This document shows, in pieces, positions 1 to 64,000 of a DNA stretch of 64,000 nucleotides (its first letter is position 1; the number at the start of each line of letters is the position of its first letter). The notes under the pieces are model-generated. The model was not told the origin of the DNA, did no database searches, and saw only the letters and a program-made list of their open reading frames with translations. A program made the translations under genes and the position numbers. The stretch comes from Alphaproteobacteria bacterium. Lineage in GTDB: Bacteria > Pseudomonadota > Alphaproteobacteria > UBA828. Location of the stretch: positions 64,001 through 128,000 of the forward strand of contig CAXXVO010000007.1 of NCBI GenBank assembly GCA_963422645.2, read 5' to 3'.

Positions 1-1
1 G

Positions 2-523
2 GTGATCGAGAAGGCCAAGAGGCTGGTGGAGCACAAACGCGACGTGGTGATTCTGCTGGATTCCATCACCCGCCTTGCCCGCGCCTACAACACCGTTGTG
101 CCCTCCTCAGGCAAGGTGCTGACTGGTGGGGTGGACGCCAACGCGCTGCAGCGGCCCAAGCGCTTCTTCGGCGCCGCCCGCAACATCGAGCACGGCGGCT
201 CGCTCACGATAATCGCGACCGCGCTTATCGATACCGGCTCGCGCATGGACGAGGTGATCTTCGAGGAGTTCAAGGGCACCGGAAACTCCGAGATCATTTT
301 GGACCGCAAGCTTGCCGACAAGCGCACCTGGCCCAGCATGGACATCGCCCGCTCCGGCACCCGCAAGGAGGAACTGCTGGTCGACCGCGCAACGCTCGGC
401 AAGATGTGGGTGCTGCGGCGGATCCTCTCGCCCATGGGCACGGTAGATGCCATGGAGTTCCTGGTCGACAAGCTCAAGACGACCAAGACCAACGACGAAT
501 TCTACGCCTCGATGAACACGTAA
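2..523 (+). CDS. rho: Transcription termination factor Rho, C-terminal part (5' end outside the window)
   Basis: [29 protein letters not shown] and [10 protein letters not shown] are conserved Rho ATPase-domain motifs. Confidence 0.98.
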
Positions 524-630
524 TCGCGCACGCCTGCAGGGTCGTGGGCGCGGAGTAGAGTCGCGCACGCCCGAAACTTCAGGGATTGACTCGTTCGGAC
601 CTTCCTACGGGCTCACGCCCTTCCCTTTAG

Positions 631-727
631 CGTCATGGCCGGAGTTGCTCCGACCATCCACGGCCGCCGCCCCACTCGTGTACGGACCGCCCTGAGAGAG
701 TTGCCCGGATCGAGTGCGGTCATGACG
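631..727. repeat. REP/RIME-like palindromic element downstream of rho
   Basis: CGTCATGGCCGG...CCATCCACG...GGTCATGACG with terminal inverted arms; resembles common alphaproteobacterial intergenic palindromes. Confidence 0.55.
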
Positions 728-780
728 GCGTGCGGGAGCAGGCATCGCGTAATACCGAATAAGCCTTTTGTAGAAATTCT

Positions 781-840
781 GCGGCTCAAAGCGGCCTATT
801 CCGGCTCAAGGCGGTCCAAAGTGGCTCAAGGTGGCTCATT
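781..840 (+). repeat. Degenerate 10-bp tandem repeat (6 units, roughly GYGGCTCAAR)
   Basis: Units: gcggctcaaa gcggcctatt ccggctcaag gcggtccaaa gtggctcaag gtggctcatt. Confidence 0.6.
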
Positions 841-912
841 ATTCCGGCGCATTCCGGCCCCTTGATGCGACGCGGAACGAGGCGGACGACACGACCTTGG
901 GGAGCTACCTGC

Positions 913-1908
913 ATGAAGACACTTGATCGAAAGCTCGGCGCGCTCCTGCGGGGAAGCGGCGCGAGGACGGACTTTATTATCGCAGACGCCAAGGATGCCG
1001 ACATGGGTGGCGGGCGGCTCGCCCCTGGTCCGGCGCGCGGCGCGGACGGCCGGCCGCTCGAAGCAGTCCGGTCGCTCGCCGGGTACCTCGACGAAATCCG
1101 GGCGATCACCCGTCAGGGAATCGTCGACGTGATGCTCGTCTCGTCTTCGACTCTGGAGCGGCTCGGGAAGGAAATTTTCGAAAGCTCACAGGTCACCCCC
1201 GCCATTCGCGCCAACGACACGACGGACATCTGGAGAATACGGGGAGGCGCCTACCCGGTCGAGCCGTCCCGGCCCTTCCGCACCGCTTCGCTCTCACGGG
1301 CGCGCGACCTGGGGTGCGACCTCTGTCTCTACTCGATCACCTTCAACAACCGCGTGGACGACGATCTGCGCAGCCTCGATGCGTTCGCGGACTTCCGCGA
1401 GGACGCGGGGCGCTGCGGCATGCGCTACTTCCTGGAGGTGTTCAACCCCAACGTCGACTCAGGCCTCGCCTCGCTCGAGGAGAACGGTGCCTACGTCGGC
1501 GACTGCATCATCCGCTGCCTCGCGGGGCTGACGCGAGCGGAGAGGCCCTGTTTCCTCAAGATCGCCTACAACGGCCCGCGCGCAATGACCGAGCTCTGCT
1601 CTTACGACCCCGAGCTCGTGGTCGGAATCCTCGGCGGGTCGGCGGGGACCAACCGCGACACCTTCCAGCTTCTCGCGGACGCCCAGCGGGACGGCGCCCG
1701 GGTGGCCCTCTTCGGCCGCAAGATCAAGCTCGCGGAGTCTCCCCTTGAGATGGTCCGCCACATGCGACGCGTGGTCGACGGAGAGCTCACGCCGGAGGAG
1801 GCCGTCCAGGAGTACCACGCCGCGATCCGGGCGGACGGCCTCGTGCCGGCCCGCTCCCTCGACGAGGACCTCCGGATCACCGAGCCGGCTCTCCTGCCCG
1901 GGGCGTGA
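913..1908 (+). CDS. Uncharacterised TIM-barrel protein, class I aldolase-like
   Basis: ATG at 913 after GGAG; FLEVFNPN, FLKIAY (candidate Schiff-base Lys), ILGGSAG and ALFGRKI are aldolase-like; next to a sugar kinase. Confidence 0.65.
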   Translation: MKTLDRKLGALLRGSGARTDFIIADAKDADMGGGRLAPGPARGADGRPLEAVRSLAGYLDEIRAITRQGIVDVMLVSSSTLERLGKEIFESSQVTPAIRANDTTDIWRIRGGAYPVEPSRPFRTASLSRARDLGCDLCLYSITFNNRVDDDLRSLDAFADFREDAGRCGMRYFLEVFNPNVDSGLASLEENGAYVGDCIIRCLAGLTRAERPCFLKIAYNGPRAMTELCSYDPELVVGILGGSAGTNRDTFQLLADAQRDGARVALFGRKIKLAESPLEMVRHMRRVVDGELTPEEAVQEYHAAIRADGLVPARSLDEDLRITEPALLPGA

Positions 1909-1959
1909 GCGACACGAGACGACCGGAAGGGGTCGAGAGCAGGGCGGAGACACGGACAG

Positions 1960-2985
1960 ATGGCGGAGCGAAAAAGCGGCGTCCTGACCTTCGGGTCGTT
2001 CATCACTGACCACAATCTCGCCATCGAGTCCTATCCGGCTGAGGACCGGACGACCTTCATCACCAGCCGCCGGCTCGCGGCCGGCGGGCCGGGCTACAAC
2101 ATCGCGGCGAACCTGCGCCGGCTCGATCCGGACATGCGGGTCGAGTGCCACGGCCTCCTCGGCGACGACGAGAACGGCCAAGTGGTCCTCGACGCGCTCG
2201 CCCGACACGGCATCTCGCCGGACGGGATGACCCTCACCCGCGAGGCGCCGCAGGTCTACGTCGAGGTCTTGGCGTCGCAGACGACCGGGCGTCGGACCTT
2301 CTTCTTCTTCCGGGGGTGCGCCGACCTGCTGGACGAAAACCACGTTGATCCCGGCGCTTCGCGCGGCCGCATCTTCCACGTGGGCGCCCCCGGGCTTCAC
2401 CCTCGCCTGGACCGGCCGCATCCCGACGGCGGGAACGGCTGGACGCGGGTCCTTGCGCGCGCCCGCGAGCTTGGCTTCCGCACGAACATGGAGATGGCGA
2501 GCCTGGAGGGCGAGATCCTGCGCCCCATCGTGCGGCCGTGCCTTCCCCTCCTCGACAGCATCGTGATCAACGACCTTGAGGGCGAGGCGGTGACGGAGAT
2601 CGAGATCCGTCCCGAGGGGGTACTCGACTGGGAGGCGGCGGGACGGGCATGCCGGCGGCTCCGCGAGATGGGGGTCCGGCAGGTGGCAGCCATCCACTTC
2701 CCCGAGGGCGCGGTCGCGGTCGATGCGGAGGGCGCCCTGCACGCGCAGGCGTGCGTAGGGTGGCCCGATTCGCGCATCGTGAGCGCGGTAGGCGCAGGGG
2801 ACGCCTTCGCGGCCGGGCTCGTCTACGGCCTGCACGAAGGGTGGCCGGTGCCGCGCGGCCTCGAGCTCGCGGTCTCTGTGGCGGCGGTGTGCCTGGAAAG
2901 CCTCGACACCAACGAAACCATCGGCACCTGGCAGGAGTGCGAGGCGGAGACCGCCCCCTACGGCTACCGCGACGGCCCTCCCTGA
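1960..2985 (+). CDS. PfkB-family carbohydrate kinase
   Basis: AGGPGYNIA near the N-terminus and the anion-hole motif SAVGAGDAFAAG. Confidence 0.92.
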   Translation: MAERKSGVLTFGSFITDHNLAIESYPAEDRTTFITSRRLAAGGPGYNIAANLRRLDPDMRVECHGLLGDDENGQVVLDALARHGISPDGMTLTREAPQVYVEVLASQTTGRRTFFFFRGCADLLDENHVDPGASRGRIFHVGAPGLHPRLDRPHPDGGNGWTRVLARARELGFRTNMEMASLEGEILRPIVRPCLPLLDSIVINDLEGEAVTEIEIRPEGVLDWEAAGRACRRLREMGVRQVAAIHFPEGAVAVDAEGALHAQACVGWPDSRIVSAVGAGDAFAAGLVYGLHEGWPVPRGLELAVSVAAVCLESLDTNETIGTWQECEAETAPYGYRDGPP

Positions 2986-3347
2986 ACGCCTCCGCCGGCG
3001 GGCGTTTTCGACAAGGGTGTCACGCGCCTGCCCGACGACGTCGCTGGGGCATGAGGGCGCCGCCCGCGCTGTAGGTTGGCCCACGGCCTCTTCGCAGGTG
3101 GGCAGCATGGCGCGAGACTGGCGCGCAGCGGGTGCCGTGCACCGCACCATGTTCCAGGGTGCTTGCCGAAGCACCGTCGCTTCGCGGGGAGAGCGCCAGA
3201 AGCCGACAGCAACATGGCATGCCAATGAATATAGAGGCGCACAAAGCGCAAGCTCGACTGACTGAGCGCCAGATAATTAGCTAGACAATCACATTCCAGT
3301 TACAACCACTAACCGCTTGATTCAAATACAATATATGCAAGAGGTCC

Positions 3348-4271
3348 CTAGACAACCTTGAGGGGCGGGCGGGGCGCTGGGGCCGCGCGCAGGCGGCCGA
3401 TGATCGCGTCGAGCTGCTCGGGCTCCTTGTAGGCGATGGTGAGCCGACCGCCGGCGCCGCGCTTGGCGGTGTCGATGGTGACCTTGAGTCCGAGCGCGCG
3501 GCTTAGGTCCGTCTGCAGCGCCTTGAGGTTGGGGTCGTCCCTGCGGCGTTTCGGCGGGCGGGTGCGCTCCTCTGCTGCACGGCGCACCAGGGCCTCGGTT
3601 TGGCGCACGGTAAGCCCCAGTCGCACCACCGTGTCCGAAAGCGCTGCCGGGTCCGCGGCCGCCATCAGCGCCCGCCCGTGGCCTGCGCTCAGGATGCCGT
3701 CGCCGACCAGTGCCTTCACCTTCTCGGGCAGATCGAGCAGGCGCACCGTGTTGGCCACATGGCTGCGGGACTTGCCGAGCGCTGTCGCGACATCCTCCTG
3801 GCGGTGGTCGAACTCGCGGATCAGGCGGCGGTAGGCAGCGGCCTCCTCCAGCGGGTTCAGGTCGCGGCGTTGCAGGTTTTCGACCAGTGCGATCTCGATG
3901 CTCTCGGAATCGTCCAAGTGACGGACCACCGCCGGCAGTTCGTGCAGCCCCGCCCGCTGCGCCGCGCGCCAGCGCCTCTCGCCGGCGACGATCTGGTAGC
4001 GCGCGCCCTCCTCGCCGCCGTCGCCGGGCCGCACCACGAGGGGCTGGACGATCCCCTTCTCGCGGATCGAGGCGGCCAGGCTCTCGATCTCGGCCTCGTC
4101 GAAGTGCTGGCGCGGCTGGTTGGGGTGGGGTGCCAGGTGCTCGATGGGGATGGAGAGCAGCGCGCCCGCGCGTGCGCCAACCGCCCCTTCTTCCATGGTT
4201 TCGCCGAGGAGGGCGGCGAGCCCCTTGCCGAGGCCACGCTGGCGCGGTGGGCTGCCCGCATCGGCTGTCAT
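3348..4271 (-). CDS. parB: Chromosome partitioning protein ParB
   Basis: [42 protein letters not shown] and a helix-turn-helix. Confidence 0.97.
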
Positions 4272-5119
4272 GCTGCGCTCTCCTTCTGGGTTCGCTCGCG
4301 CCGGAGCAATTCGCCCGCCAGGTGAGCATAGGCCTGGGCGCCGGGGCAGCGGAAATCATGGAGCAAAACGGGAACGCCGTAGGAGGGCGCCTCGGAAACC
4401 CGCACGTTGCGCGGGATGATGGTCTCGTACACCGCATCGCCCAGATGGGTGCGCACGTCGTCGCGCACCTGGGCGGAGAGGTTGTTCCGCTTGTCGTACA
4501 TGGTGAGCACGATGCCCTGCACGCGGAGCGCCGGGTTGAAGGCGGTGCGCACGCGTTCCACGATGCTGAGCACTTGGCTAAGTCCTTCTAACGCCAGGAA
4601 CTCGCACTGCAGTGGCACCAGCACAGCATCCGCCGCCACCAGGGCATTGACCGTCAGCATGCCGAGGGAAGGCGGGCAGTCGATCAGCACGTGCGACAGC
4701 CCGCTCTCGCGGGCAAGCGCCGGCTCAAGCGCCTCCCTCAGCCAGTGCTGCGGGCGGGGGCTCTGGGAGAGTTCGATCTCGGCGCCGGCGAGGTCGCGGG
4801 TCGCCGGCACGATGCTGAGCCCCGGCACCGTGGTCTGCCGCCGGGCTGCGGCGAGCGGCGTGCCCTGGAGCAGTCCGTAGGAGCCGGGCGCGCGTTCTGC
4901 CGGCGGAATGCCGAGGCCGGTGCTGGCGTTCCCCTGCGGGTCCAGGTCGAGCAGAAGCACCGGGCGGCCTGCCGCCGCAAGTGCGGTGCCCAGATTGATG
5001 GCGGTGGTGGTCTTGCCGACGCCGCCCTTCTGGTTCGCGACCGCGATGATCCGGGGGCGCTCCGCCGGGGCCGGCGTGGGCGAGGCGCCGGTTTCAAGAG
5101 CGGCGCCGCCGTTCGACAT
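4268..5119 (-). CDS. parA: Chromosome partitioning ATPase ParA/Soj
   Basis: [11 protein letters not shown] deviant Walker [23 protein letters not shown]. Confidence 0.97.
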
Positions 5120-5723
5120 CGCTGATCCTCAGTATCCGCGCCTCGGCCGCCGTCTGGCTGGGGACGATGTCTGCCCCGAAATCCCACCGGCGGCGGGCCT
5201 CCTCCAGCTCGCTCCGGTAACGGCGTCCTTTTGGGAATATACAATATGTATGGGAGTCCAGCACGGGGAAAACTAGACCTAGCAGATCGACCAGCGGCGC
5301 GCAGGCGCGGGCGACGATCGTGCCGGCCGGCGGAAGGGCGGCCTGTACGTCCGGCGCCTCGAGGCGGCCTTCGATCACGGAGACTTGGGTGCCGGTAGCC
5401 TCCGCCACCTCGCGCAGGAAGGCACAGCGCTTGCCATTGGCCTCGACCAGGGAGACCCGGCGGCTGCCGTCGAGGATCGCGAGCACCATGCCGGGAAAGC
5501 CGGCGCCGCTGCCGACGTCCACCGTGTGGCCCATGGGATCGTCGGCGAGCAGGGGCGCGAGCTGCGCCGAATCGAGGAAGTGGCGGGTCCAGAGCGCGGG
5601 GAGCGATGCCGCCGAGACCAGGTTGGTGTGCCGCTGCCGTTGCCGGAGGAGGGATTCGTAGATCTCGAGCCGCTCGCGTGTTTCACGTGAAACATCGCGC
5701 CGGAAGGCCTCGCCCGGCTCCAT
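5094..5723 (-). CDS. rsmG: 16S rRNA m7G527 methyltransferase RsmG (GidB)
   Basis: RHFLDSAQL and [10 protein letters not shown]; located between mnmG and parA. Confidence 0.95.
5679..5694. promoter_or_regulatory. parS centromere-like site (perfect palindrome)
   Basis: TGTTTCACGTGAAACA matches the universal parS consensus; lies inside the 5' end of rsmG. Confidence 0.93.
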
Positions 5724-5729
5724 CCGGCT

Positions 5730-7631
5730 CTACCCCCGCCCGGCCTCCGCCGCGCTCTTGCGGTGGACCCTCTTGCGCACATGTGCGAGCAGCGCCGTCA
5801 GCGCCGCCGGCGTCACTCCCGGCACTCGCCCCGCCGCGCCGAGTGTGGCAGGCCGCGCGGCGGCAAGGCGTTGGCGCATCTCGTGGGAGAGGCCGCCGAC
5901 CAGATCGAAACGGAGGTCGCCCGGCAGCCTGAGCGCCTCGTCCCGGCGGAAGGCTGCGATATCCGCCTCCTGCCGCTCCACATAGCCCCGGTAGTGCGCG
6001 TCGTTCTCCAGGGCCTGGACGATCTCGGGCTCCAACGCAGCCAGCGCGGGCCAGAGTGCCGCGAGCTCTTCCAGGCTCACGTCGGGATAGCCGATCAGCT
6101 CGCGCGCGCTGCGCCTGCGCCCGTCCCGGTTCGCCGCAATCCCGTGGCGGCGCAGTGCATCGGGCGTCACGTCGAGCGAGCCCAGCAGGTCCTCAGCCCG
6201 CAACAGCGCCGCGCTCTTGGCGGCGAAGCGCTGCGCCCGCTCTCCGCCCACGCAACCGGCTTCGATGCCTCGCGCCGTGAGGCGTCGGTCCGCATTGTCC
6301 GGCCGGAGCCGGAGCCGATACTCGGCGCGAGACGAGAACATGCGGTAGGGCTCGCTCACCCCCTGCGTCACCAGGTCGTCGATCAGCACGCCGATGTAGC
6401 CCTCGGCCCGGTCGAATGTGAAGGGCCCACCACCGGCGGCCGCCCGCGCGGCGTTGATGCCGGCGACGACGCCCTGGGCAGCGGCTTCCTCGTAGCCTGT
6501 GGTGCCGTTGATCTGGCCGGCGAGGAAGAGGCCGCCGACGCGCGCGCTCTCCAGCGCCGGGCTCAGCTCGCGTGGGTCCACATGGTCGTACTCGATGGCG
6601 TAGCCCGGCCTGAGCACGTCCGCCCGCTCCAGCCCCGGGATCGTCGCCACCAACGCCCGCTGCACGTCCTCGGGCAGCGCGGTCGAGATTCCGTTGGGAT
6701 AGACTGTGTGGTCGTCAAGCCCCTCAGGCTCAAGGAAAATCTGGTGGGAGGCGCGGTCTGCGAAGCGCACCACCTTGTCCTCGATGGAGGGGCAGTAGCG
6801 CGGCCCGCGGCTCTCGATCGCGCCCGAGTACATGGGCGAGCGCGCGAGGTTGCGCCGGATGAGGTCGTGGCCCTCTGGCCCGGTGGCGGTGATGTGGCAG
6901 CGCACCTGCGCCCGCATGATCGCGTCCGTCAGGAAGGAGAAGGGCTCGGGCGGCTTGTCGCCCTCCTGCGCTTTCAGGGCGCCCCAGTCGATGGTCCGCC
7001 CATCGAGCCTGGGCGGCGTGCCGGTCTTCAGGCGGCCAAGGCGGAAGCCCAGGCGCTCCAGCGTGAGCGCGAGACCGGTCGCCGGCGCATCGCCCACGCG
7101 CCCCGCCGGGATCTGCCGCTCCCCGATATGGATAAGCCCGCGCAAAAAGGTGCCGGTCGTGAGCACCACTTGCGGCGCCGGGATGAGCGCGCCGTCCCCC
7201 AGCACCACGCCGCGCACGGGGGGGGGCGCCGGCGCGGTCGCATCCAGCGCCAGGTCCTCGACCGTGCCCTCGCGGATCGTGAGATTGGGCTGGGAGCCAA
7301 GCGCCGCCTGCATCGCCGCACGGTAGAGCGCGCGATCCTGCTGCGCCCGGGGCCCGCGCACCGCCGGCCCCTTGCTGCGGTTGAGCACGCGGAACTGGAT
7401 GCCCGCCTCGTCGGCGACGCGGCCCATGAGCCCGTCGAGCGCATCCACCTCGCGCACCAGGGTGCCCTTGGCGAGCCCCCCGATCGCCGGATTGCACGAC
7501 ATGGCGCCAATGGTTTCGCGCTTCTGGGTGATGAGGAGCGTCTCGGCGCCCACGCGCGCGGCCGCCGCCGCGGCCTCGCAGCCGGCGTGGCCGCCCCCGA
7601 TCACGATGACATCGAAGCGCTCGCGGCTCAT
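5730..7631 (-). CDS. mnmG: tRNA modification enzyme MnmG (GidA)
   Basis: [47 protein letters not shown]. Confidence 0.98.
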
Positions 7632-7735
7632 GGCCGCCCTCCCGGCAGCCCGCTCTGCGGCTCGGCTCGTTGAGACGGCGCACCCTATAGGGGAGTCGGC
7701 GCCACCCGTAAAGCACCGGGTATCGTGAGCCGCGC

Positions 7736-9070
7736 CTACTTGCCGATGCAAAAGTCGCGGAAGACGAGGTCGAGCACCGCCTCCACGTCGACCCGGCCGG
7801 TGATGCGGCCGAGCGCATGCGCCGCGAGTCTGAGTTCCTCCGCCAGCCGCTCGTCCGCCGGCCCAGCGATGGCGCGAGCCAGCGCGTCACGGCATTCGAC
7901 GACCGCCTGCCGGTGCCGGGCACGAGTGAGCGCAGGCGCGCCGCCCGTCGGGTAGCGTCGCGCAATCTCCTCGGCCAGCGTCTCTAGCAGCGCTTCGATG
8001 CCGGCACCGGTCAGGCACGAGACACCGAGCGCCGCGTGGCCTTCGATCGAACCAGGGCCGGGACCCGCGAGAAGGTCGCTCTTGTTCAGCACCGGAAGCG
8101 CGTCGTCCCCCAGCAGTGCGAGGCTCTGCGCATCCGTCACGGGCCAGAGCGCGCCGTCGAAGACCACCAGCGAGAGGTCGGCGCTCGCCGCGCGTGCCAA
8201 CGCCCTGCGCACGCCTTCGCTCTCGATTTCGTCCCGGCTCTCGCGCAGGCCCGCGGTATCGGCCAGGGTGAGCGGCCACCCTGCGAGGTCCATGCGGACC
8301 TCGACCACGTCGCGGGTGGTGCCCGCGCGGGTCGAGACGATGGCCGCATCCCGCCCGACTAAGCGATTGAGCAGGCTCGACTTTCCTGCATTCGGTGCAC
8401 CCACGATACCGACACAGAAACCTTCGCGCAGGCGCTCGCCCCGGCGGGCATCGTCGAGGTGGGCCGCGATCTCCGCCGCCAGCGCCGCAAGACCGGGAGC
8501 GGCGGCGGCCATCGGATCCTCGCCCAGTTCCTGGTCCGAAAAATCGATGGCGGCCTCGACGTTGGCCCGGAGCACCATGAGCCGCTCGCGCCAGCCGTCG
8601 TAGAGCCGATGCAGCCCGCCTTCCATCTGGGCGAGCGCCTGGCGGTGCTGGGCCTCGGTCTCGGCCGCGACCAGGTCGGCGATCCCCTCCGCTTCCGTGA
8701 GGTCGAGGCGCCCGGCCTCGAAGGCGCGGCGGGTGAACTGGCCGGGCTCCGCCGGGCGCAGGCCGGGGATCGCCGCGAGCGCATCGCACAGCGCGGCGAT
8801 GACGGCGGGTCCGCCATGCACGTGAAACTCCGCCATGTCCTCGCCAGTGGCGCTCGCGGGCGCGGGGAACCAGAGCGCCAGCCCCCGGTCGATCGCCGCG
8901 CCCGTCGCCGGCTCGTGGAATCGCCGGAGCACGGCCCGCCGGGCCTCCGGCAACGGCTTGCCGCCGATCCGTGTCAGCGCCGCTGCCGCAGCAGGGCCGG
9001 AAACCCGGATCACCGCGATGGCGGCGCGCCCGCCGCCGGAGGACAGCGCGAATATGGTGTCGCCGGTCAT
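7736..9070 (-). CDS. mnmE: tRNA modification GTPase MnmE (TrmE)
   Basis: [32 protein letters not shown] and C-terminal FCIGK. Confidence 0.98.
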
Positions 9071-9120
9071 CGCCTACGGTGAAGTTGCCGCGCGGATGCC
9101 GGCGGCAGGCCCGTGCGGGG

Positions 9121-9519
9121 TCAGGAAGCGGCGGTCGCCGCCGCTTGGCTGAGGTCCGCGGCGCCGTCGACCTCGTCGGGGAAGGGCTGGTCCGGCATCA
9201 GCATCAGCCGCTCGACCCGGCCGTCGCCCACGAGATGGGTCTCGATGATCTCGTCCACGTCCGCCACGGTCTTGACCGCATACCAGACGCCTTCGGGATA
9301 GATCACCATGGTCGGCCCGAACTCGCAGCGATCCAGGCACTGGCTCGCGTTGATGCGCACGTCGGTGAGGCCGCGCTGTTTGGCTCTGGCTTTCATGTGG
9401 GCGCGGAGCTTGACCGAGTCCTTCGCGCTGCAGCAGCCGCGCGGATGGCCGGGCGCGCGGGTGTTGACGCAGCAGAAGACGTGGCGCCGGTAGTAGGGCG
9501 GCGGGTCCGGCAGGCTCAT
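9121..9519 (-). CDS. Thioredoxin-like [2Fe-2S] ferredoxin
   Basis: HVFCCVN...RGCC...QCLDRCEFGPTMVIYPEGVWY. Confidence 0.9.
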   Translation of the reverse strand: MSLPDPPPYYRRHVFCCVNTRAPGHPRGCCSAKDSVKLRAHMKARAKQRGLTDVRINASQCLDRCEFGPTMVIYPEGVWYAVKTVADVDEIIETHLVGDGRVERLMLMPDQPFPDEVDGAADLSQAAATAAS

Positions 9520-9785
9520 CCCGCGCCGCCTCCGCCGCCCTTGGGCGCGCCGCCGCCGGCTTGCCCGAACCCTTCCCAGAAGGCCTTCTGCATGGCCTCG
9601 AAGCCCTGGAGCCCGCCGGGGAGCCACGATTTCAAGAGCGCCTCGGGATCGATCTGGCCGATCGCCTCCGCCATCCGCGCCTCCAGGCCCTTGGCCATGG
9701 CCTCGTGGGCCGCCCTCAGGTCCGGCATCCCGCAGAAGGCCCGGGCCTCCTCAGGCGTGCAGTCGATCTCGATCTTGACCTTCAT
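9516..9785 (-). CDS. Small conserved alphaproteobacterial protein (DUF6489-like)
   Basis: N-terminus MKVKIEIDCTPEEARAF.G.PD. Confidence 0.8.
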   Translation of the reverse strand: MKVKIEIDCTPEEARAFCGMPDLRAAHEAMAKGLEARMAEAIGQIDPEALLKSWLPGGLQGFEAMQKAFWEGFGQAGGGAPKGGGGGAG

Positions 9786-10006
9786 GGCAACCTCGCTCGC
9801 GACACAATCCGCGCTCAGGCGACGGGCGCGACCATACCCCGCCGCCTGACCCCTGAACAGGGTACCGTCGCCCTGCCATTAGCGCTGACCGGTAAACCAA
9901 GGGTGTGCGGAAGAGGTGCGGCCCTCAAGAATCGTCGCGGTCGACTGCCGCTCTTGCAGTTTTCTTGCTATGATCAAGGAAACGAACCTGATAGCCTTGA
10001 GAATCT

Positions 10007-11894
10007 GTAACTGCCCAGGTCGTCTGATTTGTCATTTTGGGCCAGTGGATTGAGGCGTTTCTCGTTCGGAGTTGGTGGAAAGGGCTTGACGGGAATTTCG
10101 GGAAATGACTCAACAACGACATGAGCAATCCCGAGTCGCCGCGCGGCCCTTCGACGGGAGCAGCGCCCGAAACGCCCGCGCAGAAGATCGCCCGCCTGGA
10201 GGAGGAGAACGCCCGGCTTCGGGAGGAAAATGCCTGGCTTCGGCAGCAGAACGCGCGGCTGGAAGAGCAAGTCGCGCGTCTCGTCGAGCGCATCGAGGAG
10301 TTGGAGCGCCGTCTCGGCCTCAACAGCGGCAACAGCGTCAAGCCGCCTTCGAGCGATGGGCTGAGGAAGCCGAATTCGAAGCGGCGAACCCGAAGCCTGC
10401 GCGGCAAATCGGGCCGCAAGCCCGGTGGCCAGCCCGGCCACAAGGGCAAGACGCTGCGCCGCGCCGATCACCCGGATCGGGTGAAGGATCACGTCCCGGC
10501 TTCCTGCAAGGGATGCGGTTCGCCGCTTTCGGACGCGGCCAGGGCGGGAACGCCCGTCGCCCGCCAGGTGTTCGATCTGCCCGAGCCGAGCCCCCTGGAG
10601 GTGACCGAGCACCGGGCGCATGCCAAGTGCTGCGGGCATTGCGGGACGGTGACCCGGGCGGCGTTCCCCGACGGGGTGTCGGCGCCGGTGCAGTACGGCC
10701 CGCGCATTGCCGGGGTGGCGGTCTACCTTCAGCACGCTCACTTCCTGCCGGAGGATCGGCTGTCGCAGGTGATGGCCGAGCTCTTCGGCGCGCCGGTGAC
10801 GGCTGCGACGTTGGCGACGATGAGCGAGAGGGCGGCCGAGCGGCTGCGGGACGCGGCCTTGCACATACAGGACCTGGCGGCGGGCACGGCGCGGGTGAAA
10901 CACATGGACGAGACCGGCTTGCGGATCGGCGGTCAGACGCAGTGGCTTCATGTGATCTGCACGCCGCTGCTGGCGGCGTACCGGGTCAGCGGCAAGCGCG
11001 GCGCCCTGCTCTCGGGTGTCTCCGGCATCGTCGTGCACGATCACTGGAAGCCGTACTTCGCGATGGAAGGGGTGGAGCACGGCCTGTGCAACGCCCATCA
11101 CCTGCGGGAGTTGCAGGCGCTGGTGGACATCGAAGGGGAGGCTTGGGCCCGGCGGATGCAGCAGCTCCTGCGCCGAGCCAATCGCGCCGCCCGCATCGCG
11201 CTGGACAAGGATATCGCCGTTCCGGCGAGGCTTGTGGCGCTGATCGAGCGCCGATACGACGAGATCATCGCCGATGCGCTGGCCTTTCACGAGAGCCAAC
11301 CACCGTTCTCGCCTGGCAAGAGGAAGAAGCGCCGGAAGCGAAGGATCGGTCACAATCTGGCCTTGAGGCTGCGCGACCACAAATGCGCGGTGCTCCGGTT
11401 CCTGATCGACCTCGAGGTCGGGTTCACGAACAACGAGGCCGAGCGCGACCTTCGGATGATGAAGCTGCGCCAGAAGATCTCCGGGGGCTTCCGGTCCGCG
11501 CAGGGGGCCGAGAACTTCGCCATCCTGCGCAGCGTCATCACCACCGCCAGAAAGCAGGGCTGGAATATCATCGAAGCCCTGACCAGCCCATCGGATCGGC
11601 TCATCGCCACCGTCAAGTGCGCGTAAGCTCACCTGGCACGGGTTCTCCAACAGCGGAGCCATTCTCATAAACGATCATGGTCGACGCCGTGCTGGACCAC
11701 CCCATAGAATGAAAATCGGTGCCCGTCGCGCGGGCGGACTTCGGGCCACATCGGGGTAGCTTACCGGTCGCAGTCCGCAAGAGGGGCATCGTGAGCTGTG
11801 AAACCCGGCGACCCCAGAGGAGCACACGGGCGTCGCGTGGGTAGCGTTGTGCCGAATCCCAGAGAATTTTCACAGCAAGAACCTGGGCAGTTAC
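10007..11894 (+). mobile_element. IS66-family element with a single ORF (ISBst12-group-like)
   Basis: Perfect 14-bp inverted repeats GTAACTGCCCAGGT (10007-10020) and ACCTGGGCAGTTAC (11881-11894); no target duplication visible. Confidence 0.88.
10121..11626 (+). CDS. IS66-family transposase
   Basis: Coiled-coil N-terminus, NSGNSVKPPSSD, zinc finger, HMDETG, LCNAHHLREL, TNNEAERDLR. Confidence 0.95.
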   Translation: MSNPESPRGPSTGAAPETPAQKIARLEEENARLREENAWLRQQNARLEEQVARLVERIEELERRLGLNSGNSVKPPSSDGLRKPNSKRRTRSLRGKSGRKPGGQPGHKGKTLRRADHPDRVKDHVPASCKGCGSPLSDAARAGTPVARQVFDLPEPSPLEVTEHRAHAKCCGHCGTVTRAAFPDGVSAPVQYGPRIAGVAVYLQHAHFLPEDRLSQVMAELFGAPVTAATLATMSERAAERLRDAALHIQDLAAGTARVKHMDETGLRIGGQTQWLHVICTPLLAAYRVSGKRGALLSGVSGIVVHDHWKPYFAMEGVEHGLCNAHHLRELQALVDIEGEAWARRMQQLLRRANRAARIALDKDIAVPARLVALIERRYDEIIADALAFHESQPPFSPGKRKKRRKRRIGHNLALRLRDHKCAVLRFLIDLEVGFTNNEAERDLRMMKLRQKISGGFRSAQGAENFAILRSVITTARKQGWNIIEALTSPSDRLIATVKCA

Positions 11895-11973
11895 GGCTTG
11901 GAGTGGACATGCCCTTGCCGCGCCGCAGGCCGGGCGGCTATCGTCCGCCGCTCAATCGGCAGCGAGGCGCGAC

Positions 11974-13353
11974 ATGGCAACGAGGCCCGACGTGAGTGGC
12001 CGCAATCTCGACCTCGACAGCGCGGTCGACGAGGTGACGGCGCGCTATGTGGGCGCCAATCCCGCCAGCGAAGCGCAGTACGAGCGGGCGAAGCAGAGCC
12101 TGCCCGGCGGCAACACCCGGACCGGCATGTTCTACACGCCCTTCCCGCTCGCAATCGCGACGGCGGCCGGCGCAACGCTGACCGACGTCGACGGCCACAC
12201 CTACACCGACTTCGTCGGTGATTTCTCCGCCGGCCTCTACGGTCATTCGCATCCGGTGATCCGCGAGGCCCTGACCGCGGCCCTCGACGACGGCATGGCC
12301 TACGGCTCGTCCAGCCCCTACGAGGAGCGGCTGGCGACGCTCGTCTGCGCACGATTCTCTTCCATCGAGCAGGTGCGATTCACCAACTCGGGCACCGAGG
12401 CCAATACCATGGCGCTGGTCACCGCCCGCGCCGTCTCCGGCAAGGACCTGGTCATGGTGTTCGAGGGCGCCTATCACGGCGGCACCATCTACTTCGGCCG
12501 CAAGAGCGCGCCGATCAACATGCCCTTCCCCTTCGTGATCGCGCCCTATAACGACGCGGAAGAGGCGACGCGCCTGATTCGGGAGAATGCGGAGCGCCTC
12601 GCCGCCGTGCTGGTCGAGCCGATGCAGGGTGCGTCCGGCGCGATTCCGGGCGAGGCGGGCTTTCTGCGCGCGCTTCGCGAGGCCTGCACCACCCACGGCG
12701 TGCTGCTCATCTTCGACGAGGTGATGACCTCCCGGGTCGGGCCCGACGGGTGCCAGGGGCAGCTCGGCATCGCCCCCGACATGACGACGCTGGGCAAGTA
12801 CATCGGCGGCGGAATCTCCTGCGGCGCCTTCGGCGGCCCGGCGGAGATCATGTCGCGCTACGATCCCTCGAAGCCCGGCGCCTTCGTCCACCACGGCACC
12901 TTCAACAACAATGTGCTGATGCTCAGGGCCGGCGCCGCCGGTCTCGAAAAGGTCTTCACGCCAGAGGTGCAGGTGGCGCTCAACGACTCAGGCATCGCCT
13001 TGCGCGACGCCCTCAACGGCCTCGCCGCCAAGCACGGAGCGCCCTTTCAGGTCACCGGCCTCGGCTCGATCATGACGATGCACTTCCAGCGCGAGCCGCT
13101 CCGCTCCATCCGCGACATCCAGCCCCGGGACGAGCGCCTGCGCCAGCTCCTGCATCTCTACCTGATCGACAAGGGGTTCTTCACGACCCGGCGCGGGTAC
13201 ATGGCGCTCTCGCTGCTCATCGCCGAGGCCGATTGCGCCAGCCTGGTCGACGCGATCGACGACTTCCTGGCCCACCACGGCCATCTCCTCGATGCCGCCC
13301 CGGTGGGAGGTCCAGTTGAAGATTGGCCGGCTGCCGCCGGCGCTACCACCTAG
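11974..13353 (+). CDS. Class III PLP aminotransferase (glutamate-1-semialdehyde aminomutase-like)
   Basis: PGGNTR, RFTNSGTEA, YHGG, LIFDEVMT, TLGKYIGGG, GTFNNN. Confidence 0.9.
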   Translation: MATRPDVSGRNLDLDSAVDEVTARYVGANPASEAQYERAKQSLPGGNTRTGMFYTPFPLAIATAAGATLTDVDGHTYTDFVGDFSAGLYGHSHPVIREALTAALDDGMAYGSSSPYEERLATLVCARFSSIEQVRFTNSGTEANTMALVTARAVSGKDLVMVFEGAYHGGTIYFGRKSAPINMPFPFVIAPYNDAEEATRLIRENAERLAAVLVEPMQGASGAIPGEAGFLRALREACTTHGVLLIFDEVMTSRVGPDGCQGQLGIAPDMTTLGKYIGGGISCGAFGGPAEIMSRYDPSKPGAFVHHGTFNNNVLMLRAGAAGLEKVFTPEVQVALNDSGIALRDALNGLAAKHGAPFQVTGLGSIMTMHFQREPLRSIRDIQPRDERLRQLLHLYLIDKGFFTTRRGYMALSLLIAEADCASLVDAIDDFLAHHGHLLDAAPVGGPVEDWPAAAGATT

Positions 13354-13366
13354 CGAGGGAGAACGA

Positions 13367-13765
13367 ATGAACGACAGCGAACGCCGCAATCTCGCGGTGA
13401 TTACAGAGGTCTGCGACGCCTACAACCGGCACGACGTGGAGGGCATCGTCCGGCACTTCGCCGAGGACTCGTCCTGGCTGCTCTCGCGGGGCGTGCCGCC
13501 TGAGGGCGGGCGCGCGCGCGGCATCGACGAGATCCGCGCCATGGCGCACAGGCGCTTCCGCACCATCCCCGACATGTACTGGCATATTCGCAGCCACTGG
13601 GTCGGCGGCAACCGGGGCTGCTCCGAGTGGACCGTCACCGGCACCGAGAGCAAGGGCAACAAGATCAACTGGCTGGGCTGCGACATCTGGGAGCTGAACG
13701 ACGACGGCAAGGTCGTCACGAAAGACACCTACTGGAAATTCGCGGGCGAGGAGGCGCCAGAATAG
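13367..13765 (+). CDS. NTF2/SnoaL-like protein
   Basis: AYNRHDVEGI...FAED, GCSEWTVTGT, GCDIWE, KDTYWK; ribosome-binding site GAGGGAG. Confidence 0.88.
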   Translation: MNDSERRNLAVITEVCDAYNRHDVEGIVRHFAEDSSWLLSRGVPPEGGRARGIDEIRAMAHRRFRTIPDMYWHIRSHWVGGNRGCSEWTVTGTESKGNKINWLGCDIWELNDDGKVVTKDTYWKFAGEEAPE

Positions 13766-13781
13766 GCACCGCGCCCTGTTG

Positions 13782-13811
13782 TTGACAGCGTTCAGGCCGG
13801 CTCTGTAAACA
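13782..13811 (+). promoter_or_regulatory. Putative sigma70 promoter of tRNA-Ser
   Basis: TTGACA at 13782-13787, a TAAACA-like -10 at about 13806, then a GC-rich discriminator. Confidence 0.5.
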
Positions 13812-13840
13812 ACGGGGCCGCGCCGGCGCGGGACACCGCC

Positions 13841-13933
13841 GGAGGGATGGCCGAGTGGTCGAAGGCGGCGGTTTGCTAAACCGTTGTACGGTGACAAGCC
13901 GTACCGTGGGTTCGAATCCCACTCCCTCCGCCA
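13841..13933 (+). tRNA. tRNA-Ser(GCT)
   Basis: GGAGGGATGGCCGAGTGG start; anticodon arm GCGGTTT-GCT-AAACCGT; long variable arm; GTTCGAATC T-loop; encoded GCCA end. Confidence 0.97.
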
Positions 13934-14005
13934 CCTCTCTCGTGTAGATAGTTGTATTGAAAGGATATTATTGGGGTCCTTTGAGAGACGCCCCCCTATT
14001 TTCAG

Positions 14006-14147
14006 CCCTATTTGAAACGCGATGTCGCGGCACGCCCCTGAACCGCAGGAGACGATCCCACTCGTCATCACTCGCCTGTCGACCAGGGCGAGTCTCCTGT
14101 CGGTCAGCGCTCGACAACGTCGCCGACCGTAGCGCACCCGCCGCTCC
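14006..14147 (+). repeat. Diverged direct repeat of about 140 bp, copy 1 (copy 2 at 45802-45942)
   Basis: Colinear alignment by eye with an exact 27-bp core TCAGCGCTCGACAACGTCGCCGACCGT (14104-14130 and 45899-45925). Confidence 0.85.
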
Positions 14148-14717
14148 CTGGCCCGGATCGCGCGCGATCGTCCGGCGCTGGATCGGCTGCGTTCGGGGCG
14201 AGGCGATAGGGGCCGGCCATGGCTCGGATGCGCTCGACATCGGCCAACAGACTTGCGCGCACGAGCGACCACGACGACCCAACCCAGCCATTCACGTGCT
14301 TCTGGTCCGCCGTGATCTCAACGGACTAGCACGGTAGCGTTGACCCCGGAGCCGTCACGTTGACGGCCCGCCCGCCTGCCTCGACACGCTCCGGTCAAAT
14401 TCACTCCCGCGCCGAGCGGGCCCCGCCGGACCGTCAGAGGCGCGTGTCACTCCCCAACCGGGGGGAGACCCAGCCATCCGACCCCACCCCCCTCATCGCA
14501 TCCACACACACGACAGCGGTTCAGAAACCCGGCGGCCGATCTGATCGGCGACGCGGGCTGGTCACGCCGACTTCCGGAGACAAGCCCCAAGGCTCGAGCA
14601 GGACCGCTCCAGAGCCCACTTGAGTGACATGGGTATGAGATCGCCCCCTCGCTCCCCTTGACGCGTGCGATCCTCACGTGATCCACATAGACGGAGAAGA
14701 TTGCTAGAGGGCTCAGT

Positions 14718-15524
14718 GTGAGCGGTTCGCAGGAAGGGCCGCTGCTGGTCTGTGACGCCGTCCGCGCCCATTATGGTGCCATGGCGGCGGTGGACGGTCT
14801 GAGTTTCACCGTCGGCCACGGCGAGATCCTCGGTGTGGGCGGGCCGAACGGAGCCGGCAAGACGACCCTGTTCGACGTGATCTCGGGCCTGACCCGCGCC
14901 AGCGGCGGTACCGTCACGTTCGACGGCAAGGATATCACCGGCAAGTCCGCCGACCGCGTGTGCCACGCCGGAATCTCGCGCACGTTCCAGCTCAACGCCG
15001 CGTACGACACGCTCACCGTCGAGGAGAACGTGCTGTGCGCGTCCTACTTCGGCTATCGCAACGTCGTCTTCCCCAAGCTCGGCTTCGACCGTGCCGCCCG
15101 CGCGCGGGCCGAGGAGGCCATTGCCTTCGTTGGGCTGGAGGACGACAGCAACACCGTGGTGAGCGAACTGCCGATCCTGCACCGCAAGCTGCTCATGCTC
15201 GCCGCCGCCGTCGCACGCCGGCCCAGGCTGCTCCTGCTGGACGAGCCCGTGGGCGGCCTCAACCGGCAGGAAATCGACCATGTCATGCGCATCGTCGGCC
15301 GGCTGCGCGACGAGCAGGACCTGACTATCGTCCTCATCGAGCACGTCATGCGCTTCCTGGTGGCGCTCTCGGACCGCGCCCTGATCATGCATCACGGCCA
15401 GAAAATCTACGAAGGGCCGGCGGACGGCCTGGCGCAGGACAGGACGGTGGTGGAGGTCTATCTGGGCGAGCGCCAGGCCCAGCGTCTTCGGCTCGGGATC
15501 GTGAAGGGAGAAGCCGGTGGCTGA
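14718..15524 (+). CDS. Branched-chain amino acid-type ABC transporter ATPase (LivG-like)
   Basis: GPNGAGKTT, RTFQ, LLLDEP, LIEH, VYLG. Confidence 0.92.
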   Translation: MSGSQEGPLLVCDAVRAHYGAMAAVDGLSFTVGHGEILGVGGPNGAGKTTLFDVISGLTRASGGTVTFDGKDITGKSADRVCHAGISRTFQLNAAYDTLTVEENVLCASYFGYRNVVFPKLGFDRAARARAEEAIAFVGLEDDSNTVVSELPILHRKLLMLAAAVARRPRLLLLDEPVGGLNRQEIDHVMRIVGRLRDEQDLTIVLIEHVMRFLVALSDRALIMHHGQKIYEGPADGLAQDRTVVEVYLGERQAQRLRLGIVKGEAGG

Positions 15525-16239
15525 GGCCTCGCTGAGCGTCGACGCCATCACGGCCGGTTATCGGAGCCGACCGGTCCTGCGCGACGTCTCGCTTGCCGTG
15601 CCCGAAGGGGCGGTCGTCGGCATCGTCGGCCCGAACGGCCACGGCAAGACGACGCTGCTGCGCTGCATCTCCGGCATGATCCCGCTGTCGTCGGGTCAGG
15701 TCCTCTTTCGCAGCAGGACCCTGAAGGGGATGGCGGTCGAGAAGATCGCCGAGCTCGGGGTCATTCACATTCCGCAGGGCGATATGATCTTTCCCGACAT
15801 GTCGGTGCGCGACAACCTGTTGATGGGCGCCTACATGCCCGCAGCTTACGCCAGGGTCGATGAGCATTTGAGCGCGGTGCACGAGCTGTTCCCCGTACTG
15901 TTCGAGCGTCGCGATCAGACGGCGAGCACGCTCTCCGGCGGCGAGCGGCGGATGCTGGGGATCGGCCGCGGCCTGATGTGCGGTGGGCGGCTGCTGATGA
16001 TCGACGAGCCGTCGCTCGGGCTCGCGCCAATCATCATCGAGCAGATCTACGCGGTGCTGACCGAACTGAAGCGTGAAGGCAGGACCATTCTCCTGGTGGA
16101 GGAAAACGCGGCGCGCATGCTCGACCTCGTCGACGAGGTCTATCTGCTCGACCATGGCGAGTTCGTGTGGAACGGGACGCCAGCCGAGTTCGAGGAGCGA
16201 CAGGAGGTTCTCGAGACTTATCTGGGCGCAGACTTGTAG
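15517..16239 (+). CDS. Branched-chain amino acid-type ABC transporter ATPase (LivF-like)
   Basis: GPNGHGKTT, LSGGE, DEPSLGLAP, YLG. Confidence 0.92.
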   Translation: MAEASLSVDAITAGYRSRPVLRDVSLAVPEGAVVGIVGPNGHGKTTLLRCISGMIPLSSGQVLFRSRTLKGMAVEKIAELGVIHIPQGDMIFPDMSVRDNLLMGAYMPAAYARVDEHLSAVHELFPVLFERRDQTASTLSGGERRMLGIGRGLMCGGRLLMIDEPSLGLAPIIIEQIYAVLTELKREGRTILLVEENAARMLDLVDEVYLLDHGEFVWNGTPAEFEERQEVLETYLGADL

Positions 16240-16520
16240 TCGCGAAGAGCTTTTCCCGGAATGTTCTCGGCGGCTTGACGCGTGGCGCCCTGCGCGTGGC
16301 AAGCGGCATTCGATTCACTAGACCATCACACGCTCTGTGGCCCGCCGTGCCATGCCCCACGACCGGGTTTGTCAACGCGGCGCTGCGGTTACTTTACGGA
16401 GCCCTCAGCGACCGCCCACTCTACTCCACGGCGCACAGAGGACTAACGTCTGGTCCGCCGGTTGGCGCAGCGCTACACTGGATCCACTAGAAAAACTAAT
16501 CGAATACAGGGAGCGACGTC

Positions 16521-17882
16521 ATGTGGGGGAAGTGTGTAAACCTGCTCTCCAAGCGGGGGAAGAATGCGTCTGCGAGCGGCGTCTCGCGGCGTTCGTTTCT
16601 GAAAAACTCCGGCTTGGCTGCCGGCGCCGCCGTGTCCGGCCCGGCCGCGTTGATGGCACTCAACAAGGGCGCCAAGGCGGAAGGTGAGCCAATTCCCGTG
16701 GGCGGCGCGGTGCCGCTCACCGGCTGGGCGGCATCCGACGGCATCGAGGTTCGGCGCGGTCTGGAGCTGGCGATCGAGGAAGTCAACGCCCTTGGCGGGT
16801 TGCTCGGGCGCCCGATCGAGCTGCACATCGAAGACACGTCGACGATGGGCGCCAACTTCGTGATCCAGGCGCTGCAGAGGCTGATCGACCGACATGGAGT
16901 TCACGCCGTCATCAACGGATACAATGCAGGCACGCTTACCGCCGAATACGACACGATCGCGGACGCCGGGATTCTCTACCTGCACCACAACACCGCAAGC
17001 AGCCACAAGCGGGCAATCGCGAGCGATCCCGAAAGATATTTCGGAACCTTCATGTCCGATCCTGCGGACTACTGGTACGGGCCGGGTCTCATGCAGTTTC
17101 TCAAGGACCTGGAAGAGTCGGGCCAATGGACACGGCCCAACAACAAGCTGTTCCTGATCACTGGGTCCGACGACAACATGATGACCATCGGCAATGCGAT
17201 CCGCAGCACCTACGAGGGATTCGGCTGGGAGATCAGCGGCAGCGAGGTCGTGGTCACGCCGATTTCGGAATGGGGGCCGACTCTGGCCAAGGTCAGACAG
17301 GATAACCCGGCCGTGCTCGCCGTGATCCACTGGGTACCTCAGGACCTGGCGCAGTTCATGCTGCAGTTCACGCCGAATCCGACGAACAGCATCGTCTACA
17401 TGCAGTATGGGCCTTCGTTGCAGGCCTTCCGGGACATCGGCGGCGAGGCCGTCGTGGGCGTCACGTACTCGACCGTGATCGCCCAGCTGCAAGATGAAAT
17501 CGGCAATGCCTTCGGGGCGCGCTACAAGGCCAAGTTCGGTGACGACGCAAGTCCACTGATCGGCGCCCAGTCCTACGACAGCTTCTACGACTGGATAATC
17601 GCCGCCGCCATTGCCGGCGGCAGCGGCGCACCCGGCGACTTCGAGCAGAACCGCAAGATCTCGCACTGGCTGAACAGCCTCGCCTACCGGGGCGTGATGG
17701 GCACCATGAATTATGACATCAATCAGGAGGCCATTCCCTATCCCGACGCCACGCCCGATCCGTCACTCGGCATTCCTCACCAGTACATCCAGATTCAGGA
17801 GCTCACGGAGCCGCCGGTGATCATCGCGCCGAGCCCGTACGATACGGGTCGGTTCCTGACGCCTCCGTGGATGGACGCCTGA
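16521..17882 (+). CDS. Liv-type ABC substrate-binding protein with Tat signal
   Basis: Twin-arginine SRRSFLK; PLTG...ELAIEEVNALGGLLGRPIEL periplasmic binding protein motif. Confidence 0.9.
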   Translation: MWGKCVNLLSKRGKNASASGVSRRSFLKNSGLAAGAAVSGPAALMALNKGAKAEGEPIPVGGAVPLTGWAASDGIEVRRGLELAIEEVNALGGLLGRPIELHIEDTSTMGANFVIQALQRLIDRHGVHAVINGYNAGTLTAEYDTIADAGILYLHHNTASSHKRAIASDPERYFGTFMSDPADYWYGPGLMQFLKDLEESGQWTRPNNKLFLITGSDDNMMTIGNAIRSTYEGFGWEISGSEVVVTPISEWGPTLAKVRQDNPAVLAVIHWVPQDLAQFMLQFTPNPTNSIVYMQYGPSLQAFRDIGGEAVVGVTYSTVIAQLQDEIGNAFGARYKAKFGDDASPLIGAQSYDSFYDWIIAAAIAGGSGAPGDFEQNRKISHWLNSLAYRGVMGTMNYDINQEAIPYPDATPDPSLGIPHQYIQIQELTEPPVIIAPSPYDTGRFLTPPWMDA

Positions 17883-18053
17883 GTGCCGTGGACCTGACAC
17901 GCGGCTCTTAAGAGCGATGCCGGGAGAGAGCACTCTCTCCCGGCACTTAGGCGCAGTCGATCAGTGCAGCAGGTTGCCGCCTCGAAAATGGCGAAGAACC
18001 GAGTTGCGTCACCGCCGGCGAGTTTCGGGTCCGCCCGAAGCGAGTGAGCGATA

Positions 18054-18938
18054 GTGGACGCTCTCATTCAGATCATTTCCAGCGGGCTTCTTCTCGGCTC
18101 CATGTACGCGACGGGCGCCGTGGGCCTGTCGCTGCTGTGGGGCGCGCTCGGCATGCTCAACATGGCTCACGGCGCGCTGCTGACGATCGGCGGCTATGCC
18201 TCGTTCGCCGCAGTCAGCGGCCTGAACCTGCACCCCGTGCTGGGCCTGCCCGCTGCGATGATTGCCAGCTTCGTTTTTGGTCTGCTGCTCTATTTCGCGA
18301 TTGTGCGCTGGATGTACCGGCTCCCGGCCTTCGAAACCAATGTGATCATTGCGACGATCGGCCTCGCCATCCTGCTTGAGAACGTCGTCCTCAAGGTTTT
18401 TGGCGCCTATCCCCAGAGCCAGCCCTTCAAGATCGGACTGGAGAAGGGCTTCACGATCAGCGAGATCTACATTCCTTGGCAGAATCTGATCATCATCTGC
18501 ATCGCCATGGTGATGATGGTGGTGATGGCGTGGCTGCTGAATCGCACGCGCATGGGCCGCGCCATTCGGGCGACCGCGCAAAATCAGGATGCCGCCCGGC
18601 TCTTAGGGGTCAACGTCGGCCGTGTGTTCGCCCAGGTGATGGCGCTCGGCGGCGTTGTGGCGGGTGTCTCCGGCGTCATGCTGAGCTCGATCACCACACT
18701 CGCGCCGACCATGGGCTACGACCCCATGCTCAAGGCCTTCATCGTCTGCGTCATCGCGGGGCTGGGCAACGTAGCGGGCGCGTTCTACGCGGCGATGATC
18801 CTCGGTCTCTACGAGGCGGGGGTGCAGTACGTCTTCGGCGTCCGGTTCGCGCTTCCGGCGCTGCTCCTGCTCGTGATTGTCGCCCTGATCTGGCGACCGT
18901 TCGGCGTGTTCGGGCGCAAGCAAGTGACCCGCGTGTGA
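18054..18938 (+). CDS. Liv-type ABC permease (LivH-like)
   Basis: Hydrophobic; NMAHG, TRMGRAIRA, LKAFIVCVIAGLGN, RPFG. Confidence 0.92.
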   Translation: MDALIQIISSGLLLGSMYATGAVGLSLLWGALGMLNMAHGALLTIGGYASFAAVSGLNLHPVLGLPAAMIASFVFGLLLYFAIVRWMYRLPAFETNVIIATIGLAILLENVVLKVFGAYPQSQPFKIGLEKGFTISEIYIPWQNLIIICIAMVMMVVMAWLLNRTRMGRAIRATAQNQDAARLLGVNVGRVFAQVMALGGVVAGVSGVMLSSITTLAPTMGYDPMLKAFIVCVIAGLGNVAGAFYAAMILGLYEAGVQYVFGVRFALPALLLLVIVALIWRPFGVFGRKQVTRV

Positions 18939-19972
18939 CGCAAAGCGGTAGCAAGGCGTGGCGAAGCGACCTGGGGATCGGGTTGGTTCTGCTGGTCGTG
19001 GCCGCGGTGCTTCCCTTTCTCGACCCCACGACCTACGTCATTCGTCAACTGACCGTTTTCTTTATCTGGGCCACGGTCGTCACCCAGTGGAACCTGGTGT
19101 TCGGTGTCGCGGGCATCTTCTCGCTTGCGCAGCTAGCGTTGTTTGCCTTCGGCGGATACGCCACCGCGATGATGGCCTACTTCCTCGATTGGTCGCTGTG
19201 GGCGGCACTGCCCCTCGCCGCCCTCTTGACGGTGGTCTTCAGCATCGTCATCGGCCTGGCGTGCCTGCGCCTCCAGGGGCCTTACGTAGCCCTGCTGACG
19301 CTTGCCGTCGCCCAGGCCTTGCTCGTGCTCATCATCACCGACGTGGATTGCTTCAGAATGGAAGACACCATCTGCGTGCAATTCACCGGCGGGGTCCAAG
19401 GGTTCACCCGCTTCGGCGACTTCGGTTTCCGTGATTGGCTGGGACGGGACTGGTTCTTCGGCAACTATTTTCTCGCCCTCGTGGTCCTGGCGCTGGCAAC
19501 GCTGGTTTCCATCCTGGTGATTCGAAGTCCGCTGGGCATGGCATTCCGAGTGCTGAACGAAAACCCGGCCTTTGCGGTCACCCAGGGCATCAGCCGCTTC
19601 AAGTATCAGCTCCTCGCGTTCGCCGTCTCGGCGTTCTTCACCGGCCTCGCCGGCGGCGTCTATGCAGGCACCTTCCGAGTGATCGGCCCGAACATCCTGT
19701 TCCTGTCGCTGCTGATCTACCTCGTGGCGATGCTCGTGGTGGGCGGCATGGGCCGCACCTGGGGACCGATCGCCGGCGCCGCGGTGATCATGATCGCGGA
19801 CGAGGGACTGAAGGAGGCTGTCGACTATCGCAACATCGGCCTCGGTGCGATTATCGTGCTGTTCATCATGGTGTTTCCGGGTGGCGTGGCCGGCGCGGTG
19901 GAAGCACTGATGCGCCGGCTAGCGGGGCTGTGGCGCTACGCCAGGGACGGGCCCGCCGCAGGCGCCCGCTGA
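18935..19972 (+). CDS. Liv-type ABC permease (LivM-like)
   Basis: GTG start overlaps the previous stop; LRLQGPYVALLTL, SPLGMAF, VVGGMG...GPIAGA. Confidence 0.9.
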   Translation: MTQSGSKAWRSDLGIGLVLLVVAAVLPFLDPTTYVIRQLTVFFIWATVVTQWNLVFGVAGIFSLAQLALFAFGGYATAMMAYFLDWSLWAALPLAALLTVVFSIVIGLACLRLQGPYVALLTLAVAQALLVLIITDVDCFRMEDTICVQFTGGVQGFTRFGDFGFRDWLGRDWFFGNYFLALVVLALATLVSILVIRSPLGMAFRVLNENPAFAVTQGISRFKYQLLAFAVSAFFTGLAGGVYAGTFRVIGPNILFLSLLIYLVAMLVVGGMGRTWGPIAGAAVIMIADEGLKEAVDYRNIGLGAIIVLFIMVFPGGVAGAVEALMRRLAGLWRYARDGPAAGAR

Positions 19973-20093
19973 GCCGAGGTCGTGTGCGGCGGATGTGATT
20001 GAGAGCAATTGGAGGATGCCCTAGCCTGTGCGCTGCGTTTCTCACGCGGCATAAGGCGCGTTGGTTGGGATGCATCCGAGAGGGGAGGACACC

Positions 20094-21070
20094 ATGCCAA
20101 CCGGGTCCAGGCAGCCCCGCGCCGAGCGGAACGAGCAATTCGTGGGCTACCACCAGGCCCTCGTTCCCGAGCCAGACGAGGAGTTGACCCAGGTCGGCCG
20201 CGGGACGCCAGGCGGCGAGTATCTGCGGCGCTTCTGGCATCCCGTGGCCATGTCCTCGGAGGTCGTGGACCGCGCCGATGGCGGCACGGAGGGCGTACCC
20301 GTTCCCGTCCGCATCCTGGGCGAGGATCTGATCCTGTTCCGCAACAGGCGGCGCGAAGTTGGTCTGCTGCATCGCCACTGCAGCCACCGCGGCACCTCGC
20401 TCGAATATGGCAAGGTGACAGAACACGGGATCCAGTGCTGCTATCACGGTTGGCACTTCGGGACCGACGGCACGATCCTGGAGACGCCGGGTCTGCCCGA
20501 AAGCAGCAAGATCAGGCACACCGTGCGTCACGGCGCCTACCCGGTGCGGGAATACCGGGGACTGATCTTTGCCTATATGGGCCCGCCGGCTGAAGTGCCG
20601 GAGTTCCCGCGTCCGGAGATCTACGAGTATCCCGACACGGAGTATGCGGCTCACTGCTTCCACTTCGCGTGCAACTGGCTCCAGGTGCACGAGAATTGCT
20701 GCGATCCGTTTCACGCGACCTGGTTGCACACCCGGCACAGCGGCGCACAGTTCGTCGAGGCCTGGGGCGCCTATCCAGTGCAGCGCTGGCGCGAAACGCC
20801 GAGCGGCATGATGACTGAGACCACGCGGCGCAGTGGCGAGAATATGTGGTTCGATTCCGTGGACGTCATAATGCCGAATATGCGATGCACCGGCGATCTG
20901 TGGGAGGACGGATCTCAGATCAAGGCGTTCCGGCGTACCGCGCTGACACTCTACGCGGTGCCGATAGACGATACCAATACGCTGTTCATCGGCCTGCGGC
21001 TTTACAACAAGTCGACCGACATGCACGGCAACGGCCGGATGGAACTGTGCGGCCGGGAGACGGCCGACCA
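20094..21070 (+). pseudogene. Rieske non-heme iron oxygenase alpha subunit, copy 1, 5' part (interrupted by the Mu-like element)
   Basis: CSHRG...CCYHGW Rieske motif and ENCCDPFHATWLH iron site; the frame resumes exactly at 43748 once the element and one copy of the duplication are removed. Confidence 0.95.
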
Positions 21071-21213
21071 TGTAGACGGACGAAAGTCGTTGTGAATCGG
21101 GTCAAGGGGTGGAATCAGGCGGAATCGGGCGGAAGGTGGCGGAATCTCAAGGGGATGCGCGGCGGCACGGTGGCGGTGCGGCGGCTGGCGTGCGGACGGA
21201 AGTCTTTGCGAAT
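21071..21213 (+). repeat. Left end with two spaced putative transposase-binding sites
   Basis: CGAAAGTCGTTGTGAAT (about 21081) and CGGAAGTCTTTGCGAAT (21197-21213) are reverse-complement matches to the right-end repeats; GCGGAATC-like 10-bp repeats lie between them. Confidence 0.8.
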
Positions 21214-21437
21214 CGGGCCGTGCAGAGGCCGTGAATTGGCTGGAAACGATGATTTTCGGGGCGTTTCAGGGGTGCTGAAAGGCCCGTAAATCGGTGCGGT
21301 TTCGGGGTATCGGATTCGGCTGGAAAATCCGGTGCGAGGTGCGGGGCGAGGCGCCCGTCCCGCGAGGCTGGCGGCGGCCCGCGCCGGGGCGCTGAATCGG
21401 CTTGAGGTGGCGTGCGGCGGCGCGTAGGGTCGGGCGC

Positions 21438-21506
21438 GACGCCGGAAGCATTCGTAGTCCTCTCATGCCTTCGGGCGAGCGCGGGGTTTACGACCCGCCC
21501 GGCGTC
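21438..21506 (-). other. Structured element abutting the MuF-nuclease stop codon (candidate ncRNA)
   Basis: 8-bp closing stem GACGCCGG/CCGGCGTC enclosing two internal hairpins. Confidence 0.45.
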
Positions 21507-22711
21507 AACCTCCCTCCCCGACAATCCGCTTCAGGCGCCGGCGCGCGGCGTCGAGGTTATGGGGCTGCGCCTTGTGCAGGCTCACGATGTAGGCCTCGTC
21601 GCCACCTGCGGCCGACTTGACGACGGCCTTCCACAGGCGCCCGTCCTCTTCGAGGAAGCCCTGCGCGAAACGGCCGTTGTCCTCCACGAACATCTCCCCT
21701 TGATCGAGGATGCGCTGGACGCGGGCGTAGTCTGCGGGTTCGAGATCGGGGTGTCTCCTGGCCTGCTTTGCGGCGGTTTCTGTGGAGAGGCGGACGGTTC
21801 GGGAGCGTGCGCCGATGGCGCCGCGCACCGGGGCGGAGAGCACGGCCGCGGGCCAGTCGGCGTCGGACCGGCCTTCGAGGTGGTGAGCGGAAGAGCTGCC
21901 CGCGCCAGGGTTTGCCTATGGCGGCGCGTGCGAGGTCGGGGGGCGCGTCGTCGATCTTCTCGATCAGGCGGTTTGCGCTGTCGCGCCCGGGCCGGGCGCG
22001 GCCGACGTTGTGCTGGAAGCCGGGATCGATGCCGAGGGGGACCTGGTGGATGCGGCCGGTGCGGCGGTTCTTCCACGGCCTGGTGCGCCCGGAGAGCGGC
22101 GGCGGGCCTGACGACACTTTATAGCCGTAGCGCTCCAGGTCGTCGTCTCCGAGCTGCTGGACGATGCAGCGGCACTTCCATCCGTTGGGCGGGTAGTGGG
22201 TCTTCCAGAAGGGGTGATCGACGGGAAGGATGGTGCCGTGCCATGCGAGGTGGTCGGGCCTGGTGCGGGCGTCCTGGACGGCGACGTAGCGGAGCCAGGG
22301 CATGGCCTCCCTGAGGCGCTCGATGCGCTCCCATCGGCCGCGGGCGTAGGCCATGCGGATGTTGGTATCGAAGATAATGCGCAGGCGGTGGGCCGAGCCG
22401 AGCTGGACGATGCGCGTCTTGCCGGTGAGGGGATCGGTCATGGGCTGCCTGCCCCACCATCCCTTGCGGACCAGGGTGGGCTGCAGCTCCTTGGCGAAGG
22501 TCTCGAAGGTTGTGCCGTCCGCGATGGCCTTGTCGGCGGCGGTGCGCAGGTCCTGGAGGATGTCGAGCTTCGCGGCCTTGGCGGCGGTGAAGGAGACCAG
22601 GTGCTGCTCGGCATCGGTATCGCGCCAGTCGAAGCCTGTGTGGAAGCCCCTGGCGCGGAAGTGCTCGACGGCCTCTGCGGGGGGTACGTCCAGGATCTCG
22701 GGCGCGGGCAT
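21505..22711 (-). pseudogene. Mu gpF-like minor head protein with a C-terminal BECR/PBECR-like nuclease domain; +1 frameshift near 21886
   Basis: RLRIIFDTN, D.RTRPDH, PPNGWKCRC (MuF); tail VRLS.ETAAKQ..RHPDL..DY...KAVVK...YIVSLHK continues in another frame after TTC CGC T CAC CAC. Confidence 0.8.
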
Positions 22712-24198
22712 CAGCCCTCGCCCTCGTCGAGGCCTGCGTCGCCGGAGAGGCGGGCGGAGAATGCGGTGCGGCGGAGGCGGCGGGCGATGCGGTCTGCGTT
22801 CATGTTCTCCCAGAGCTGGCGCTCGTCGAGCGCGGCACGGAAGCGGCCGAGGCTGTCGGCGTTCTCTGCGGCGCCGAGCACGGGGGCGACGACCGGCTCC
22901 ATGAGGGGCTGCCAGTCTGCGGCGATCGCGTCCACGGCGTCGTCGATGGCGTCGTCGTCCTGCTGCGCCGGCTCGGCGAGGCGCGCGGGGCGGGGATCGC
23001 CGCCTGGCGTCGGGGGCGCGTCGGGGGCTTTCTCCCATTCTCCGCCGTAGACCTGCTCGACATGGGCGGGGGTGGGGCGGAGGCCCGAGGTTCGGGCGAC
23101 GGTCTCCTCGCGCCTGGCGCGGGCCACGAGGTCCTCGGGGGGCGCGGTGTTGCGGGCGAGTTCGGGCACGTCTGCGCCGGGGAAGTTCCATTGGGTGAGC
23201 CAGGCGGCGACGGAGTTGCGCAGCGCGGCGGAGAGCCGTCGGGCGTCGGCGGCGACGAGGCGCTCCAGCACCTTGGCCTGGACTTCGGCGGTGCCGCGCC
23301 AGGGTCCGATCTCGGAGGTTGCGCGCTGGCCGAGGACGGCGTCCGCGATCATGCCGTCGAGGGCTGCGACGAAGGCGCCGTAGTCGCCGCCGGCGCGGCG
23401 GGCCGAGTCGAGCAGCCTGAGTTCCTGGCCTTCGGGGATGACGAGGCCGGCGCCTCCGGCCATGGCGCGCTGGGCCTGGAGCATCGTCTCGATCTCGGCC
23501 GCCGGCGCGTCGCGGCGGACGGTGCCGATGGCGGTGGGGCTGCCGAACTTCTCGAGCGCGACCGCCCACATGCGCACAGCCTGGCGCTTGAGCCAGACCG
23601 GCCAGAGGCACCACTGTGCGGCGCCGGGGCCGTGGGGCTGGCCGCCGTGGCTGCGGGGCTGGGCGAGCACGACGAACTTGGCGGGCGGGAGTTCGGCGCC
23701 GCGCGGGTTCTCGCGGGTAACGAGCAGCGGGGTTCCGTCCCTGCGCCAGCGGAAGCGGGCGGGGTCGCGGACCTTGAGATCGGCGAGGCGGACGCGGGCG
23801 CCGTCGATCTCCCAGATGCACTCGGCGATGCTGTATCCGTACCAGGCGGCGTGGAGGAGTTCGCGGGAGATGCGGTCGATCCCGATCCCGCCGAACTGGT
23901 CCGCGAGGTCCCCGGCGGCCTGTCTGTCGCGGCGCATCGGGCCGCCGGGTTCGATATCGAGGGGGGCGGCCGTGACGGCGTCGAGGCGCTGGTCGAGGAC
24001 GGCGCGGGCGTGGGGGTCGCGGAGCGCGGCCTGTGCGGCCGCGATCCCGGTGGGATCGGCCTGCCACTGGCGGGGGTCGGCGCCGAGCGCCGGGTCGCTG
24101 TCGAGCCAGGGGAGGACGAGCTCGCCGATGCCGCCGATGCCGGCCTGCGGGCCTGCGATCTCGGCGGTCCCGGGACGTGCGGGGGCGGGCGCGGCCAT
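22711..24198 (-). CDS. Mu-like portal protein (DUF935 / gp29 family)
   Basis: AAWYGYSIAECIW, PAKFVV, ALEKFGSP, AVLGQ; located between terminase and F. Confidence 0.92.
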   Translation of the reverse strand: MAAPAPARPGTAEIAGPQAGIGGIGELVLPWLDSDPALGADPRQWQADPTGIAAAQAALRDPHARAVLDQRLDAVTAAPLDIEPGGPMRRDRQAAGDLADQFGGIGIDRISRELLHAAWYGYSIAECIWEIDGARVRLADLKVRDPARFRWRRDGTPLLVTRENPRGAELPPAKFVVLAQPRSHGGQPHGPGAAQWCLWPVWLKRQAVRMWAVALEKFGSPTAIGTVRRDAPAAEIETMLQAQRAMAGGAGLVIPEGQELRLLDSARRAGGDYGAFVAALDGMIADAVLGQRATSEIGPWRGTAEVQAKVLERLVAADARRLSAALRNSVAAWLTQWNFPGADVPELARNTAPPEDLVARARREETVARTSGLRPTPAHVEQVYGGEWEKAPDAPPTPGGDPRPARLAEPAQQDDDAIDDAVDAIAADWQPLMEPVVAPVLGAAENADSLGRFRAALDERQLWENMNADRIARRLRRTAFSARLSGDAGLDEGEG

Positions 24199-24201
24199 GG
24201 G

Positions 24202-25407
24202 CTATCGCCAGCCGTTCAGGGCGGAGAGGGGGGAATGGACGACGCCGAGTTCGGTGTCGATGCGGTAGCCGGTATCGCCGTCGAAGGGGGAGCCCGGCAT
24301 GTCATGGACGGCGTGGCGGCCCTCGCCGATCCAGGCCTGGAAGGGGCCGGATGCCTGCGAGGCCGAGAGGCAGGCGAGCGCGAGCGCCCAGAAGCGGTCG
24401 GCGTGGCCGTCGGTGCCCGAGCGCTCGGCGACCAGGCGGGGCGAGCCGGTGGGTCCGGCCTCGGCGCGCACGGCGTGGAGGTCGCGGCGCAATGCCTCGT
24501 CTGCGGGGAGGCGCAGGCGCTTGTCCTCCATGGCCTCGCGCAGCGCGGTGGCGGCATCCAGCCGGCGCGGGCCGGTCATGAGCACGCCCTCGACCCGCAG
24601 CGTGCCGTGGTCCTCCTGCCACTGCTCGACCACGGCCTCGCCCATGCCGGTCTGGTCGACCGCGATGCGGAGCGGGCGGTAGCGTTCGGCGAGGCCGCGC
24701 ACGATCCTGCGCTGCTCGCTGAACGGGATGCCCTGGCGGGCGACGATCTCGCGCACCCAGAGCGCGTCGGCGGCCTTCTCGATGACGGCGGCGACCCAGA
24801 GATCGCGGCGCCGCGCCACGTCGACGCCGATCCAGGTGCTCCCGCCGGCGTGGCGCACAGGATCGCCCGCGTCCGGGTGCTCGCGCTCGCGGATCAGGTC
24901 CCATGCGAGCCAGGCGCCGGTCCCTGCACTGGGCACGCAGTCGAGCTCCTCGGCGCCCCGGTGGCCGTAGGTGCGCCGGATCCCGGCCTCCCATTCGGCC
25001 TCCGCCCCGGGCGAGTACTCCTTGCCCGTCACCTCGAAGATGCGCCGGCCCAGCCCTTCTGCGACGGCCCGGCGGAAGGGGATGCTGTGGACCGACCCCG
25101 GCTGGCGGCCCTCGCGCACGTCGCGCAGCAGCAGGTTGAAGGGGCTGGCCTCGCCGTTGTGGGTCGAGATCACATGGACCCGCCCGCCCCACGTGAGGAA
25201 GGCGAGCGCGGCCTTGAGCACCTCGCCCAGGTCGTCGACGAAGGCGGCCTCGTCGATTATCGCCCGGTCTCCGGGGCGTCCCCTGGACCTGAGCGCGCGC
25301 GGCGCGCTGGTCATCGACGTGATGGTCTTCCCCGAGGCGAGCTGGATGCGGAACACCTGCACGGCCCTGGCATTGCCGGCATCGATGACGCTCTCGCCGA
25401 TGGCCTG
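24202..25407 (-). pseudogene. Terminase large subunit (Mu gp28-like), 5' truncated
   Basis: Walker B AIIDEAAF, ISTHNG, nuclease motif GVDVARRRD, GHADRFWALALA; no Walker A or start codon; joined out of frame to an upstream gene fragment. Confidence 0.85.
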
Positions 25408-25493
25408 CGGTCGGAACACATCTCGCGGACGCCGATGCCGTAGTGCGCCGCGACATGGCTCTGGATCAGGCCGATCGACGGGTAGTCGCTCAT
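25408..25493 (-). pseudogene. N-terminal fragment of a DnaA C-terminal-HTH-like protein
   Basis: MSDYPSIGLIQSHVAAHYGIGVREMCSDRR resembles the start of DnaA domain IV; ends at the deletion junction. Confidence 0.55.
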
Positions 25494-26374
25494 GCGGGGA
25501 TATTCCCCGGCGGGAACGTGCCTCCGTCCGCGCGCGCGAAGACGCGCCGGCAGTGCCCGGGGCACCAGGACCGGCCCGGCGCGCGCGGTGCCCCGCACCA
25601 CGCGGGAAAGCCCGGGTCGCCCGGCTCGTCCTCGATCCAGAGGCAGCCGCCGGGCGGCGCGGGCTGCGCCTCGGGCACGTCAGCTTCCGGCTCCCCGGAC
25701 GAGGGGTCGGAAAGTGACGCAGCCTCGGGAGTCCCGGAATGGGTATCGTGCCCATTCTCCGCCGGCGCCGGCGGTCCATCGGGTGCGGCCGCCCCGACCG
25801 CCGGCGCGCGGCGCCGGCGCCGCCTCTCGCCGCCTTCCCACAGTCCGAGCCGGTGGATCTGGCCGTTCACGCTATTGGGCGAGCGCTCGAGCAGCCCGGC
25901 GATGTCGGCGTGGTGATCGCCGGCGGCGTAGCGCTCGCGCAGGACGCGGGTATCTTCCTCCGACCAGCGTTGCGTCAGTCGCTTCCGCTGGGTGGTGGGC
26001 CGGATGCGAGGTCCTGTCTCAACTGCGGGATCGTCTGCCGCATCGGCATCGTGTCTATTGCACCCGGCGCATGGCTCGAGGCCGCAATCGGCCGCGCCGG
26101 GATCCTGCTCGGTGGGGACCGCGCCGGCGCCGGCGTCGCCAAGGGGCGAATCGTCGGCCGGGCCATGCGCAGGGCGCATGTCGCGCGGCTCAGCCACGGG
26201 CGGCTCGTCCCCGGGCTGCGGCGTCACCGCCGCGAGGCTGCGCTCCAGCCATTGCCGGAAGGTGCGGTCGCCGAGCTCGGCGCCGAGGCGCCGGCGCAGC
26301 ATGTCGCGCTTGTCGACGAGGTCGGCCGTCAGCACCGGCGCGTCGGCGTCCGGCGCCGCAGCGGGGGCGCTCAT
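25490..26374 (-). CDS. GcrA-like regulator with an N-terminal DnaA_N-like segment
   Basis: LGAELGDRTFRQWL; WSEEDTRVLRERY.AG...DIA..L..SPNSVNGQIHRLGL; C-terminal CLWI...WCG...SWCPGH. Confidence 0.75.
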   Translation of the reverse strand: MSAPAAAPDADAPVLTADLVDKRDMLRRRLGAELGDRTFRQWLERSLAAVTPQPGDEPPVAEPRDMRPAHGPADDSPLGDAGAGAVPTEQDPGAADCGLEPCAGCNRHDADAADDPAVETGPRIRPTTQRKRLTQRWSEEDTRVLRERYAAGDHHADIAGLLERSPNSVNGQIHRLGLWEGGERRRRRRAPAVGAAAPDGPPAPAENGHDTHSGTPEAASLSDPSSGEPEADVPEAQPAPPGGCLWIEDEPGDPGFPAWCGAPRAPGRSWCPGHCRRVFARADGGTFPPGNIPA

Positions 26375-26595
26375 GCGGCGTCCTCCGGGTGCAGCAGCGC
26401 GACCACGTTCCCGCCCTTTGCGACCTCGCCCCGGGAGAGCGGGCCGGGACCGGCCGCGCGCTCCCAGGCCGCCAGGCGCTCCGCGATGTCCTCGATGCCG
26501 TCGCAGAACAGCAGCCAGAGCTCCGGGGAGCAGGTCCCGCCGGCGATCTCGTAGCGGACGCTGCGCAGCGCGTTGCGGAGATCGTCGGACAGCAT
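26371..26595 (-). CDS. Hypothetical phage protein
   Basis: Overlapping start and stop codons with neighbours in the early operon. Confidence 0.55.
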   Translation of the reverse strand: MLSDDLRNALRSVRYEIAGGTCSPELWLLFCDGIEDIAERLAAWERAAGPGPLSRGEVAKGGNVVALLHPEDAA

Positions 26596-26890
26596 CACGC
26601 TGCCTCCCCGGCGCGCTCGCGCCCGTCCCCGTCGCCGCCGTGGTTCTCCTGCTCGGCAACCGCCTCGGCGGCGACCGTGAGACTGTCCGCGTCGATGCGC
26701 TCGCGGCCCTCGGCGCGGGCCAGCTTCCACGCCTCGGTCAGCACCCGGCGCAGCGTGTGCAGCCCGCCCTTGCCCCGCGCGGCCCTGACCAGGGCCCTGA
26801 GCTCGGCCTTGCCGGGCCTGCGGCCCAGAGGCCCCGCCGCAGCGATGGCGGCCACGTCCCCTTCCGCCAGGCGCCTGAGTGGGGTCGTGC
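26595..26890 (-). pseudogene. C-terminal fragment of a MuB-like AAA+ transposition ATPase
   Basis: GDVAAIA...ARGKGGLHTLRRVL..A..LA resembles the AAA+ lid; lies directly after the transposase fragment. Confidence 0.6.
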
Positions 26891-26957
26891 ACCGCCCCCG
26901 CAGCGCCCGCACACGGGGCCTGCACGGGCGTTGCGGGGGCCATGCGCAAGAGCGGCT

Positions 26958-27371
26958 TCAGAGCCATTCCGGCGGCGCCCCGCGTTGGAAGCGATCGTCG
27001 AGCAGGGAGACCAGGCGCGCAATCGGCCTGCGACCGCAATAGCGACGCCGCCACTTTCCGACCGTCCCCGCCGACAGGCCTGTCTCACGTCCGCCCGCGG
27101 CGTCGGCGTGGTACAGCGGAAAACCGCGCGCCACCGCACGCATCGATGCCTCCACGGCACTCAATCGTGTCCGTGCCGCATCCCGTGCCTCCTGCGGCGC
27201 CGTGTCCCAGATCCGCTGCCACGCGGCCGCCCGCTCGATGTCGATGGGATCGATCCATGCGGTTCGCATCGGAACCGCGGCGTTCCGTTCGTCGCCACAG
27301 ACGGTCGAAGCATCGCGATACGCCTGCGTGGCGATCCGGGCGCCGCCCTTCCGGGTCAGCTCGCCGGTCAT
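26958..27371 (-). pseudogene. N-terminal HTH fragment of a MuA-like transposase
   Basis: AR.AARTRL.AV...GLSAGTVGKWRRRY...LLDDR..RG, then a stop; no DDE domain. Confidence 0.55.
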
Positions 27372-28129
27372 GGCTCGCCCGCCAGATGCTCCAGCGCCGG
27401 CTGGATCTCGTCCTGAAGAACCGTTTGCGCCCCCTCGATGCGGGCGTCGATCGCCGCCTCCAGACGCGCCGCCAGCGCACGCCGCTCCGCCGGCGGCATC
27501 CCCGCGGCATCGCGCGATGCCTGTGCGATCCGACCCATCACGGCCCGCAGGACCGGATCGATCTCGTCCATGAGAGCCGCCACGGCGCGCTCGTCCGCGC
27601 CCGCCCCGCCCGCCTCCGGGCCCTCGATCGGCGCCAGCGCCGCCGCCGCGTCGGCGTGCCGCGCGCGCAGCGCAGCGCCCGCCTTGCCGAACTCCCGGCG
27701 GATATCCCGCGCCAGACCGTACTGGGCACTGCGGTGCATCGCCCGGATCTCCGACGACCGCGACGCCTCGACAGCGACCTTCGTCATGCGTCTGGCGGCG
27801 CCGGCGGCCACTCGTTGCTCGGCATCGATCCGGTCGCGCATCCGGTCCGCTGCGTCCCGCGCCCTGGCAGGATCGGTCGGCTTGCAGCCGCCGCACCGCG
27901 CCTCCCGAACTGCCTCGCGCACCCGCTTGTCAATCGGCTTTCAATACTGACCCCCGATCGGCGTGCAAAATTGACCCCCCTGAGTGGCACGGCGGAGGTT
28001 GTCCCGGTAGCCAATAGGGGGGACCCGCGCGGCTTCGTGTGGCGCCCTGCGCTACGCGGAGCGAAGCCGCGTGGGGGGTCCCTGTTGGCCCACCGGGGCA
28101 ACCGGGCCGCAAGGGAGGCCGGCGGCGGG

Positions 28130-28858
28130 TCAGGAGCGGTTCTTGAAGCGCCAGCTCTCGTTGCCGGTCTCGATGATCTCGCAATGATGGGTGAGGCGAT
28201 CGAGCAGCGCTGTGGTCATCTTGGGGTCGCCGAAGACGGATGGCCATTCGCCGAAGGCGAGGTTTGTGGTGATGACGATCGAGGTGCGCTCGTAGAGCCG
28301 GCTCATCAGATGGAAGAGCAGCTGCCCACCGGCCTGGGCGAAGGGCAGGTAGCCGAGCTCGTCGAGGATGACGAAGTCGCGGCGGACGAGCTGGTCTGCA
28401 GTGCGGCCCTGGCGTCCGGCGCGAAGCTCGGCCTCGAGGAGGTTGACCAGGTCGACGACGTTGTAGCACCGGCCGCGCGCGCCCTTGCGGATGCAGGACC
28501 GCGCGATGGCGACGGCGAGATGGGTCTTGCCGGTACCGGTGCCGCCGACCAGCACGATGTTGCGTTTGCCCTCGAGGAAGCCGCCGCCGGCGAGCTCCTG
28601 GATCAGGGGCTCGTTGACCGGCGAGGCGGCGAAGTCGAAGTCGGCCAGCTCCTTGACCGTCGGCAGCTTGGCGGAGGCCATCTGGTACTTGATCGAGCGG
28701 GCCCTCTTGTCGGCGATCTCGACCTGCAGCAGCGTACCGATGATCTGTTGCACCGGATGGCGGCGCTTGAGCCCGTCGGCAAGGATGTCGTCGTAAGCGG
28801 CGCGCATACCTGCGAGCTTCAGCTGGGTCATCATCTCCAGCACATCATGACGCTCCAT
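28130..28858 (-). CDS. istB: IS21 helper ATPase IstB
   Basis: [31 protein letters not shown]. Confidence 0.96.
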
Positions 28859-30359
28859 GACCGGCCTCCCTCAGGCTGTCGTAGCGCTGACAGTCGGCTA
28901 CCGGCTTGTGGCGAAGCTGCAGGCCCTCGGGCGTCGGGATGATTGCCGGCGGTGCCGGCTGGCGCTGCCGGGCGAGGATGTTGAGCACCACGTCGGCGCT
29001 GCAGGCACCGCAGTCGAGCGTCTCGGCACAGGCCGCCTCAACCGCCTCCAGTCCGTCCTCCAGCACCGCCGCGAGCACCTTGACGAACTGCCGGTCGCCG
29101 TCGTCGTGGCCCGCGAGCCGGGTTCGCAGGCGGCCGAGCGCGTTGGGCAACTGCCAGTCCTTGAAGGGCGCGCCATTGCGTAGCGCGCCGGGCTTCCGCG
29201 TCAGGATCGGCACGTAATGCCACGGATCGTAGACGAACCGGCCGCGCCCGAAGCTGCGGGGGTGCTCGGCAACGGTCTCGCCGTCCTGGCGGATGACGAT
29301 CCGATCGGCATAGGCCCGCACGTCCACCGGCCGGCCGACGGCGCGGGCCGCGACGCTGTACTGGTTGTTGTCGAAGCGCACCAGACAGGTCTTCGAGACC
29401 GACACCTCGCTGGCATGGAAGCCGTCGAAGGGGCCGCGATACGCCATCAGGAAGGGCTGCTCCTCCTCGAACACCTGCCACACCGTCTTGCCCGGGATTG
29501 TCGGATGCGGATGCTTCTTGGCGTCCTCGATGCACCGATCCATCAGCCACTCGTTGATCTCGGCGTAGGAGCGGCCCCGCGGGATGGGCACGAACAGGCG
29601 GCCGCGAAGGTCACCCACCTGCTTCTCGACCTGCCCCTTCTCCCAGCCAGCCCCTGGCGTGCACGCCACAGGCTCCACCAGATGGTGCGAGCACAGCTCC
29701 TGGAAGCGGCGGTTGTAGTCCCGCTTCTTGCCCACGAAGATCGTGCTCACCGCCGTCTTCATGTTGTCGTAGATGCCCCGCCGGCAGACCCCGCCGAAGA
29801 AGCGGAAGGCACGCTCGTGCGCCTCGAAGACCATCTCCTGGCTCTCGCGGGGAAAGATCTGGACCAGATACATCCGGCTGTGGCACAGCCGCATGTGCGC
29901 CGCCTTCACCCTGGTCGTCGCGCCCGACAGACGCGCGTACTCGTGGCTCCAGTCGAACTGGTAGGCCTCGCCGGGATCGAAGATCAGCGGCACATAGGCC
30001 TGCGCCGGCGACAACAGCCGCCACCGGCGCCGCCAGGCCCTGGCATAGCGGCGAACCGCGTCATAGCCGCCCTTGTAGCCCAGCGACACAAGGTCTTCAT
30101 GAATCCGCAGAAGAGACAGCCGATCCTTGCGTGCCTTCTTCTCGTTGGCCTTCAGCTGGCGCTCAAGCTCCTCCACCCACAGCCCAAGCTTCGGCATCGG
30201 CTGGATCTTGCGCTCGTAGCTGTGCGAGGTCGCATCGCCCCGCACCACCTTGCGTATCGTGTTCTTGGAAACCCTCAAATCCCGGGCGAGCTTCTTGATC
30301 GGAACGCCCTTCACCAGATGATCCCGACGGATCTTCGCGATCGTTTCCACAACCAGCAT
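28845..30359 (-). CDS. istA: IS21 transposase IstA
   Basis: [27 protein letters not shown]. Confidence 0.96.
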
Positions 30360-30889
30360 CTCCCCCACCACCCCGTCCGTCCAAACGACGAGGTGTGTTC
30401 ATGGACACAAATCCAAGGGGGTCAATTTTGGACGCCGATCACCCCCAATAGGGGGTCACTTTTCCACGCTTAACAACACCCGCTCGCGCGGCCAGCCGCC
30501 GGCCTCCGCCTCATCCAGAATGCGCTCGGCCGTCTCCGCGTCGAGCGCCGCAACCTCGGCATGAGACGAAAAGCTGACACCCGCCCGACGGCGCGCCGGA
30601 TCCTCGAAGCGCCGGGCAACGCCCGCGCAGTGATAGAGCGTCTTGCGCGCAATCCCGATCTCGGCGGCCGCGACCGTCAGATCGCCCCAGCGACGCTCCC
30701 CATGCCGCGACCAGTCGCCCAGATGCCATCCCGAAATATCCCGCCGGCGGGATATTTCCTTGCCAAGAGCCAACCAGTCGTCACGCCCGAGAGCGTCGTC
30801 AAGCGCCAGCCCGGGCGCCGTCGCGCGCCCGGCGGCCGCCGCATCGTCGGCAGGCTTGACGCCCACAACCCGAAGATCGGGCCGCTCGC

Positions 30890-31135
30890 TCACGCCGCCT
30901 CCGCCGGAGCCGGCGCAACCATCCGGTAGAGCCAGATGCGCTGCCCGCTCGCCGGGCTCGCGATCTGGCGGCACACGATATCCGCCCCGCCGGCCCGCAA
31001 CTCCGCGACGCAAGAGTTGACCGCGCATACCCCGGCCCTGGTCGCGATGTCCAGCGTCGAATGCTCCGCACCGTCCGACAGCACGGCATGCACCCGTTGC
31101 AGCCGAGCCGACCGGTCCAGCCGTGCCGCGTGCAT
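30890..31135 (-). CDS. Small winged-helix-like phage protein
   Basis: RLQRVHAVLSDG.EHSTLDI....VCAVNSCVAELRAGG. Confidence 0.6.
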   Translation of the reverse strand: MHAARLDRSARLQRVHAVLSDGAEHSTLDIATRAGVCAVNSCVAELRAGGADIVCRQIASPASGQRIWLYRMVAPAPAEAA

Positions 31136-31196
31136 CAGGCAGACTCCACCCGCACCGGCACCGACGCGACGAGGCCCGGGAAACGCCGCCGGCGCA

Positions 31197-31601
31197 TCAT
31201 CCCATCCCCCCTTCCAGGCCGTCGCGCTCAACCACGCGACCGTCAATCTTGCGAACCAGGCGGGGGTCGCTCAGCCGGCCGCCCCGCCCGGGCGGGGCGA
31301 GGCCGAGGCGCGCCGCCCGAAGACGCCTGGTCTTCGCGATGTTCGAGAGGTCCGAATAGCGCCGACGGTCGCGTTCGCGCCCGAAGGTCTTGAGGTGGTG
31401 ACAGTGCTTGTGGATCGGGTACGCATTCGGGCCGTCGTCGTCCACCCCCCCGAACCACAAGGGAACCGCATGGTCGATCTCGAAAGGTTGGTCAGGCTCG
31501 ATCGCCTCGTGACACCAGCCGCAGATACCGCCGCCCGCTTCGAAAATGCGAAGACGCCGGGCCGCGCCCATCGAACGGCGCTTCGTCGCAACCACGCCCA
31601 T
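31197..31601 (-). CDS. HNH endonuclease
   Basis: CGWC...EIDHAVPL..GG.D...N...HKHCH..KT. Confidence 0.85.
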   Translation of the reverse strand: MGVVATKRRSMGAARRLRIFEAGGGICGWCHEAIEPDQPFEIDHAVPLWFGGVDDDGPNAYPIHKHCHHLKTFGRERDRRRYSDLSNIAKTRRLRAARLGLAPPGRGGRLSDPRLVRKIDGRVVERDGLEGGMG

Positions 31602-31888
31602 CACGCCGCCTCCTTCCCCGACGCCGCCTCCGCAGAAGGCGAGCCCGGCGACGCCGCAGGGCGCGGAATGTCGGCAGGCCACGGCGTGCCGAAGGGCCAG
31701 TGGTCGCTGAATTGCTGGAAGATGTGGTCCCGGCGCCGGATCGTGAGACCGGCTTCGTCACTCTCGAGACGCCCGAACAGACTGCCCTGGCCGGCGATCC
31801 GCAAGCTGACGGTGCTCAGCGCGTGGCTCTTGGCAGCGGCGTAGGCACGTGCGAGGCGGAGGATCTGGGCGACATCATTGGTTTCCAT
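31601..31888 (-). CDS. Cro/Ner-like small DNA-binding protein
   Basis: Divergent from the repressor; LSTVS.RI.GQG.LF.RL and FSDHWP...WPADIPRP. Confidence 0.7.
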   Translation of the reverse strand: METNDVAQILRLARAYAAAKSHALSTVSLRIAGQGSLFGRLESDEAGLTIRRRDHIFQQFSDHWPFGTPWPADIPRPAASPGSPSAEAASGKEAA

Positions 31889-31967
31889 ACCAATCACCGT
31901 ATTGGCACAGGAACCAACTGTCAACAGAAGATTTGCGCTTTCATCAAGATGTTGGTATTTGTGCCAA
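31878..31967. promoter_or_regulatory. Lysis/lysogeny switch: three TTGG-N8-CCAA operators and a leftward promoter
   Basis: Operators at 31878-31893, 31902-31917 and 31952-31967; minus-strand TTGACA (31924-31919), 17-bp spacer, TACGGT (31901-31896). Confidence 0.75.
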
Positions 31968-31968
31968 T

Positions 31969-32844
31969 ATGCCTGACACAGATGATCTTCTTAGTTTGAT
32001 CGAAGGGCGGCTGGTGGAAAAAGGAATGTCGCCTGCCGCCGCATCACGTAGGGCCGTAGGAAATCCATATCTGATATACAATCTCCGCAAGAAGGGGTTT
32101 GATCCCAAACTTGGGACGCTCAGGGGACTGTGCAACGCCCTTGATCTTGAACTTTACGTCGGCCCGCCGCGCGCTGATGCAGTCCCTCACGATGCCGGCC
32201 CCGGGACACAAGACACGGGCACTGGCGGCCTGCCGCCGGCCTCCCTACGCGATATAGAGACCGGGGCGCAGACCTTGAATCGGGCTATCGCGGACGCCGG
32301 CGGCAATCCGATCCCGGATGACCTGTGGCCGGTTTTGATGGAGCGGCGGGGGATTGCGGCGGTCGGGGCACTCGACACCCCTGTCGGCGAGGCGCAGCCG
32401 GATTCTACGACAGCGGCGAACGACGATGTGCTCGTGCCTTTTGCCCGTGACGTGCGCGCGGCGGCGGGCTCGGGCGAGATGGTGTTCGAGGAGGAGGCCG
32501 ATCTTCACATCGCGATCCCGCGCTCGCTCCTGCCGCCCTGGATTCGCCCGTCCGGCCTGATCGGCCTTCGGGCTGCGGGGGATTCGATGGAGCCGACCCT
32601 GAACGACGGGGATGTGATCCTTCTGGATCGGAGAGGCGCGGAGCCTATCGACGGGCAGGTGTTCGTGATCCACACCGATGACGGTCTGGTAGTGAAACGC
32701 CTGCGCGAGGAAGATGAGGGGTGGGAGATGACCAGCGACAATCCTGTCTATCCGTCGCGGCGCTCGAGAGAGTCGGATCGTGTGGTGGGCCGGGTGGCAT
32801 GGTCGGGGCCGCTGCGGACGACCGAGGCGCACGGCGGCCGATGA
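31969..32844 (+). CDS. CI-like repressor (HTH plus S24 peptidase)
   Basis: N-terminal HTH; AAAGSG cleavage site; GDSMEPT; VVKRL; VVGRV. Confidence 0.9.
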   Translation: MPDTDDLLSLIEGRLVEKGMSPAAASRRAVGNPYLIYNLRKKGFDPKLGTLRGLCNALDLELYVGPPRADAVPHDAGPGTQDTGTGGLPPASLRDIETGAQTLNRAIADAGGNPIPDDLWPVLMERRGIAAVGALDTPVGEAQPDSTTAANDDVLVPFARDVRAAAGSGEMVFEEEADLHIAIPRSLLPPWIRPSGLIGLRAAGDSMEPTLNDGDVILLDRRGAEPIDGQVFVIHTDDGLVVKRLREEDEGWEMTSDNPVYPSRRSRESDRVVGRVAWSGPLRTTEAHGGR

Positions 32845-33083
32845 CCCGCGAGACCCGGCATGTCGTGCAGCCGTACAGGGCGGTCAGGCGCCGCCTGGTT
32901 CCGGCGGATCCGTTGCCGGTGCGGAACGCCCCGGTGGCGCGGGCGCGGGCGGAGAAGCTGTTTGCGACGGGCCGTTACGCCGGGGTGGACGCCTATACGG
33001 TCACAGCCGACGAGGATGCGGGCGAGTACGCCGAGCCGGTGTTCCATGTGCGGCTCGGCCGGGTGCCGGAGGTCGAGGAGTGA
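32841..33083 (+). CDS. Hypothetical protein
   Basis: ATGA overlap with the repressor; coupled to the next gene. Confidence 0.6.
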   Translation: MTRETRHVVQPYRAVRRRLVPADPLPVRNAPVARARAEKLFATGRYAGVDAYTVTADEDAGEYAEPVFHVRLGRVPEVEE

Positions 33084-33508
33084 TTGGACGCGTCGCGATC
33101 GTCGCGGGCGCTGCCGTACTGCTTGCCGCCCCGGCCCATGCCGGGGATTACGCCTGGCCTGTGGTGCGCGTGATCGACGGTGACACGGTGGCGGTCGACG
33201 CCTCCGCAGACCTACCGCCCGAATTGGCAGACTTGAGGGTGAGGCTGCGCGATGTAGACACGCCGGAGAGGGGCGGTCGTGCGAAGTGCGAAGAGGAGCG
33301 TGCGGCGGGTCTGGCGGCGACGGCGTTCACGGCGGGAGCGGTTGCCGAGGCATCGAGCGTCATCGTGCGCGATCCTGAGTGGGGCAAGTGGGGCGGGCGT
33401 GTGGTCGCCGATCTGATGGTGGACGGGCGCTCGCTGTCGGCGGCGCTGATCGCGGCTGGGCATGGGCGGGTCTATGACGGCGGGAAGCGGCGGGGGTGGT
33501 GCGAATGA
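33080..33508 (+). CDS. Thermonuclease (SNase-like) with signal peptide
   Basis: Hydrophobic leader ending AHA; VRVIDGDT, RVRLRDVDTPE, KWGGRVVA. Confidence 0.88.
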   Translation: MIGRVAIVAGAAVLLAAPAHAGDYAWPVVRVIDGDTVAVDASADLPPELADLRVRLRDVDTPERGGRAKCEEERAAGLAATAFTAGAVAEASSVIVRDPEWGKWGGRVVADLMVDGRSLSAALIAAGHGRVYDGGKRRGWCE

Positions 33509-33726
33509 GCGATGAATCCCACAACAAGGTTGAGCACCTGAAAATGATTCAGGACGTCACTGCCCGCTTGGCGGGAAACAGCGTCCAAATGAAGACTTGG
33601 GCCGTCGCGTTGGTCACTTCAGTTTTCGTCTTCTCAGGTCTGTCCCAGGATCCCCACTGGTTGATCGCCGTCGGCGGGGGCGTTGCGGTCGTTACATTCT
33701 GGCTGTTAGACGCCAGATATCTGTAT

Positions 33727-34777
33727 ACCGCTTATGCACATGGCTCCGGTCGCGAGAGTTTGCCACCAGATGTTGAGGTTGAGGTTAGGGCGGGAGAACG
33801 GGTAGAATGTTGCCTATACGTTCCTGCCGACGGAGCCACCACATGAAACAGGTCGCCGACAGCCTCCTCGCCTTCCAGCACATGTTCCCGGACGATGACG
33901 CCTGCGCCGCCTGGCTGATCGAAATGCGCTGGCCGGACGGCTTCGTCTGTCCCGCGTGCGGCCATGAAAAGGGATGGGCGCTGCGCAGAAAAGCACACAC
34001 CTTCGAGTGCGCCGGCTGCCGCCGGCAGACCTCGGTGACGGCCGGGACGATCCTGCACGCCAGCAAGCTGCCGCTCACCGTCTGGTTCTGGGCCGCCTAC
34101 CTGATGGCGACCCACTCCAACGGCATCTCTGCCCTGCAGCTCCAGAAACAGCTCGGTATCGGCTCTTACCGCAGCGCTTGGCTGCTCGCCCACAAGCTGC
34201 GCGCCAGCATGGTCGACCCCGAGCGCAACCCGTTGTCGGGCCTGGTGGAAATCGACGAGGCCAGCCTTCCATTCCGGACCAAAGACGATCCTCCCACCGG
34301 AGGGCAAGGACGCAGCCACGACGGCAAGATGCTCATCGTCGGCGCCATCGAACTGGGGGATGGAACCATCCCGGGCCGCCTGCGGCTGGCCGAAATCTCC
34401 TCCTACGGCGCCGCCGACCTCGGACACTTCGTCGAAACCGCCGCCGATCCCGACGCCATCGCGAAAACCGACGGCTGGTCCGGCTACGCTGCGGTCCCCG
34501 CCGATCGCCACAATGTCCATGTCGTCGGGAAGACCGCCGCTCACCTCGTCCTGCCGTGGATCCACCAAGTCTTCTCCAACCTCAAAGGATGGGCGCGAGG
34601 CGTCTACCACGGGCTGCGCCGCAAGCATCTGCAGGCCTATCTCGATGAGTTCGCCTTTCGCTTCAACCGCCGCAAAACCCGCCACGCTGCTTTCCGCTCG
34701 CTCTTCCGCATCGCCACCAATGCAAAACCCCTTACCTACAGCATGTTGATCGAACCGGAGCCATGTGCATAAGCGGT
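33727..34777 (+). mobile_element. IS1595-family element, copy 1 (1051 bp)
   Basis: 24-bp inverted repeats ACCGCTTATGCACATGGCTCCGGT; 8-bp duplication ATCTGTAT. Confidence 0.95.
33843..34772 (+). CDS. IS1595 (ISXO2-like) transposase
   Basis: RWPDGFVCPAC zinc ribbon, VEIDE, TDGW, YLDEFAFRFNRR. Confidence 0.95.
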   Translation: MKQVADSLLAFQHMFPDDDACAAWLIEMRWPDGFVCPACGHEKGWALRRKAHTFECAGCRRQTSVTAGTILHASKLPLTVWFWAAYLMATHSNGISALQLQKQLGIGSYRSAWLLAHKLRASMVDPERNPLSGLVEIDEASLPFRTKDDPPTGGQGRSHDGKMLIVGAIELGDGTIPGRLRLAEISSYGAADLGHFVETAADPDAIAKTDGWSGYAAVPADRHNVHVVGKTAAHLVLPWIHQVFSNLKGWARGVYHGLRRKHLQAYLDEFAFRFNRRKTRHAAFRSLFRIATNAKPLTYSMLIEPEPCA

Positions 34778-34990
34778 ATCTGTATATCGAAAGATGCTAC
34801 AGGGCACTCTACCGTGATGTCGCTGCCGGAAAATCCACCAAGCTTTTCGACATGGGCTATAGCTCTTATGCCAACTCTGTCGATTCCATATGGAGAATCA
34901 TAAGATCTTGGTCAGTCTGTTTGTTCTACGGACCTCTTTTGGCTGTACTGGGTGCTCTCTTTTTCGTCATTGTCAAAACAGGAGGATGTC

Positions 34991-35525
34991 ATGACACGTA
35001 GGGTCTTCTATAGCTTTCATTACAGTGCTGATGCTTGGCGCACTGCGCAGGTGAGGAACATCGGCGCAATCGAAGGCGATCAGCAATCATACGACAACGG
35101 GTGGGAGAAGACTAGGAGAAATAGCAGAGATCAAACGCTGGATCGCAGGCCAGATGAAAAGACGAACCTGTACGATTGTTCTTGTCGGTTCTTGTACGGC
35201 AGACCGGAAATGGATCAACTACGAAATCGTGAAATCCTGGGATGATGAAATGGGAGTTGCCGGGATACACATCCATGGCCTGAAGGATCAATATGGTCAG
35301 ACCTCTGCCAAGGGGAGTAACCCGTTTGATCGCATCCCGCTTCAAGACTTTGGAGAAGAGTTTTCAACCGCTGTGAAATGCTACGATCCGCAAGGTGGAA
35401 CCAGTGAAGAAAGATATCGTTGGATCGAGTGCAACCTTGAATCGGTCATCGAGAAGGCAATTGAAATCAGGAAAGAATATTGTCGGACCGACCACCTTGT
35501 TGATTCGATCGTCAATCAGGAATAG
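34991..35525 (+). pseudogene. ThsB-like TIR-domain protein (DUF1863/MTH538 family); frameshift at about 35110-35125
   Basis: RVFYSFHY..D.WR..QVRNIG; in the second frame IKRWI..QM....CTIVLVG..TA.RKWINYEI..SW and GSNPF. Confidence 0.88.
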
Positions 35526-35608
35526 ACATTAACTTGCGCGAGAAAGCGGTGCCGATGTGGAACGACCTCCGGGGGTGAACTAGTCTCACAGACGGAGGAG
35601 TGCTTTCG

Positions 35609-36442
35609 TCAATTCGAGATCAGCAGCTCTCCGGCTCTCCGCGTGGCCTTTGCGTTGGCGGAGTATCGGGTTTCCACGGCTTCGATCCGGAAGCCCCTGA
35701 ACGTCTCCCGCGTCTCGGGCGTGTCATTCAACGACAGGATGAACCGCCCTTTCAGCCTGGCGAGCATCGCGGCCATGCGCCCAAAATCCTCCCGTGAGAA
35801 CAGTCCCTTGCCGTAGTCGTTTTCGTGCCCGAGGTATGGCGGATCGATGTAGAACAGCACGAACTCCCGGTCGTATCGCTCGAGGAACACGGCCCAGTCG
35901 AGGCGGTCGATATGGACGTGTGCGAGGCGCCTGTGGGCGGCCTCGATCAGCCTGCGCATGCGGGCCGACGAGAACCTTGCCCTGTGGTGGGGCGTGACCA
36001 TGCCGGTCTGTCCGGGGGTGGCGTCGGTTGCGGGTTTTCCGCCGAAGGCGTTGGTCTGGAGGTATGCGAACCTGGCGGCCCTCTGGATGTCGGTGAGGGT
36101 ATCGGGGTTGACGGCGCAGAGGCGTCGGAACTCGGCTCTTGAGGATGAGGCCCAGTCGAACTGCCGGGCCAACTCCTGCGGATGTTCCCTCACCATCCTG
36201 AAGAGGTTGACGACGTCTCCGTTGATGTCGTTGACGATCTCCGCTCTCGGTCGCTGGCACCGTCTGAGGAACACGCCGCCCATGCCGAGGAAGGGTTCGG
36301 CGTAGCATTTGTGCGGGATCGCCTCGATGCGCTCGATGATGCGGGCGGCGAGGTATTTCTTGCCGCCGAACCAGGGCGCGAGCGGCGTTGCGGGCTCGAC
36401 GGCCTCGAGGGCTTCCGGTGCGCGGCCCGAACGACTCGACAC
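35609..36442 (-). CDS. D12-class N6-adenine DNA methyltransferase (phage Dam-like)
   Basis: WFGGK, YAEPFLGMGGVF, NDING, FYIDPPY, ELLISN. Confidence 0.93.
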   Translation of the reverse strand: MSSRSGRAPEALEAVEPATPLAPWFGGKKYLAARIIERIEAIPHKCYAEPFLGMGGVFLRRCQRPRAEIVNDINGDVVNLFRMVREHPQELARQFDWASSSRAEFRRLCAVNPDTLTDIQRAARFAYLQTNAFGGKPATDATPGQTGMVTPHHRARFSSARMRRLIEAAHRRLAHVHIDRLDWAVFLERYDREFVLFYIDPPYLGHENDYGKGLFSREDFGRMAAMLARLKGRFILSLNDTPETRETFRGFRIEAVETRYSANAKATRRAGELLISN

Positions 36443-36448
36443 GGGGGT

Positions 36449-36570
36449 CGCCTCCCACGATCATGCTCCCGCCCCGTGCGGGGTGGCGGGACGGCCACAG
36501 CTGGGCCGGTTGCGGTCGTGGGAGGCGTTATCTCCCGGTTCGGGATGTTGTGAGCATCCCGTCCCCCGCC
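36449..36570 (-). promoter_or_regulatory. Structured leader of the methylase with an anti-Shine-Dalgarno sequence
   Basis: Multi-hairpin region at 36485-36570; 36516-36527 is the exact reverse complement of 36449-36460, which holds the GGGAGG ribosome-binding site. Confidence 0.6.
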
Positions 36571-36737
36571 CCGGCCCCCCGGATACCCGGAACAAGTCCG
36601 GGGGCAGGCTCTTCCGGACGGCCTTCGGGCCGTCCGGGGCGTGGGTTCGAGACGGATTCCAGCACATTTTGCGGCTTTCGTTCAGGGGACCATGGTCCCC
36701 TGACGCGGTTTCCGATTGTGTGCCTATATTCGGCCCC

Positions 36738-37967
36738 ATGAGCGCATTGGACGGCTGGATCGACGTTTGCCGGACGGGGACCTGGACCGACCTGTCGGGG
36801 CGGGAGGTCCTGCTTGGCGAGGACGATCTCGAGCGTGTCGCTGCGGCCTACGGTTCTGCGGACCCTGCGCCCGTTGTTGTGGGCCATCCGGAGACGGACG
36901 CGCCGGCCTGGGGCTGGGTTGACGGCCTGCGGCAGGTGGGCGACCGGCTTCAGGCGAAGCTGCGCGATATCGCGCCGGCGTTCCGGGAGGCTGTCGAGGA
37001 GGGGCGCTACGCCATGCGCTCGGTCGCTCTCAACGGCGACACGCTGGTTCACCTCGGCTTTCTGGGTGGTCGGGCGCCTGCGGTCGACGGCCTTGCGCCG
37101 ACGCGGTTCTCGGGTTCTGCGGACCGGACGATCCTTCTGGCGGCGTCGGACCTGGCGGACTCGGAGCGCTGGGCGTGGGGGGCGGTACGGCGGACGCTCA
37201 GGCGCCTGCGCGACTGGGTAATCGAGCGCGACGGCGTGGAGAAGGCCGATGCGCTGATCCCGGAATGGGATATCGAGGCGATCGGCGAGCACATGGATGC
37301 GTCCGATACGCCGGCGACGCTCGCCGGCAATGCGGGCGCGGCGGCGGCCCGCGAGGCCGTCAGGCGGATGTCCGATACCGTCAACCGGATGTTGGATACC
37401 TACGGCGACACCGGCGGCGGCGCGGACTCTCACGACACCGGCACCATCGACGACGACACGGAGGAGGGCGCGATGCCCGACGAGGACAAGGAGGCCAGGC
37501 TGGCCGCGGAGCGTGAAGAGCTGGCTGCCGCCCGCGCGGCGCTTGCGGCGGAGAGGGCGGCGCACGAGTCGGCGGTCGCTGCGGCGGAGCGCCTTGCGGC
37601 GGCGGATGAGGAGATCGAGGGCCATGTGAAGGCGGGGCGTGTGCTTCCGGCGGAGGGGCCGCGGCTGTCGGCCCTTCTGGCGTCGCTGCCGGACGACGAC
37701 GCCGGCGAGACGCGGCTGGCGTTCGCGGCGCCCGGCGCGGGCGAGGTCCGGGAGACCCCGCGAGCGGCGCTGGCCGGGTTCCTGGGCGGTCTGCCGAAGC
37801 GTGTGGACTACACCGAGCGTGCGCCGGACGGGGACGCTGCGGCGGAGGAGGCGCGCGATCCGCACGCGCTTGCGTCCCGGGCTCGGGCGCTGATGGCGGC
37901 GGATGCGACGGGGAGCATGACCATCGCCCAGGCGGTGCGCCGGGCGGCGGCGGAGAACGCGGGATGA
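36738..37967 (+). CDS. Mu gpI-like head maturation protease/scaffold
   Basis: IDVCRTGTW.D, APVVVGHP, PAWGWV, HLGFLG...PAVDGL; coiled-coil C-terminal half with a probable internal start at 37473. Confidence 0.88.
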   Translation: MSALDGWIDVCRTGTWTDLSGREVLLGEDDLERVAAAYGSADPAPVVVGHPETDAPAWGWVDGLRQVGDRLQAKLRDIAPAFREAVEEGRYAMRSVALNGDTLVHLGFLGGRAPAVDGLAPTRFSGSADRTILLAASDLADSERWAWGAVRRTLRRLRDWVIERDGVEKADALIPEWDIEAIGEHMDASDTPATLAGNAGAAAAREAVRRMSDTVNRMLDTYGDTGGGADSHDTGTIDDDTEEGAMPDEDKEARLAAEREELAAARAALAAERAAHESAVAAAERLAAADEEIEGHVKAGRVLPAEGPRLSALLASLPDDDAGETRLAFAAPGAGEVRETPRAALAGFLGGLPKRVDYTERAPDGDAAAEEARDPHALASRARALMAADATGSMTIAQAVRRAAAENAG

Positions 37968-38542
37968 ACGAATATCTTCTGACGAAGAACTTCGCTGCGG
38001 CTGGCGCGATCGGCGCCCACCGTATCGTCGCCGTCGGCGCGGCGGCCGGGACGGCCGCCCGGGCGGGGGCGGAGAACGCTCCGCTGCTCGGGATCGCCGA
38101 CGAGCTCGGTGCGAAGGGCGGCGCCCGGGTGGACGTGCATCTGGCCGGCATCGCGCCGGTCGAGGCGTCCGGGGCCTTCGACAGCGGCGCGTCGCTCGCT
38201 GCCGATGCCGACGGCAAGGCGGTCGCGGCCGCGCCCGCGAGCTACAGCGCCGTCGTCGACGGCGCCGCCGCCAACGGCGACATCGCAGTGGCGGGCCTGC
38301 TCAAGGCGACCGACAGGCTGACGGCGGTCATCGAGCTGGCCTCGGACGGGGCGGCGGTGGTGCCGCGCACCGCCGCCAGCAGCGTCCACGGCGACGGCGT
38401 GATCCGCTGCACTCAAGGCACCGCCAACAAGAAGCTGCTGGTGCTGTGGGATCGCCGGATACAGGCGGTCGGGCGCGCGCTCGGGGCCGCTGCGGCCGAC
38501 GGCGACATCGTCCCGGTGCTGATCGCGCCGGCGACGCTCTAG
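37964..38542 (+). CDS. Putative capsid decoration/cement protein (DUF2190-like)
   Basis: Between protease and capsid; Ala/Gly-rich; AADADGKAV and GRALGAAAADGDIVPVLI. Confidence 0.65.
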   Translation: MNEYLLTKNFAAAGAIGAHRIVAVGAAAGTAARAGAENAPLLGIADELGAKGGARVDVHLAGIAPVEASGAFDSGASLAADADGKAVAAAPASYSAVVDGAAANGDIAVAGLLKATDRLTAVIELASDGAAVVPRTAASSVHGDGVIRCTQGTANKKLLVLWDRRIQAVGRALGAAAADGDIVPVLIAPATL

Positions 38543-38557
38543 GGGAGGGATCGAGCC

Positions 38558-39502
38558 ATGCCTGACAACATTCTCTCGACCTACCCGGTCGATTACGAGC
38601 GGACGGCGATCGCCGTCGGCTATTCCAACCCGGCCTATATCGCCGACGAGGTTCTGCCGCGTGTGACGGTGGGCCGCAAGGAGTACCGCTACACCGAGTA
38701 TCCGATCGGCGAGAGCTTCACGGTTCCGGACACGCGGATCGGGCGGCGGAGCGCGCCGACGATGGTTCACTTCACGGCGAGCGAGAAGCCGGGGGCGTGC
38801 GAGGACTACGGCCTCGAGGACGCGATCCCGGACGACGACGTGCGGAACGCGCCGCCGGGTGCGGCGAACCCGGTCGACCGCTCGACCATGCGGCTCACGG
38901 ACCTCTTGATGATCGCCCGTGAGAAGCGCGCCGCGGACCTGGTGTTCGACAAGGCGAAGTACCCGGACAGCAACAGGACGACGCTGGCGGGCAACGACCG
39001 GTGGAGCGCGGACCACGCCGACAGCGACTCGATCGACGACATCGTGGGCGCGATGGAGGGGATGGTGGTTCCGCCGACGCATCTTCTGCTGGGCAGCGCG
39101 GTGTGGCAGAAGCTGCGGACCCACAAGGTCGTCCTGAAGGCGCTGAACCGGAGCGAGGGGGACCGGGGGATTGCGAGCCGCCAGGCTGTGGCGGACCTGT
39201 TCGACCTCCAGGCGCTCGTCGTGGGCCAGACCTGGATCAACTCGAAGGCGCGCGGGCAGGACGCGGTGCTGGCGCGGGTGTGGGGCAAGTCTGCGCTTCT
39301 GTTCCGGCGCGACCCGAACGCGGATGCGAGCGGACCGCCGACGCTGGGGATCACGGCTTCCTGGCGGGGGCGCGAGGTCCGCTCGGGCTTCGACGCGGCG
39401 ATCGGCGCGCGGGGGGCGCACCGCATCCGGGTGGTGGACAGCGTGGAGGAGCGGATCGTTGCGCCTCTGGCGGGCTATCTGTTCGACGCGGCGGTCGCGT
39501 GA
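38558..39502 (+). CDS. Major capsid protein
   Basis: 314 aa; TAIAVGYSN..YIADEVLPRV, REKRAADL, C-terminal AGYLF..AV; position in the head operon. Confidence 0.85.
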   Translation: MPDNILSTYPVDYERTAIAVGYSNPAYIADEVLPRVTVGRKEYRYTEYPIGESFTVPDTRIGRRSAPTMVHFTASEKPGACEDYGLEDAIPDDDVRNAPPGAANPVDRSTMRLTDLLMIAREKRAADLVFDKAKYPDSNRTTLAGNDRWSADHADSDSIDDIVGAMEGMVVPPTHLLLGSAVWQKLRTHKVVLKALNRSEGDRGIASRQAVADLFDLQALVVGQTWINSKARGQDAVLARVWGKSALLFRRDPNADASGPPTLGITASWRGREVRSGFDAAIGARGAHRIRVVDSVEERIVAPLAGYLFDAAVA

Positions 39503-39918
39503 TGGACTGCATCGGCGACACCCGCGGCTGCGTGACGTGGCGCGTGCTCTCGCCGCTTCAGGTCGGGCGCGTGCGGCACGAGCCGGGGGCGGAGGTCGCG
39601 CTGCCGCTCTCTGCCGGCGAGATCGCCGTGCTGATCGAGCGCGGCATCGTCGCGCCGGCCGCAGATGCCGGCGACGACGCCGGAACCGGGACCGCCACCG
39701 GAACGCCCGCCCCGGCAGGCGGCGCGGGGGAGGGCCGCGAGGCCCGCCTCCTCGCCGCCATCGCCGGTCTGGAAGAGGGCAACCCGGACCACTGGACGCA
39801 GGACGGGCGTCCCGAGGTTCGGGCGCTCAAGGCGGCGACCGGCCTTGCCGATCTCACGGCGGCCGGGCGCGACGCGGCGTGGGCGGCATATCGGGAAGCA
39901 CGGGAGGGAGCGGAATGA
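39502..39918 (+). CDS. Mu gp35-like head-associated protein
   Basis: Follows capsid; C-terminal WTQDGRPEV.AL....G...TAA.RD.AW motif. Confidence 0.6.
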   Translation: MDCIGDTRGCVTWRVLSPLQVGRVRHEPGAEVALPLSAGEIAVLIERGIVAPAADAGDDAGTGTATGTPAPAGGAGEGREARLLAAIAGLEEGNPDHWTQDGRPEVRALKAATGLADLTAAGRDAAWAAYREAREGAE

Positions 39919-40142
39919 GCAAGGGCGAGCTGCGCGTCGGGATCGGGTTCAACCCGTCGGGCGACGGGACGGTTGCGGCGATCAAGCGGCAGTCGGCGGA
40001 CCTCATTGACCTGATCGAGACCATCGATCCGGCCTCCGACGGGATCGCCGGCGAAGTGGCCCGCCTCAAGGCTCTGGCGCAGACCGATATCGAGAGCGCC
40101 GCCATGTGGGCGGTGAAGGCCGCGACGAAGCGGGCGGCGTGA
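39915..40142 (+). CDS. Acb2/Tad1-like small helical protein (candidate immune-signal sponge)
   Basis: 75 aa with good RBS; FNPS, IK...ADLID, RLKALAQTDIESAAMWAVKA. Confidence 0.65.
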   Translation: MSKGELRVGIGFNPSGDGTVAAIKRQSADLIDLIETIDPASDGIAGEVARLKALAQTDIESAAMWAVKAATKRAA

Positions 40143-40570
40143 TCGTGCCCTACGCGACGCCCGAGGATCTGCGGACGCGCTACGGGTCCGGGGAGCTGGA
40201 CCGGCTGCTCGACGAGGGCTGCGACGGCGAGCCCGACAGGGACCGTGTCGAGATGGCGCTTTCGGACGCCTCGGCCGAGATCGACAGCACGCTGGCGCGG
40301 GCCTTCGGCCTGCCGCTGCCGGCGGGCGGCTATCCGGCGCTCACGGCGATCTGTTGCGACCTGGCGCGCCAGCGGCTCTACGACGACGCGCCGACCGAGG
40401 CGGTGTCGAACAAGGCGCGGCGCAGCCGGGCGCTGTTGCAGGCCATTGCCGGGGGCGAGGCGGCGCTGATCGACGCGCAGGGCGGGACCGTCTCCCGCCG
40501 CGGCCCGGCGGCTCCGGCCCATTCCGGGCCTGCGCCGGTCATGACGCCCGAGACCCTGGCGGGGATGTGA
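40139..40570 (+). CDS. Mu gp36-like head-tail adaptor (DUF1320)
   Basis: YAT.EDL..RYG..EL, AL.DASAEID..LA...LPL, CCDLAR.RL. Confidence 0.88.
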   Translation: MIVPYATPEDLRTRYGSGELDRLLDEGCDGEPDRDRVEMALSDASAEIDSTLARAFGLPLPAGGYPALTAICCDLARQRLYDDAPTEAVSNKARRSRALLQAIAGGEAALIDAQGGTVSRRGPAAPAHSGPAPVMTPETLAGM

Positions 40571-40607
40571 TGTCTGCCCTCGGGCAGCGCCGCGGCAGGG
40601 CGCGATA

Positions 40608-41129
40608 ATGTCCGGCGCGGGGGTGCGTGTCGACGTGGAGTACGACGACCGCGAGGTGCGCGCGGCGCTGGTGCGCCTGATCGCGCGCATGGACGACCCG
40701 CGCCCGGTCATGGACGGGATCGGGCAGAAGCTGGTCACGAGCGTCATCCACCGCTTCGAGAACGTGTCCGCGCCGGACGGGACGCCGTGGAAGAAGAGCA
40801 GTCGTGCGGAGGCCGAGGGCGGACAGACGCTGACGGACACGGGCCGTCTGCGGGCCAGCATCACGCACCGGGCGTCCCGCGACGAGGTGCTGGTCGGCAC
40901 CAATGTCGTCTATGCCGCGATCCACCAGTTCGGCGGACGCACGCCGGCGCGCACGATCCGGCCGCTGGGGAAGAAGGCGCTGTTCTGGCCGGGGGCTGCG
41001 CATCCGGTGAAGAAGGTCGAGCACCCGGGGTCGACGGTCACGGCGCGGCCCTTCCTGGGCGTGAACGGGGGCGACCGCGACGCGATCCTGCGGCTGCTCG
41101 GGCGCCACCTGGCGGGGGCGGTGTCGTGA
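40608..41129 (+). CDS. Virion morphogenesis protein (Mu gpG family)
   Basis: RF....PDG.PW, LTDTGRLRASI, VGTNVVYAAIHQFGG, ARPFLG. Confidence 0.92.
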   Translation: MSGAGVRVDVEYDDREVRAALVRLIARMDDPRPVMDGIGQKLVTSVIHRFENVSAPDGTPWKKSSRAEAEGGQTLTDTGRLRASITHRASRDEVLVGTNVVYAAIHQFGGRTPARTIRPLGKKALFWPGAAHPVKKVEHPGSTVTARPFLGVNGGDRDAILRLLGRHLAGAVS

Positions 41130-41323
41130 GCGCTGCGGTGCTCGATATGGATTTCCCGGCCGCCGACGCGGCCGTGGCGCGGTTGCGCGCGCTGTTCACG
41201 CGGAAGGGGCGCGAGGGCCGCGACCTGCCGGAGTGGGCCGACGAATACGTGGCCGCGACCGGCGGCCTGCGCGACGTGCTGGGCCTGCTGGACTGGCCCG
41301 GTGAGCGTGCGCCCAGCATTTGA
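41126..41323 (+). pseudogene. Probably truncated phage gene at the point where the tail module was lost
   Basis: GTGA-coupled to G; ends abruptly where the sequence switches to the primase module. Confidence 0.45.
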
Positions 41324-41400
41324 TGGTGCGGTTTTCGGATTATTTGATGTTCGTGATGCGGCGCTTGGTTGATCTGCGAGAGCGGTGAGTGGCCTGGCTT

Positions 41401-42270
41401 TCATCGAGACCGCAGGAGCATCTCGTTCCAGTCCTTGGCGTGTCGTGGGCGCAACCTTTTCACCCTTGGATCGTTGAGCACGAGATGCTCGGCGGCAGTG
41501 TCGCCGGCGCTGTCTGCGTCGTAGGCACAGACGATGCGACGTGGCTTCCACTCCTTGATCCAGGGCGGGACCGAGCTGGCGATGCCGGCGGTTGAGGCGA
41601 CGACGGCGCCGTTCTCGCGCGTCCCCTCGACGCGCAGGCTTCGTGCAGAGATGGCGTCGACGGCGCTCTCGGTGAGGATGACGAGGGCGGGCTGGTTTCG
41701 GTCGCAGTGGAGCCAGAAGCCGCCACGCGCCTTGCGCGATCCCGGGGCCATGCCCCTGAAGCGTTTTGTTCCGGGCTGCGGCGCGGTGCCGAGGATCTCG
41801 GCGCCGGTCGTGTGCCCGCTGGCGTTTCGGCAGATGAAGACGGCGTTGATCCTGTCATCGGCGTAGAGGAGGCCTCGGCCGTGGCAGGCTTCGAGCACGT
41901 CGGTGCCGATAGCGCGTTGGCGGATGAGGGCGTCCCGGACCCTGGGCCAGGCGCGGGGACTGGGCCTTGGCAGCCGCAGGCGTCGCGGGGCGGCTGGGAT
42001 GGTGGTGATCTCCCTCCGCCCCTCATGGCTTCCGAGGAAGCGGAGGGCTTCCGGGAAGCGGCATCCCGTCGCATGGATGACGAGGTCGATGGCGCCACCC
42101 CCTCCCGTGCCGCGCAGGTGATCGAAGAACTTCTCGCCGTTGATGCTGATGACCGAGCCCCCGCGCTTGAAGCGCGCCCGGTCGGTCGGGTCTCTGCGGT
42201 AGCCGAGGGCGGCGGCGACCCGGTCGAGGGGGATGTTGCGGCAGGTGGCCAGGGGATCGCCGCCGCTCAT
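41401..42270 (-). CDS. DUF3991/toprim primase-like protein
   Basis: GGGAIDLV.H...C.F.EAL, LYAD...NAVF, ESAVDAIS, AYDADSAG, KDWNE. Confidence 0.85.
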   Translation of the reverse strand: MSGGDPLATCRNIPLDRVAAALGYRRDPTDRARFKRGGSVISINGEKFFDHLRGTGGGGAIDLVIHATGCRFPEALRFLGSHEGRREITTIPAAPRRLRLPRPSPRAWPRVRDALIRQRAIGTDVLEACHGRGLLYADDRINAVFICRNASGHTTGAEILGTAPQPGTKRFRGMAPGSRKARGGFWLHCDRNQPALVILTESAVDAISARSLRVEGTRENGAVVASTAGIASSVPPWIKEWKPRRIVCAYDADSAGDTAAEHLVLNDPRVKRLRPRHAKDWNEMLLRSR

Positions 42271-42311
42271 TGCCGGGTCCCGGCGAAGGTCTGCTTGGAA
42301 GGGAGGCTGAC

Positions 42312-42372
42312 GGCGTTCCCGTTCCTGTACCCTTCAACGCTTAAGAGTTCCGGGAACGGGAACGGGAACGCC
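42312..42372. repeat. Inverted repeat with GGGAAC iterations (candidate replication origin)
   Basis: 14-bp arms GGCGTTCCCGTTCC / GGAACGGGAACGCC; three GGGAAC units; lies between helicase and primase. Confidence 0.6.
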
Positions 42373-43371
42373 TCATCCCGCACTTCCGTTGATGGCGGCA
42401 GGGGATTGCGGCTCCCGGTGCGCCTCGGCGGCTGCGAGGCGATAGCCACCCCTGGGCGCCCGTTCGATGCGCCCCTCCCTGGTGAGGCTCTCGATGGCGG
42501 CAACGACGGTGGCGTTGCGGGCAGCGGCGCGTGAGCGGATCTGGGCTTTCGAGAGCGGCTTTTCGGCCTGCTCGATCGCCTTGAAGACGCGCTGCTCGAC
42601 GGTGGCGGGCTCGTGCCTGTCTTCATCTGCCGCGTCCTGGTGCAGACGGAAGGCCGGCCCATGTCCGCCGTCGACGAGTTCCAGCTCGATGTCGTTGAGG
42701 CCCCGGGCGTCGCGCTGCTCGACCGTCATGACGATCTTCTTGTCGCGCCGGCGCAGGTACAGATTTGAGTCACCCCAAGCGTGCAGCTCGCTGCTCCCGC
42801 GCAGGGCCTGCCCCGGCCGGGTGCCGCCGCTCTTGCGGGCGTGGTGGACGAGGAGGACGGCGGTTTCGAAGCGGCGCTGCAGTTCGCGCAGGAAGCCGAG
42901 GATGGGGGCGATCTCTGCGACGGCGTTCTCGTCGACGCTGTGCAGGCGGACCAGGGGATCGAGGATCAGGAGGCGCGGTTCGATGCGCTCCACGGTCTGC
43001 TGCAGGCGTTGACGGTCGCCGGGCCGGTCGAGACGCAGGGTGGGCACGTCGATGACGGCGATGTCGAGTTCGTCGAAGGGGGTGGCGGCGGCGCGGGCGA
43101 TCCCCTGCAGACGCTTGCGCACCCTGTGGCCGGCGTCCTCGGCGGCGAAGAGCAGCACGGTGCCGCTTGCGCTGGGGCGGTAGTGGCGCAGGCATGGGAC
43201 GCCGGTGGCCACGGCGACGGCGAGATCGAGCGCGAGCAGGGATTTGCCGCACTTGGGCTCGCCGCCGACGATGCCCACGGCCTGCTCGGCCCACAGCGTG
43301 TCCACCATCCACTGTTGCGCCCGGGGGCGATCCTCGAGCTGCATCGGCGCCCGTGTCGGGAAGCCCTTCAC
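42373..43371 (-). CDS. RepA/AAA_25-type helicase-like ATPase with C-terminal winged helix
   Basis: GGEPKCGKS, AAED, LLILDPL, LVHHARK, LRGSS. Confidence 0.88.
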   Translation of the reverse strand: MKGFPTRAPMQLEDRPRAQQWMVDTLWAEQAVGIVGGEPKCGKSLLALDLAVAVATGVPCLRHYRPSASGTVLLFAAEDAGHRVRKRLQGIARAAATPFDELDIAVIDVPTLRLDRPGDRQRLQQTVERIEPRLLILDPLVRLHSVDENAVAEIAPILGFLRELQRRFETAVLLVHHARKSGGTRPGQALRGSSELHAWGDSNLYLRRRDKKIVMTVEQRDARGLNDIELELVDGGHGPAFRLHQDAADEDRHEPATVEQRVFKAIEQAEKPLSKAQIRSRAAARNATVVAAIESLTREGRIERAPRGGYRLAAAEAHREPQSPAAINGSAG

Positions 43372-43669
43372 CGCCGTGCCCTCTTCGGCTTGGCGGGCTC
43401 GCCCAGGATCTCCATGAAGAGCTTCTCGTCGAGAACCTCGCGGTTCTTCTCGGCGCCGGCGGCGAGCAGCATGTCGCCCATGACGGTAAGCGCCCTGGGG
43501 TTGCCGCCGGCGTGGGTGACCAGGGTGTCCTTGAGCTCTGCGCTCATGAGGCCCGGATTGCCGGCCTGCTCGACCAGATGGTCGAGCAGGGCCGCGAGGT
43601 CGCCGGCGTCTGCCTGGGTCATGACCAGGCGCTGGCGCAGGCGCGAGGCGATGGGCTGCAAGTCGGGCC
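43368..43669 (-). pseudogene. C-terminal fragment of an ExeA/TniB-like AAA ATPase
   Basis: PIASRLRQRL, LLDHL..QAGNP.LM, HAGGNPRAL; 5' part replaced directly by the right-end repeats. Confidence 0.7.
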
Positions 43670-43742
43670 ATTCGCAAAGACTTCCGGCCGCGATTCGCAA
43701 AGACTTTCGGCCGCGATTCGCAAAGACTTTCGGCCGGCTACA
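43670..43742 (+). repeat. Right end: three tandem 23-bp putative transposase-binding sites and terminal CTACA
   Basis: ATTCGCAAAGACTTYCGGCCG at 43670, 43693 and 43716. Confidence 0.92.
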
Positions 43743-44204
43743 GACCATCCCGGCCAGTCGGGTTGCAGGCCACCGGAGGAGCGCCAGCGCTCACCCGGCG
43801 ACTGGGAGGCCCAGACGGGCCAGCGCCCCGTCGCCGTGCACCAGCTGGAGCATCTGCAGCCGACCGACCGGGGCGTGAGCCTGTTTCGCCGCCTCTTGCG
43901 AAAGGGCATCCGCGCGGTCCAGGAAGGCGACGGGAGCGCCGACATCAAGAACGATCCGCCGCGCAGGCCGGACGGCACGATCCCCGGTTTCCAGTTCGAC
44001 ACCGTGCTGCACGTTCTGCCCGTGTCGGGGCGCGACGACAGTGAACTCATGGACGAGGTGTCGAGGAAAGTAACCGACGCCGTCTGCGACCCGGACTATC
44101 TCCTGCACCCGGAGCGCGACAGACTCATTCAGGAGAAGCATTTCGAGATCGAAGCCACCTATGCCGCGGCGCGCGCAGTCGAAACCGACGCGAACCCCGG
44201 CTAG
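43743..44204 (+). pseudogene. Rieske oxygenase copy 1, 3' part
   Basis: DHPGQSG...PGDWEAQTGQRP...EHLQPTDRGV is colinear with the C-terminus of the intact paralogue. Confidence 0.95.
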
Positions 44205-44293
44205 GTGACGCGGCGAATACGGCGCATCGTCGGCGAGAACGCGGGCGAAGAACGACGAGGCGTCACGGCACGCATGAGACTGTGGAGGGCACC

Positions 44294-45697
44294 ATGGCAG
44301 CCAGTTCCGAGCGAGCATCGTCCCGGCAAGCCGAGCACTTCGCCGGATACCAAAAACGGCACGTTCCGGAGCCGGAGATCGAGTTGACGCGGGTCGGCCC
44401 GGGCACCCCGGGCGGCGAGTTCCTGCGGCGTTTCTGGCACCCCGTCGCCATGGCCTCGGAGGTGAAGGACCTGCCCGTCCCGATCCGCATCCTCGGCGAG
44501 GACCTGGTTCTGTTTCGCAATTTGAATGGTGAACTCGGATTGTTGCACCGTCATTGCAGTCACCGCGGCACCTCGCTCGAATATGGCAGGCTGACCGAGC
44601 AAGGCGTGCAATGCTGCTATCACGGCTGGCACTTCGCCTCCGATGGCACGATTCTGGAGACGCCGGGACTGCCCGAGAGCAACAAGATCAAACATACGTT
44701 GCGCCACGGCGCTTACCCGGTGCGCGAATACCGCGAGCTGATCTTCGCCTATATGGGCCCGCCGGCCGAAATGCCGGAGTTTCCGCGTCTCGAGATCTAC
44801 GAATATCCCGACACGGACTATGCAGCCCACTGCTTCCACTTCTCTTGCAATTGGCTCCAGGTGCACGAGAATTGCTGCGATCCGTTTCACGCGACATGGC
44901 TGCACGCGCGTCACAGCGGCACCCAATTCGCCGCCGCATGGGCCGCTTGGCCGGTACTCAGATGGCGCGAGACGCCAAACGGCATGATCACCGAGACCAC
45001 GCGCCGCAACGGCGACAAATTGTGGTTTGATTCGGTGGATGTGGTGATGCCGAACCTGCGCTGCACCGGCGATCTGTGGGAGGACGCAACCCAGATCAAG
45101 GCGTTCCGCCGAACAGCGCTGACGCTCTACGCGGTGCCGATCGACGACACCAACACGCTGTTCATCGGCCTGCGGCTGTTCAACAAGTCGACAGATCAGT
45201 ACGGCAACGGCCAGAAGGAGCTCTGTGGCAGGGAGACCGCCGACTACCCCGGCCAGTCGGGTCTGAGGCCGCACGAGGAGCGCCAGCGCGAGCCCGGCGA
45301 CTGGGAGGCCAACACGGGCCAGCGACCCATTGCCGTGCACCAGCTGGAGCATCTGCAGCCGACCGATCGCGGCGTGAGCATGTTTCGCCGCATGCTGCGC
45401 AAGGGCATTCGCGCGATCCAGGAGGGCGATCGGCGCGTGGACATCAAAAACAATCCGCCGCGCAAGCCGGACGGCACGATCCCCAACTTCCAGTTTGACA
45501 CCGTATTGCGCATTCCGCCGGTGCCCGGACGCGACGACGAAGAGTTTATGGCGGAGGTGTCCGCGCAGGTGACGGGCGCGGTGTGCGAGCCGGACTACCT
45601 CTTGAGCCCGGATCGCGATCGCTTGATCGAAGAGCGGCACTTCGAGATAGAGGCGCAATACGACAAGAGGCCACAGGCCAAGGCCTCCGCCGGTTGA
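44294..45697 (+). CDS. Rieske oxygenase alpha subunit, copy 2, intact (phthalate dioxygenase/LigXa-like group)
   Basis: TRVGPGTPGGE.LRRFW, CSHRG...CCYHGW, ENCCDPFH..WLH, EHL...DRGV. Confidence 0.93.
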   Translation: MAASSERASSRQAEHFAGYQKRHVPEPEIELTRVGPGTPGGEFLRRFWHPVAMASEVKDLPVPIRILGEDLVLFRNLNGELGLLHRHCSHRGTSLEYGRLTEQGVQCCYHGWHFASDGTILETPGLPESNKIKHTLRHGAYPVREYRELIFAYMGPPAEMPEFPRLEIYEYPDTDYAAHCFHFSCNWLQVHENCCDPFHATWLHARHSGTQFAAAWAAWPVLRWRETPNGMITETTRRNGDKLWFDSVDVVMPNLRCTGDLWEDATQIKAFRRTALTLYAVPIDDTNTLFIGLRLFNKSTDQYGNGQKELCGRETADYPGQSGLRPHEERQREPGDWEANTGQRPIAVHQLEHLQPTDRGVSMFRRMLRKGIRAIQEGDRRVDIKNNPPRKPDGTIPNFQFDTVLRIPPVPGRDDEEFMAEVSAQVTGAVCEPDYLLSPDRDRLIEERHFEIEAQYDKRPQAKASAG

Positions 45698-45801
45698 ATG
45701 CACCCCACGACAATTGGTGCAGCCTTCGGGCCGATCGTCCGCGAATTGGTCGAGGAGGAGCACTTAATTGGTATGGATGCGGATGCGTCCCCCATTTGCG
45801 A

Positions 45802-45942
45802 CCCTGTTCAAAACTCGATTTCGCAACACGCGCAGGGACCGCACAGGACGATCCCGCCTGTCATCGCCCGCCCGCCGACGGGGCTGGACTTCTGCCGATC
45901 AGCGCTCGACAACGTCGCCGACCGTCGCGCACCCGTCGCTCC
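45802..45942 (+). repeat. Diverged direct repeat of about 140 bp, copy 2
   Basis: Aligns with 14006-14147. Confidence 0.85.
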
Positions 45943-46159
45943 GGGGCGCAGATTGCGCAAGATTGTCCGGCCGCTCCGCGTGGGGCATTGTTGGGCGGCC
46001 GTCAACACAATGAGGCCGGGGCGCCTCGAGCCTGACATGCTACCGTGACGGTCTGATCGGTGCGCGGCGGCGCTTCCTGACGCCACTCAACCACGCGTGT
46101 GGAGGCGATCATAGCAGGACGCGACATCATCTCTCGCCTGAAGAAGGGCGACCGGTTCC

Positions 46160-46375
46160 GGTCAAGTCCGAGAAGTGCTGGATATTTGGGCTTGGCGTGC
46201 AGGAGTTGAGGCCTTTGTGCCGAGGCCGTTCTGGGCCTCGTATTCGTGGTCGAGCTCCTCTCTGACGGCGCGCATCTGACGACGCTCCAGCTCGCTGACC
46301 CTGATGGCGCGCCAGCGCTCGGCGGCGCGGATCATGGCGCCGAACATGAGCTTGAGCACGGCCTTCTCTCTCCGC
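46160..46375 (-). mobile_element. IS256-like remnant (transposase C-terminus and end)
   Basis: EKAVLKLMFGAMIRAAERW; terminal TCCAGCACTTCTCGGACTTGACC. Confidence 0.65.
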
Positions 46376-46419
46376 GCTGCGACGAGGCCGTACCGTCTTG
46401 CGCCGAGAACCCGCAAACG

Positions 46420-46678
46420 CTGGCGCCTGTCGGCCCCGGCCGCAGTGGTGCCGAAGGGAACGTTGTGGGCCTTGCAAAGATCGAGGATCTCCTCGGCCGG
46501 CCCGACGACGTCCGGGTGATCCCAGTCACCGGGCTGCCCCATCTCCACCGAGAAGTCGCCGGGACCGATATAGACCATGTCGACGCCGGGTGTGGTCACG
46601 ATCTCTGCCGCGTTCTCGTGCATATTCGGTAAGGATCCCGCCGACCAGAACATCCCCTGCCGCGAGGCGCGCCTTCAT
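46420..46678 (-). pseudogene. HpcH/HpaI aldolase remnant with an internal deletion
   Basis: MKARLAAGDVLVG joined out of frame to NAAEIVTTPGVDMVYIGPGDFS. Confidence 0.7.
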
Positions 46679-46938
46679 GTGGCGCCCCGGCCCGCCCTCG
46701 GCAAAGGGCGAGACGACGGGGCTTTTCTCAGTGCCGGTGGGCAAGCGTGCCATTTGGTCTCCCTCCTCCAGGCGGCGCGCTCCGGCGGAACGTCAGATCG
46801 CCTTTCCGGATCGTCGTTCCGGATGGCCCAGCCCGCCGCAGCGGGCGCCCGCTCTGCATGAGCCGGTGCAAGCCGGCCTCCAAAGACCTTGGCCCGAATC
46901 TATCACGATTTTCGCAAACACATGTTATAATAACGGGA

Positions 46939-47989
46939 ACCGCTTATGCACATGGCTCCGGTCGCGAGAGTTTGCCACCAGATGTTGAGGTTGAGGTTAG
47001 GGCGGGAGAACGGGTAGAATGTTGCCTATACGTTCCTGCCGACGGAGCCACCACATGAAACAGGTCGCCGACAGCCTCCTCGCCTTCCAGCACATGTTCC
47101 CGGACGATGACGCCTGCGCCGCCTGGCTGATCGAAATGCGCTGGCCGGACGGCTTCGTCTGTCCCGCGTGCGGCCATGAAAAGGGATGGGCGCTGCGCAG
47201 AAAAGCACACACCTTCGAGTGCGCCGGCTGCCGCCGGCAGACCTCGGTGACGGCCGGGACGATCCTGCACGCCAGCAAGCTGCCGCTCACCGTCTGGTTC
47301 TGGGCCGCCTACCTGATGGCGACCCACTCCAACGGCATCTCTGCCCTGCAGCTCCAGAAACAGCTCGGTATCGGCTCTTACCGCAGCGCTTGGCTGCTCG
47401 CCCACAAGCTGCGCGCCAGCATGGTCGACCCCGAGCGCAACCCGTTGTCGGGCCTGGTGGAAATCGACGAGGCCAGCCTTCCATTCCGGACCAAAGACGA
47501 TCCTCCCACCGGAGGGCAAGGACGCAGCCACGACGGCAAGATGCTCATCGTCGGCGCCATCGAACTGGGGGATGGAACCATCCCGGGCCGCCTGCGGCTG
47601 GCCGAAATCTCCTCCTACGGCGCCGCCGACCTCGGACACTTCGTCGAAACCGCCGCCGATCCCGACGCCATCGCGAAAACCGACGGCTGGTCCGGCTACG
47701 CTGCGGTCCCCGCCGATCGCCACAATGTCCATGTCGTCGGGAAGACCGCCGCTCACCTCGTCCTGCCGTGGATCCACCAAGTCTTCTCCAACCTCAAAGG
47801 ATGGGCGCGAGGCGTCTACCACGGGCTGCGCCGCAAGCATCTGCAGGCCTATCTCGATGAGTTCGCCTTTCGCTTCAACCGCCGCAAAACCCGCCACGCT
47901 GCTTTCCGCTCGCTCTTCCGCATCGCCACCAATGCAAAACCCCTTACCTACAGCATGTTGATCGAACCGGAGCCATGTGCATAAGCGGT
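46939..47989 (+). mobile_element. IS1595-family element, copy 2 (1051 bp)
   Basis: Same inverted repeats as copy 1; 8-bp duplication TAACGGGA (46931-46938 and 47990-47997). Confidence 0.95.
47055..47984 (+). CDS. IS1595 transposase (same translation as copy 1)
   Basis: Identical protein sequence in the ORF track. Confidence 0.95.
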   Translation: MKQVADSLLAFQHMFPDDDACAAWLIEMRWPDGFVCPACGHEKGWALRRKAHTFECAGCRRQTSVTAGTILHASKLPLTVWFWAAYLMATHSNGISALQLQKQLGIGSYRSAWLLAHKLRASMVDPERNPLSGLVEIDEASLPFRTKDDPPTGGQGRSHDGKMLIVGAIELGDGTIPGRLRLAEISSYGAADLGHFVETAADPDAIAKTDGWSGYAAVPADRHNVHVVGKTAAHLVLPWIHQVFSNLKGWARGVYHGLRRKHLQAYLDEFAFRFNRRKTRHAAFRSLFRIATNAKPLTYSMLIEPEPCA

Positions 47990-48319
47990 TAACGGGATAT
48001 ACTGTAGGCAAAGGCGCAAAAGGCACGATGCTCGCGCATTCGGTGGATTGCCGGACGGGTCTCTGACGACGATCTCTCGAACGTCCCGAGGGTCGAGGTC
48101 GAGGGTGCTGCAAATGAATCGGCGGCTTGCACCGTCCCGCGGGGCCGCTGAGGCCCATAGAGTCCCTTTGTTCTCCGTCGCTCACGCCCGGCCGACCGCT
48201 GCCGGGCACCTTTCGGGGACGACGGTTGCAACGCGCGGCGCAAAGGGCTTAAGTCAGGGTCGGAAGGGCGCCGGCCGCGTTGCCGCCGCCCAGCGCGCTG
48301 CAGGAGGGGAGAGCCGAGA

Positions 48320-49060
48320 GTGAGTCTGCTCGAACTCCAGAGCATCACGAAGAGCTTCGGTGCGATTCAGGCCCTGCAGGACGTCGATTTGACCGTCTCC
48401 GCGGGCGAGGCGGTCGGGCTCATGGGCGACAACGGCGCGGGCAAGTCGACGCTGATGAAGATCGTTGCCGGCAACTACCCGCCGACGGCGGGTTCGATCC
48501 GGATCGAAGGACAAGAAGTCCATTTCCACAAGCCGATCGATGCACGCGAGAACGGGATCGAGATCGTCTATCAGGACCTCGCGCTCTGCGACAACCTCAC
48601 AGCCGCTGCGAATGTGTTCCTGGGTCGCGAGCGGAAGAAGCGGTTCGGACCCTTCCGCTATCTCGACCACCAGGCCATGTTCCGGCGCGCGGGCCAGCTG
48701 TTCACCGAACTCAAGTCCGAGACCCGGCCGCGGGACCTCGTGCGCCAGATGTCGGGCGGGCAGCGCCAGGCGGTTGCGATCGCGCGCACCCGCCTCTCGG
48801 ACCCCAAACTCGTGCTGATGGATGAGCCGACGGCGGCGATATCGGTACGTCAGGTCGCGGAAGTCCTGGCGCTGATCGAACGCCTGAAGGAAACCAGCCA
48901 CGCCGTTGTCCTCGTCTCGCACAGAATGCCGGACGTGTTTGCGGTGTGCGACCGGGTCGCCGTGTTGCGGCGCGGCAGGAAGGTCTCGGACAAGGCGATT
49001 GTGGACACGAGCCCCGAAGAGGTGACGGGCCTGATTACGGGGGCGATCGAGACGGCATGA
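48320..49060 (+). CDS. Sugar ABC transporter ATPase
   Basis: GDNGAGKST, VYQDLAL, MSGGQRQ, DEPTAA. Confidence 0.93.
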   Translation: MSLLELQSITKSFGAIQALQDVDLTVSAGEAVGLMGDNGAGKSTLMKIVAGNYPPTAGSIRIEGQEVHFHKPIDARENGIEIVYQDLALCDNLTAAANVFLGRERKKRFGPFRYLDHQAMFRRAGQLFTELKSETRPRDLVRQMSGGQRQAVAIARTRLSDPKLVLMDEPTAAISVRQVAEVLALIERLKETSHAVVLVSHRMPDVFAVCDRVAVLRRGRKVSDKAIVDTSPEEVTGLITGAIETA

Positions 49061-50073
49061 CCGAGAAGGGCCGGACATCCTACGCCGAGATCGACGAGAG
49101 CGTCACGCAACGGCAGGAGCTTTCCGGCCTTCAGGCCGCCTTCCGCACGCAGCCATTCTGGGTACTCGTCTCCATCGCCGTGATTGTCGTGGCCATGTCC
49201 TTCGTCTCGGACGTGTTCCTGACCGATCGCAATTTGTTCAATATCACCCGCAACTTTGCCTTTTTCGGGATCATGGCGCTCGGCATGTCCGCGGTGATCT
49301 GCACGGCGGGCATCGATCTGTCGGTCGGCTCCCTGATGGGGCTTACAGGCATCGTCGCCGGCCTGGTGATGCAGGCGGGTTACAGTATCGGCTTGGGTTT
49401 CGTGGCCTGCATGGGCGCGGCGGCGCTCGTCGGCCTCGTGAACGGTGTGCTCATCGCCTATCTGCGATTAGCGCCCTTCGTCGTGACCCTGGGCATGCTG
49501 GCGATGGCGCGGTCGATCGCCATGGTCGTCTCCAACAACAAGATGATCTACAATTTCGGCCCCGATCAGGACCTGTTCGAGTGGATCGGCGGCGAGAGCG
49601 TCTTCGGCGTGCCGAATCCGGTCTGGGTGTTGATTTTCCTGACGATCATCTTCGCGTGGGTCTGGCGCTTTTCGACCTGGGGCCGCTGGGTGATCGCCAT
49701 CGGCGGCAACGCGCAGGCCGCGAAGCTGTCGGGCATTCCCGTGGAGCGCGTCACGGTCTCCGTCTACGTGGTCAGCTCGCTCTGCGCGGGCCTTGCGGCC
49801 TTCCTCATGGTCGGCTGGTTCGGCTCGGTGACGAACGCCCTCGGCTTGACCTACGAGCTCAACGTGATCGCCGCATCGGTCATCGGCGGCGCCAACCTCA
49901 TGGGCGGGGTCGTCTTTGCCATCGGCGCGCCGATCGGGGCGGGGCTGATGGAGCTCATCCGAAACTCACTGCTCCTTGCAGGCATCGACGCTCTGTGGCA
50001 ACAGTTCTTTGTCGGCCTGTTTTTGATCCTGGCCGTTCTTCTGGAGCAAATCCGAAACCGGAGGCGGAACTGA
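49057..50073 (+). CDS. Sugar ABC transporter permease (RbsC-like)
   Basis: GIDLSVGS, PFVVTLG, AIGGN..AA.LSGI, YELNVIAA.VIGG. Confidence 0.93.
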   Translation: MTEKGRTSYAEIDESVTQRQELSGLQAAFRTQPFWVLVSIAVIVVAMSFVSDVFLTDRNLFNITRNFAFFGIMALGMSAVICTAGIDLSVGSLMGLTGIVAGLVMQAGYSIGLGFVACMGAAALVGLVNGVLIAYLRLAPFVVTLGMLAMARSIAMVVSNNKMIYNFGPDQDLFEWIGGESVFGVPNPVWVLIFLTIIFAWVWRFSTWGRWVIAIGGNAQAAKLSGIPVERVTVSVYVVSSLCAGLAAFLMVGWFGSVTNALGLTYELNVIAASVIGGANLMGGVVFAIGAPIGAGLMELIRNSLLLAGIDALWQQFFVGLFLILAVLLEQIRNRRRN

Positions 50074-50111
50074 CGCCGCCTTCACAATCTCGACCTGATG
50101 GGAGACAACTC

Positions 50112-51101
50112 ATGAAGAAGCTTGTGCTTGCCGCTGCGGTTGCGGCGTTTGTCGCGCCGGGCATCGTCCAGGCGGCGGACTACACCTTCGCACTGGTGCC
50201 GAAGGCAATGAACAATCCCTTTTTCGACCTCGCCCGGGACGGCTGCTACAAGGCGCAGGAAGAGCTCGCGGACGTGACCTGCGAATATATCGGCCCTGGC
50301 GAGCATACCGAGATGGAGCAGATCCAGATCGTTCAGGACCTCATTTCCAAGGGTGTCGACGGCATCGCGGTGGCGCCTTCCAACGCGCCGGCAATGGCCA
50401 AGGCGCTGAGAGCCGCGCAGGACGCCGGTATTCCGGTGATGACCTGGGACTCGGACCTGCTGCCCGAGGATGCCGCTCTCCGCACCACGTACGTGGGCAC
50501 CTACAACTATGATATCGGCGTTAACCTCGCCAAGCTCGCCATGGCGCGCCATGCCGACGGCGGCACAGTCTGCCTGCAGACCGGCGGCGCGGCGGCGGCC
50601 AACCACAATGAGCGCCTGAAAGGCGCTCGCGACACGCTTGCCGGCGCGGACACCGGCACGCCTCCAGGCGCGGCTCTCGACGGCGAGAACGGCTGGACCG
50701 AGATCTCCAGCTGTCCGCTCATCACCAATGATGACGGCAATGTCGCCGTGCAGGGCATGACCGATATTCTGGCCGCCAATCCGGACCTGACTGTGTTTCT
50801 CTCCACCGGCGCCTTTACCCAGTGGTACGACAATGCCTACCGTCAGGCCGTGGAGCCCTACGCGGGCCGCCTGGCCGACGGTTCGCTCACCATCGTCGTC
50901 GCCGACACGCTGCCGATGCAGATGGAGCAATTGGCCGAGGGCCTGGCGAACGGCAATGTCGGTCAGCGGCCCTTCGAGATGGGCTACATGTCCATGCATA
51001 TCCTGAAGGATATCGTCGAGGGCAAGCAGGTCGACGACCCGATCTATACCGGCCTCGATGTCTGCGACAACGAAAACCACGCCAGTTGCCTGGCCATGTA
51101 G
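50112..51101 (+). CDS. Sugar ABC substrate-binding protein
   Basis: Sec signal peptide; VPKAMNNPFF, GVDGIAVAP, GQRPFEMG. Confidence 0.92.
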   Translation: MKKLVLAAAVAAFVAPGIVQAADYTFALVPKAMNNPFFDLARDGCYKAQEELADVTCEYIGPGEHTEMEQIQIVQDLISKGVDGIAVAPSNAPAMAKALRAAQDAGIPVMTWDSDLLPEDAALRTTYVGTYNYDIGVNLAKLAMARHADGGTVCLQTGGAAAANHNERLKGARDTLAGADTGTPPGAALDGENGWTEISSCPLITNDDGNVAVQGMTDILAANPDLTVFLSTGAFTQWYDNAYRQAVEPYAGRLADGSLTIVVADTLPMQMEQLAEGLANGNVGQRPFEMGYMSMHILKDIVEGKQVDDPIYTGLDVCDNENHASCLAM

Positions 51102-51123
51102 CAACCGCTCTTTGACCAAATTG

Positions 51124-51154
51124 ACCGGCCCCCGGCAGCAAGCCGGGGGCCGGT
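51124..51154 (+). terminator. GC-rich hairpin (terminator or mRNA-stabilising stem)
   Basis: ACCGGCCCCCGGC-AGCAA-GCCGGGGGCCGGT. Confidence 0.7.
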
Positions 51155-51223
51155 GTCGTTTCGGCGCTGCCGCGCGGTGACCGCACGCTGCGCACATGCG
51201 CGCTCAGACAGGATACGCAGACA

Positions 51224-52183
51224 ATGAAACTCGGATTCGTCTCCGACAGCCTCGGCGCAATGACCTTCGAGCAGCTCCTGGACACGGCCGCGTGGCTCGG
51301 CGTCTCCGGCATTGAGGTCAACACCGGCGGCTGGTCGACCGCGCCGCACTTCGATCTCGCGGTGATGAAGCAGAGCGCGGCGGCGCGCCAAGCCTTCCTC
51401 GTGGCGTTCGAGGCGCGCGGGCTCGAGGTCATCGCCCTCAACGCCAACGGCAACCCGGTGCATCCGACGCAACCGGAGCAGGGCGCGTGCCTGAAGGACA
51501 CGATCCGCGTCGCGGGCGAGATGGGCGTGCGCACCGTGTGCACCATGTCGGGCCTGCCCGCAGGGTGCGCCGGCGACACCATGCCGAACTGGGTCGTCGC
51601 CTCCTGGCCGCCGGAGACCCAGGCGATCCTTCGCTATCAGTGGGAGGACGTGCTGTTCCCCTTCTGGGCCGAGACGGCGGCACTTGCCCGGGAGAGCGGG
51701 GTCGAACGGATCGCCCTGGAGCTCCACGGCAGCCAGTGCGTTTACAACGTCCCGTCTCTGTTGAAACTGCGCGCCGAAGTGGGGCCGATCGTCGGCGCGA
51801 ACCTGGACCCCTCACATCTGTTCTGGATGGGCGCAGACCCGCTGGTCGCTGCCGAGGCGCTGGGCGAGGCGGTCTACCACGTTCACGCCAAGGACACCCT
51901 GCTCAACCCGCCGGTTCAGGCGACGACCTCGCTGCTCGAGAACGGGAGCCTGATTGACATCCCCGCCCGCAGCTGGTCCTACATCACACTCGGGTTCGGG
52001 CATGGCGAAGAGTGGTGGCGCCAGTTCTGCTATCGCCTGACGATGGCGGGCTACGACGGCTGGCTCTCGATCGAGCACGAGGACGTGCTGCTGAACTCGC
52101 TGGAAGGGCTCGAAAAATCGGTGGCGCTTCTGAAGGGCGTCATGCCGACCGCGCCGAGCGACTTCGAGCCGCAGGCGATCTGA
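51224..52183 (+). CDS. Sugar-phosphate isomerase/epimerase (xylose-isomerase-like TIM barrel)
   Basis: ALELHG, NLDPSH, HVHAKD and LSIEHED metal-ligand motifs. Confidence 0.88.
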   Translation: MKLGFVSDSLGAMTFEQLLDTAAWLGVSGIEVNTGGWSTAPHFDLAVMKQSAAARQAFLVAFEARGLEVIALNANGNPVHPTQPEQGACLKDTIRVAGEMGVRTVCTMSGLPAGCAGDTMPNWVVASWPPETQAILRYQWEDVLFPFWAETAALARESGVERIALELHGSQCVYNVPSLLKLRAEVGPIVGANLDPSHLFWMGADPLVAAEALGEAVYHVHAKDTLLNPPVQATTSLLENGSLIDIPARSWSYITLGFGHGEEWWRQFCYRLTMAGYDGWLSIEHEDVLLNSLEGLEKSVALLKGVMPTAPSDFEPQAI

Positions 52184-52213
52184 TCCGCCCCCAGTCCGCG
52201 TTCCTCGCCACGG

Positions 52214-53026
52214 TCACGAGCCTGAGTCGCGCTCGATGATCCAGTCGTGGTCGGGATGGTTCCGGAAGCGCCACTGGCGCTTGGGGCCGGCCATGACGTT
52301 CAGGTAGTACATATCGTAGCCGTAGGGCGCGCCGCAGGGGTGGTGGCCGCGCGGGACGATGACCGTATCGCCGTCGGAGACGGTCATGGTCTCGTCCAGC
52401 GCGCCGTCCTCGGTGAAGACCCGCTGGACGCCGAAGCCCTGGGGCGGGTCGATACGGTGGTAATAGGTCTCCTCCAGGTAGGTCATCTCATCGCCCTCGT
52501 CGGCATCGTGGCGGTGCGGCGGGTAGCTCGACCAGTGGCCCTGGGGCGTGTACACCTCGGTGATCAGCAGACTGTCGGCGACATCGGCGTCGTCCATGGC
52601 GATGGGATGGATGTAGCGCGTGTTGGCGCCCTTGCCGCGTTCCAGCAGCGGGATATCCGCCGGGTCGATGGCGGCGGCGGCATGGCCGCCCGCGCCCGGC
52701 GCCGAGCAGACCGCGATGGTGCAGTCCGTCTCCGCCCGCGCCGACCAGGAGGTCCCGTTGGGAACGTAGACCGCATGGGGCTTCACGCGCTCGAAGACAT
52801 TCATGCGCGCACCCTGCACACCAAAATCCGCCTCGGGCGTCGCCAGATGGGCCTTGCCCTCGACCATGACCAGGATGACTTCGCGAGCGCCGGTTTCCTC
52901 GCCGGCCCTCTCCCCGGCCTTGAGCGCGTAGACGGCGAAGCCGACGTAACGCCAGCCGGCGTCTTCGGGCGTGATGTCGATGATCTTGCCTGTCGAGCCC
53001 GAAGGCTTCCGTAGAAGGTCGCTCAC
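52214..53026 (-). CDS. iolB: 5-deoxy-glucuronate isomerase IolB
   Basis: AGWRYVGF, WSSYPPHRHD, YLEETYYH, YYLNVMAGP. Confidence 0.95.
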   Translation of the reverse strand: MSDLLRKPSGSTGKIIDITPEDAGWRYVGFAVYALKAGERAGEETGAREVILVMVEGKAHLATPEADFGVQGARMNVFERVKPHAVYVPNGTSWSARAETDCTIAVCSAPGAGGHAAAAIDPADIPLLERGKGANTRYIHPIAMDDADVADSLLITEVYTPQGHWSSYPPHRHDADEGDEMTYLEETYYHRIDPPQGFGVQRVFTEDGALDETMTVSDGDTVIVPRGHHPCGAPYGYDMYYLNVMAGPKRQWRFRNHPDHDWIIERDSGS

Positions 53027-53045
53027 GTTCCGGTCTCCTCGTTTC

Positions 53046-54944
53046 CTACCGTGCGCATGCCTCGTCCCAGGCCGTGCACAGCCGGGCGAAGTTGTCGGCC
53101 ATTCGCGTTGTCGCCTCGTCGTCGGTCATGGTGCCGGCCATCCAGCCCCGGGCGACATCGGCGAAGATGGTGCGGCCGATCGCAAAACCCTTCACCAGGT
53201 CGTGCCTGGCCGCGACGCGGAAGCTCGCGTGCAGCTCGTCGGCCGGCGCGTCCAGGCCGAGCACCAGTATGCCCCGGCATTGGGGGTCGTGGGTATCGAT
53301 GGCGTCGCAGGTCGAACGCCAGGCGGCATCCGAGATCATCGGCTCCAGCTTCCACCAGTCGGGATAGACGCCGATGGCATAGAAGCGCTCGACGATGGCG
53401 GCGGTCATCGCCTGGTCGGTCGGTCCGAACTTCGACGGAATGACCTCGAGGAGGAAATCGAGATCATTGGCGCGCGCCGCTTCGGCCAGCCGCTTGACCG
53501 TGGTCTCCTGTCGAGCGCAAAGGTCGGCGGAATCGTCTGAACGGTAGAAGCACAATGCCTTCACCACGTGCTCCGACGGCCATTCCGCCAGGCCTGAGCC
53601 GAAGTCGTCGCCAATCTCGACCTCCAGCGGCCGCGATCCCGGCTTCTCGACCGGGCGTCCGATCCAGAGGCCCGTCCCCACCGCGGCATAGAGCGCATCG
53701 CGGCCCAGGCGGCCGTCACAGAGGATGCCGTAGCCCGCGCGCCCGTCCGCGACCCTGAGCGCCGCATCCAGGCAGAGGCGCTTGAAAGGGCCGATGCGCT
53801 CCGGCGGCGCACCGCAGCCGGTCGCCATCTCTTCGAGCTGCGCGCGGTGGTCGAAGGCGAAGACGCGGAGGCTGGGCCAACATCTCGCCCGGTTGGTGGA
53901 CCAGTGGATTTGCTCCAAGCGCGTATCGTGGCGCACGGCGGGCGTCGATGGGCCGATGTCCAGGAAATGCTCCAGTTCGACGGCGCTGGGGTAGGACGGC
54001 GTGCAGCCGTGACGCGAGACGGCGAGCGCGCCGCAGGCATTGGCGATGCGGAGCGTCTCGGCCCAGTCCTCGCCGGAGAGCCACCCCTTCAGGAGGCCCG
54101 CCATGAAGCCGTCGCCGGCGCCCAGCACGTTGAACACGTCGACCTGGAAGGTTTCGCCGCTGATCCCCTCGTCGAGGCTCGGCGGGATCGGCCCCTCGAA
54201 CGCGGTGGCCCCGGCGGCGCCCCGCTTGCAGACCAAGGCTGCCTCGGTCACCTCGCGGACGTTGGCGAGCGCCTCGCGCGTGTCGGTCGCACCGCCCGCG
54301 ATGTGAAACTCCTCCTCCGTTCCGACGATCACGTCGAAACGGTCCAGGATCCCTTGCAGCTTGGCCGTGACGGTCCCCGATTCGATGAAGCGGCTCTCAC
54401 CTGCGCCGTGCCCCGCTAGGCCCCAGAGATTGGGACGGTAATCGACGTCGAGGATCGTCTTCGCACCCTCAGTGCGGGCGAGATCGACCGCCTTGAGCGT
54501 CGCGGCTTCGGTCTGCGGGTGCGAGACGTGGGTGCCGGAGGCGAGCACGCAGCGGGCCTCGGCGATGAAGTCGGGATCGACGTCTTCGGGCGTGAGCCCC
54601 ATGTCAGCGCAGTTCTCGCGGTAGAAGATGAGCGGGAACTGCTCCTGATCGCGAATGCCGAGCAGGACCAGCGCGGTCAGGCGTTCCGGGTCGGTGACGA
54701 CGCCGCGCACATCGACCCCTTCGGCCCGCAACTGCTCGCGGATGAAGCGGCCCATGTGCTCGTCGCCCACGCGCGTGATGACGGCCGACTTCATGCCGAG
54801 CCGCGCGGCGCCGGCTGCCGTGTTGGTGGGCGAGCCGCCGATGTACTTGTGGAAGGTCCGCATGTCCTCGAGGCGGCCGCCGACCTGGCCGCCATAGAGG
54901 TCGACCGACGAACGACCGATGGAAATGAAATCCAGAGGCCGCAT
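53046..54944 (-). CDS. iolC: 5-dehydro-2-deoxygluconokinase IolC fused to a C-terminal DUF2090 aldolase domain
   Basis: GRSSVDLYG.Q.GGRLED, NVLGAGD, FAFDHR, PDWWKLEP, GFAIGRTIF. Confidence 0.95.
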   Translation of the reverse strand: MRPLDFISIGRSSVDLYGGQVGGRLEDMRTFHKYIGGSPTNTAAGAARLGMKSAVITRVGDEHMGRFIREQLRAEGVDVRGVVTDPERLTALVLLGIRDQEQFPLIFYRENCADMGLTPEDVDPDFIAEARCVLASGTHVSHPQTEAATLKAVDLARTEGAKTILDVDYRPNLWGLAGHGAGESRFIESGTVTAKLQGILDRFDVIVGTEEEFHIAGGATDTREALANVREVTEAALVCKRGAAGATAFEGPIPPSLDEGISGETFQVDVFNVLGAGDGFMAGLLKGWLSGEDWAETLRIANACGALAVSRHGCTPSYPSAVELEHFLDIGPSTPAVRHDTRLEQIHWSTNRARCWPSLRVFAFDHRAQLEEMATGCGAPPERIGPFKRLCLDAALRVADGRAGYGILCDGRLGRDALYAAVGTGLWIGRPVEKPGSRPLEVEIGDDFGSGLAEWPSEHVVKALCFYRSDDSADLCARQETTVKRLAEAARANDLDFLLEVIPSKFGPTDQAMTAAIVERFYAIGVYPDWWKLEPMISDAAWRSTCDAIDTHDPQCRGILVLGLDAPADELHASFRVAARHDLVKGFAIGRTIFADVARGWMAGTMTDDEATTRMADNFARLCTAWDEACAR

Positions 54945-55195
54945 CACGGGATTCCGCCGAGGGACTCCTCGAGCTTCGTCAGATCGCGCCCGCGCGCCGT
55001 CGAGTCTTGCACGTCCTTGGGCTTGTTCATGCCACCATTTAGCACCGTGAGCCGGCCGCTGACCATCATGGCATGGCGGCGCCGGGCGCTTGGGTCAGCG
55101 GAGTTAGACCGGGCCTGAGCGACCGCCCTCACTGCTGCAAGGGCTCCGTGCTCCTCTCGGTGTCCAGCCGCTCGTAGCGGAGGGCCTAAACACGA

Positions 55196-55229
55196 CCGGC
55201 GCCGCGCATCGGGCCATGCGCGGCGCCGG
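55196..55229 (-). terminator. 14-bp hairpin downstream of the binding-protein gene
   Basis: CCGGCGCCGCGCAT-N6-ATGCGCGGCGCCGG. Confidence 0.6.
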
Positions 55230-55274
55230 GATAACGTCCGGCCGGCGGCAGAGGCGCCGCCGGCCGCACCGAGC

Positions 55275-56387
55275 CTAAAACTTGAGGCCGAGCTCCTCGG
55301 AGCGTGCGAACGCGACGTCCGTGCGCCAACTGAAGAGCTCGAGGTTCTCCTGCGTGACGACGGCCGTGCCCGTGTTCATGATCGGAGGCAGGTTGCCCCG
55401 TTCGAGCCGGGCCCAGCCCACCGCGCCGGCGAGGTAGCCCTGGTTGTAGAGCTCCTGCTCGACGGCGAAGGCGATATAGCCCCTCTCGATACCCTCATTG
55501 ATGTCGGGGCCCGTATCGGGACCGGCGACGGGGATCTCGCCGGGTTCCTTGCCGGCCTGCTCGAGCATGCGGAACGCCGCGACCATGCTGGTATAGCCGC
55601 TTGCGGTGAACGCCGCGAGGTCGTCACCCAGACGACGCATGACGGCCGAATAGAGCGGCACCGACTGCGCCATGTCGTGCGCGAAGTCCGCGAACTCCTC
55701 GACCTCGAAGGTCGTGCCCTGGCTGTCGTTGAACTCCTGAGCGGCATCCGCGACCCCACGCCTGCGATCCTCGAGCACGGCGTGGCCTGGCTCGGTGTTG
55801 CCGAACATCAGCGTGCCGCCGGTGCGGCCCTTCGCGATCAGGTCGGGGATCAGCTTGCGACCGACGATCAGGCCCTGGGCGTGGCCCGAGGCGCCGATGA
55901 AGCCCCAGTTCACGTGACGCGCCTGCACGTCCGCGATGTTCGAATTGTTGATGAGGACCAGGATTCCGGCCTCCTCGGCCTCGACATAGATCGCTTCCAT
56001 CGCAGGATCGATGACGGTGCCGACCAGCACGTCCGGCTTCGCCTGGATGGCGAGCTTGACGCCGTTGACGTTGTCCTCGACGGTCCACGCGCCGCCCGGG
56101 ACGCCGATCTTCTGGTATTCCCAGCCCGCCTGTCCACAGAAGTCCAAGTATCCGACGTCGAGCGGCAGGTTCCACTCCGCCTGGCTGTGGGTCACCCACA
56201 TGATCTTGCGCGGCGGCCCGAGGCCCACCTCGGCCTTTGCCGCGCCCGCGAAGAGAGGCAGCGACGCCCCGCTCAGCGCCGCCGCGCCACCGGCGGCCAT
56301 CATCCCCGCCTTGAGGAGCCCGCGACGGCTGATCCCGTCCTGCGACGTCTCCTCCACCTCGTCAGTCCTGTGCTCGTCCTTATTCAT
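55275..56387 (-). CDS. Sugar ABC substrate-binding protein with Tat signal
   Basis: SRRGLLK; periplasmic sugar-binding features, Q..Y.QGY. Confidence 0.88.
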   Translation of the reverse strand: MNKDEHRTDEVEETSQDGISRRGLLKAGMMAAGGAAALSGASLPLFAGAAKAEVGLGPPRKIMWVTHSQAEWNLPLDVGYLDFCGQAGWEYQKIGVPGGAWTVEDNVNGVKLAIQAKPDVLVGTVIDPAMEAIYVEAEEAGILVLINNSNIADVQARHVNWGFIGASGHAQGLIVGRKLIPDLIAKGRTGGTLMFGNTEPGHAVLEDRRRGVADAAQEFNDSQGTTFEVEEFADFAHDMAQSVPLYSAVMRRLGDDLAAFTASGYTSMVAAFRMLEQAGKEPGEIPVAGPDTGPDINEGIERGYIAFAVEQELYNQGYLAGAVGWARLERGNLPPIMNTGTAVVTQENLELFSWRTDVAFARSEELGLKF

Positions 56388-56456
56388 GGGATTTTCTCCT
56401 CCTCTGTTGCCGGCTGACCCGGCGGTTCGACAACTCTCGACCTACGAAGCCCGTCG

Positions 56457-57566
56457 TCACCGGCCCCCGTTGCCTGGAGGTTCCTCCTCGGTCTCTGCCG
56501 CGGCGGCCGCGAACGCTGCCTGTGCGGCCCGTTCGCCCGTGCGCCGCATTGCAGCATCGAGGACGCCGGCGAACACCACGATGAAGCCCGTGGCGAGCAG
56601 GCTGGCGGCCGGCGGGTAGCCCATCAGGACCAGCCCGTTGGTCACCATGCCCAGAATCGCGGTCCCCACCAGCGTGCCGTATATGCTTCCTTCGCCGCCC
56701 GTGAGCGCGGTCCCGCCGATCAGCACCGCGCCGATGACCTGCAGCTCGAAGGCGAGGCCCGTGGTCGGCGTCGCCGTCTTCAGCCAGGCCGCCTGCAGCA
56801 CGGCGATGAGCCCGCACGAGAGCCCCACGAGGACGAAGGTTATGAACTTGATGCGCCGGGTTGGGATGCCGCTCTCCCGCGCCGCGAGCTCGTTGCCCCC
56901 GGTCGCGAAGAGCCAGTAGCCGAACCTGGAATAGCGAAGGACGACGACTCCCACCACCAGGACGGCCACGAACCAGATGGCCTGGGCGGGAATGCCAAAC
57001 GGGGCTCCGCCGCCAAGCGGGTAGAGGCTCGAATCGGCGCCGCGCGAAAAGGAGATGGGGAAGCTGCCCGACACGTAGTGCGCCGCACCGCGCAGGGCGC
57101 TCAGCATGCCGAGCGTCACCACGAAGGCGCGCACGCCGACGTAGACGGTGACGACACCGTTGATGGCGCCCACGAGGGCGCCGAAGAGCAGCGTGAGCCC
57201 GGCTGCAATCCACGGATCGAGGCCGGCGGAGGCGATCAGCCACGCCATGACGATCGTCCCGAAGCCGTAGATCGAGCCGACCGACAGGTCGAGCTCGCCG
57301 GCGATCAGAAGATAGGTCCACGTCACCGCGACGATGCCGATGAAGGCCGAGGCGCGGACGATGTCGATGATGTTCCCCCAGCTCGCGAAGTTATTGGCGG
57401 AAAACGAGAAAAATACGAAGAGGGCGATCGCCACCACCGTCATCGCCACTTGCCGCGTGAGGAGAGCACCGCGGATCGTCTCGATGCGCTGGGCCGACCG
57501 GGCTTCCGCCGCCGCCCGCGTGACGGCGTCAGCCGCCTGGTCTTCCATCGATGGAGGGGTCGCCAC
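56457..57566 (-). CDS. Sugar ABC transporter permease
   Basis: GELDLSVGS, FVVTLG, ATGGN..AA..SGI, ELQVI.AVLIGG..L.GG.GS. Confidence 0.92.
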   Translation of the reverse strand: MATPPSMEDQAADAVTRAAAEARSAQRIETIRGALLTRQVAMTVVAIALFVFFSFSANNFASWGNIIDIVRASAFIGIVAVTWTYLLIAGELDLSVGSIYGFGTIVMAWLIASAGLDPWIAAGLTLLFGALVGAINGVVTVYVGVRAFVVTLGMLSALRGAAHYVSGSFPISFSRGADSSLYPLGGGAPFGIPAQAIWFVAVLVVGVVVLRYSRFGYWLFATGGNELAARESGIPTRRIKFITFVLVGLSCGLIAVLQAAWLKTATPTTGLAFELQVIGAVLIGGTALTGGEGSIYGTLVGTAILGMVTNGLVLMGYPPAASLLATGFIVVFAGVLDAAMRRTGERAAQAAFAAAAAETEEEPPGNGGR

Positions 57567-57568
57567 GG

Positions 57569-58309
57569 CTACACCGTTCCCGACGTGAGGAGGCTCACGA
57601 CGTCCTGCTTGCTGGTCTCCGCCTTGGTGAGGTCGGCGATCTTCGTGCCGTGCCGAAGGATGACGATCCTGTCGGCGAGATCGAACACCGTCTCCAGGTT
57701 GTGGCTGATGAGCAGAATCGCGTGCTGCTCCTCGCGCATGGTCCTGATGAGCTCCATCACACGCGCGGCTTCGCGCACCCCGAGGGCGGCGGTCGGCTCG
57801 TCGAAGAGGGTGATCATTCCGCCCTGGAGCCAGGCGCGCGCAACCGCCACCGCCTGGCGCTGGCCGCCCGAGAGTGAGCCGACCTTGGAGCGCACGTCCG
57901 GTAGGCCGACCCGCAGGCGCTCGATGGCCACGCGCGCCTCGCGCACCATGCGCGGGCGGTCGACGACAAACATGTAGCGCATCGGCTCCTGGCCCAGGAA
58001 CATGTTGTTGGCCACGTCGCGCTGGTTCACCAGGGCGAGATCCTGGAACACCGTCGAGATGCCGAGCTGCAGGGCGTGGTTCGGCGAGTCGATGCTGACG
58101 CGGCGGCCCTCCACCAGCACCTCGCCCTGGTCCGCGTGGTGGACGCCGCAGAGGATCTTCACTAGCGTCGACTTGCCCGCCCCGTTGTCCCCGACCAGCG
58201 CCACGATCTCGCCCCGGTGCAGCGACACGTCGACGCCGCGCAGCGCCAGGACGCCGCCGAACCGCTTGACGATCCCCCGCGCCTCGAGAACCGGCTGAGG
58301 ATCGCTCAC
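57569..58309 (-). CDS. Sugar ABC transporter ATPase
   Basis: GDNGAGKST, FQDLAL, LSGGQRQ, DEPTAALG. Confidence 0.92.
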   Translation of the reverse strand: MSDPQPVLEARGIVKRFGGVLALRGVDVSLHRGEIVALVGDNGAGKSTLVKILCGVHHADQGEVLVEGRRVSIDSPNHALQLGISTVFQDLALVNQRDVANNMFLGQEPMRYMFVVDRPRMVREARVAIERLRVGLPDVRSKVGSLSGGQRQAVAVARAWLQGGMITLFDEPTAALGVREAARVMELIRTMREEQHAILLISHNLETVFDLADRIVILRHGTKIADLTKAETSKQDVVSLLTSGTV

Positions 58310-58782
58310 GTCAGCCCCTTCGCGCCGTCGCGAATTGTAGGGAGGCCAATGCGCGAGATTCCGACAAAGAGTTCGTCGAGGCTCGGGTGGCGGGCGAGGA
58401 GGACCCAAATCCGGACGGTCTCACCGGGAATGCAGGCTCGCGCGCCCCGGAGCAGGTACGAGCGGCGGCGCGAGTGCCACGACGTTCGACCGTCGTATTG
58501 GCCATCTGCAGCCTCCCTTGGCCGCGTCGCCCTCCGAGAAGCCAATCGCGTGATGGGCCGCCCGCCGGGTCCGGCGCGGCTCGTTTCAAAGGATACAACA
58601 ACCGAACCGGCGCACAACAGGGGTGTGCCGGAAAGCGCGCGACCATCCAGCTCGACTGACCAGCCTCCGCTTGTTCCTCCGGCCCTGCTCGCCTATGGTG
58701 CGCCGGCGAGAGCGGACAGGGCGGCCGCGCCGGGCATGTGCGGCCGCACGGCGGCGCCGCGCCCCGGCGCCAGGGGCGGTTC

Positions 58783-60066
58783 ATGGACAGTATTCGCATC
58801 AGGGGCGGCCGCCCGCTTCAGGGCGAGATCGAGATCTTTGGCGCCAAGAACGCGGCCCTGCCGCTGATGGCGGCGTGCCTGCTGACCGAAGAAACCCTCA
58901 CGCTCGCCAACATCCCGCACCTCTCCGACATCACGACGCTCGCGCACCTTCTCGCCCAGCACGGCGTCGAGATCGGCATGGACGGCCACGCGCGGCACGG
59001 CGGCAATGCCGGGCGGGTGCTCTCGCTCCGGGCTCGCCAGATCACCAGCACCACGGCGCCCTACGAGCTGGTGAGCCAGATGCGCGCCTCCGTCCTGGTG
59101 CTGGGCCCGCTGCTCGCCCGCACGGGGCGGGCGACCGTCTCGCTCCCCGGCGGCTGCGCCATCGGCACGCGCCCCGTGGACCTGCACGTCGACGGGCTCA
59201 CCCGTCTCGGCGCCCGGATCGTGCTCGAAGACGGCGACATCCGGGCGCACGCGCCCGGGCGGCTGCGCGGGGCCGAGATCAGACTGCCCTTCGCCTCGGT
59301 GGGGGCGACCGAGAACCTGATGATGGCGGCGACGCTGGCGGAGGGCGAGACGGTCATTCGCAACGCCGCGCGCGAGCCGGAGATCACCGATCTCGCCTTC
59401 TGCCTGAACGCGATGGGCGCGGAGATCGGCGGAATCGGCACCGACGAACTCGTGATCCAGGGCAAGGAATCGCTCTCCGGCACCGAGCATCACGTGTTGG
59501 GCGATCGGATCGAAGCCGGCACCTATGCGCTCGCCGCCGCCATCGTGGGCGGCGATGTCGAGCTTGCCGGCGCGCCGGCGGCGCTGCTGCGCTCTTTGCT
59601 CGAGTATCTGGAGGCCACCGGAGTCACCATCACCGAGACGCCGCGCGGGCTCAGGGTGCGCGGCAACGGCCGGCCCGCGGCTGCGGACGTGACGACCCGG
59701 CCCTATCCCGGCTTCCCCACCGACCTGCAGGCGCAGGCGATGGCGCTGATGACGGTCGCGGACGGGGCCGCGATGATCACCGAGACGATCTTCGAGAACC
59801 GCTTCATGCACGTGCAGGAGCTGCGCCGCATGGGCGCGGATATCGCGGTGCGGGGCGCCACCGCCCTGGTGCGGGGCGTCGCGTCGCTGACCGGCGCGCA
59901 GGTGATGGCCACCGACCTCAGGGCCTCGTCGTCGCTGGTCCTTGCGGGGCTCGCCGCCGAGGGTGAGACCGTGGTGCATCGCGTCTACCACCTCGATCGC
60001 GGCTACGAGCGGATCGAGGACAAGCTCGCGGCCTGCGGCGCCGAGATCGACCGGGTCCATCATTGA
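58783..60066 (+). CDS. murA: UDP-N-acetylglucosamine 1-carboxyvinyltransferase
   Basis: [30 protein letters not shown]. Confidence 0.98.
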
Positions 60067-60494
60067 CGGCGTGCACGCGTCTCAAGCTGCGGGCGGAGGA
60101 TGCCGGCGATCTCGCCGTGATCTCGGCATGCCTTGAGGACGCCGTCTTCGCGGTGGGCGAGATAGCCTTCGAGCCTGCCGACAGCCGCTTTGCGGCCATC
60201 GTCGTGCGCCGCTGCCGCGAGGCCGAGGGCGGCCCCGCGGGCCAGGCGCGCGCCGCGATCCACTTCGACGCGGTCTCCGCGGTCAAGCTGCGCGGCATCG
60301 ACCGCTCCGAGCCGTCACGTCTGCTCAAGCTTGCAGGGATGGTCGCCGAGCCCGGCCGGTCCGCGACCGTGGTGCGGCTCCTGTTTCAGGACGGCGGCGA
60401 GATATGGATCGAGGCCGGCCACCTCGCCTGCCTGTTCCAGGACCTGGAAGAGCCGCGAATGGCCTCGGTGCTGGAGCAGGAGGGGCGACCGTGA
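60063..60494 (+). CDS. DUF2948-like protein
   Basis: [19 protein letters not shown]; usual position after murA. Confidence 0.8.
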
Positions 60495-61156
60495 GCGACG
60501 GCCTGCTGCTGGCGCTGCCCAAGGGCAGGATCGCGCGCGAGCTTTCGCCCCTGCTTGCACGCGCCGGCATCGAGCCGGAGGCCGCGTTCGCGGACGAGCA
60601 CGCGCGCCAGCTCCGCTTCGCCACCTCGGACCCGGGGCTCGGGCTGATCCAGGTTCGCAGCTTCGATGTGGCTACCTTCGTCGCCTTCGGCGCGGCCCAG
60701 CTCGGTGTCGTCGGCAACGACGTGTTGATGGAGTTCGATTATCGCGAGATCTATGCGCCGCTCGACTTGCGTATCGGTCTCTGCCGCATGGTGGTCGCGG
60801 AACCGGCGAAACTCGCGACCGGGGACGATCCCTCGCGCTGGAGCCATGTGCGGGTCGCCACCAAGTATCCGCAAGTGACGAGCCGCCATTTCGCGGCCCG
60901 CGGCGTGCAGGCCGAGTGCATCAAGCTCAGCGGCGCGATGGAGCTCGCGCCTGGATTGGGGCTCTGCCGGCGGATCGTCGATCTGGTGGGCACCGGCGCG
61001 ACGCTCCAGGCCAACGGCCTGGTCGAAGTGGAGCACATCGCCGATATCTCCGCCCGGCTCGTGGTCAACCGCACTGCGCTCAAGACCCGGGCCGGCGAGC
61101 TCCGGGCCTGGATCGAGCGCTTCGGCGAGGCGGTGAATGGCACACAGGCTGGATAG
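60491..61156 (+). CDS. hisG: ATP phosphoribosyltransferase, short form
   Basis: [35 protein letters not shown]. Confidence 0.96.
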
Positions 61157-62438
61157 CGCGGGCGCGGACTTCGACGCTGCCTTCGACGCCCTGCTCGCGG
61201 CGCGGCGGGGGGTGGCCGAGGACGTCGATCGCGACGCGGCAGCGATCGTGGACGCGGTGCGCGAAGGCGGCGATGCGGCGCTGCTCGACTACACGGCACG
61301 CTTCGATCGCTTGGCGCTCACGCCCGACACCATTCGCCTGTCAGCAGACGAAGCCGCCGCGCAGGCCGCCGCCGCGCCCGAAGCCGTGCGCGACGCGCTA
61401 TTGCAGGCGGCCGCACGGATCGAGGCCTTCCACGCCCGCCTGATGCCGGCCGACCTCGACTACCGCGACGAGGCCGGGGTCAGGCTGGGCGCCCGCTGGC
61501 GCCCGCTGGATGCGGTCGGGCTCTACGTGCCGGGCGGCACCGCCGCCTATCCGAGCACCGTGCTGATGAACGCTGTCCCCGCGCGGGTCGCGGGCGTGCG
61601 GCGCATCGCCATGGTGGTGCCGACACCGGACGGCGCGCTCGATGCGGCGGTGATGGCCGCTGCCGAGATCGTCGGCGTCACCGAGATCTATCGGGTCGGC
61701 GGCGCGCAGGCCGTCGCCGCGCTTGCCTATGGCACCGAGACCATCGCGCCGGTGGACAAGATCGTGGGCCCCGGCAACGCCTATGTCGCCGCCGCCAAGC
61801 GGCTGGTGTTCGGGACCGTCGGCATCGACATGATCGCGGGCCCTTCGGAAATCCTGGTGGTCGCCGACAACGCCAACGAGCCGGAATGGATCGCCGCGGA
61901 CCTGCTCTCCCAGGCCGAGCACGACGGCGACGCGCAGGCGATCCTCATCACCGACGACGGCGCGTTCGCAGACCGGGTGACGGAGGCGGTGGCGGCGCAT
62001 CTGGCGCGGCTTCCGCGCGCGAACATCGCCGCCGCGAGCTGGCGGGATCACGGCGCGGTCATCGTCGTCGGCGCCCTCGACGAGGCACCGCCGCTGATCA
62101 ATCGCCTCGCGCCCGAGCATCTGGAGCTCGCGGTGGCTGAGCCCGCCCGGCTGGCAGAGGATGTGACCAGCGCCGGTGCCATCTTCCTCGGCCGCTACAC
62201 GCCGGAGGCCATCGGCGACTACGTGGCCGGCCCCAACCATGTGCTGCCGACGGCCCGCAGCGCCCGCTTCTCCTCGGGCCTCTCGCCTCTGGACTTTCTC
62301 AAGCGCACGACCTTCGTCGGCTGCGACGCCGCGAGCCTCGCGCAAATCGGCCCGGCGGCCGTGACGCTCGCCGAAGCCGAGGGGCTCCATGCCCACGCGC
62401 TCTCGGTGGCGCTCAGGCTCGGCGGCGGCTCGGAGTGA
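61137..62438 (+). CDS. hisD: Histidinol dehydrogenase
   Basis: [37 protein letters not shown]. Confidence 0.98.
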
Positions 62439-62442
62439 AAGG

Positions 62443-62928
62443 GTGGGTGGGAACCCGGCCGGCACGGACCGGCTGGTGGAGGTCGTGCTGGACCCGAGCG
62501 CCGGCTTTCGGCGGGGCCCGGACTACGAGCACGAGCGACGCATCGCCATCCACGACCTGCTGGAGGAGAGCAGCTTCGCGCCGACCGCAGGATCAGGCGG
62601 ACCCTATCGTCTGCGCATCGGCCGCGAGGAGGGGCGGCTGCTCCTCGATGTCGATGACGACATGGGCGTGCCGCAGGTCCAGGCCGTGCTGCTGCTGGCT
62701 GCGCTGCGCCAGACGCTGCGCGACTACGCGACGATCTGCGACACCTACCACGACGCCATCCGAAGCGCGCCGCGTTCGCGCATCGAGGCCATCGACATGG
62801 GCCGCCGCGCCTGCCACAACGACGGTGCCGAGATCATCCGGCGGGAGCTGGCCGGCACCATCGATTTCGACGAGACGACGGCGCGGCGGCTGTTCACGCT
62901 CGTCCATGCGCTGCATGTCCGGCTCTAG
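62443..62928 (+). CDS. UPF0262-family protein
   Basis: EHERRIAI.DLLEE, IEAIDMGRR..HN.G, TARRLFTL. Confidence 0.9.
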   Translation: MGGNPAGTDRLVEVVLDPSAGFRRGPDYEHERRIAIHDLLEESSFAPTAGSGGPYRLRIGREEGRLLLDVDDDMGVPQVQAVLLLAALRQTLRDYATICDTYHDAIRSAPRSRIEAIDMGRRACHNDGAEIIRRELAGTIDFDETTARRLFTLVHALHVRL

Positions 62929-62936
62929 CCCCCGCC

Positions 62937-63383
62937 ATGGGCACGCTCCCCGGCAGCATCCTCTTCGCCTGCACCTGGAATTCCGTGCGCTCGCCCATGG
63001 CGGAAGGGCTGATGAAGAGCCTCTTCGGCACCCGGCTCTTCGTCGATTCGGCAGGCGTGCGCAGCGGCGGCGGGCGTGATCCCTTCGCGGTCCTCGTCAT
63101 GGCGGAAATCGGGATCGACATCGGCGGCCACCGGCCCAAGACCTTCGACGAGCTCGAAAGCGACTCATTCGACATGGTGGTCTCGCTCTCGCCGGAAGCG
63201 CAGCACAGGGCGATCGAGCTCACCCGCACCGCCCATTGCGAGATCGAGTTCTGGCACACCCTCGATCCCAGCATCGTCGAGGGCAACCGTGAGACCCGGT
63301 TGTTCGCCTACCGGGAGGTGCGGGACGGGCTCATGGCGAAGCTGCGCGAGCGCTTCGGCACTTCCCGACCGCCGGTGGTCTGA
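62937..63383 (+). CDS. Low-molecular-weight phosphatase / ArsC-like protein
   Basis: ILFACTWNSVRSPMAE P-loop. Confidence 0.9.
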   Translation: MGTLPGSILFACTWNSVRSPMAEGLMKSLFGTRLFVDSAGVRSGGGRDPFAVLVMAEIGIDIGGHRPKTFDELESDSFDMVVSLSPEAQHRAIELTRTAHCEIEFWHTLDPSIVEGNRETRLFAYREVRDGLMAKLRERFGTSRPPVV

Positions 63384-63385
63384 GC

Positions 63386-64000
63386 GTGCCCCCTGCCCTG
63401 CCAGCGGCTCGCCCGCCCCTGGTGCTCGCCTCGGCGTCGCCCCGCCGCCGCGTGCTGCTGGAGCAGATCGGCTACGCGCCGGACGCCGTGGAGCCTGCGG
63501 CTCTCGACGAGGCCGTGCTCCCGGGCGAGCGGCCGGAGGCGCACGCGGCCCGGCTCGCCCACGAGAAAGCCGCATCCGTCGCGGCGCGCCATCCGGGAGC
63601 CTTCGTCCTCGGCGCCGATACGGTGGTGGCATGCGGCCTGCGCATCCTGGACAAGGCGGAGACCGAGGAGAGCGCACGGCGCTGCCTCTCGCTCCTCTCG
63701 GGCCGGCGTCACAGGGTCTTTGGCGGGGTCACCGTGATCGACCCAACGGGCCGGGCCGTGAGCCGCCTGGTGCGCACCGCCGTGGCCTTCAAGCGGCTCT
63801 CGGCGGAGGAAATGGAGGACTATCTCGCCGGCGCCGAGTGGCAGGGGAAGGCCGGCGGCTACGCAATCCAGGGGCGGGCGGCGGCCTTCGTTCGCTTCGT
63901 GGGTGGCTCCTATTCCAACGTGGTGGGGCTGCCGCTGCACGAGACCTATGGGCTGCTGGTCGGCCTCGGCTTGCCGCCCCGGCCTACCGGCCCCATGTGA
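63386..64000 (+). CDS. maf: Maf-family nucleotide pyrophosphatase
   Basis: LVLASASPRR, GADTVV, GKAGGYAIQG, SNVVGLPL. Confidence 0.95.
   Translation: MPPALPAARPPLVLASASPRRRVLLEQIGYAPDAVEPAALDEAVLPGERPEAHAARLAHEKAASVAARHPGAFVLGADTVVACGLRILDKAETEESARRCLSLLSGRRHRVFGGVTVIDPTGRAVSRLVRTAVAFKRLSAEEMEDYLAGAEWQGKAGGYAIQGRAAAFVRFVGGSYSNVVGLPLHETYGLLVGLGLPPRPTGPM

Follow-up and report, generated by a model that had tools for sequence, protein, structure and literature searches.

What is an element that carries Mu-type ends, phage head genes and a primase-helicase pair, and lacks tail genes? One such element lies in a 64,000-nt window of an alphaproteobacterial genome (contig CAXXVO010000007.1, positions 64,001 to 128,000), to which all coordinates given without a contig name refer. 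An earlier note on this DNA was left undecided between a decayed prophage and a capsid-forming transposable satellite. By the signs that the note itself had tied to decay (unique junctions, tailed relatives and neutral-looking changes), the first reading stands and the second does not. We put at about 80% the probability that this is a defective Mu-like (transposable) prophage, the product of ordinary decay with nested insertions.

Element ends and target site

The element occupies 21071 to 43742 (22,672 bp) and has the termini TGTAG...CTACA: it begins with TGTAGACGG at 21071 and stops with GGCTACA at 43742. The sequence GACCA occurs on both sides, at 21066 to 21070, within a Rieske oxygenase gene, and at 43743 to 43747. 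TG...CA termini, a 5-bp target duplication and repeated subterminal sites are shared with coliphage Mu and Pseudomonas phage B3 (NC_006548.1). When the flanks are fused and one GACCA is removed, an uninterrupted Rieske-type frame of 490 codons is restored, collinear with a paralogue at 44285 to 45661 (amino acids 11 to 477, 77% identity). The sequence and this restored frame bear out what the note had said of the exact ends, the duplication inside the Rieske gene and the intact end repeats.

The left ('LA'-type) terminus (21071 to 21230, plus strand) contains two copies of a 19-nt subterminal unit, CGRAAGTCKTTGYGAATSG, at 21081 to 21099 and 21197 to 21215. The right ('R1'-type) terminus (43669 to 43742, minus strand) consists of three tandem 23-bp repeats, with CTACA as its final letters, and includes the same unit three times in tandem (43668 to 43732). 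These are candidate transposase-binding repeats, two on the left and three on the right. Both termini keep their arrays, and the right-hand deletion described below reaches precisely to the innermost repeat and no further. Ends as well kept as these are what trans-mobilisation would require, which counts against plain decay.

The note had also proposed looking for an empty site in reads. One contig in each of two sequencing runs (X2 and X19) spans 20690 to 21071 with 3 differing letters and then departs, continuing for 457 and 193 non-matching letters, respectively; this comparison takes in the left flank only, and the right-hand join lies outside the compared stretch. The left-flank departure fits an empty site in other organisms. 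Small shares in sponge and marine metagenome runs carry no information on this point.

Head genes

We identified a Mu-type morphogenesis set comprising portal, F, gp36 and G, all of which have counterparts in Mu and B3. On the minus strand are a gp30/F-like head morphogenesis gene (21505 to 22700), broken by a 1-nt insertion near 21886, and an open portal gene of 496 aa (22711 to 24201; Portal_Mu, PF06074, 3.6e-78). On the plus strand are a head maturation protease/scaffold gene (36309 to 37967; phrog_976, 4e-65), a scaffold or cement-like head gene (37964 to 38542; phrog_673, 4.6e-18), a major capsid gene (38558 to 39502; phrog_1005, 8e-74), a Mu gp36-like head-tail adaptor gene (40106 to 40570; Mu Gp36, 9.8e-22) and a Mu G/Phage_tail_S virion morphogenesis gene (40608 to 41129; Phage_tail_S, 5.2e-33). 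All five are open, and these profile matches support the portal, protease/scaffold, decoration, capsid, gp36 and G frames listed in the note.

Six head-region genes are open both here and in a paralogous copy on contig C16 (C16:163049-168598). Between these copies the dN/dS of head-region genes ranges from 0.26 to 0.56, which is consistent with earlier purifying selection and compatible with current use. Among recent substitutions, the synonymous/non-synonymous counts are 1/3 and 2/7 for the portal gene against two copies on contig C9, and 1/3 for the scaffold gene against C16. The totals are 4 synonymous and 13 non-synonymous changes, and all three comparisons give a ratio of ~1. With just 17 changes as their basis, the recent substitutions look neutral, and the dN/dS check that the note had proposed thus gives, on small counts, what decay predicts.

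Missing and damaged phage functions

The large terminase gene (24202 to 25404, minus strand) is represented by its 3' part, which ends at a junction at 25404/25405. The predicted TerL aligns with amino acids 240 to 643 of a full copy (C9:184754-189882) whose start is M165. Compared with that copy the first 75 residues are gone, including the stretch KSRRIGLS, and with them the N-terminal P-loop region; the terL truncation reported in the note is therefore real. A gp27/terS query had no match in the element, though it matched sister elements.

Upstream of TerL, the stretch from 25405 to 26877 is single-copy in the genome and includes a GcrA-like gene (25530 to 25970, minus strand). This gene is followed by a C-terminal fragment of MuB (26694 to 26888, minus strand), which corresponds to amino acids 255 to 318 of a relative's 331-aa MuB (55% identity), with a deletion junction near 26880. 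The fragment's match to the MuB_C Pfam model is below threshold (20 bits versus a cut-off of 25), and only about 65 last residues of the MuB-type ATPase are left. No fragment of MuA in the element was detectable by similarity. The note had spoken of MuA and MuB surviving as fragments; this holds for MuB, and for MuA collinearity with the C16 copy points to a stub of at most ~47 codons.

The 3' part of an LmbU/DUF3102-like early gene, which precedes MuA in relatives, lies at 27368 to 27927 (minus strand). It is split from its 5' part, left of ~31170, by an IS21-family insertion encoding IstA and IstB (27928 to 30479, minus strand) that has CCCGCT on both sides and ~70 copies in the genome; the interrupted frame is continuous in the C16 paralogue. 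Then come a small HNH-like ORF (31197 to 31679, minus strand; weak match), a gene for a repressor-like protein with a Peptidase_S24 domain (31849 to 32844, plus strand), an IS1595-family insertion (33716 to 34788, plus strand) with 35-nt inverted repeats and ~20 genome copies, and a D12-class (Dam) adenine methyltransferase gene (35609 to 36460, minus strand). The two insertion sequences and the F frameshift had no place in the first reading of this DNA.

Among the element ORFs scanned there was no match to a tail family, as the note had observed, and no lysis gene or integrase was identified. Given this gene content, the element alone cannot transpose, package DNA or form a virion.

The primase-helicase pair is part of a transposon

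The DUF3991-Toprim and helicase module of the note was located at 41401 to 43677, and its second gene encodes an AAA_25 helicase-like protein. The module occurs 21 to 27 times in the genome, almost always attached to a half containing an IS481-like rve gene and an AAA_22 gene. Together they make up units of 5,189 to 5,192 bp with inverted ends TGAGCG[C/T]GCGC, which we call Tn-X. Eight complete copies were verified, three of the eight flanked by short direct repeats. Each Tn-X encodes a DDE (rve) transposase, an AAA_22 ATPase, the AAA_25 helicase-like protein and the DUF3991-Toprim protein.

The pair in the prophage is 100% identical to part of the 5,189-bp transposon and is severed from the upstream Tn-X genes. 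Specifically, the distal 2,367 bp of Tn-X are present (41302 to 43668, minus strand), comprising the last ~98 codons of the AAA_22 ATPase gene, the AAA_25 gene and the DUF3991-Toprim gene. Position 41302 is a real Tn-X terminus (TGAGCGTGCGC), and 43668 is an internal break inside the ATPase gene, so that neither the transposase nor the larger part of the ATPase gene is present. The stranded AAA_25 and Toprim pair is, from its sequence context, best regarded as a property of Tn-X and not as the element's replication module. The proposal that the element replicates with a system of its own thus fails, the module being the truncated half of a many-copy 5.2-kb transposon. We also considered IstA/IstB of IS21, or the rve and AAA_22 proteins of Tn-X, as the element's own A and B; this was rejected, since each unit ends in different termini of its own and is present in many identical copies outside Mu-like elements.

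A family of Mu-type remnants and the search for a helper

The note had reasoned from one copy, a premise that does not hold: 85 typed termini of this family were counted in the genome, where the 19-nt end motif has 144 occurrences (the reversed-pattern control, 0). Twenty terminus pairs have 5-bp duplications and span 893 to 22,672 bp, the present element being the longest; the small members (893 to 2,875 bp) keep perfect duplications. Six more left-right pairs lie at separate loci with matching flanks, where 0.5 would be expected by chance. The 85 termini record at least 43 Mu-type insertions, which is an exceptional run for one genome. The genome is also unusually rich in insertion sequences, and the surroundings of the element are heavily disrupted by them.

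All 20 paired elements have lost most of the phage genome, each retaining a different subset of genes whose order with respect to the ends is constant. Genes for F, portal, TerL, gp27, an SLT lysin and GemA are found on the left side; those for a GpJ-like protein of 1,508 aa and glycine-rich fibre-like proteins are on the right. With insertion sequences stripped, none of the 190 pairs among the 20 elements had a common structure. Several copies of one deleted structure, as in a non-autonomous family, were thus not found, and the junction segments of the present element are single-copy.

No intact Mu-like helper of the kind that the note had asked for was detected. Searches of the genome with PF02914 (DDE_2) and PF09299 (Mu-transpos_C) gave no matches, as did the control genomes, so that these negatives carry little weight by themselves; PF09299 does, however, recognise the MuA of this lineage in a metagenomic relative, viral contig L059. 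A tblastn search of the genome with the L059 MuA recovered just fragments (C10:193954-194554 and C16:157880-158188), and B3 transposase A and protein B gave one marginal insertion-sequence match. A MuA-type transposase with an rve core and Mu-transpos_C is therefore found neither in the element nor in the genome; since it is present in L059, it was lost here. Nor was an autonomous helper bearing these ends found in the assembly (23 contigs, 99.58% completeness, 8.48% contamination). Because the assembly is in 23 contigs, an intact copy could be collapsed or unassembled.

Junctions and relatives

Each of the four internal junctions (25404/25405, ~26880, 41301/41302 and 43668/43669) is unique to this locus. 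The note, which had placed them near 25407, 26930, 41320 and 43669, had taken such uniqueness to speak against a satellite, together with relatives in tailed form. Relatives of this kind were found. Where this copy jumps to MuB, the C16 paralogue runs on into MuA (amino acids 90 to 191), and at the position of Tn-X it has a tail gene for a 281-aa protein, along with a tape-measure fragment. A prophage in another genome (G220, contig C4) has the same split order, tail genes past G, and a homologous right end (TGTAAGCGAACAAAAGTCTTTC...AATGGCCTGGAAAA); a second copy there, on contig C2, is a ~10-kb remnant. An rve match in the G220 prophage was rejected as MuA, as it belongs to IS3-like insertions. 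L059 has the order DUF3102-like, MuA (rve and Mu-transpos_C), MuB (AAA_22 and MuB_C), DUF3164, GemA, TerL and portal.

The lineage shares with Mu and B3 the GemA, DUF3164 and DUF3102-like early genes, the domain architectures of the L059 MuA and MuB, and, in sister copies, a gp27/gp28-type terminase. It differs from Mu-like phages in that the portal is just ~34 to 38% identical to that of any phage in the phage collection, and in its split order, with early, lysis, terminase, portal and F genes running to one end and protease, capsid and tail genes to the other. This copy further lacks MuA, most of MuB, and the terS, lysis and tail genes. Inversion of the head block by rearrangement was dropped as an explanation of the order because the order is identical in G220, C16 and a further relative (L026). 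A portal query of genome contigs yielded a single prophage, distant (35% identity) and arranged in the usual Mu order, and a DUF3102-like query of viral contigs found no relative. The end motif gave two single internal matches in viral contigs, and the terminus pattern gave none in metagenome contigs.

Alternative explanations

Laboratory mini-Mu has two Mu-type ends, has its transposition genes deleted, and is in principle movable in trans. The element also has two Mu-type ends without transposition genes, and may be a natural counterpart, either one that was defective before it inserted into the Rieske gene or one still movable by a helper's MuA and MuB acting on intact ends. The intact termini and arrays, the clean duplication, the many transpositions evident in the family and the perfect duplications of its small members all favour this. 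However, a duplication persists through later internal deletion and so gives no date for the deletions, and the lack of any shared structure among the 190 pairs sets the elements apart from an amplified MITE-like family. At ~22.7 kb and laden with insertion sequences, the element also differs from laboratory constructs, and neither a helper nor a second copy of the same structure was found. The junctions are unique, no Mu-type transposase was found in the genome, the end motif was absent from all 40 relatives, and the right-end motif was found in one other genome out of 400 searched. In the literature searched there was nothing relevant on natural multi-copy or non-autonomous Mu-like elements. 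We consider a natural mini-Mu unlikely. Because both end arrays and a full open head-gene set are kept, a related phage that provides MuA, MuB, terminase and tails could mobilise the element. It is quite unlikely, in our estimate, that some family insertions are defective copies moved in trans by a lost or superinfecting helper, and that this element is a facultative hitch-hiker, mobilisable and perhaps packageable, as opposed to a dedicated satellite.

Alternatively, the host may have domesticated the head genes, to form particles or compartments for instance, and may keep them as the remaining genes decay. Six genes open in two diverged copies, with dN/dS of 0.26 to 0.56, in a genome otherwise heavily disrupted by insertion sequences, are in its favour. 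Yet the divergence is mosaic: dS varies between 0.006 and 0.24 among genes, a pattern that phages typically acquire by recombining before they integrate. The genes that have diverged least have a ratio of ~1, and wrecked regions separate the portal from the other head genes; we regard domestication as very improbable. The satellite reading, a Mu-ended analogue of capsid-forming PICIs (cf-PICIs) with its own heads, its own primase-helicase replication and borrowed tails, draws on the open portal, protease, scaffold, capsid, gp36 and G genes, on the absence of tail and lysis genes among the ORFs scanned, and on the primase and helicase-like genes. Head and head-tail connector genes without tail or holin genes are indeed shared with cf-PICIs as described in the relevant passages of PMC10085698. 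In those passages terS and terL are among the core parts; in this element no terS was identified, and TerL is without its P-loop region. The element further differs in having transposon ends instead of att sites, visible deletions from a tailed phage, a foreign primase and no integrase, so that the S24-domain regulator is what is present of an own integrase, regulator and primase-replicase. With F frameshifted, the primase-helicase pair a severed piece of Tn-X, full tailed phages as relatives and no helper, the capsid-forming satellite fails, and we give it next to no credence.

Probable course of decay

Prophage decay thus remains our preferred reading, and a course of events can be inferred under it. 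The prophage would have arrived by Mu-type DDE transposition into the Rieske oxygenase gene, leaving the 5-bp duplication. By the order shown in relatives, its native left block would have run leftward from the centre through DUF3102-like, MuA, MuB, DUF3164, GemA, lysis, terS, TerL, portal and F genes to the left end, and its right block rightward through repressor, Dam, protease, scaffold, capsid, gp36, G and tail genes to the right end. One deletion probably took out MuA almost entirely, together with about three quarters of MuB, and another the genes past MuB up to TerL codon 75, with GemA, terS and the lysis genes among them. F would have been disrupted by a 1-nt insertion, IS21 would have split the gene upstream of MuA, and IS1595 would have entered between repressor and Dam. 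The 5.2-kb Tn552/Mu-superfamily transposon Tn-X presumably inserted directly past G. A later deletion, from the Tn-X interior to 74 bp from the right terminus, would then have taken the transposase half of Tn-X and, with every tail gene, the greater part of the right arm. What remains is two intact-looking ends, an open head-gene set and the stranded transposon pair.

On its own, the locus offers no more than an ordinary ruined prophage, and there is no reason to keep the satellite idea. It belongs to a phage lineage with an unusual split gene order and without a close cultured relative, and it contains part of a little-described type of transposon that bears a primase and a helicase-like ATPase. 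Overall, the dozens of internally deleted Mu-type insertions in this genome, laden with IS21, IS1595 and the 5.2-kb transposon, form a natural record of transposable-prophage decay, in which prophage remnants serve as landing pads for other mobile DNA.

Termini and target site

The element at window positions 21071-43742 begins with TGTAGACGG and finishes with GGCTACA, and is flanked on both sides by GACCA (21066-21070 and 43743-43747). To its left lies the 5' portion of a Rieske oxygenase gene (Pfam Rieske, 9e-16). Excision in silico, by script, of the element and one GACCA yields an open frame of 490 codons, and between aa 11 and 477 this aligns collinearly, at 77% identity, with a paralogue located at 44285-45661. 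This restored frame bears out the exact ends and the 5-bp duplication within the Rieske gene described in an earlier note. The end repeats are likewise intact: the 19-nt unit CGRAAGTCKTTGYGAATSG occurs twice at the left end and three times in tandem at the right. The Rieske paralogue lies directly downstream of the disrupted gene, the loss of which it may buffer.

Gene content and damage

The earlier note left open whether the element is a decayed prophage or a capsid-forming transposable satellite with its own replication module. Each of the head genes that it named is open and matches its family: Portal_Mu (3.6e-78), head protease (phrog_976, 4e-65), a scaffold or cement-like protein (phrog_673, 4.6e-18), major head protein (phrog_1005, 8e-74), Mu Gp36 (9.8e-22), and Phage_tail_S (5.2e-33). 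In a search of a phage collection, the portal is at most ~34-38% identical to that of any phage. The reported absence of tail genes also holds, with no tail family matched among the scanned ORFs of the element.

Packaging and transposition genes are damaged. The TerL frame gives a 99% alignment to aa 240-643 of a full copy on contig C9 of the same genome (C9:184754-189882). The full protein starts at M165 (MSRALLPYQ...), and thus the first 75 residues are missing here, confirming the truncation. The missing part includes KSRRIGLS, which we interpret as the P-loop in terminases of this type, and the sequence upstream of 25404 is single-copy and unrelated. For terS, the element gave no match to a gp27 query; homologues are present in sister elements and relatives. 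In the F gene, the frame is split by a 1-nt insertion near 21886, as judged against the C9 copy. MuA and MuB were both said to survive as fragments. This is so for MuB, as the MuB of the IMG/VR viral contig L059 matches the element only at 26694-26888 (aa 255-318, 55% identity), but no MuA fragment is detectable by similarity, the MuA of L059 matching nothing within the element. Elsewhere in the genome, this MuA matches a fragment at C16:157880-158188 (aa 90-191) and a frameshifted one at C10:193954-194554 (aa 69-270). The window from 26878 rightward has homology to a paralogous block on C16; that block goes on into MuA at the point at which the window switches to MuB, so the deletion junction near 26880 occurs at this locus alone.

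Two insertion sequences are nested in the element. An IS21 (IstA and IstB) at 27928-30479 is flanked by CCCGCT and cuts a frame that is continuous in C16 (422 codons) and homologous to the gene preceding MuA in L059. An IS1595 with 35-nt inverted repeats occupies 33716-34788. The genome holds ~70 copies of IS21 and ~20 of IS1595. A second IS1595-family copy lies outside the prophage at 46928-48000, and its frame (47001-47984, 328 codons) equals that at 33789-34772 in length and codon-position GC values.

The primase-helicase genes

The DUF3991-Toprim and AAA_25 helicase-like proteins are real, as the earlier note had it, but they are not a replication module of the element. The segment 41302-43668 has 21-27 genomic copies at 99.7-100% identity. 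Nearly all of them continue at the right edge into a 2,826-bp unit with genes for an HTH protein and an IS481-like rve transposase of 536 aa. Together these form a transposon of 5,189-5,192 bp (Tn-X) with TGAGCG[C/T]GCGC inverted ends, verified in eight full copies, three of which are flanked by 4-5-bp direct repeats. It encodes five proteins: HTH, rve transposase, a 292-aa AAA_22/ExeA-like ATPase (E=1.3e-8 to B3 protein B), AAA_25 helicase-like, and DUF3991-Toprim primase-like. One full copy spans 5,189 bp at C9:31295-36483, and about half of the listed transposon loci are inside or beside Mu-like remnants.

Position 41302 is a true terminus of the transposon. Position 43668 falls inside its AAA_22 gene, fused at 43668/43669, via GGC microhomology, to the final 74 bp of the prophage right arm. 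Tail genes occupy the corresponding place in C16 and in the related prophage of G220, another genome of the class. In the simplest history, the transposon would have inserted after G, and a later deletion would have taken its transposase half together with the tail module and the greater part of the right arm. The complementary transposase half is found at C13:69397-74329 (L019). Both half-copies are fused to an R1 arm, one of two tail-side terminus types, and are broken inside AAA_22 at one point within 4 bp (GCCC; position 4172 of L019).

Relatives and selection

The G220 prophage has a capsid 61-64% identical to that of the element and a homologous right end. One strand carries F, portal, TerL, gp27, and GemA, and the opposite strand Dam, protease, scaffold, capsid, gp36, G, tail, tape measure, and J. 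The IMG/VR contig L026 (capsid 72%) has the order S24 repressor, Dam, protease, capsid, gp36, G; L059 (TerL 60%) has DUF3102-like, MuA (628 aa; rve 4e-14, Mu-transpos_C 2e-12), MuB (331 aa; AAA_22, Phage-MuB_C), DUF3164, GemA, TerL, portal. Because relatives share this layout, the order in the window is native to the Mu-like lineage rather than the product of rearrangement. G220, which belongs to another family, has two remnants of the lineage with the same right-end sequence (C4:1912347-1941900 and C2:889220-899818); there IS3-like and other insertion sequences have taken the place of the early region, a similar pattern of decay. The C16 block (157880-171109) has no Mu-type ends and has IS21 copies at both borders. 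It contains the MuA fragment, a DUF3102-like gene, Dam, protease, capsid, gp36, G, a different S24 repressor allele, a 281-aa tail gene, and an N-terminal tape-measure fragment.

Between the element and C16, dN/dS is 0.28 for Dam (dS 0.24), 0.44 for protease (dS 0.045), 0.26 for capsid (dS 0.14), 0.56 for gp36, and 0.55 for G. This older, mosaic divergence shows purifying selection, as would be expected of genes evolved in working phages. Ratios are near 1 for scaffold against C16 (1 synonymous, 3 non-synonymous changes) and for portal against two C9 copies (1 and 3; 2 and 7). These youngest changes, only 17 substitutions, look neutral.

A satellite moved in trans would call for an intact Mu-like helper with the same ends, and none was found in the genome. 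A profile search of the 5.9-Mb assembly (23 contigs, 8.48% estimated contamination; read evidence was drawn from contigs only) detected no Mu-type transposase domain. The profile recognizes the MuA of L059 and so is capable of detecting this lineage, and every rve match belongs to insertion sequences or the 5.2-kb transposon. The findings that the earlier note associated with ordinary decay are all present: junctions seen at this locus only, relatives with tails, and apparently relaxed selection among the 17 youngest changes. For these reasons we regard the element as the decayed remains of a Mu-like prophage, with insertions nested in it (probability roughly 0.8).

A dispersed family of remnants

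The earlier note reasoned from one copy, but the genome holds many. The 19-nt motif occurs 144 times (62 forward, 82 reverse; reversed control 0), and a full-terminus scan gave 107 sites, of which 85 are true termini. These fall into four sequence types: portal-side ends are LA or LB, and tail-side ends are R1 or R2. Twenty same-contig left-right pairs have matching 5-bp flanks and enclose 893-22,672 bp, the element studied here being the largest. The motif is absent from all 40 related genomes searched, and among 401 genomes from the class, two have the right-end pattern, namely the present genome and G220.

Each of the other elements has its own subset of Mu-like phage genes, in constant order relative to the ends. 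F, portal, TerL, gp27, SLT lysin, and GemA adjoin L ends, and a 1,508-aa GpJ-like protein, a 2OG oxygenase, or glycine-rich fibre-like proteins adjoin R ends, all transcribed towards the end. With insertion sequences removed, none of the 190 pairs among the 20 elements exceeds 80% mutual coverage; smaller elements are nested subsets of larger ones. The 5,129-bp element that holds the full C9 TerL (L010), flanked by a 5-bp duplication, contains little besides an R2 end, TerL without the truncation, an open portal frame, F without the frameshift, and an LA end.

IS21 is 100% identical across the genome. It is inserted at LB arm position 198/199 in three separate elements (C10:36829, C19:136610, and C9:570772), in both orientations, and two elements have it in the GpJ-like gene at a shared position (to within 1 bp). 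The repeated positions suggest strong target preference and IS21-associated adjacent deletions.

Arm identity between element copies is 86-99%, against 99.7-100% between insertion-sequence copies, which places the phage insertions before the insertion-sequence expansion now dismantling them. Among the 45 unpaired termini, six left-right combinations at different loci or contigs have matching 5-bp flanks (for example, C19:154904 with C14:63015), where ~0.5 would be expected by chance. These pairs point to chromosome rearrangements by recombination between dispersed copies.
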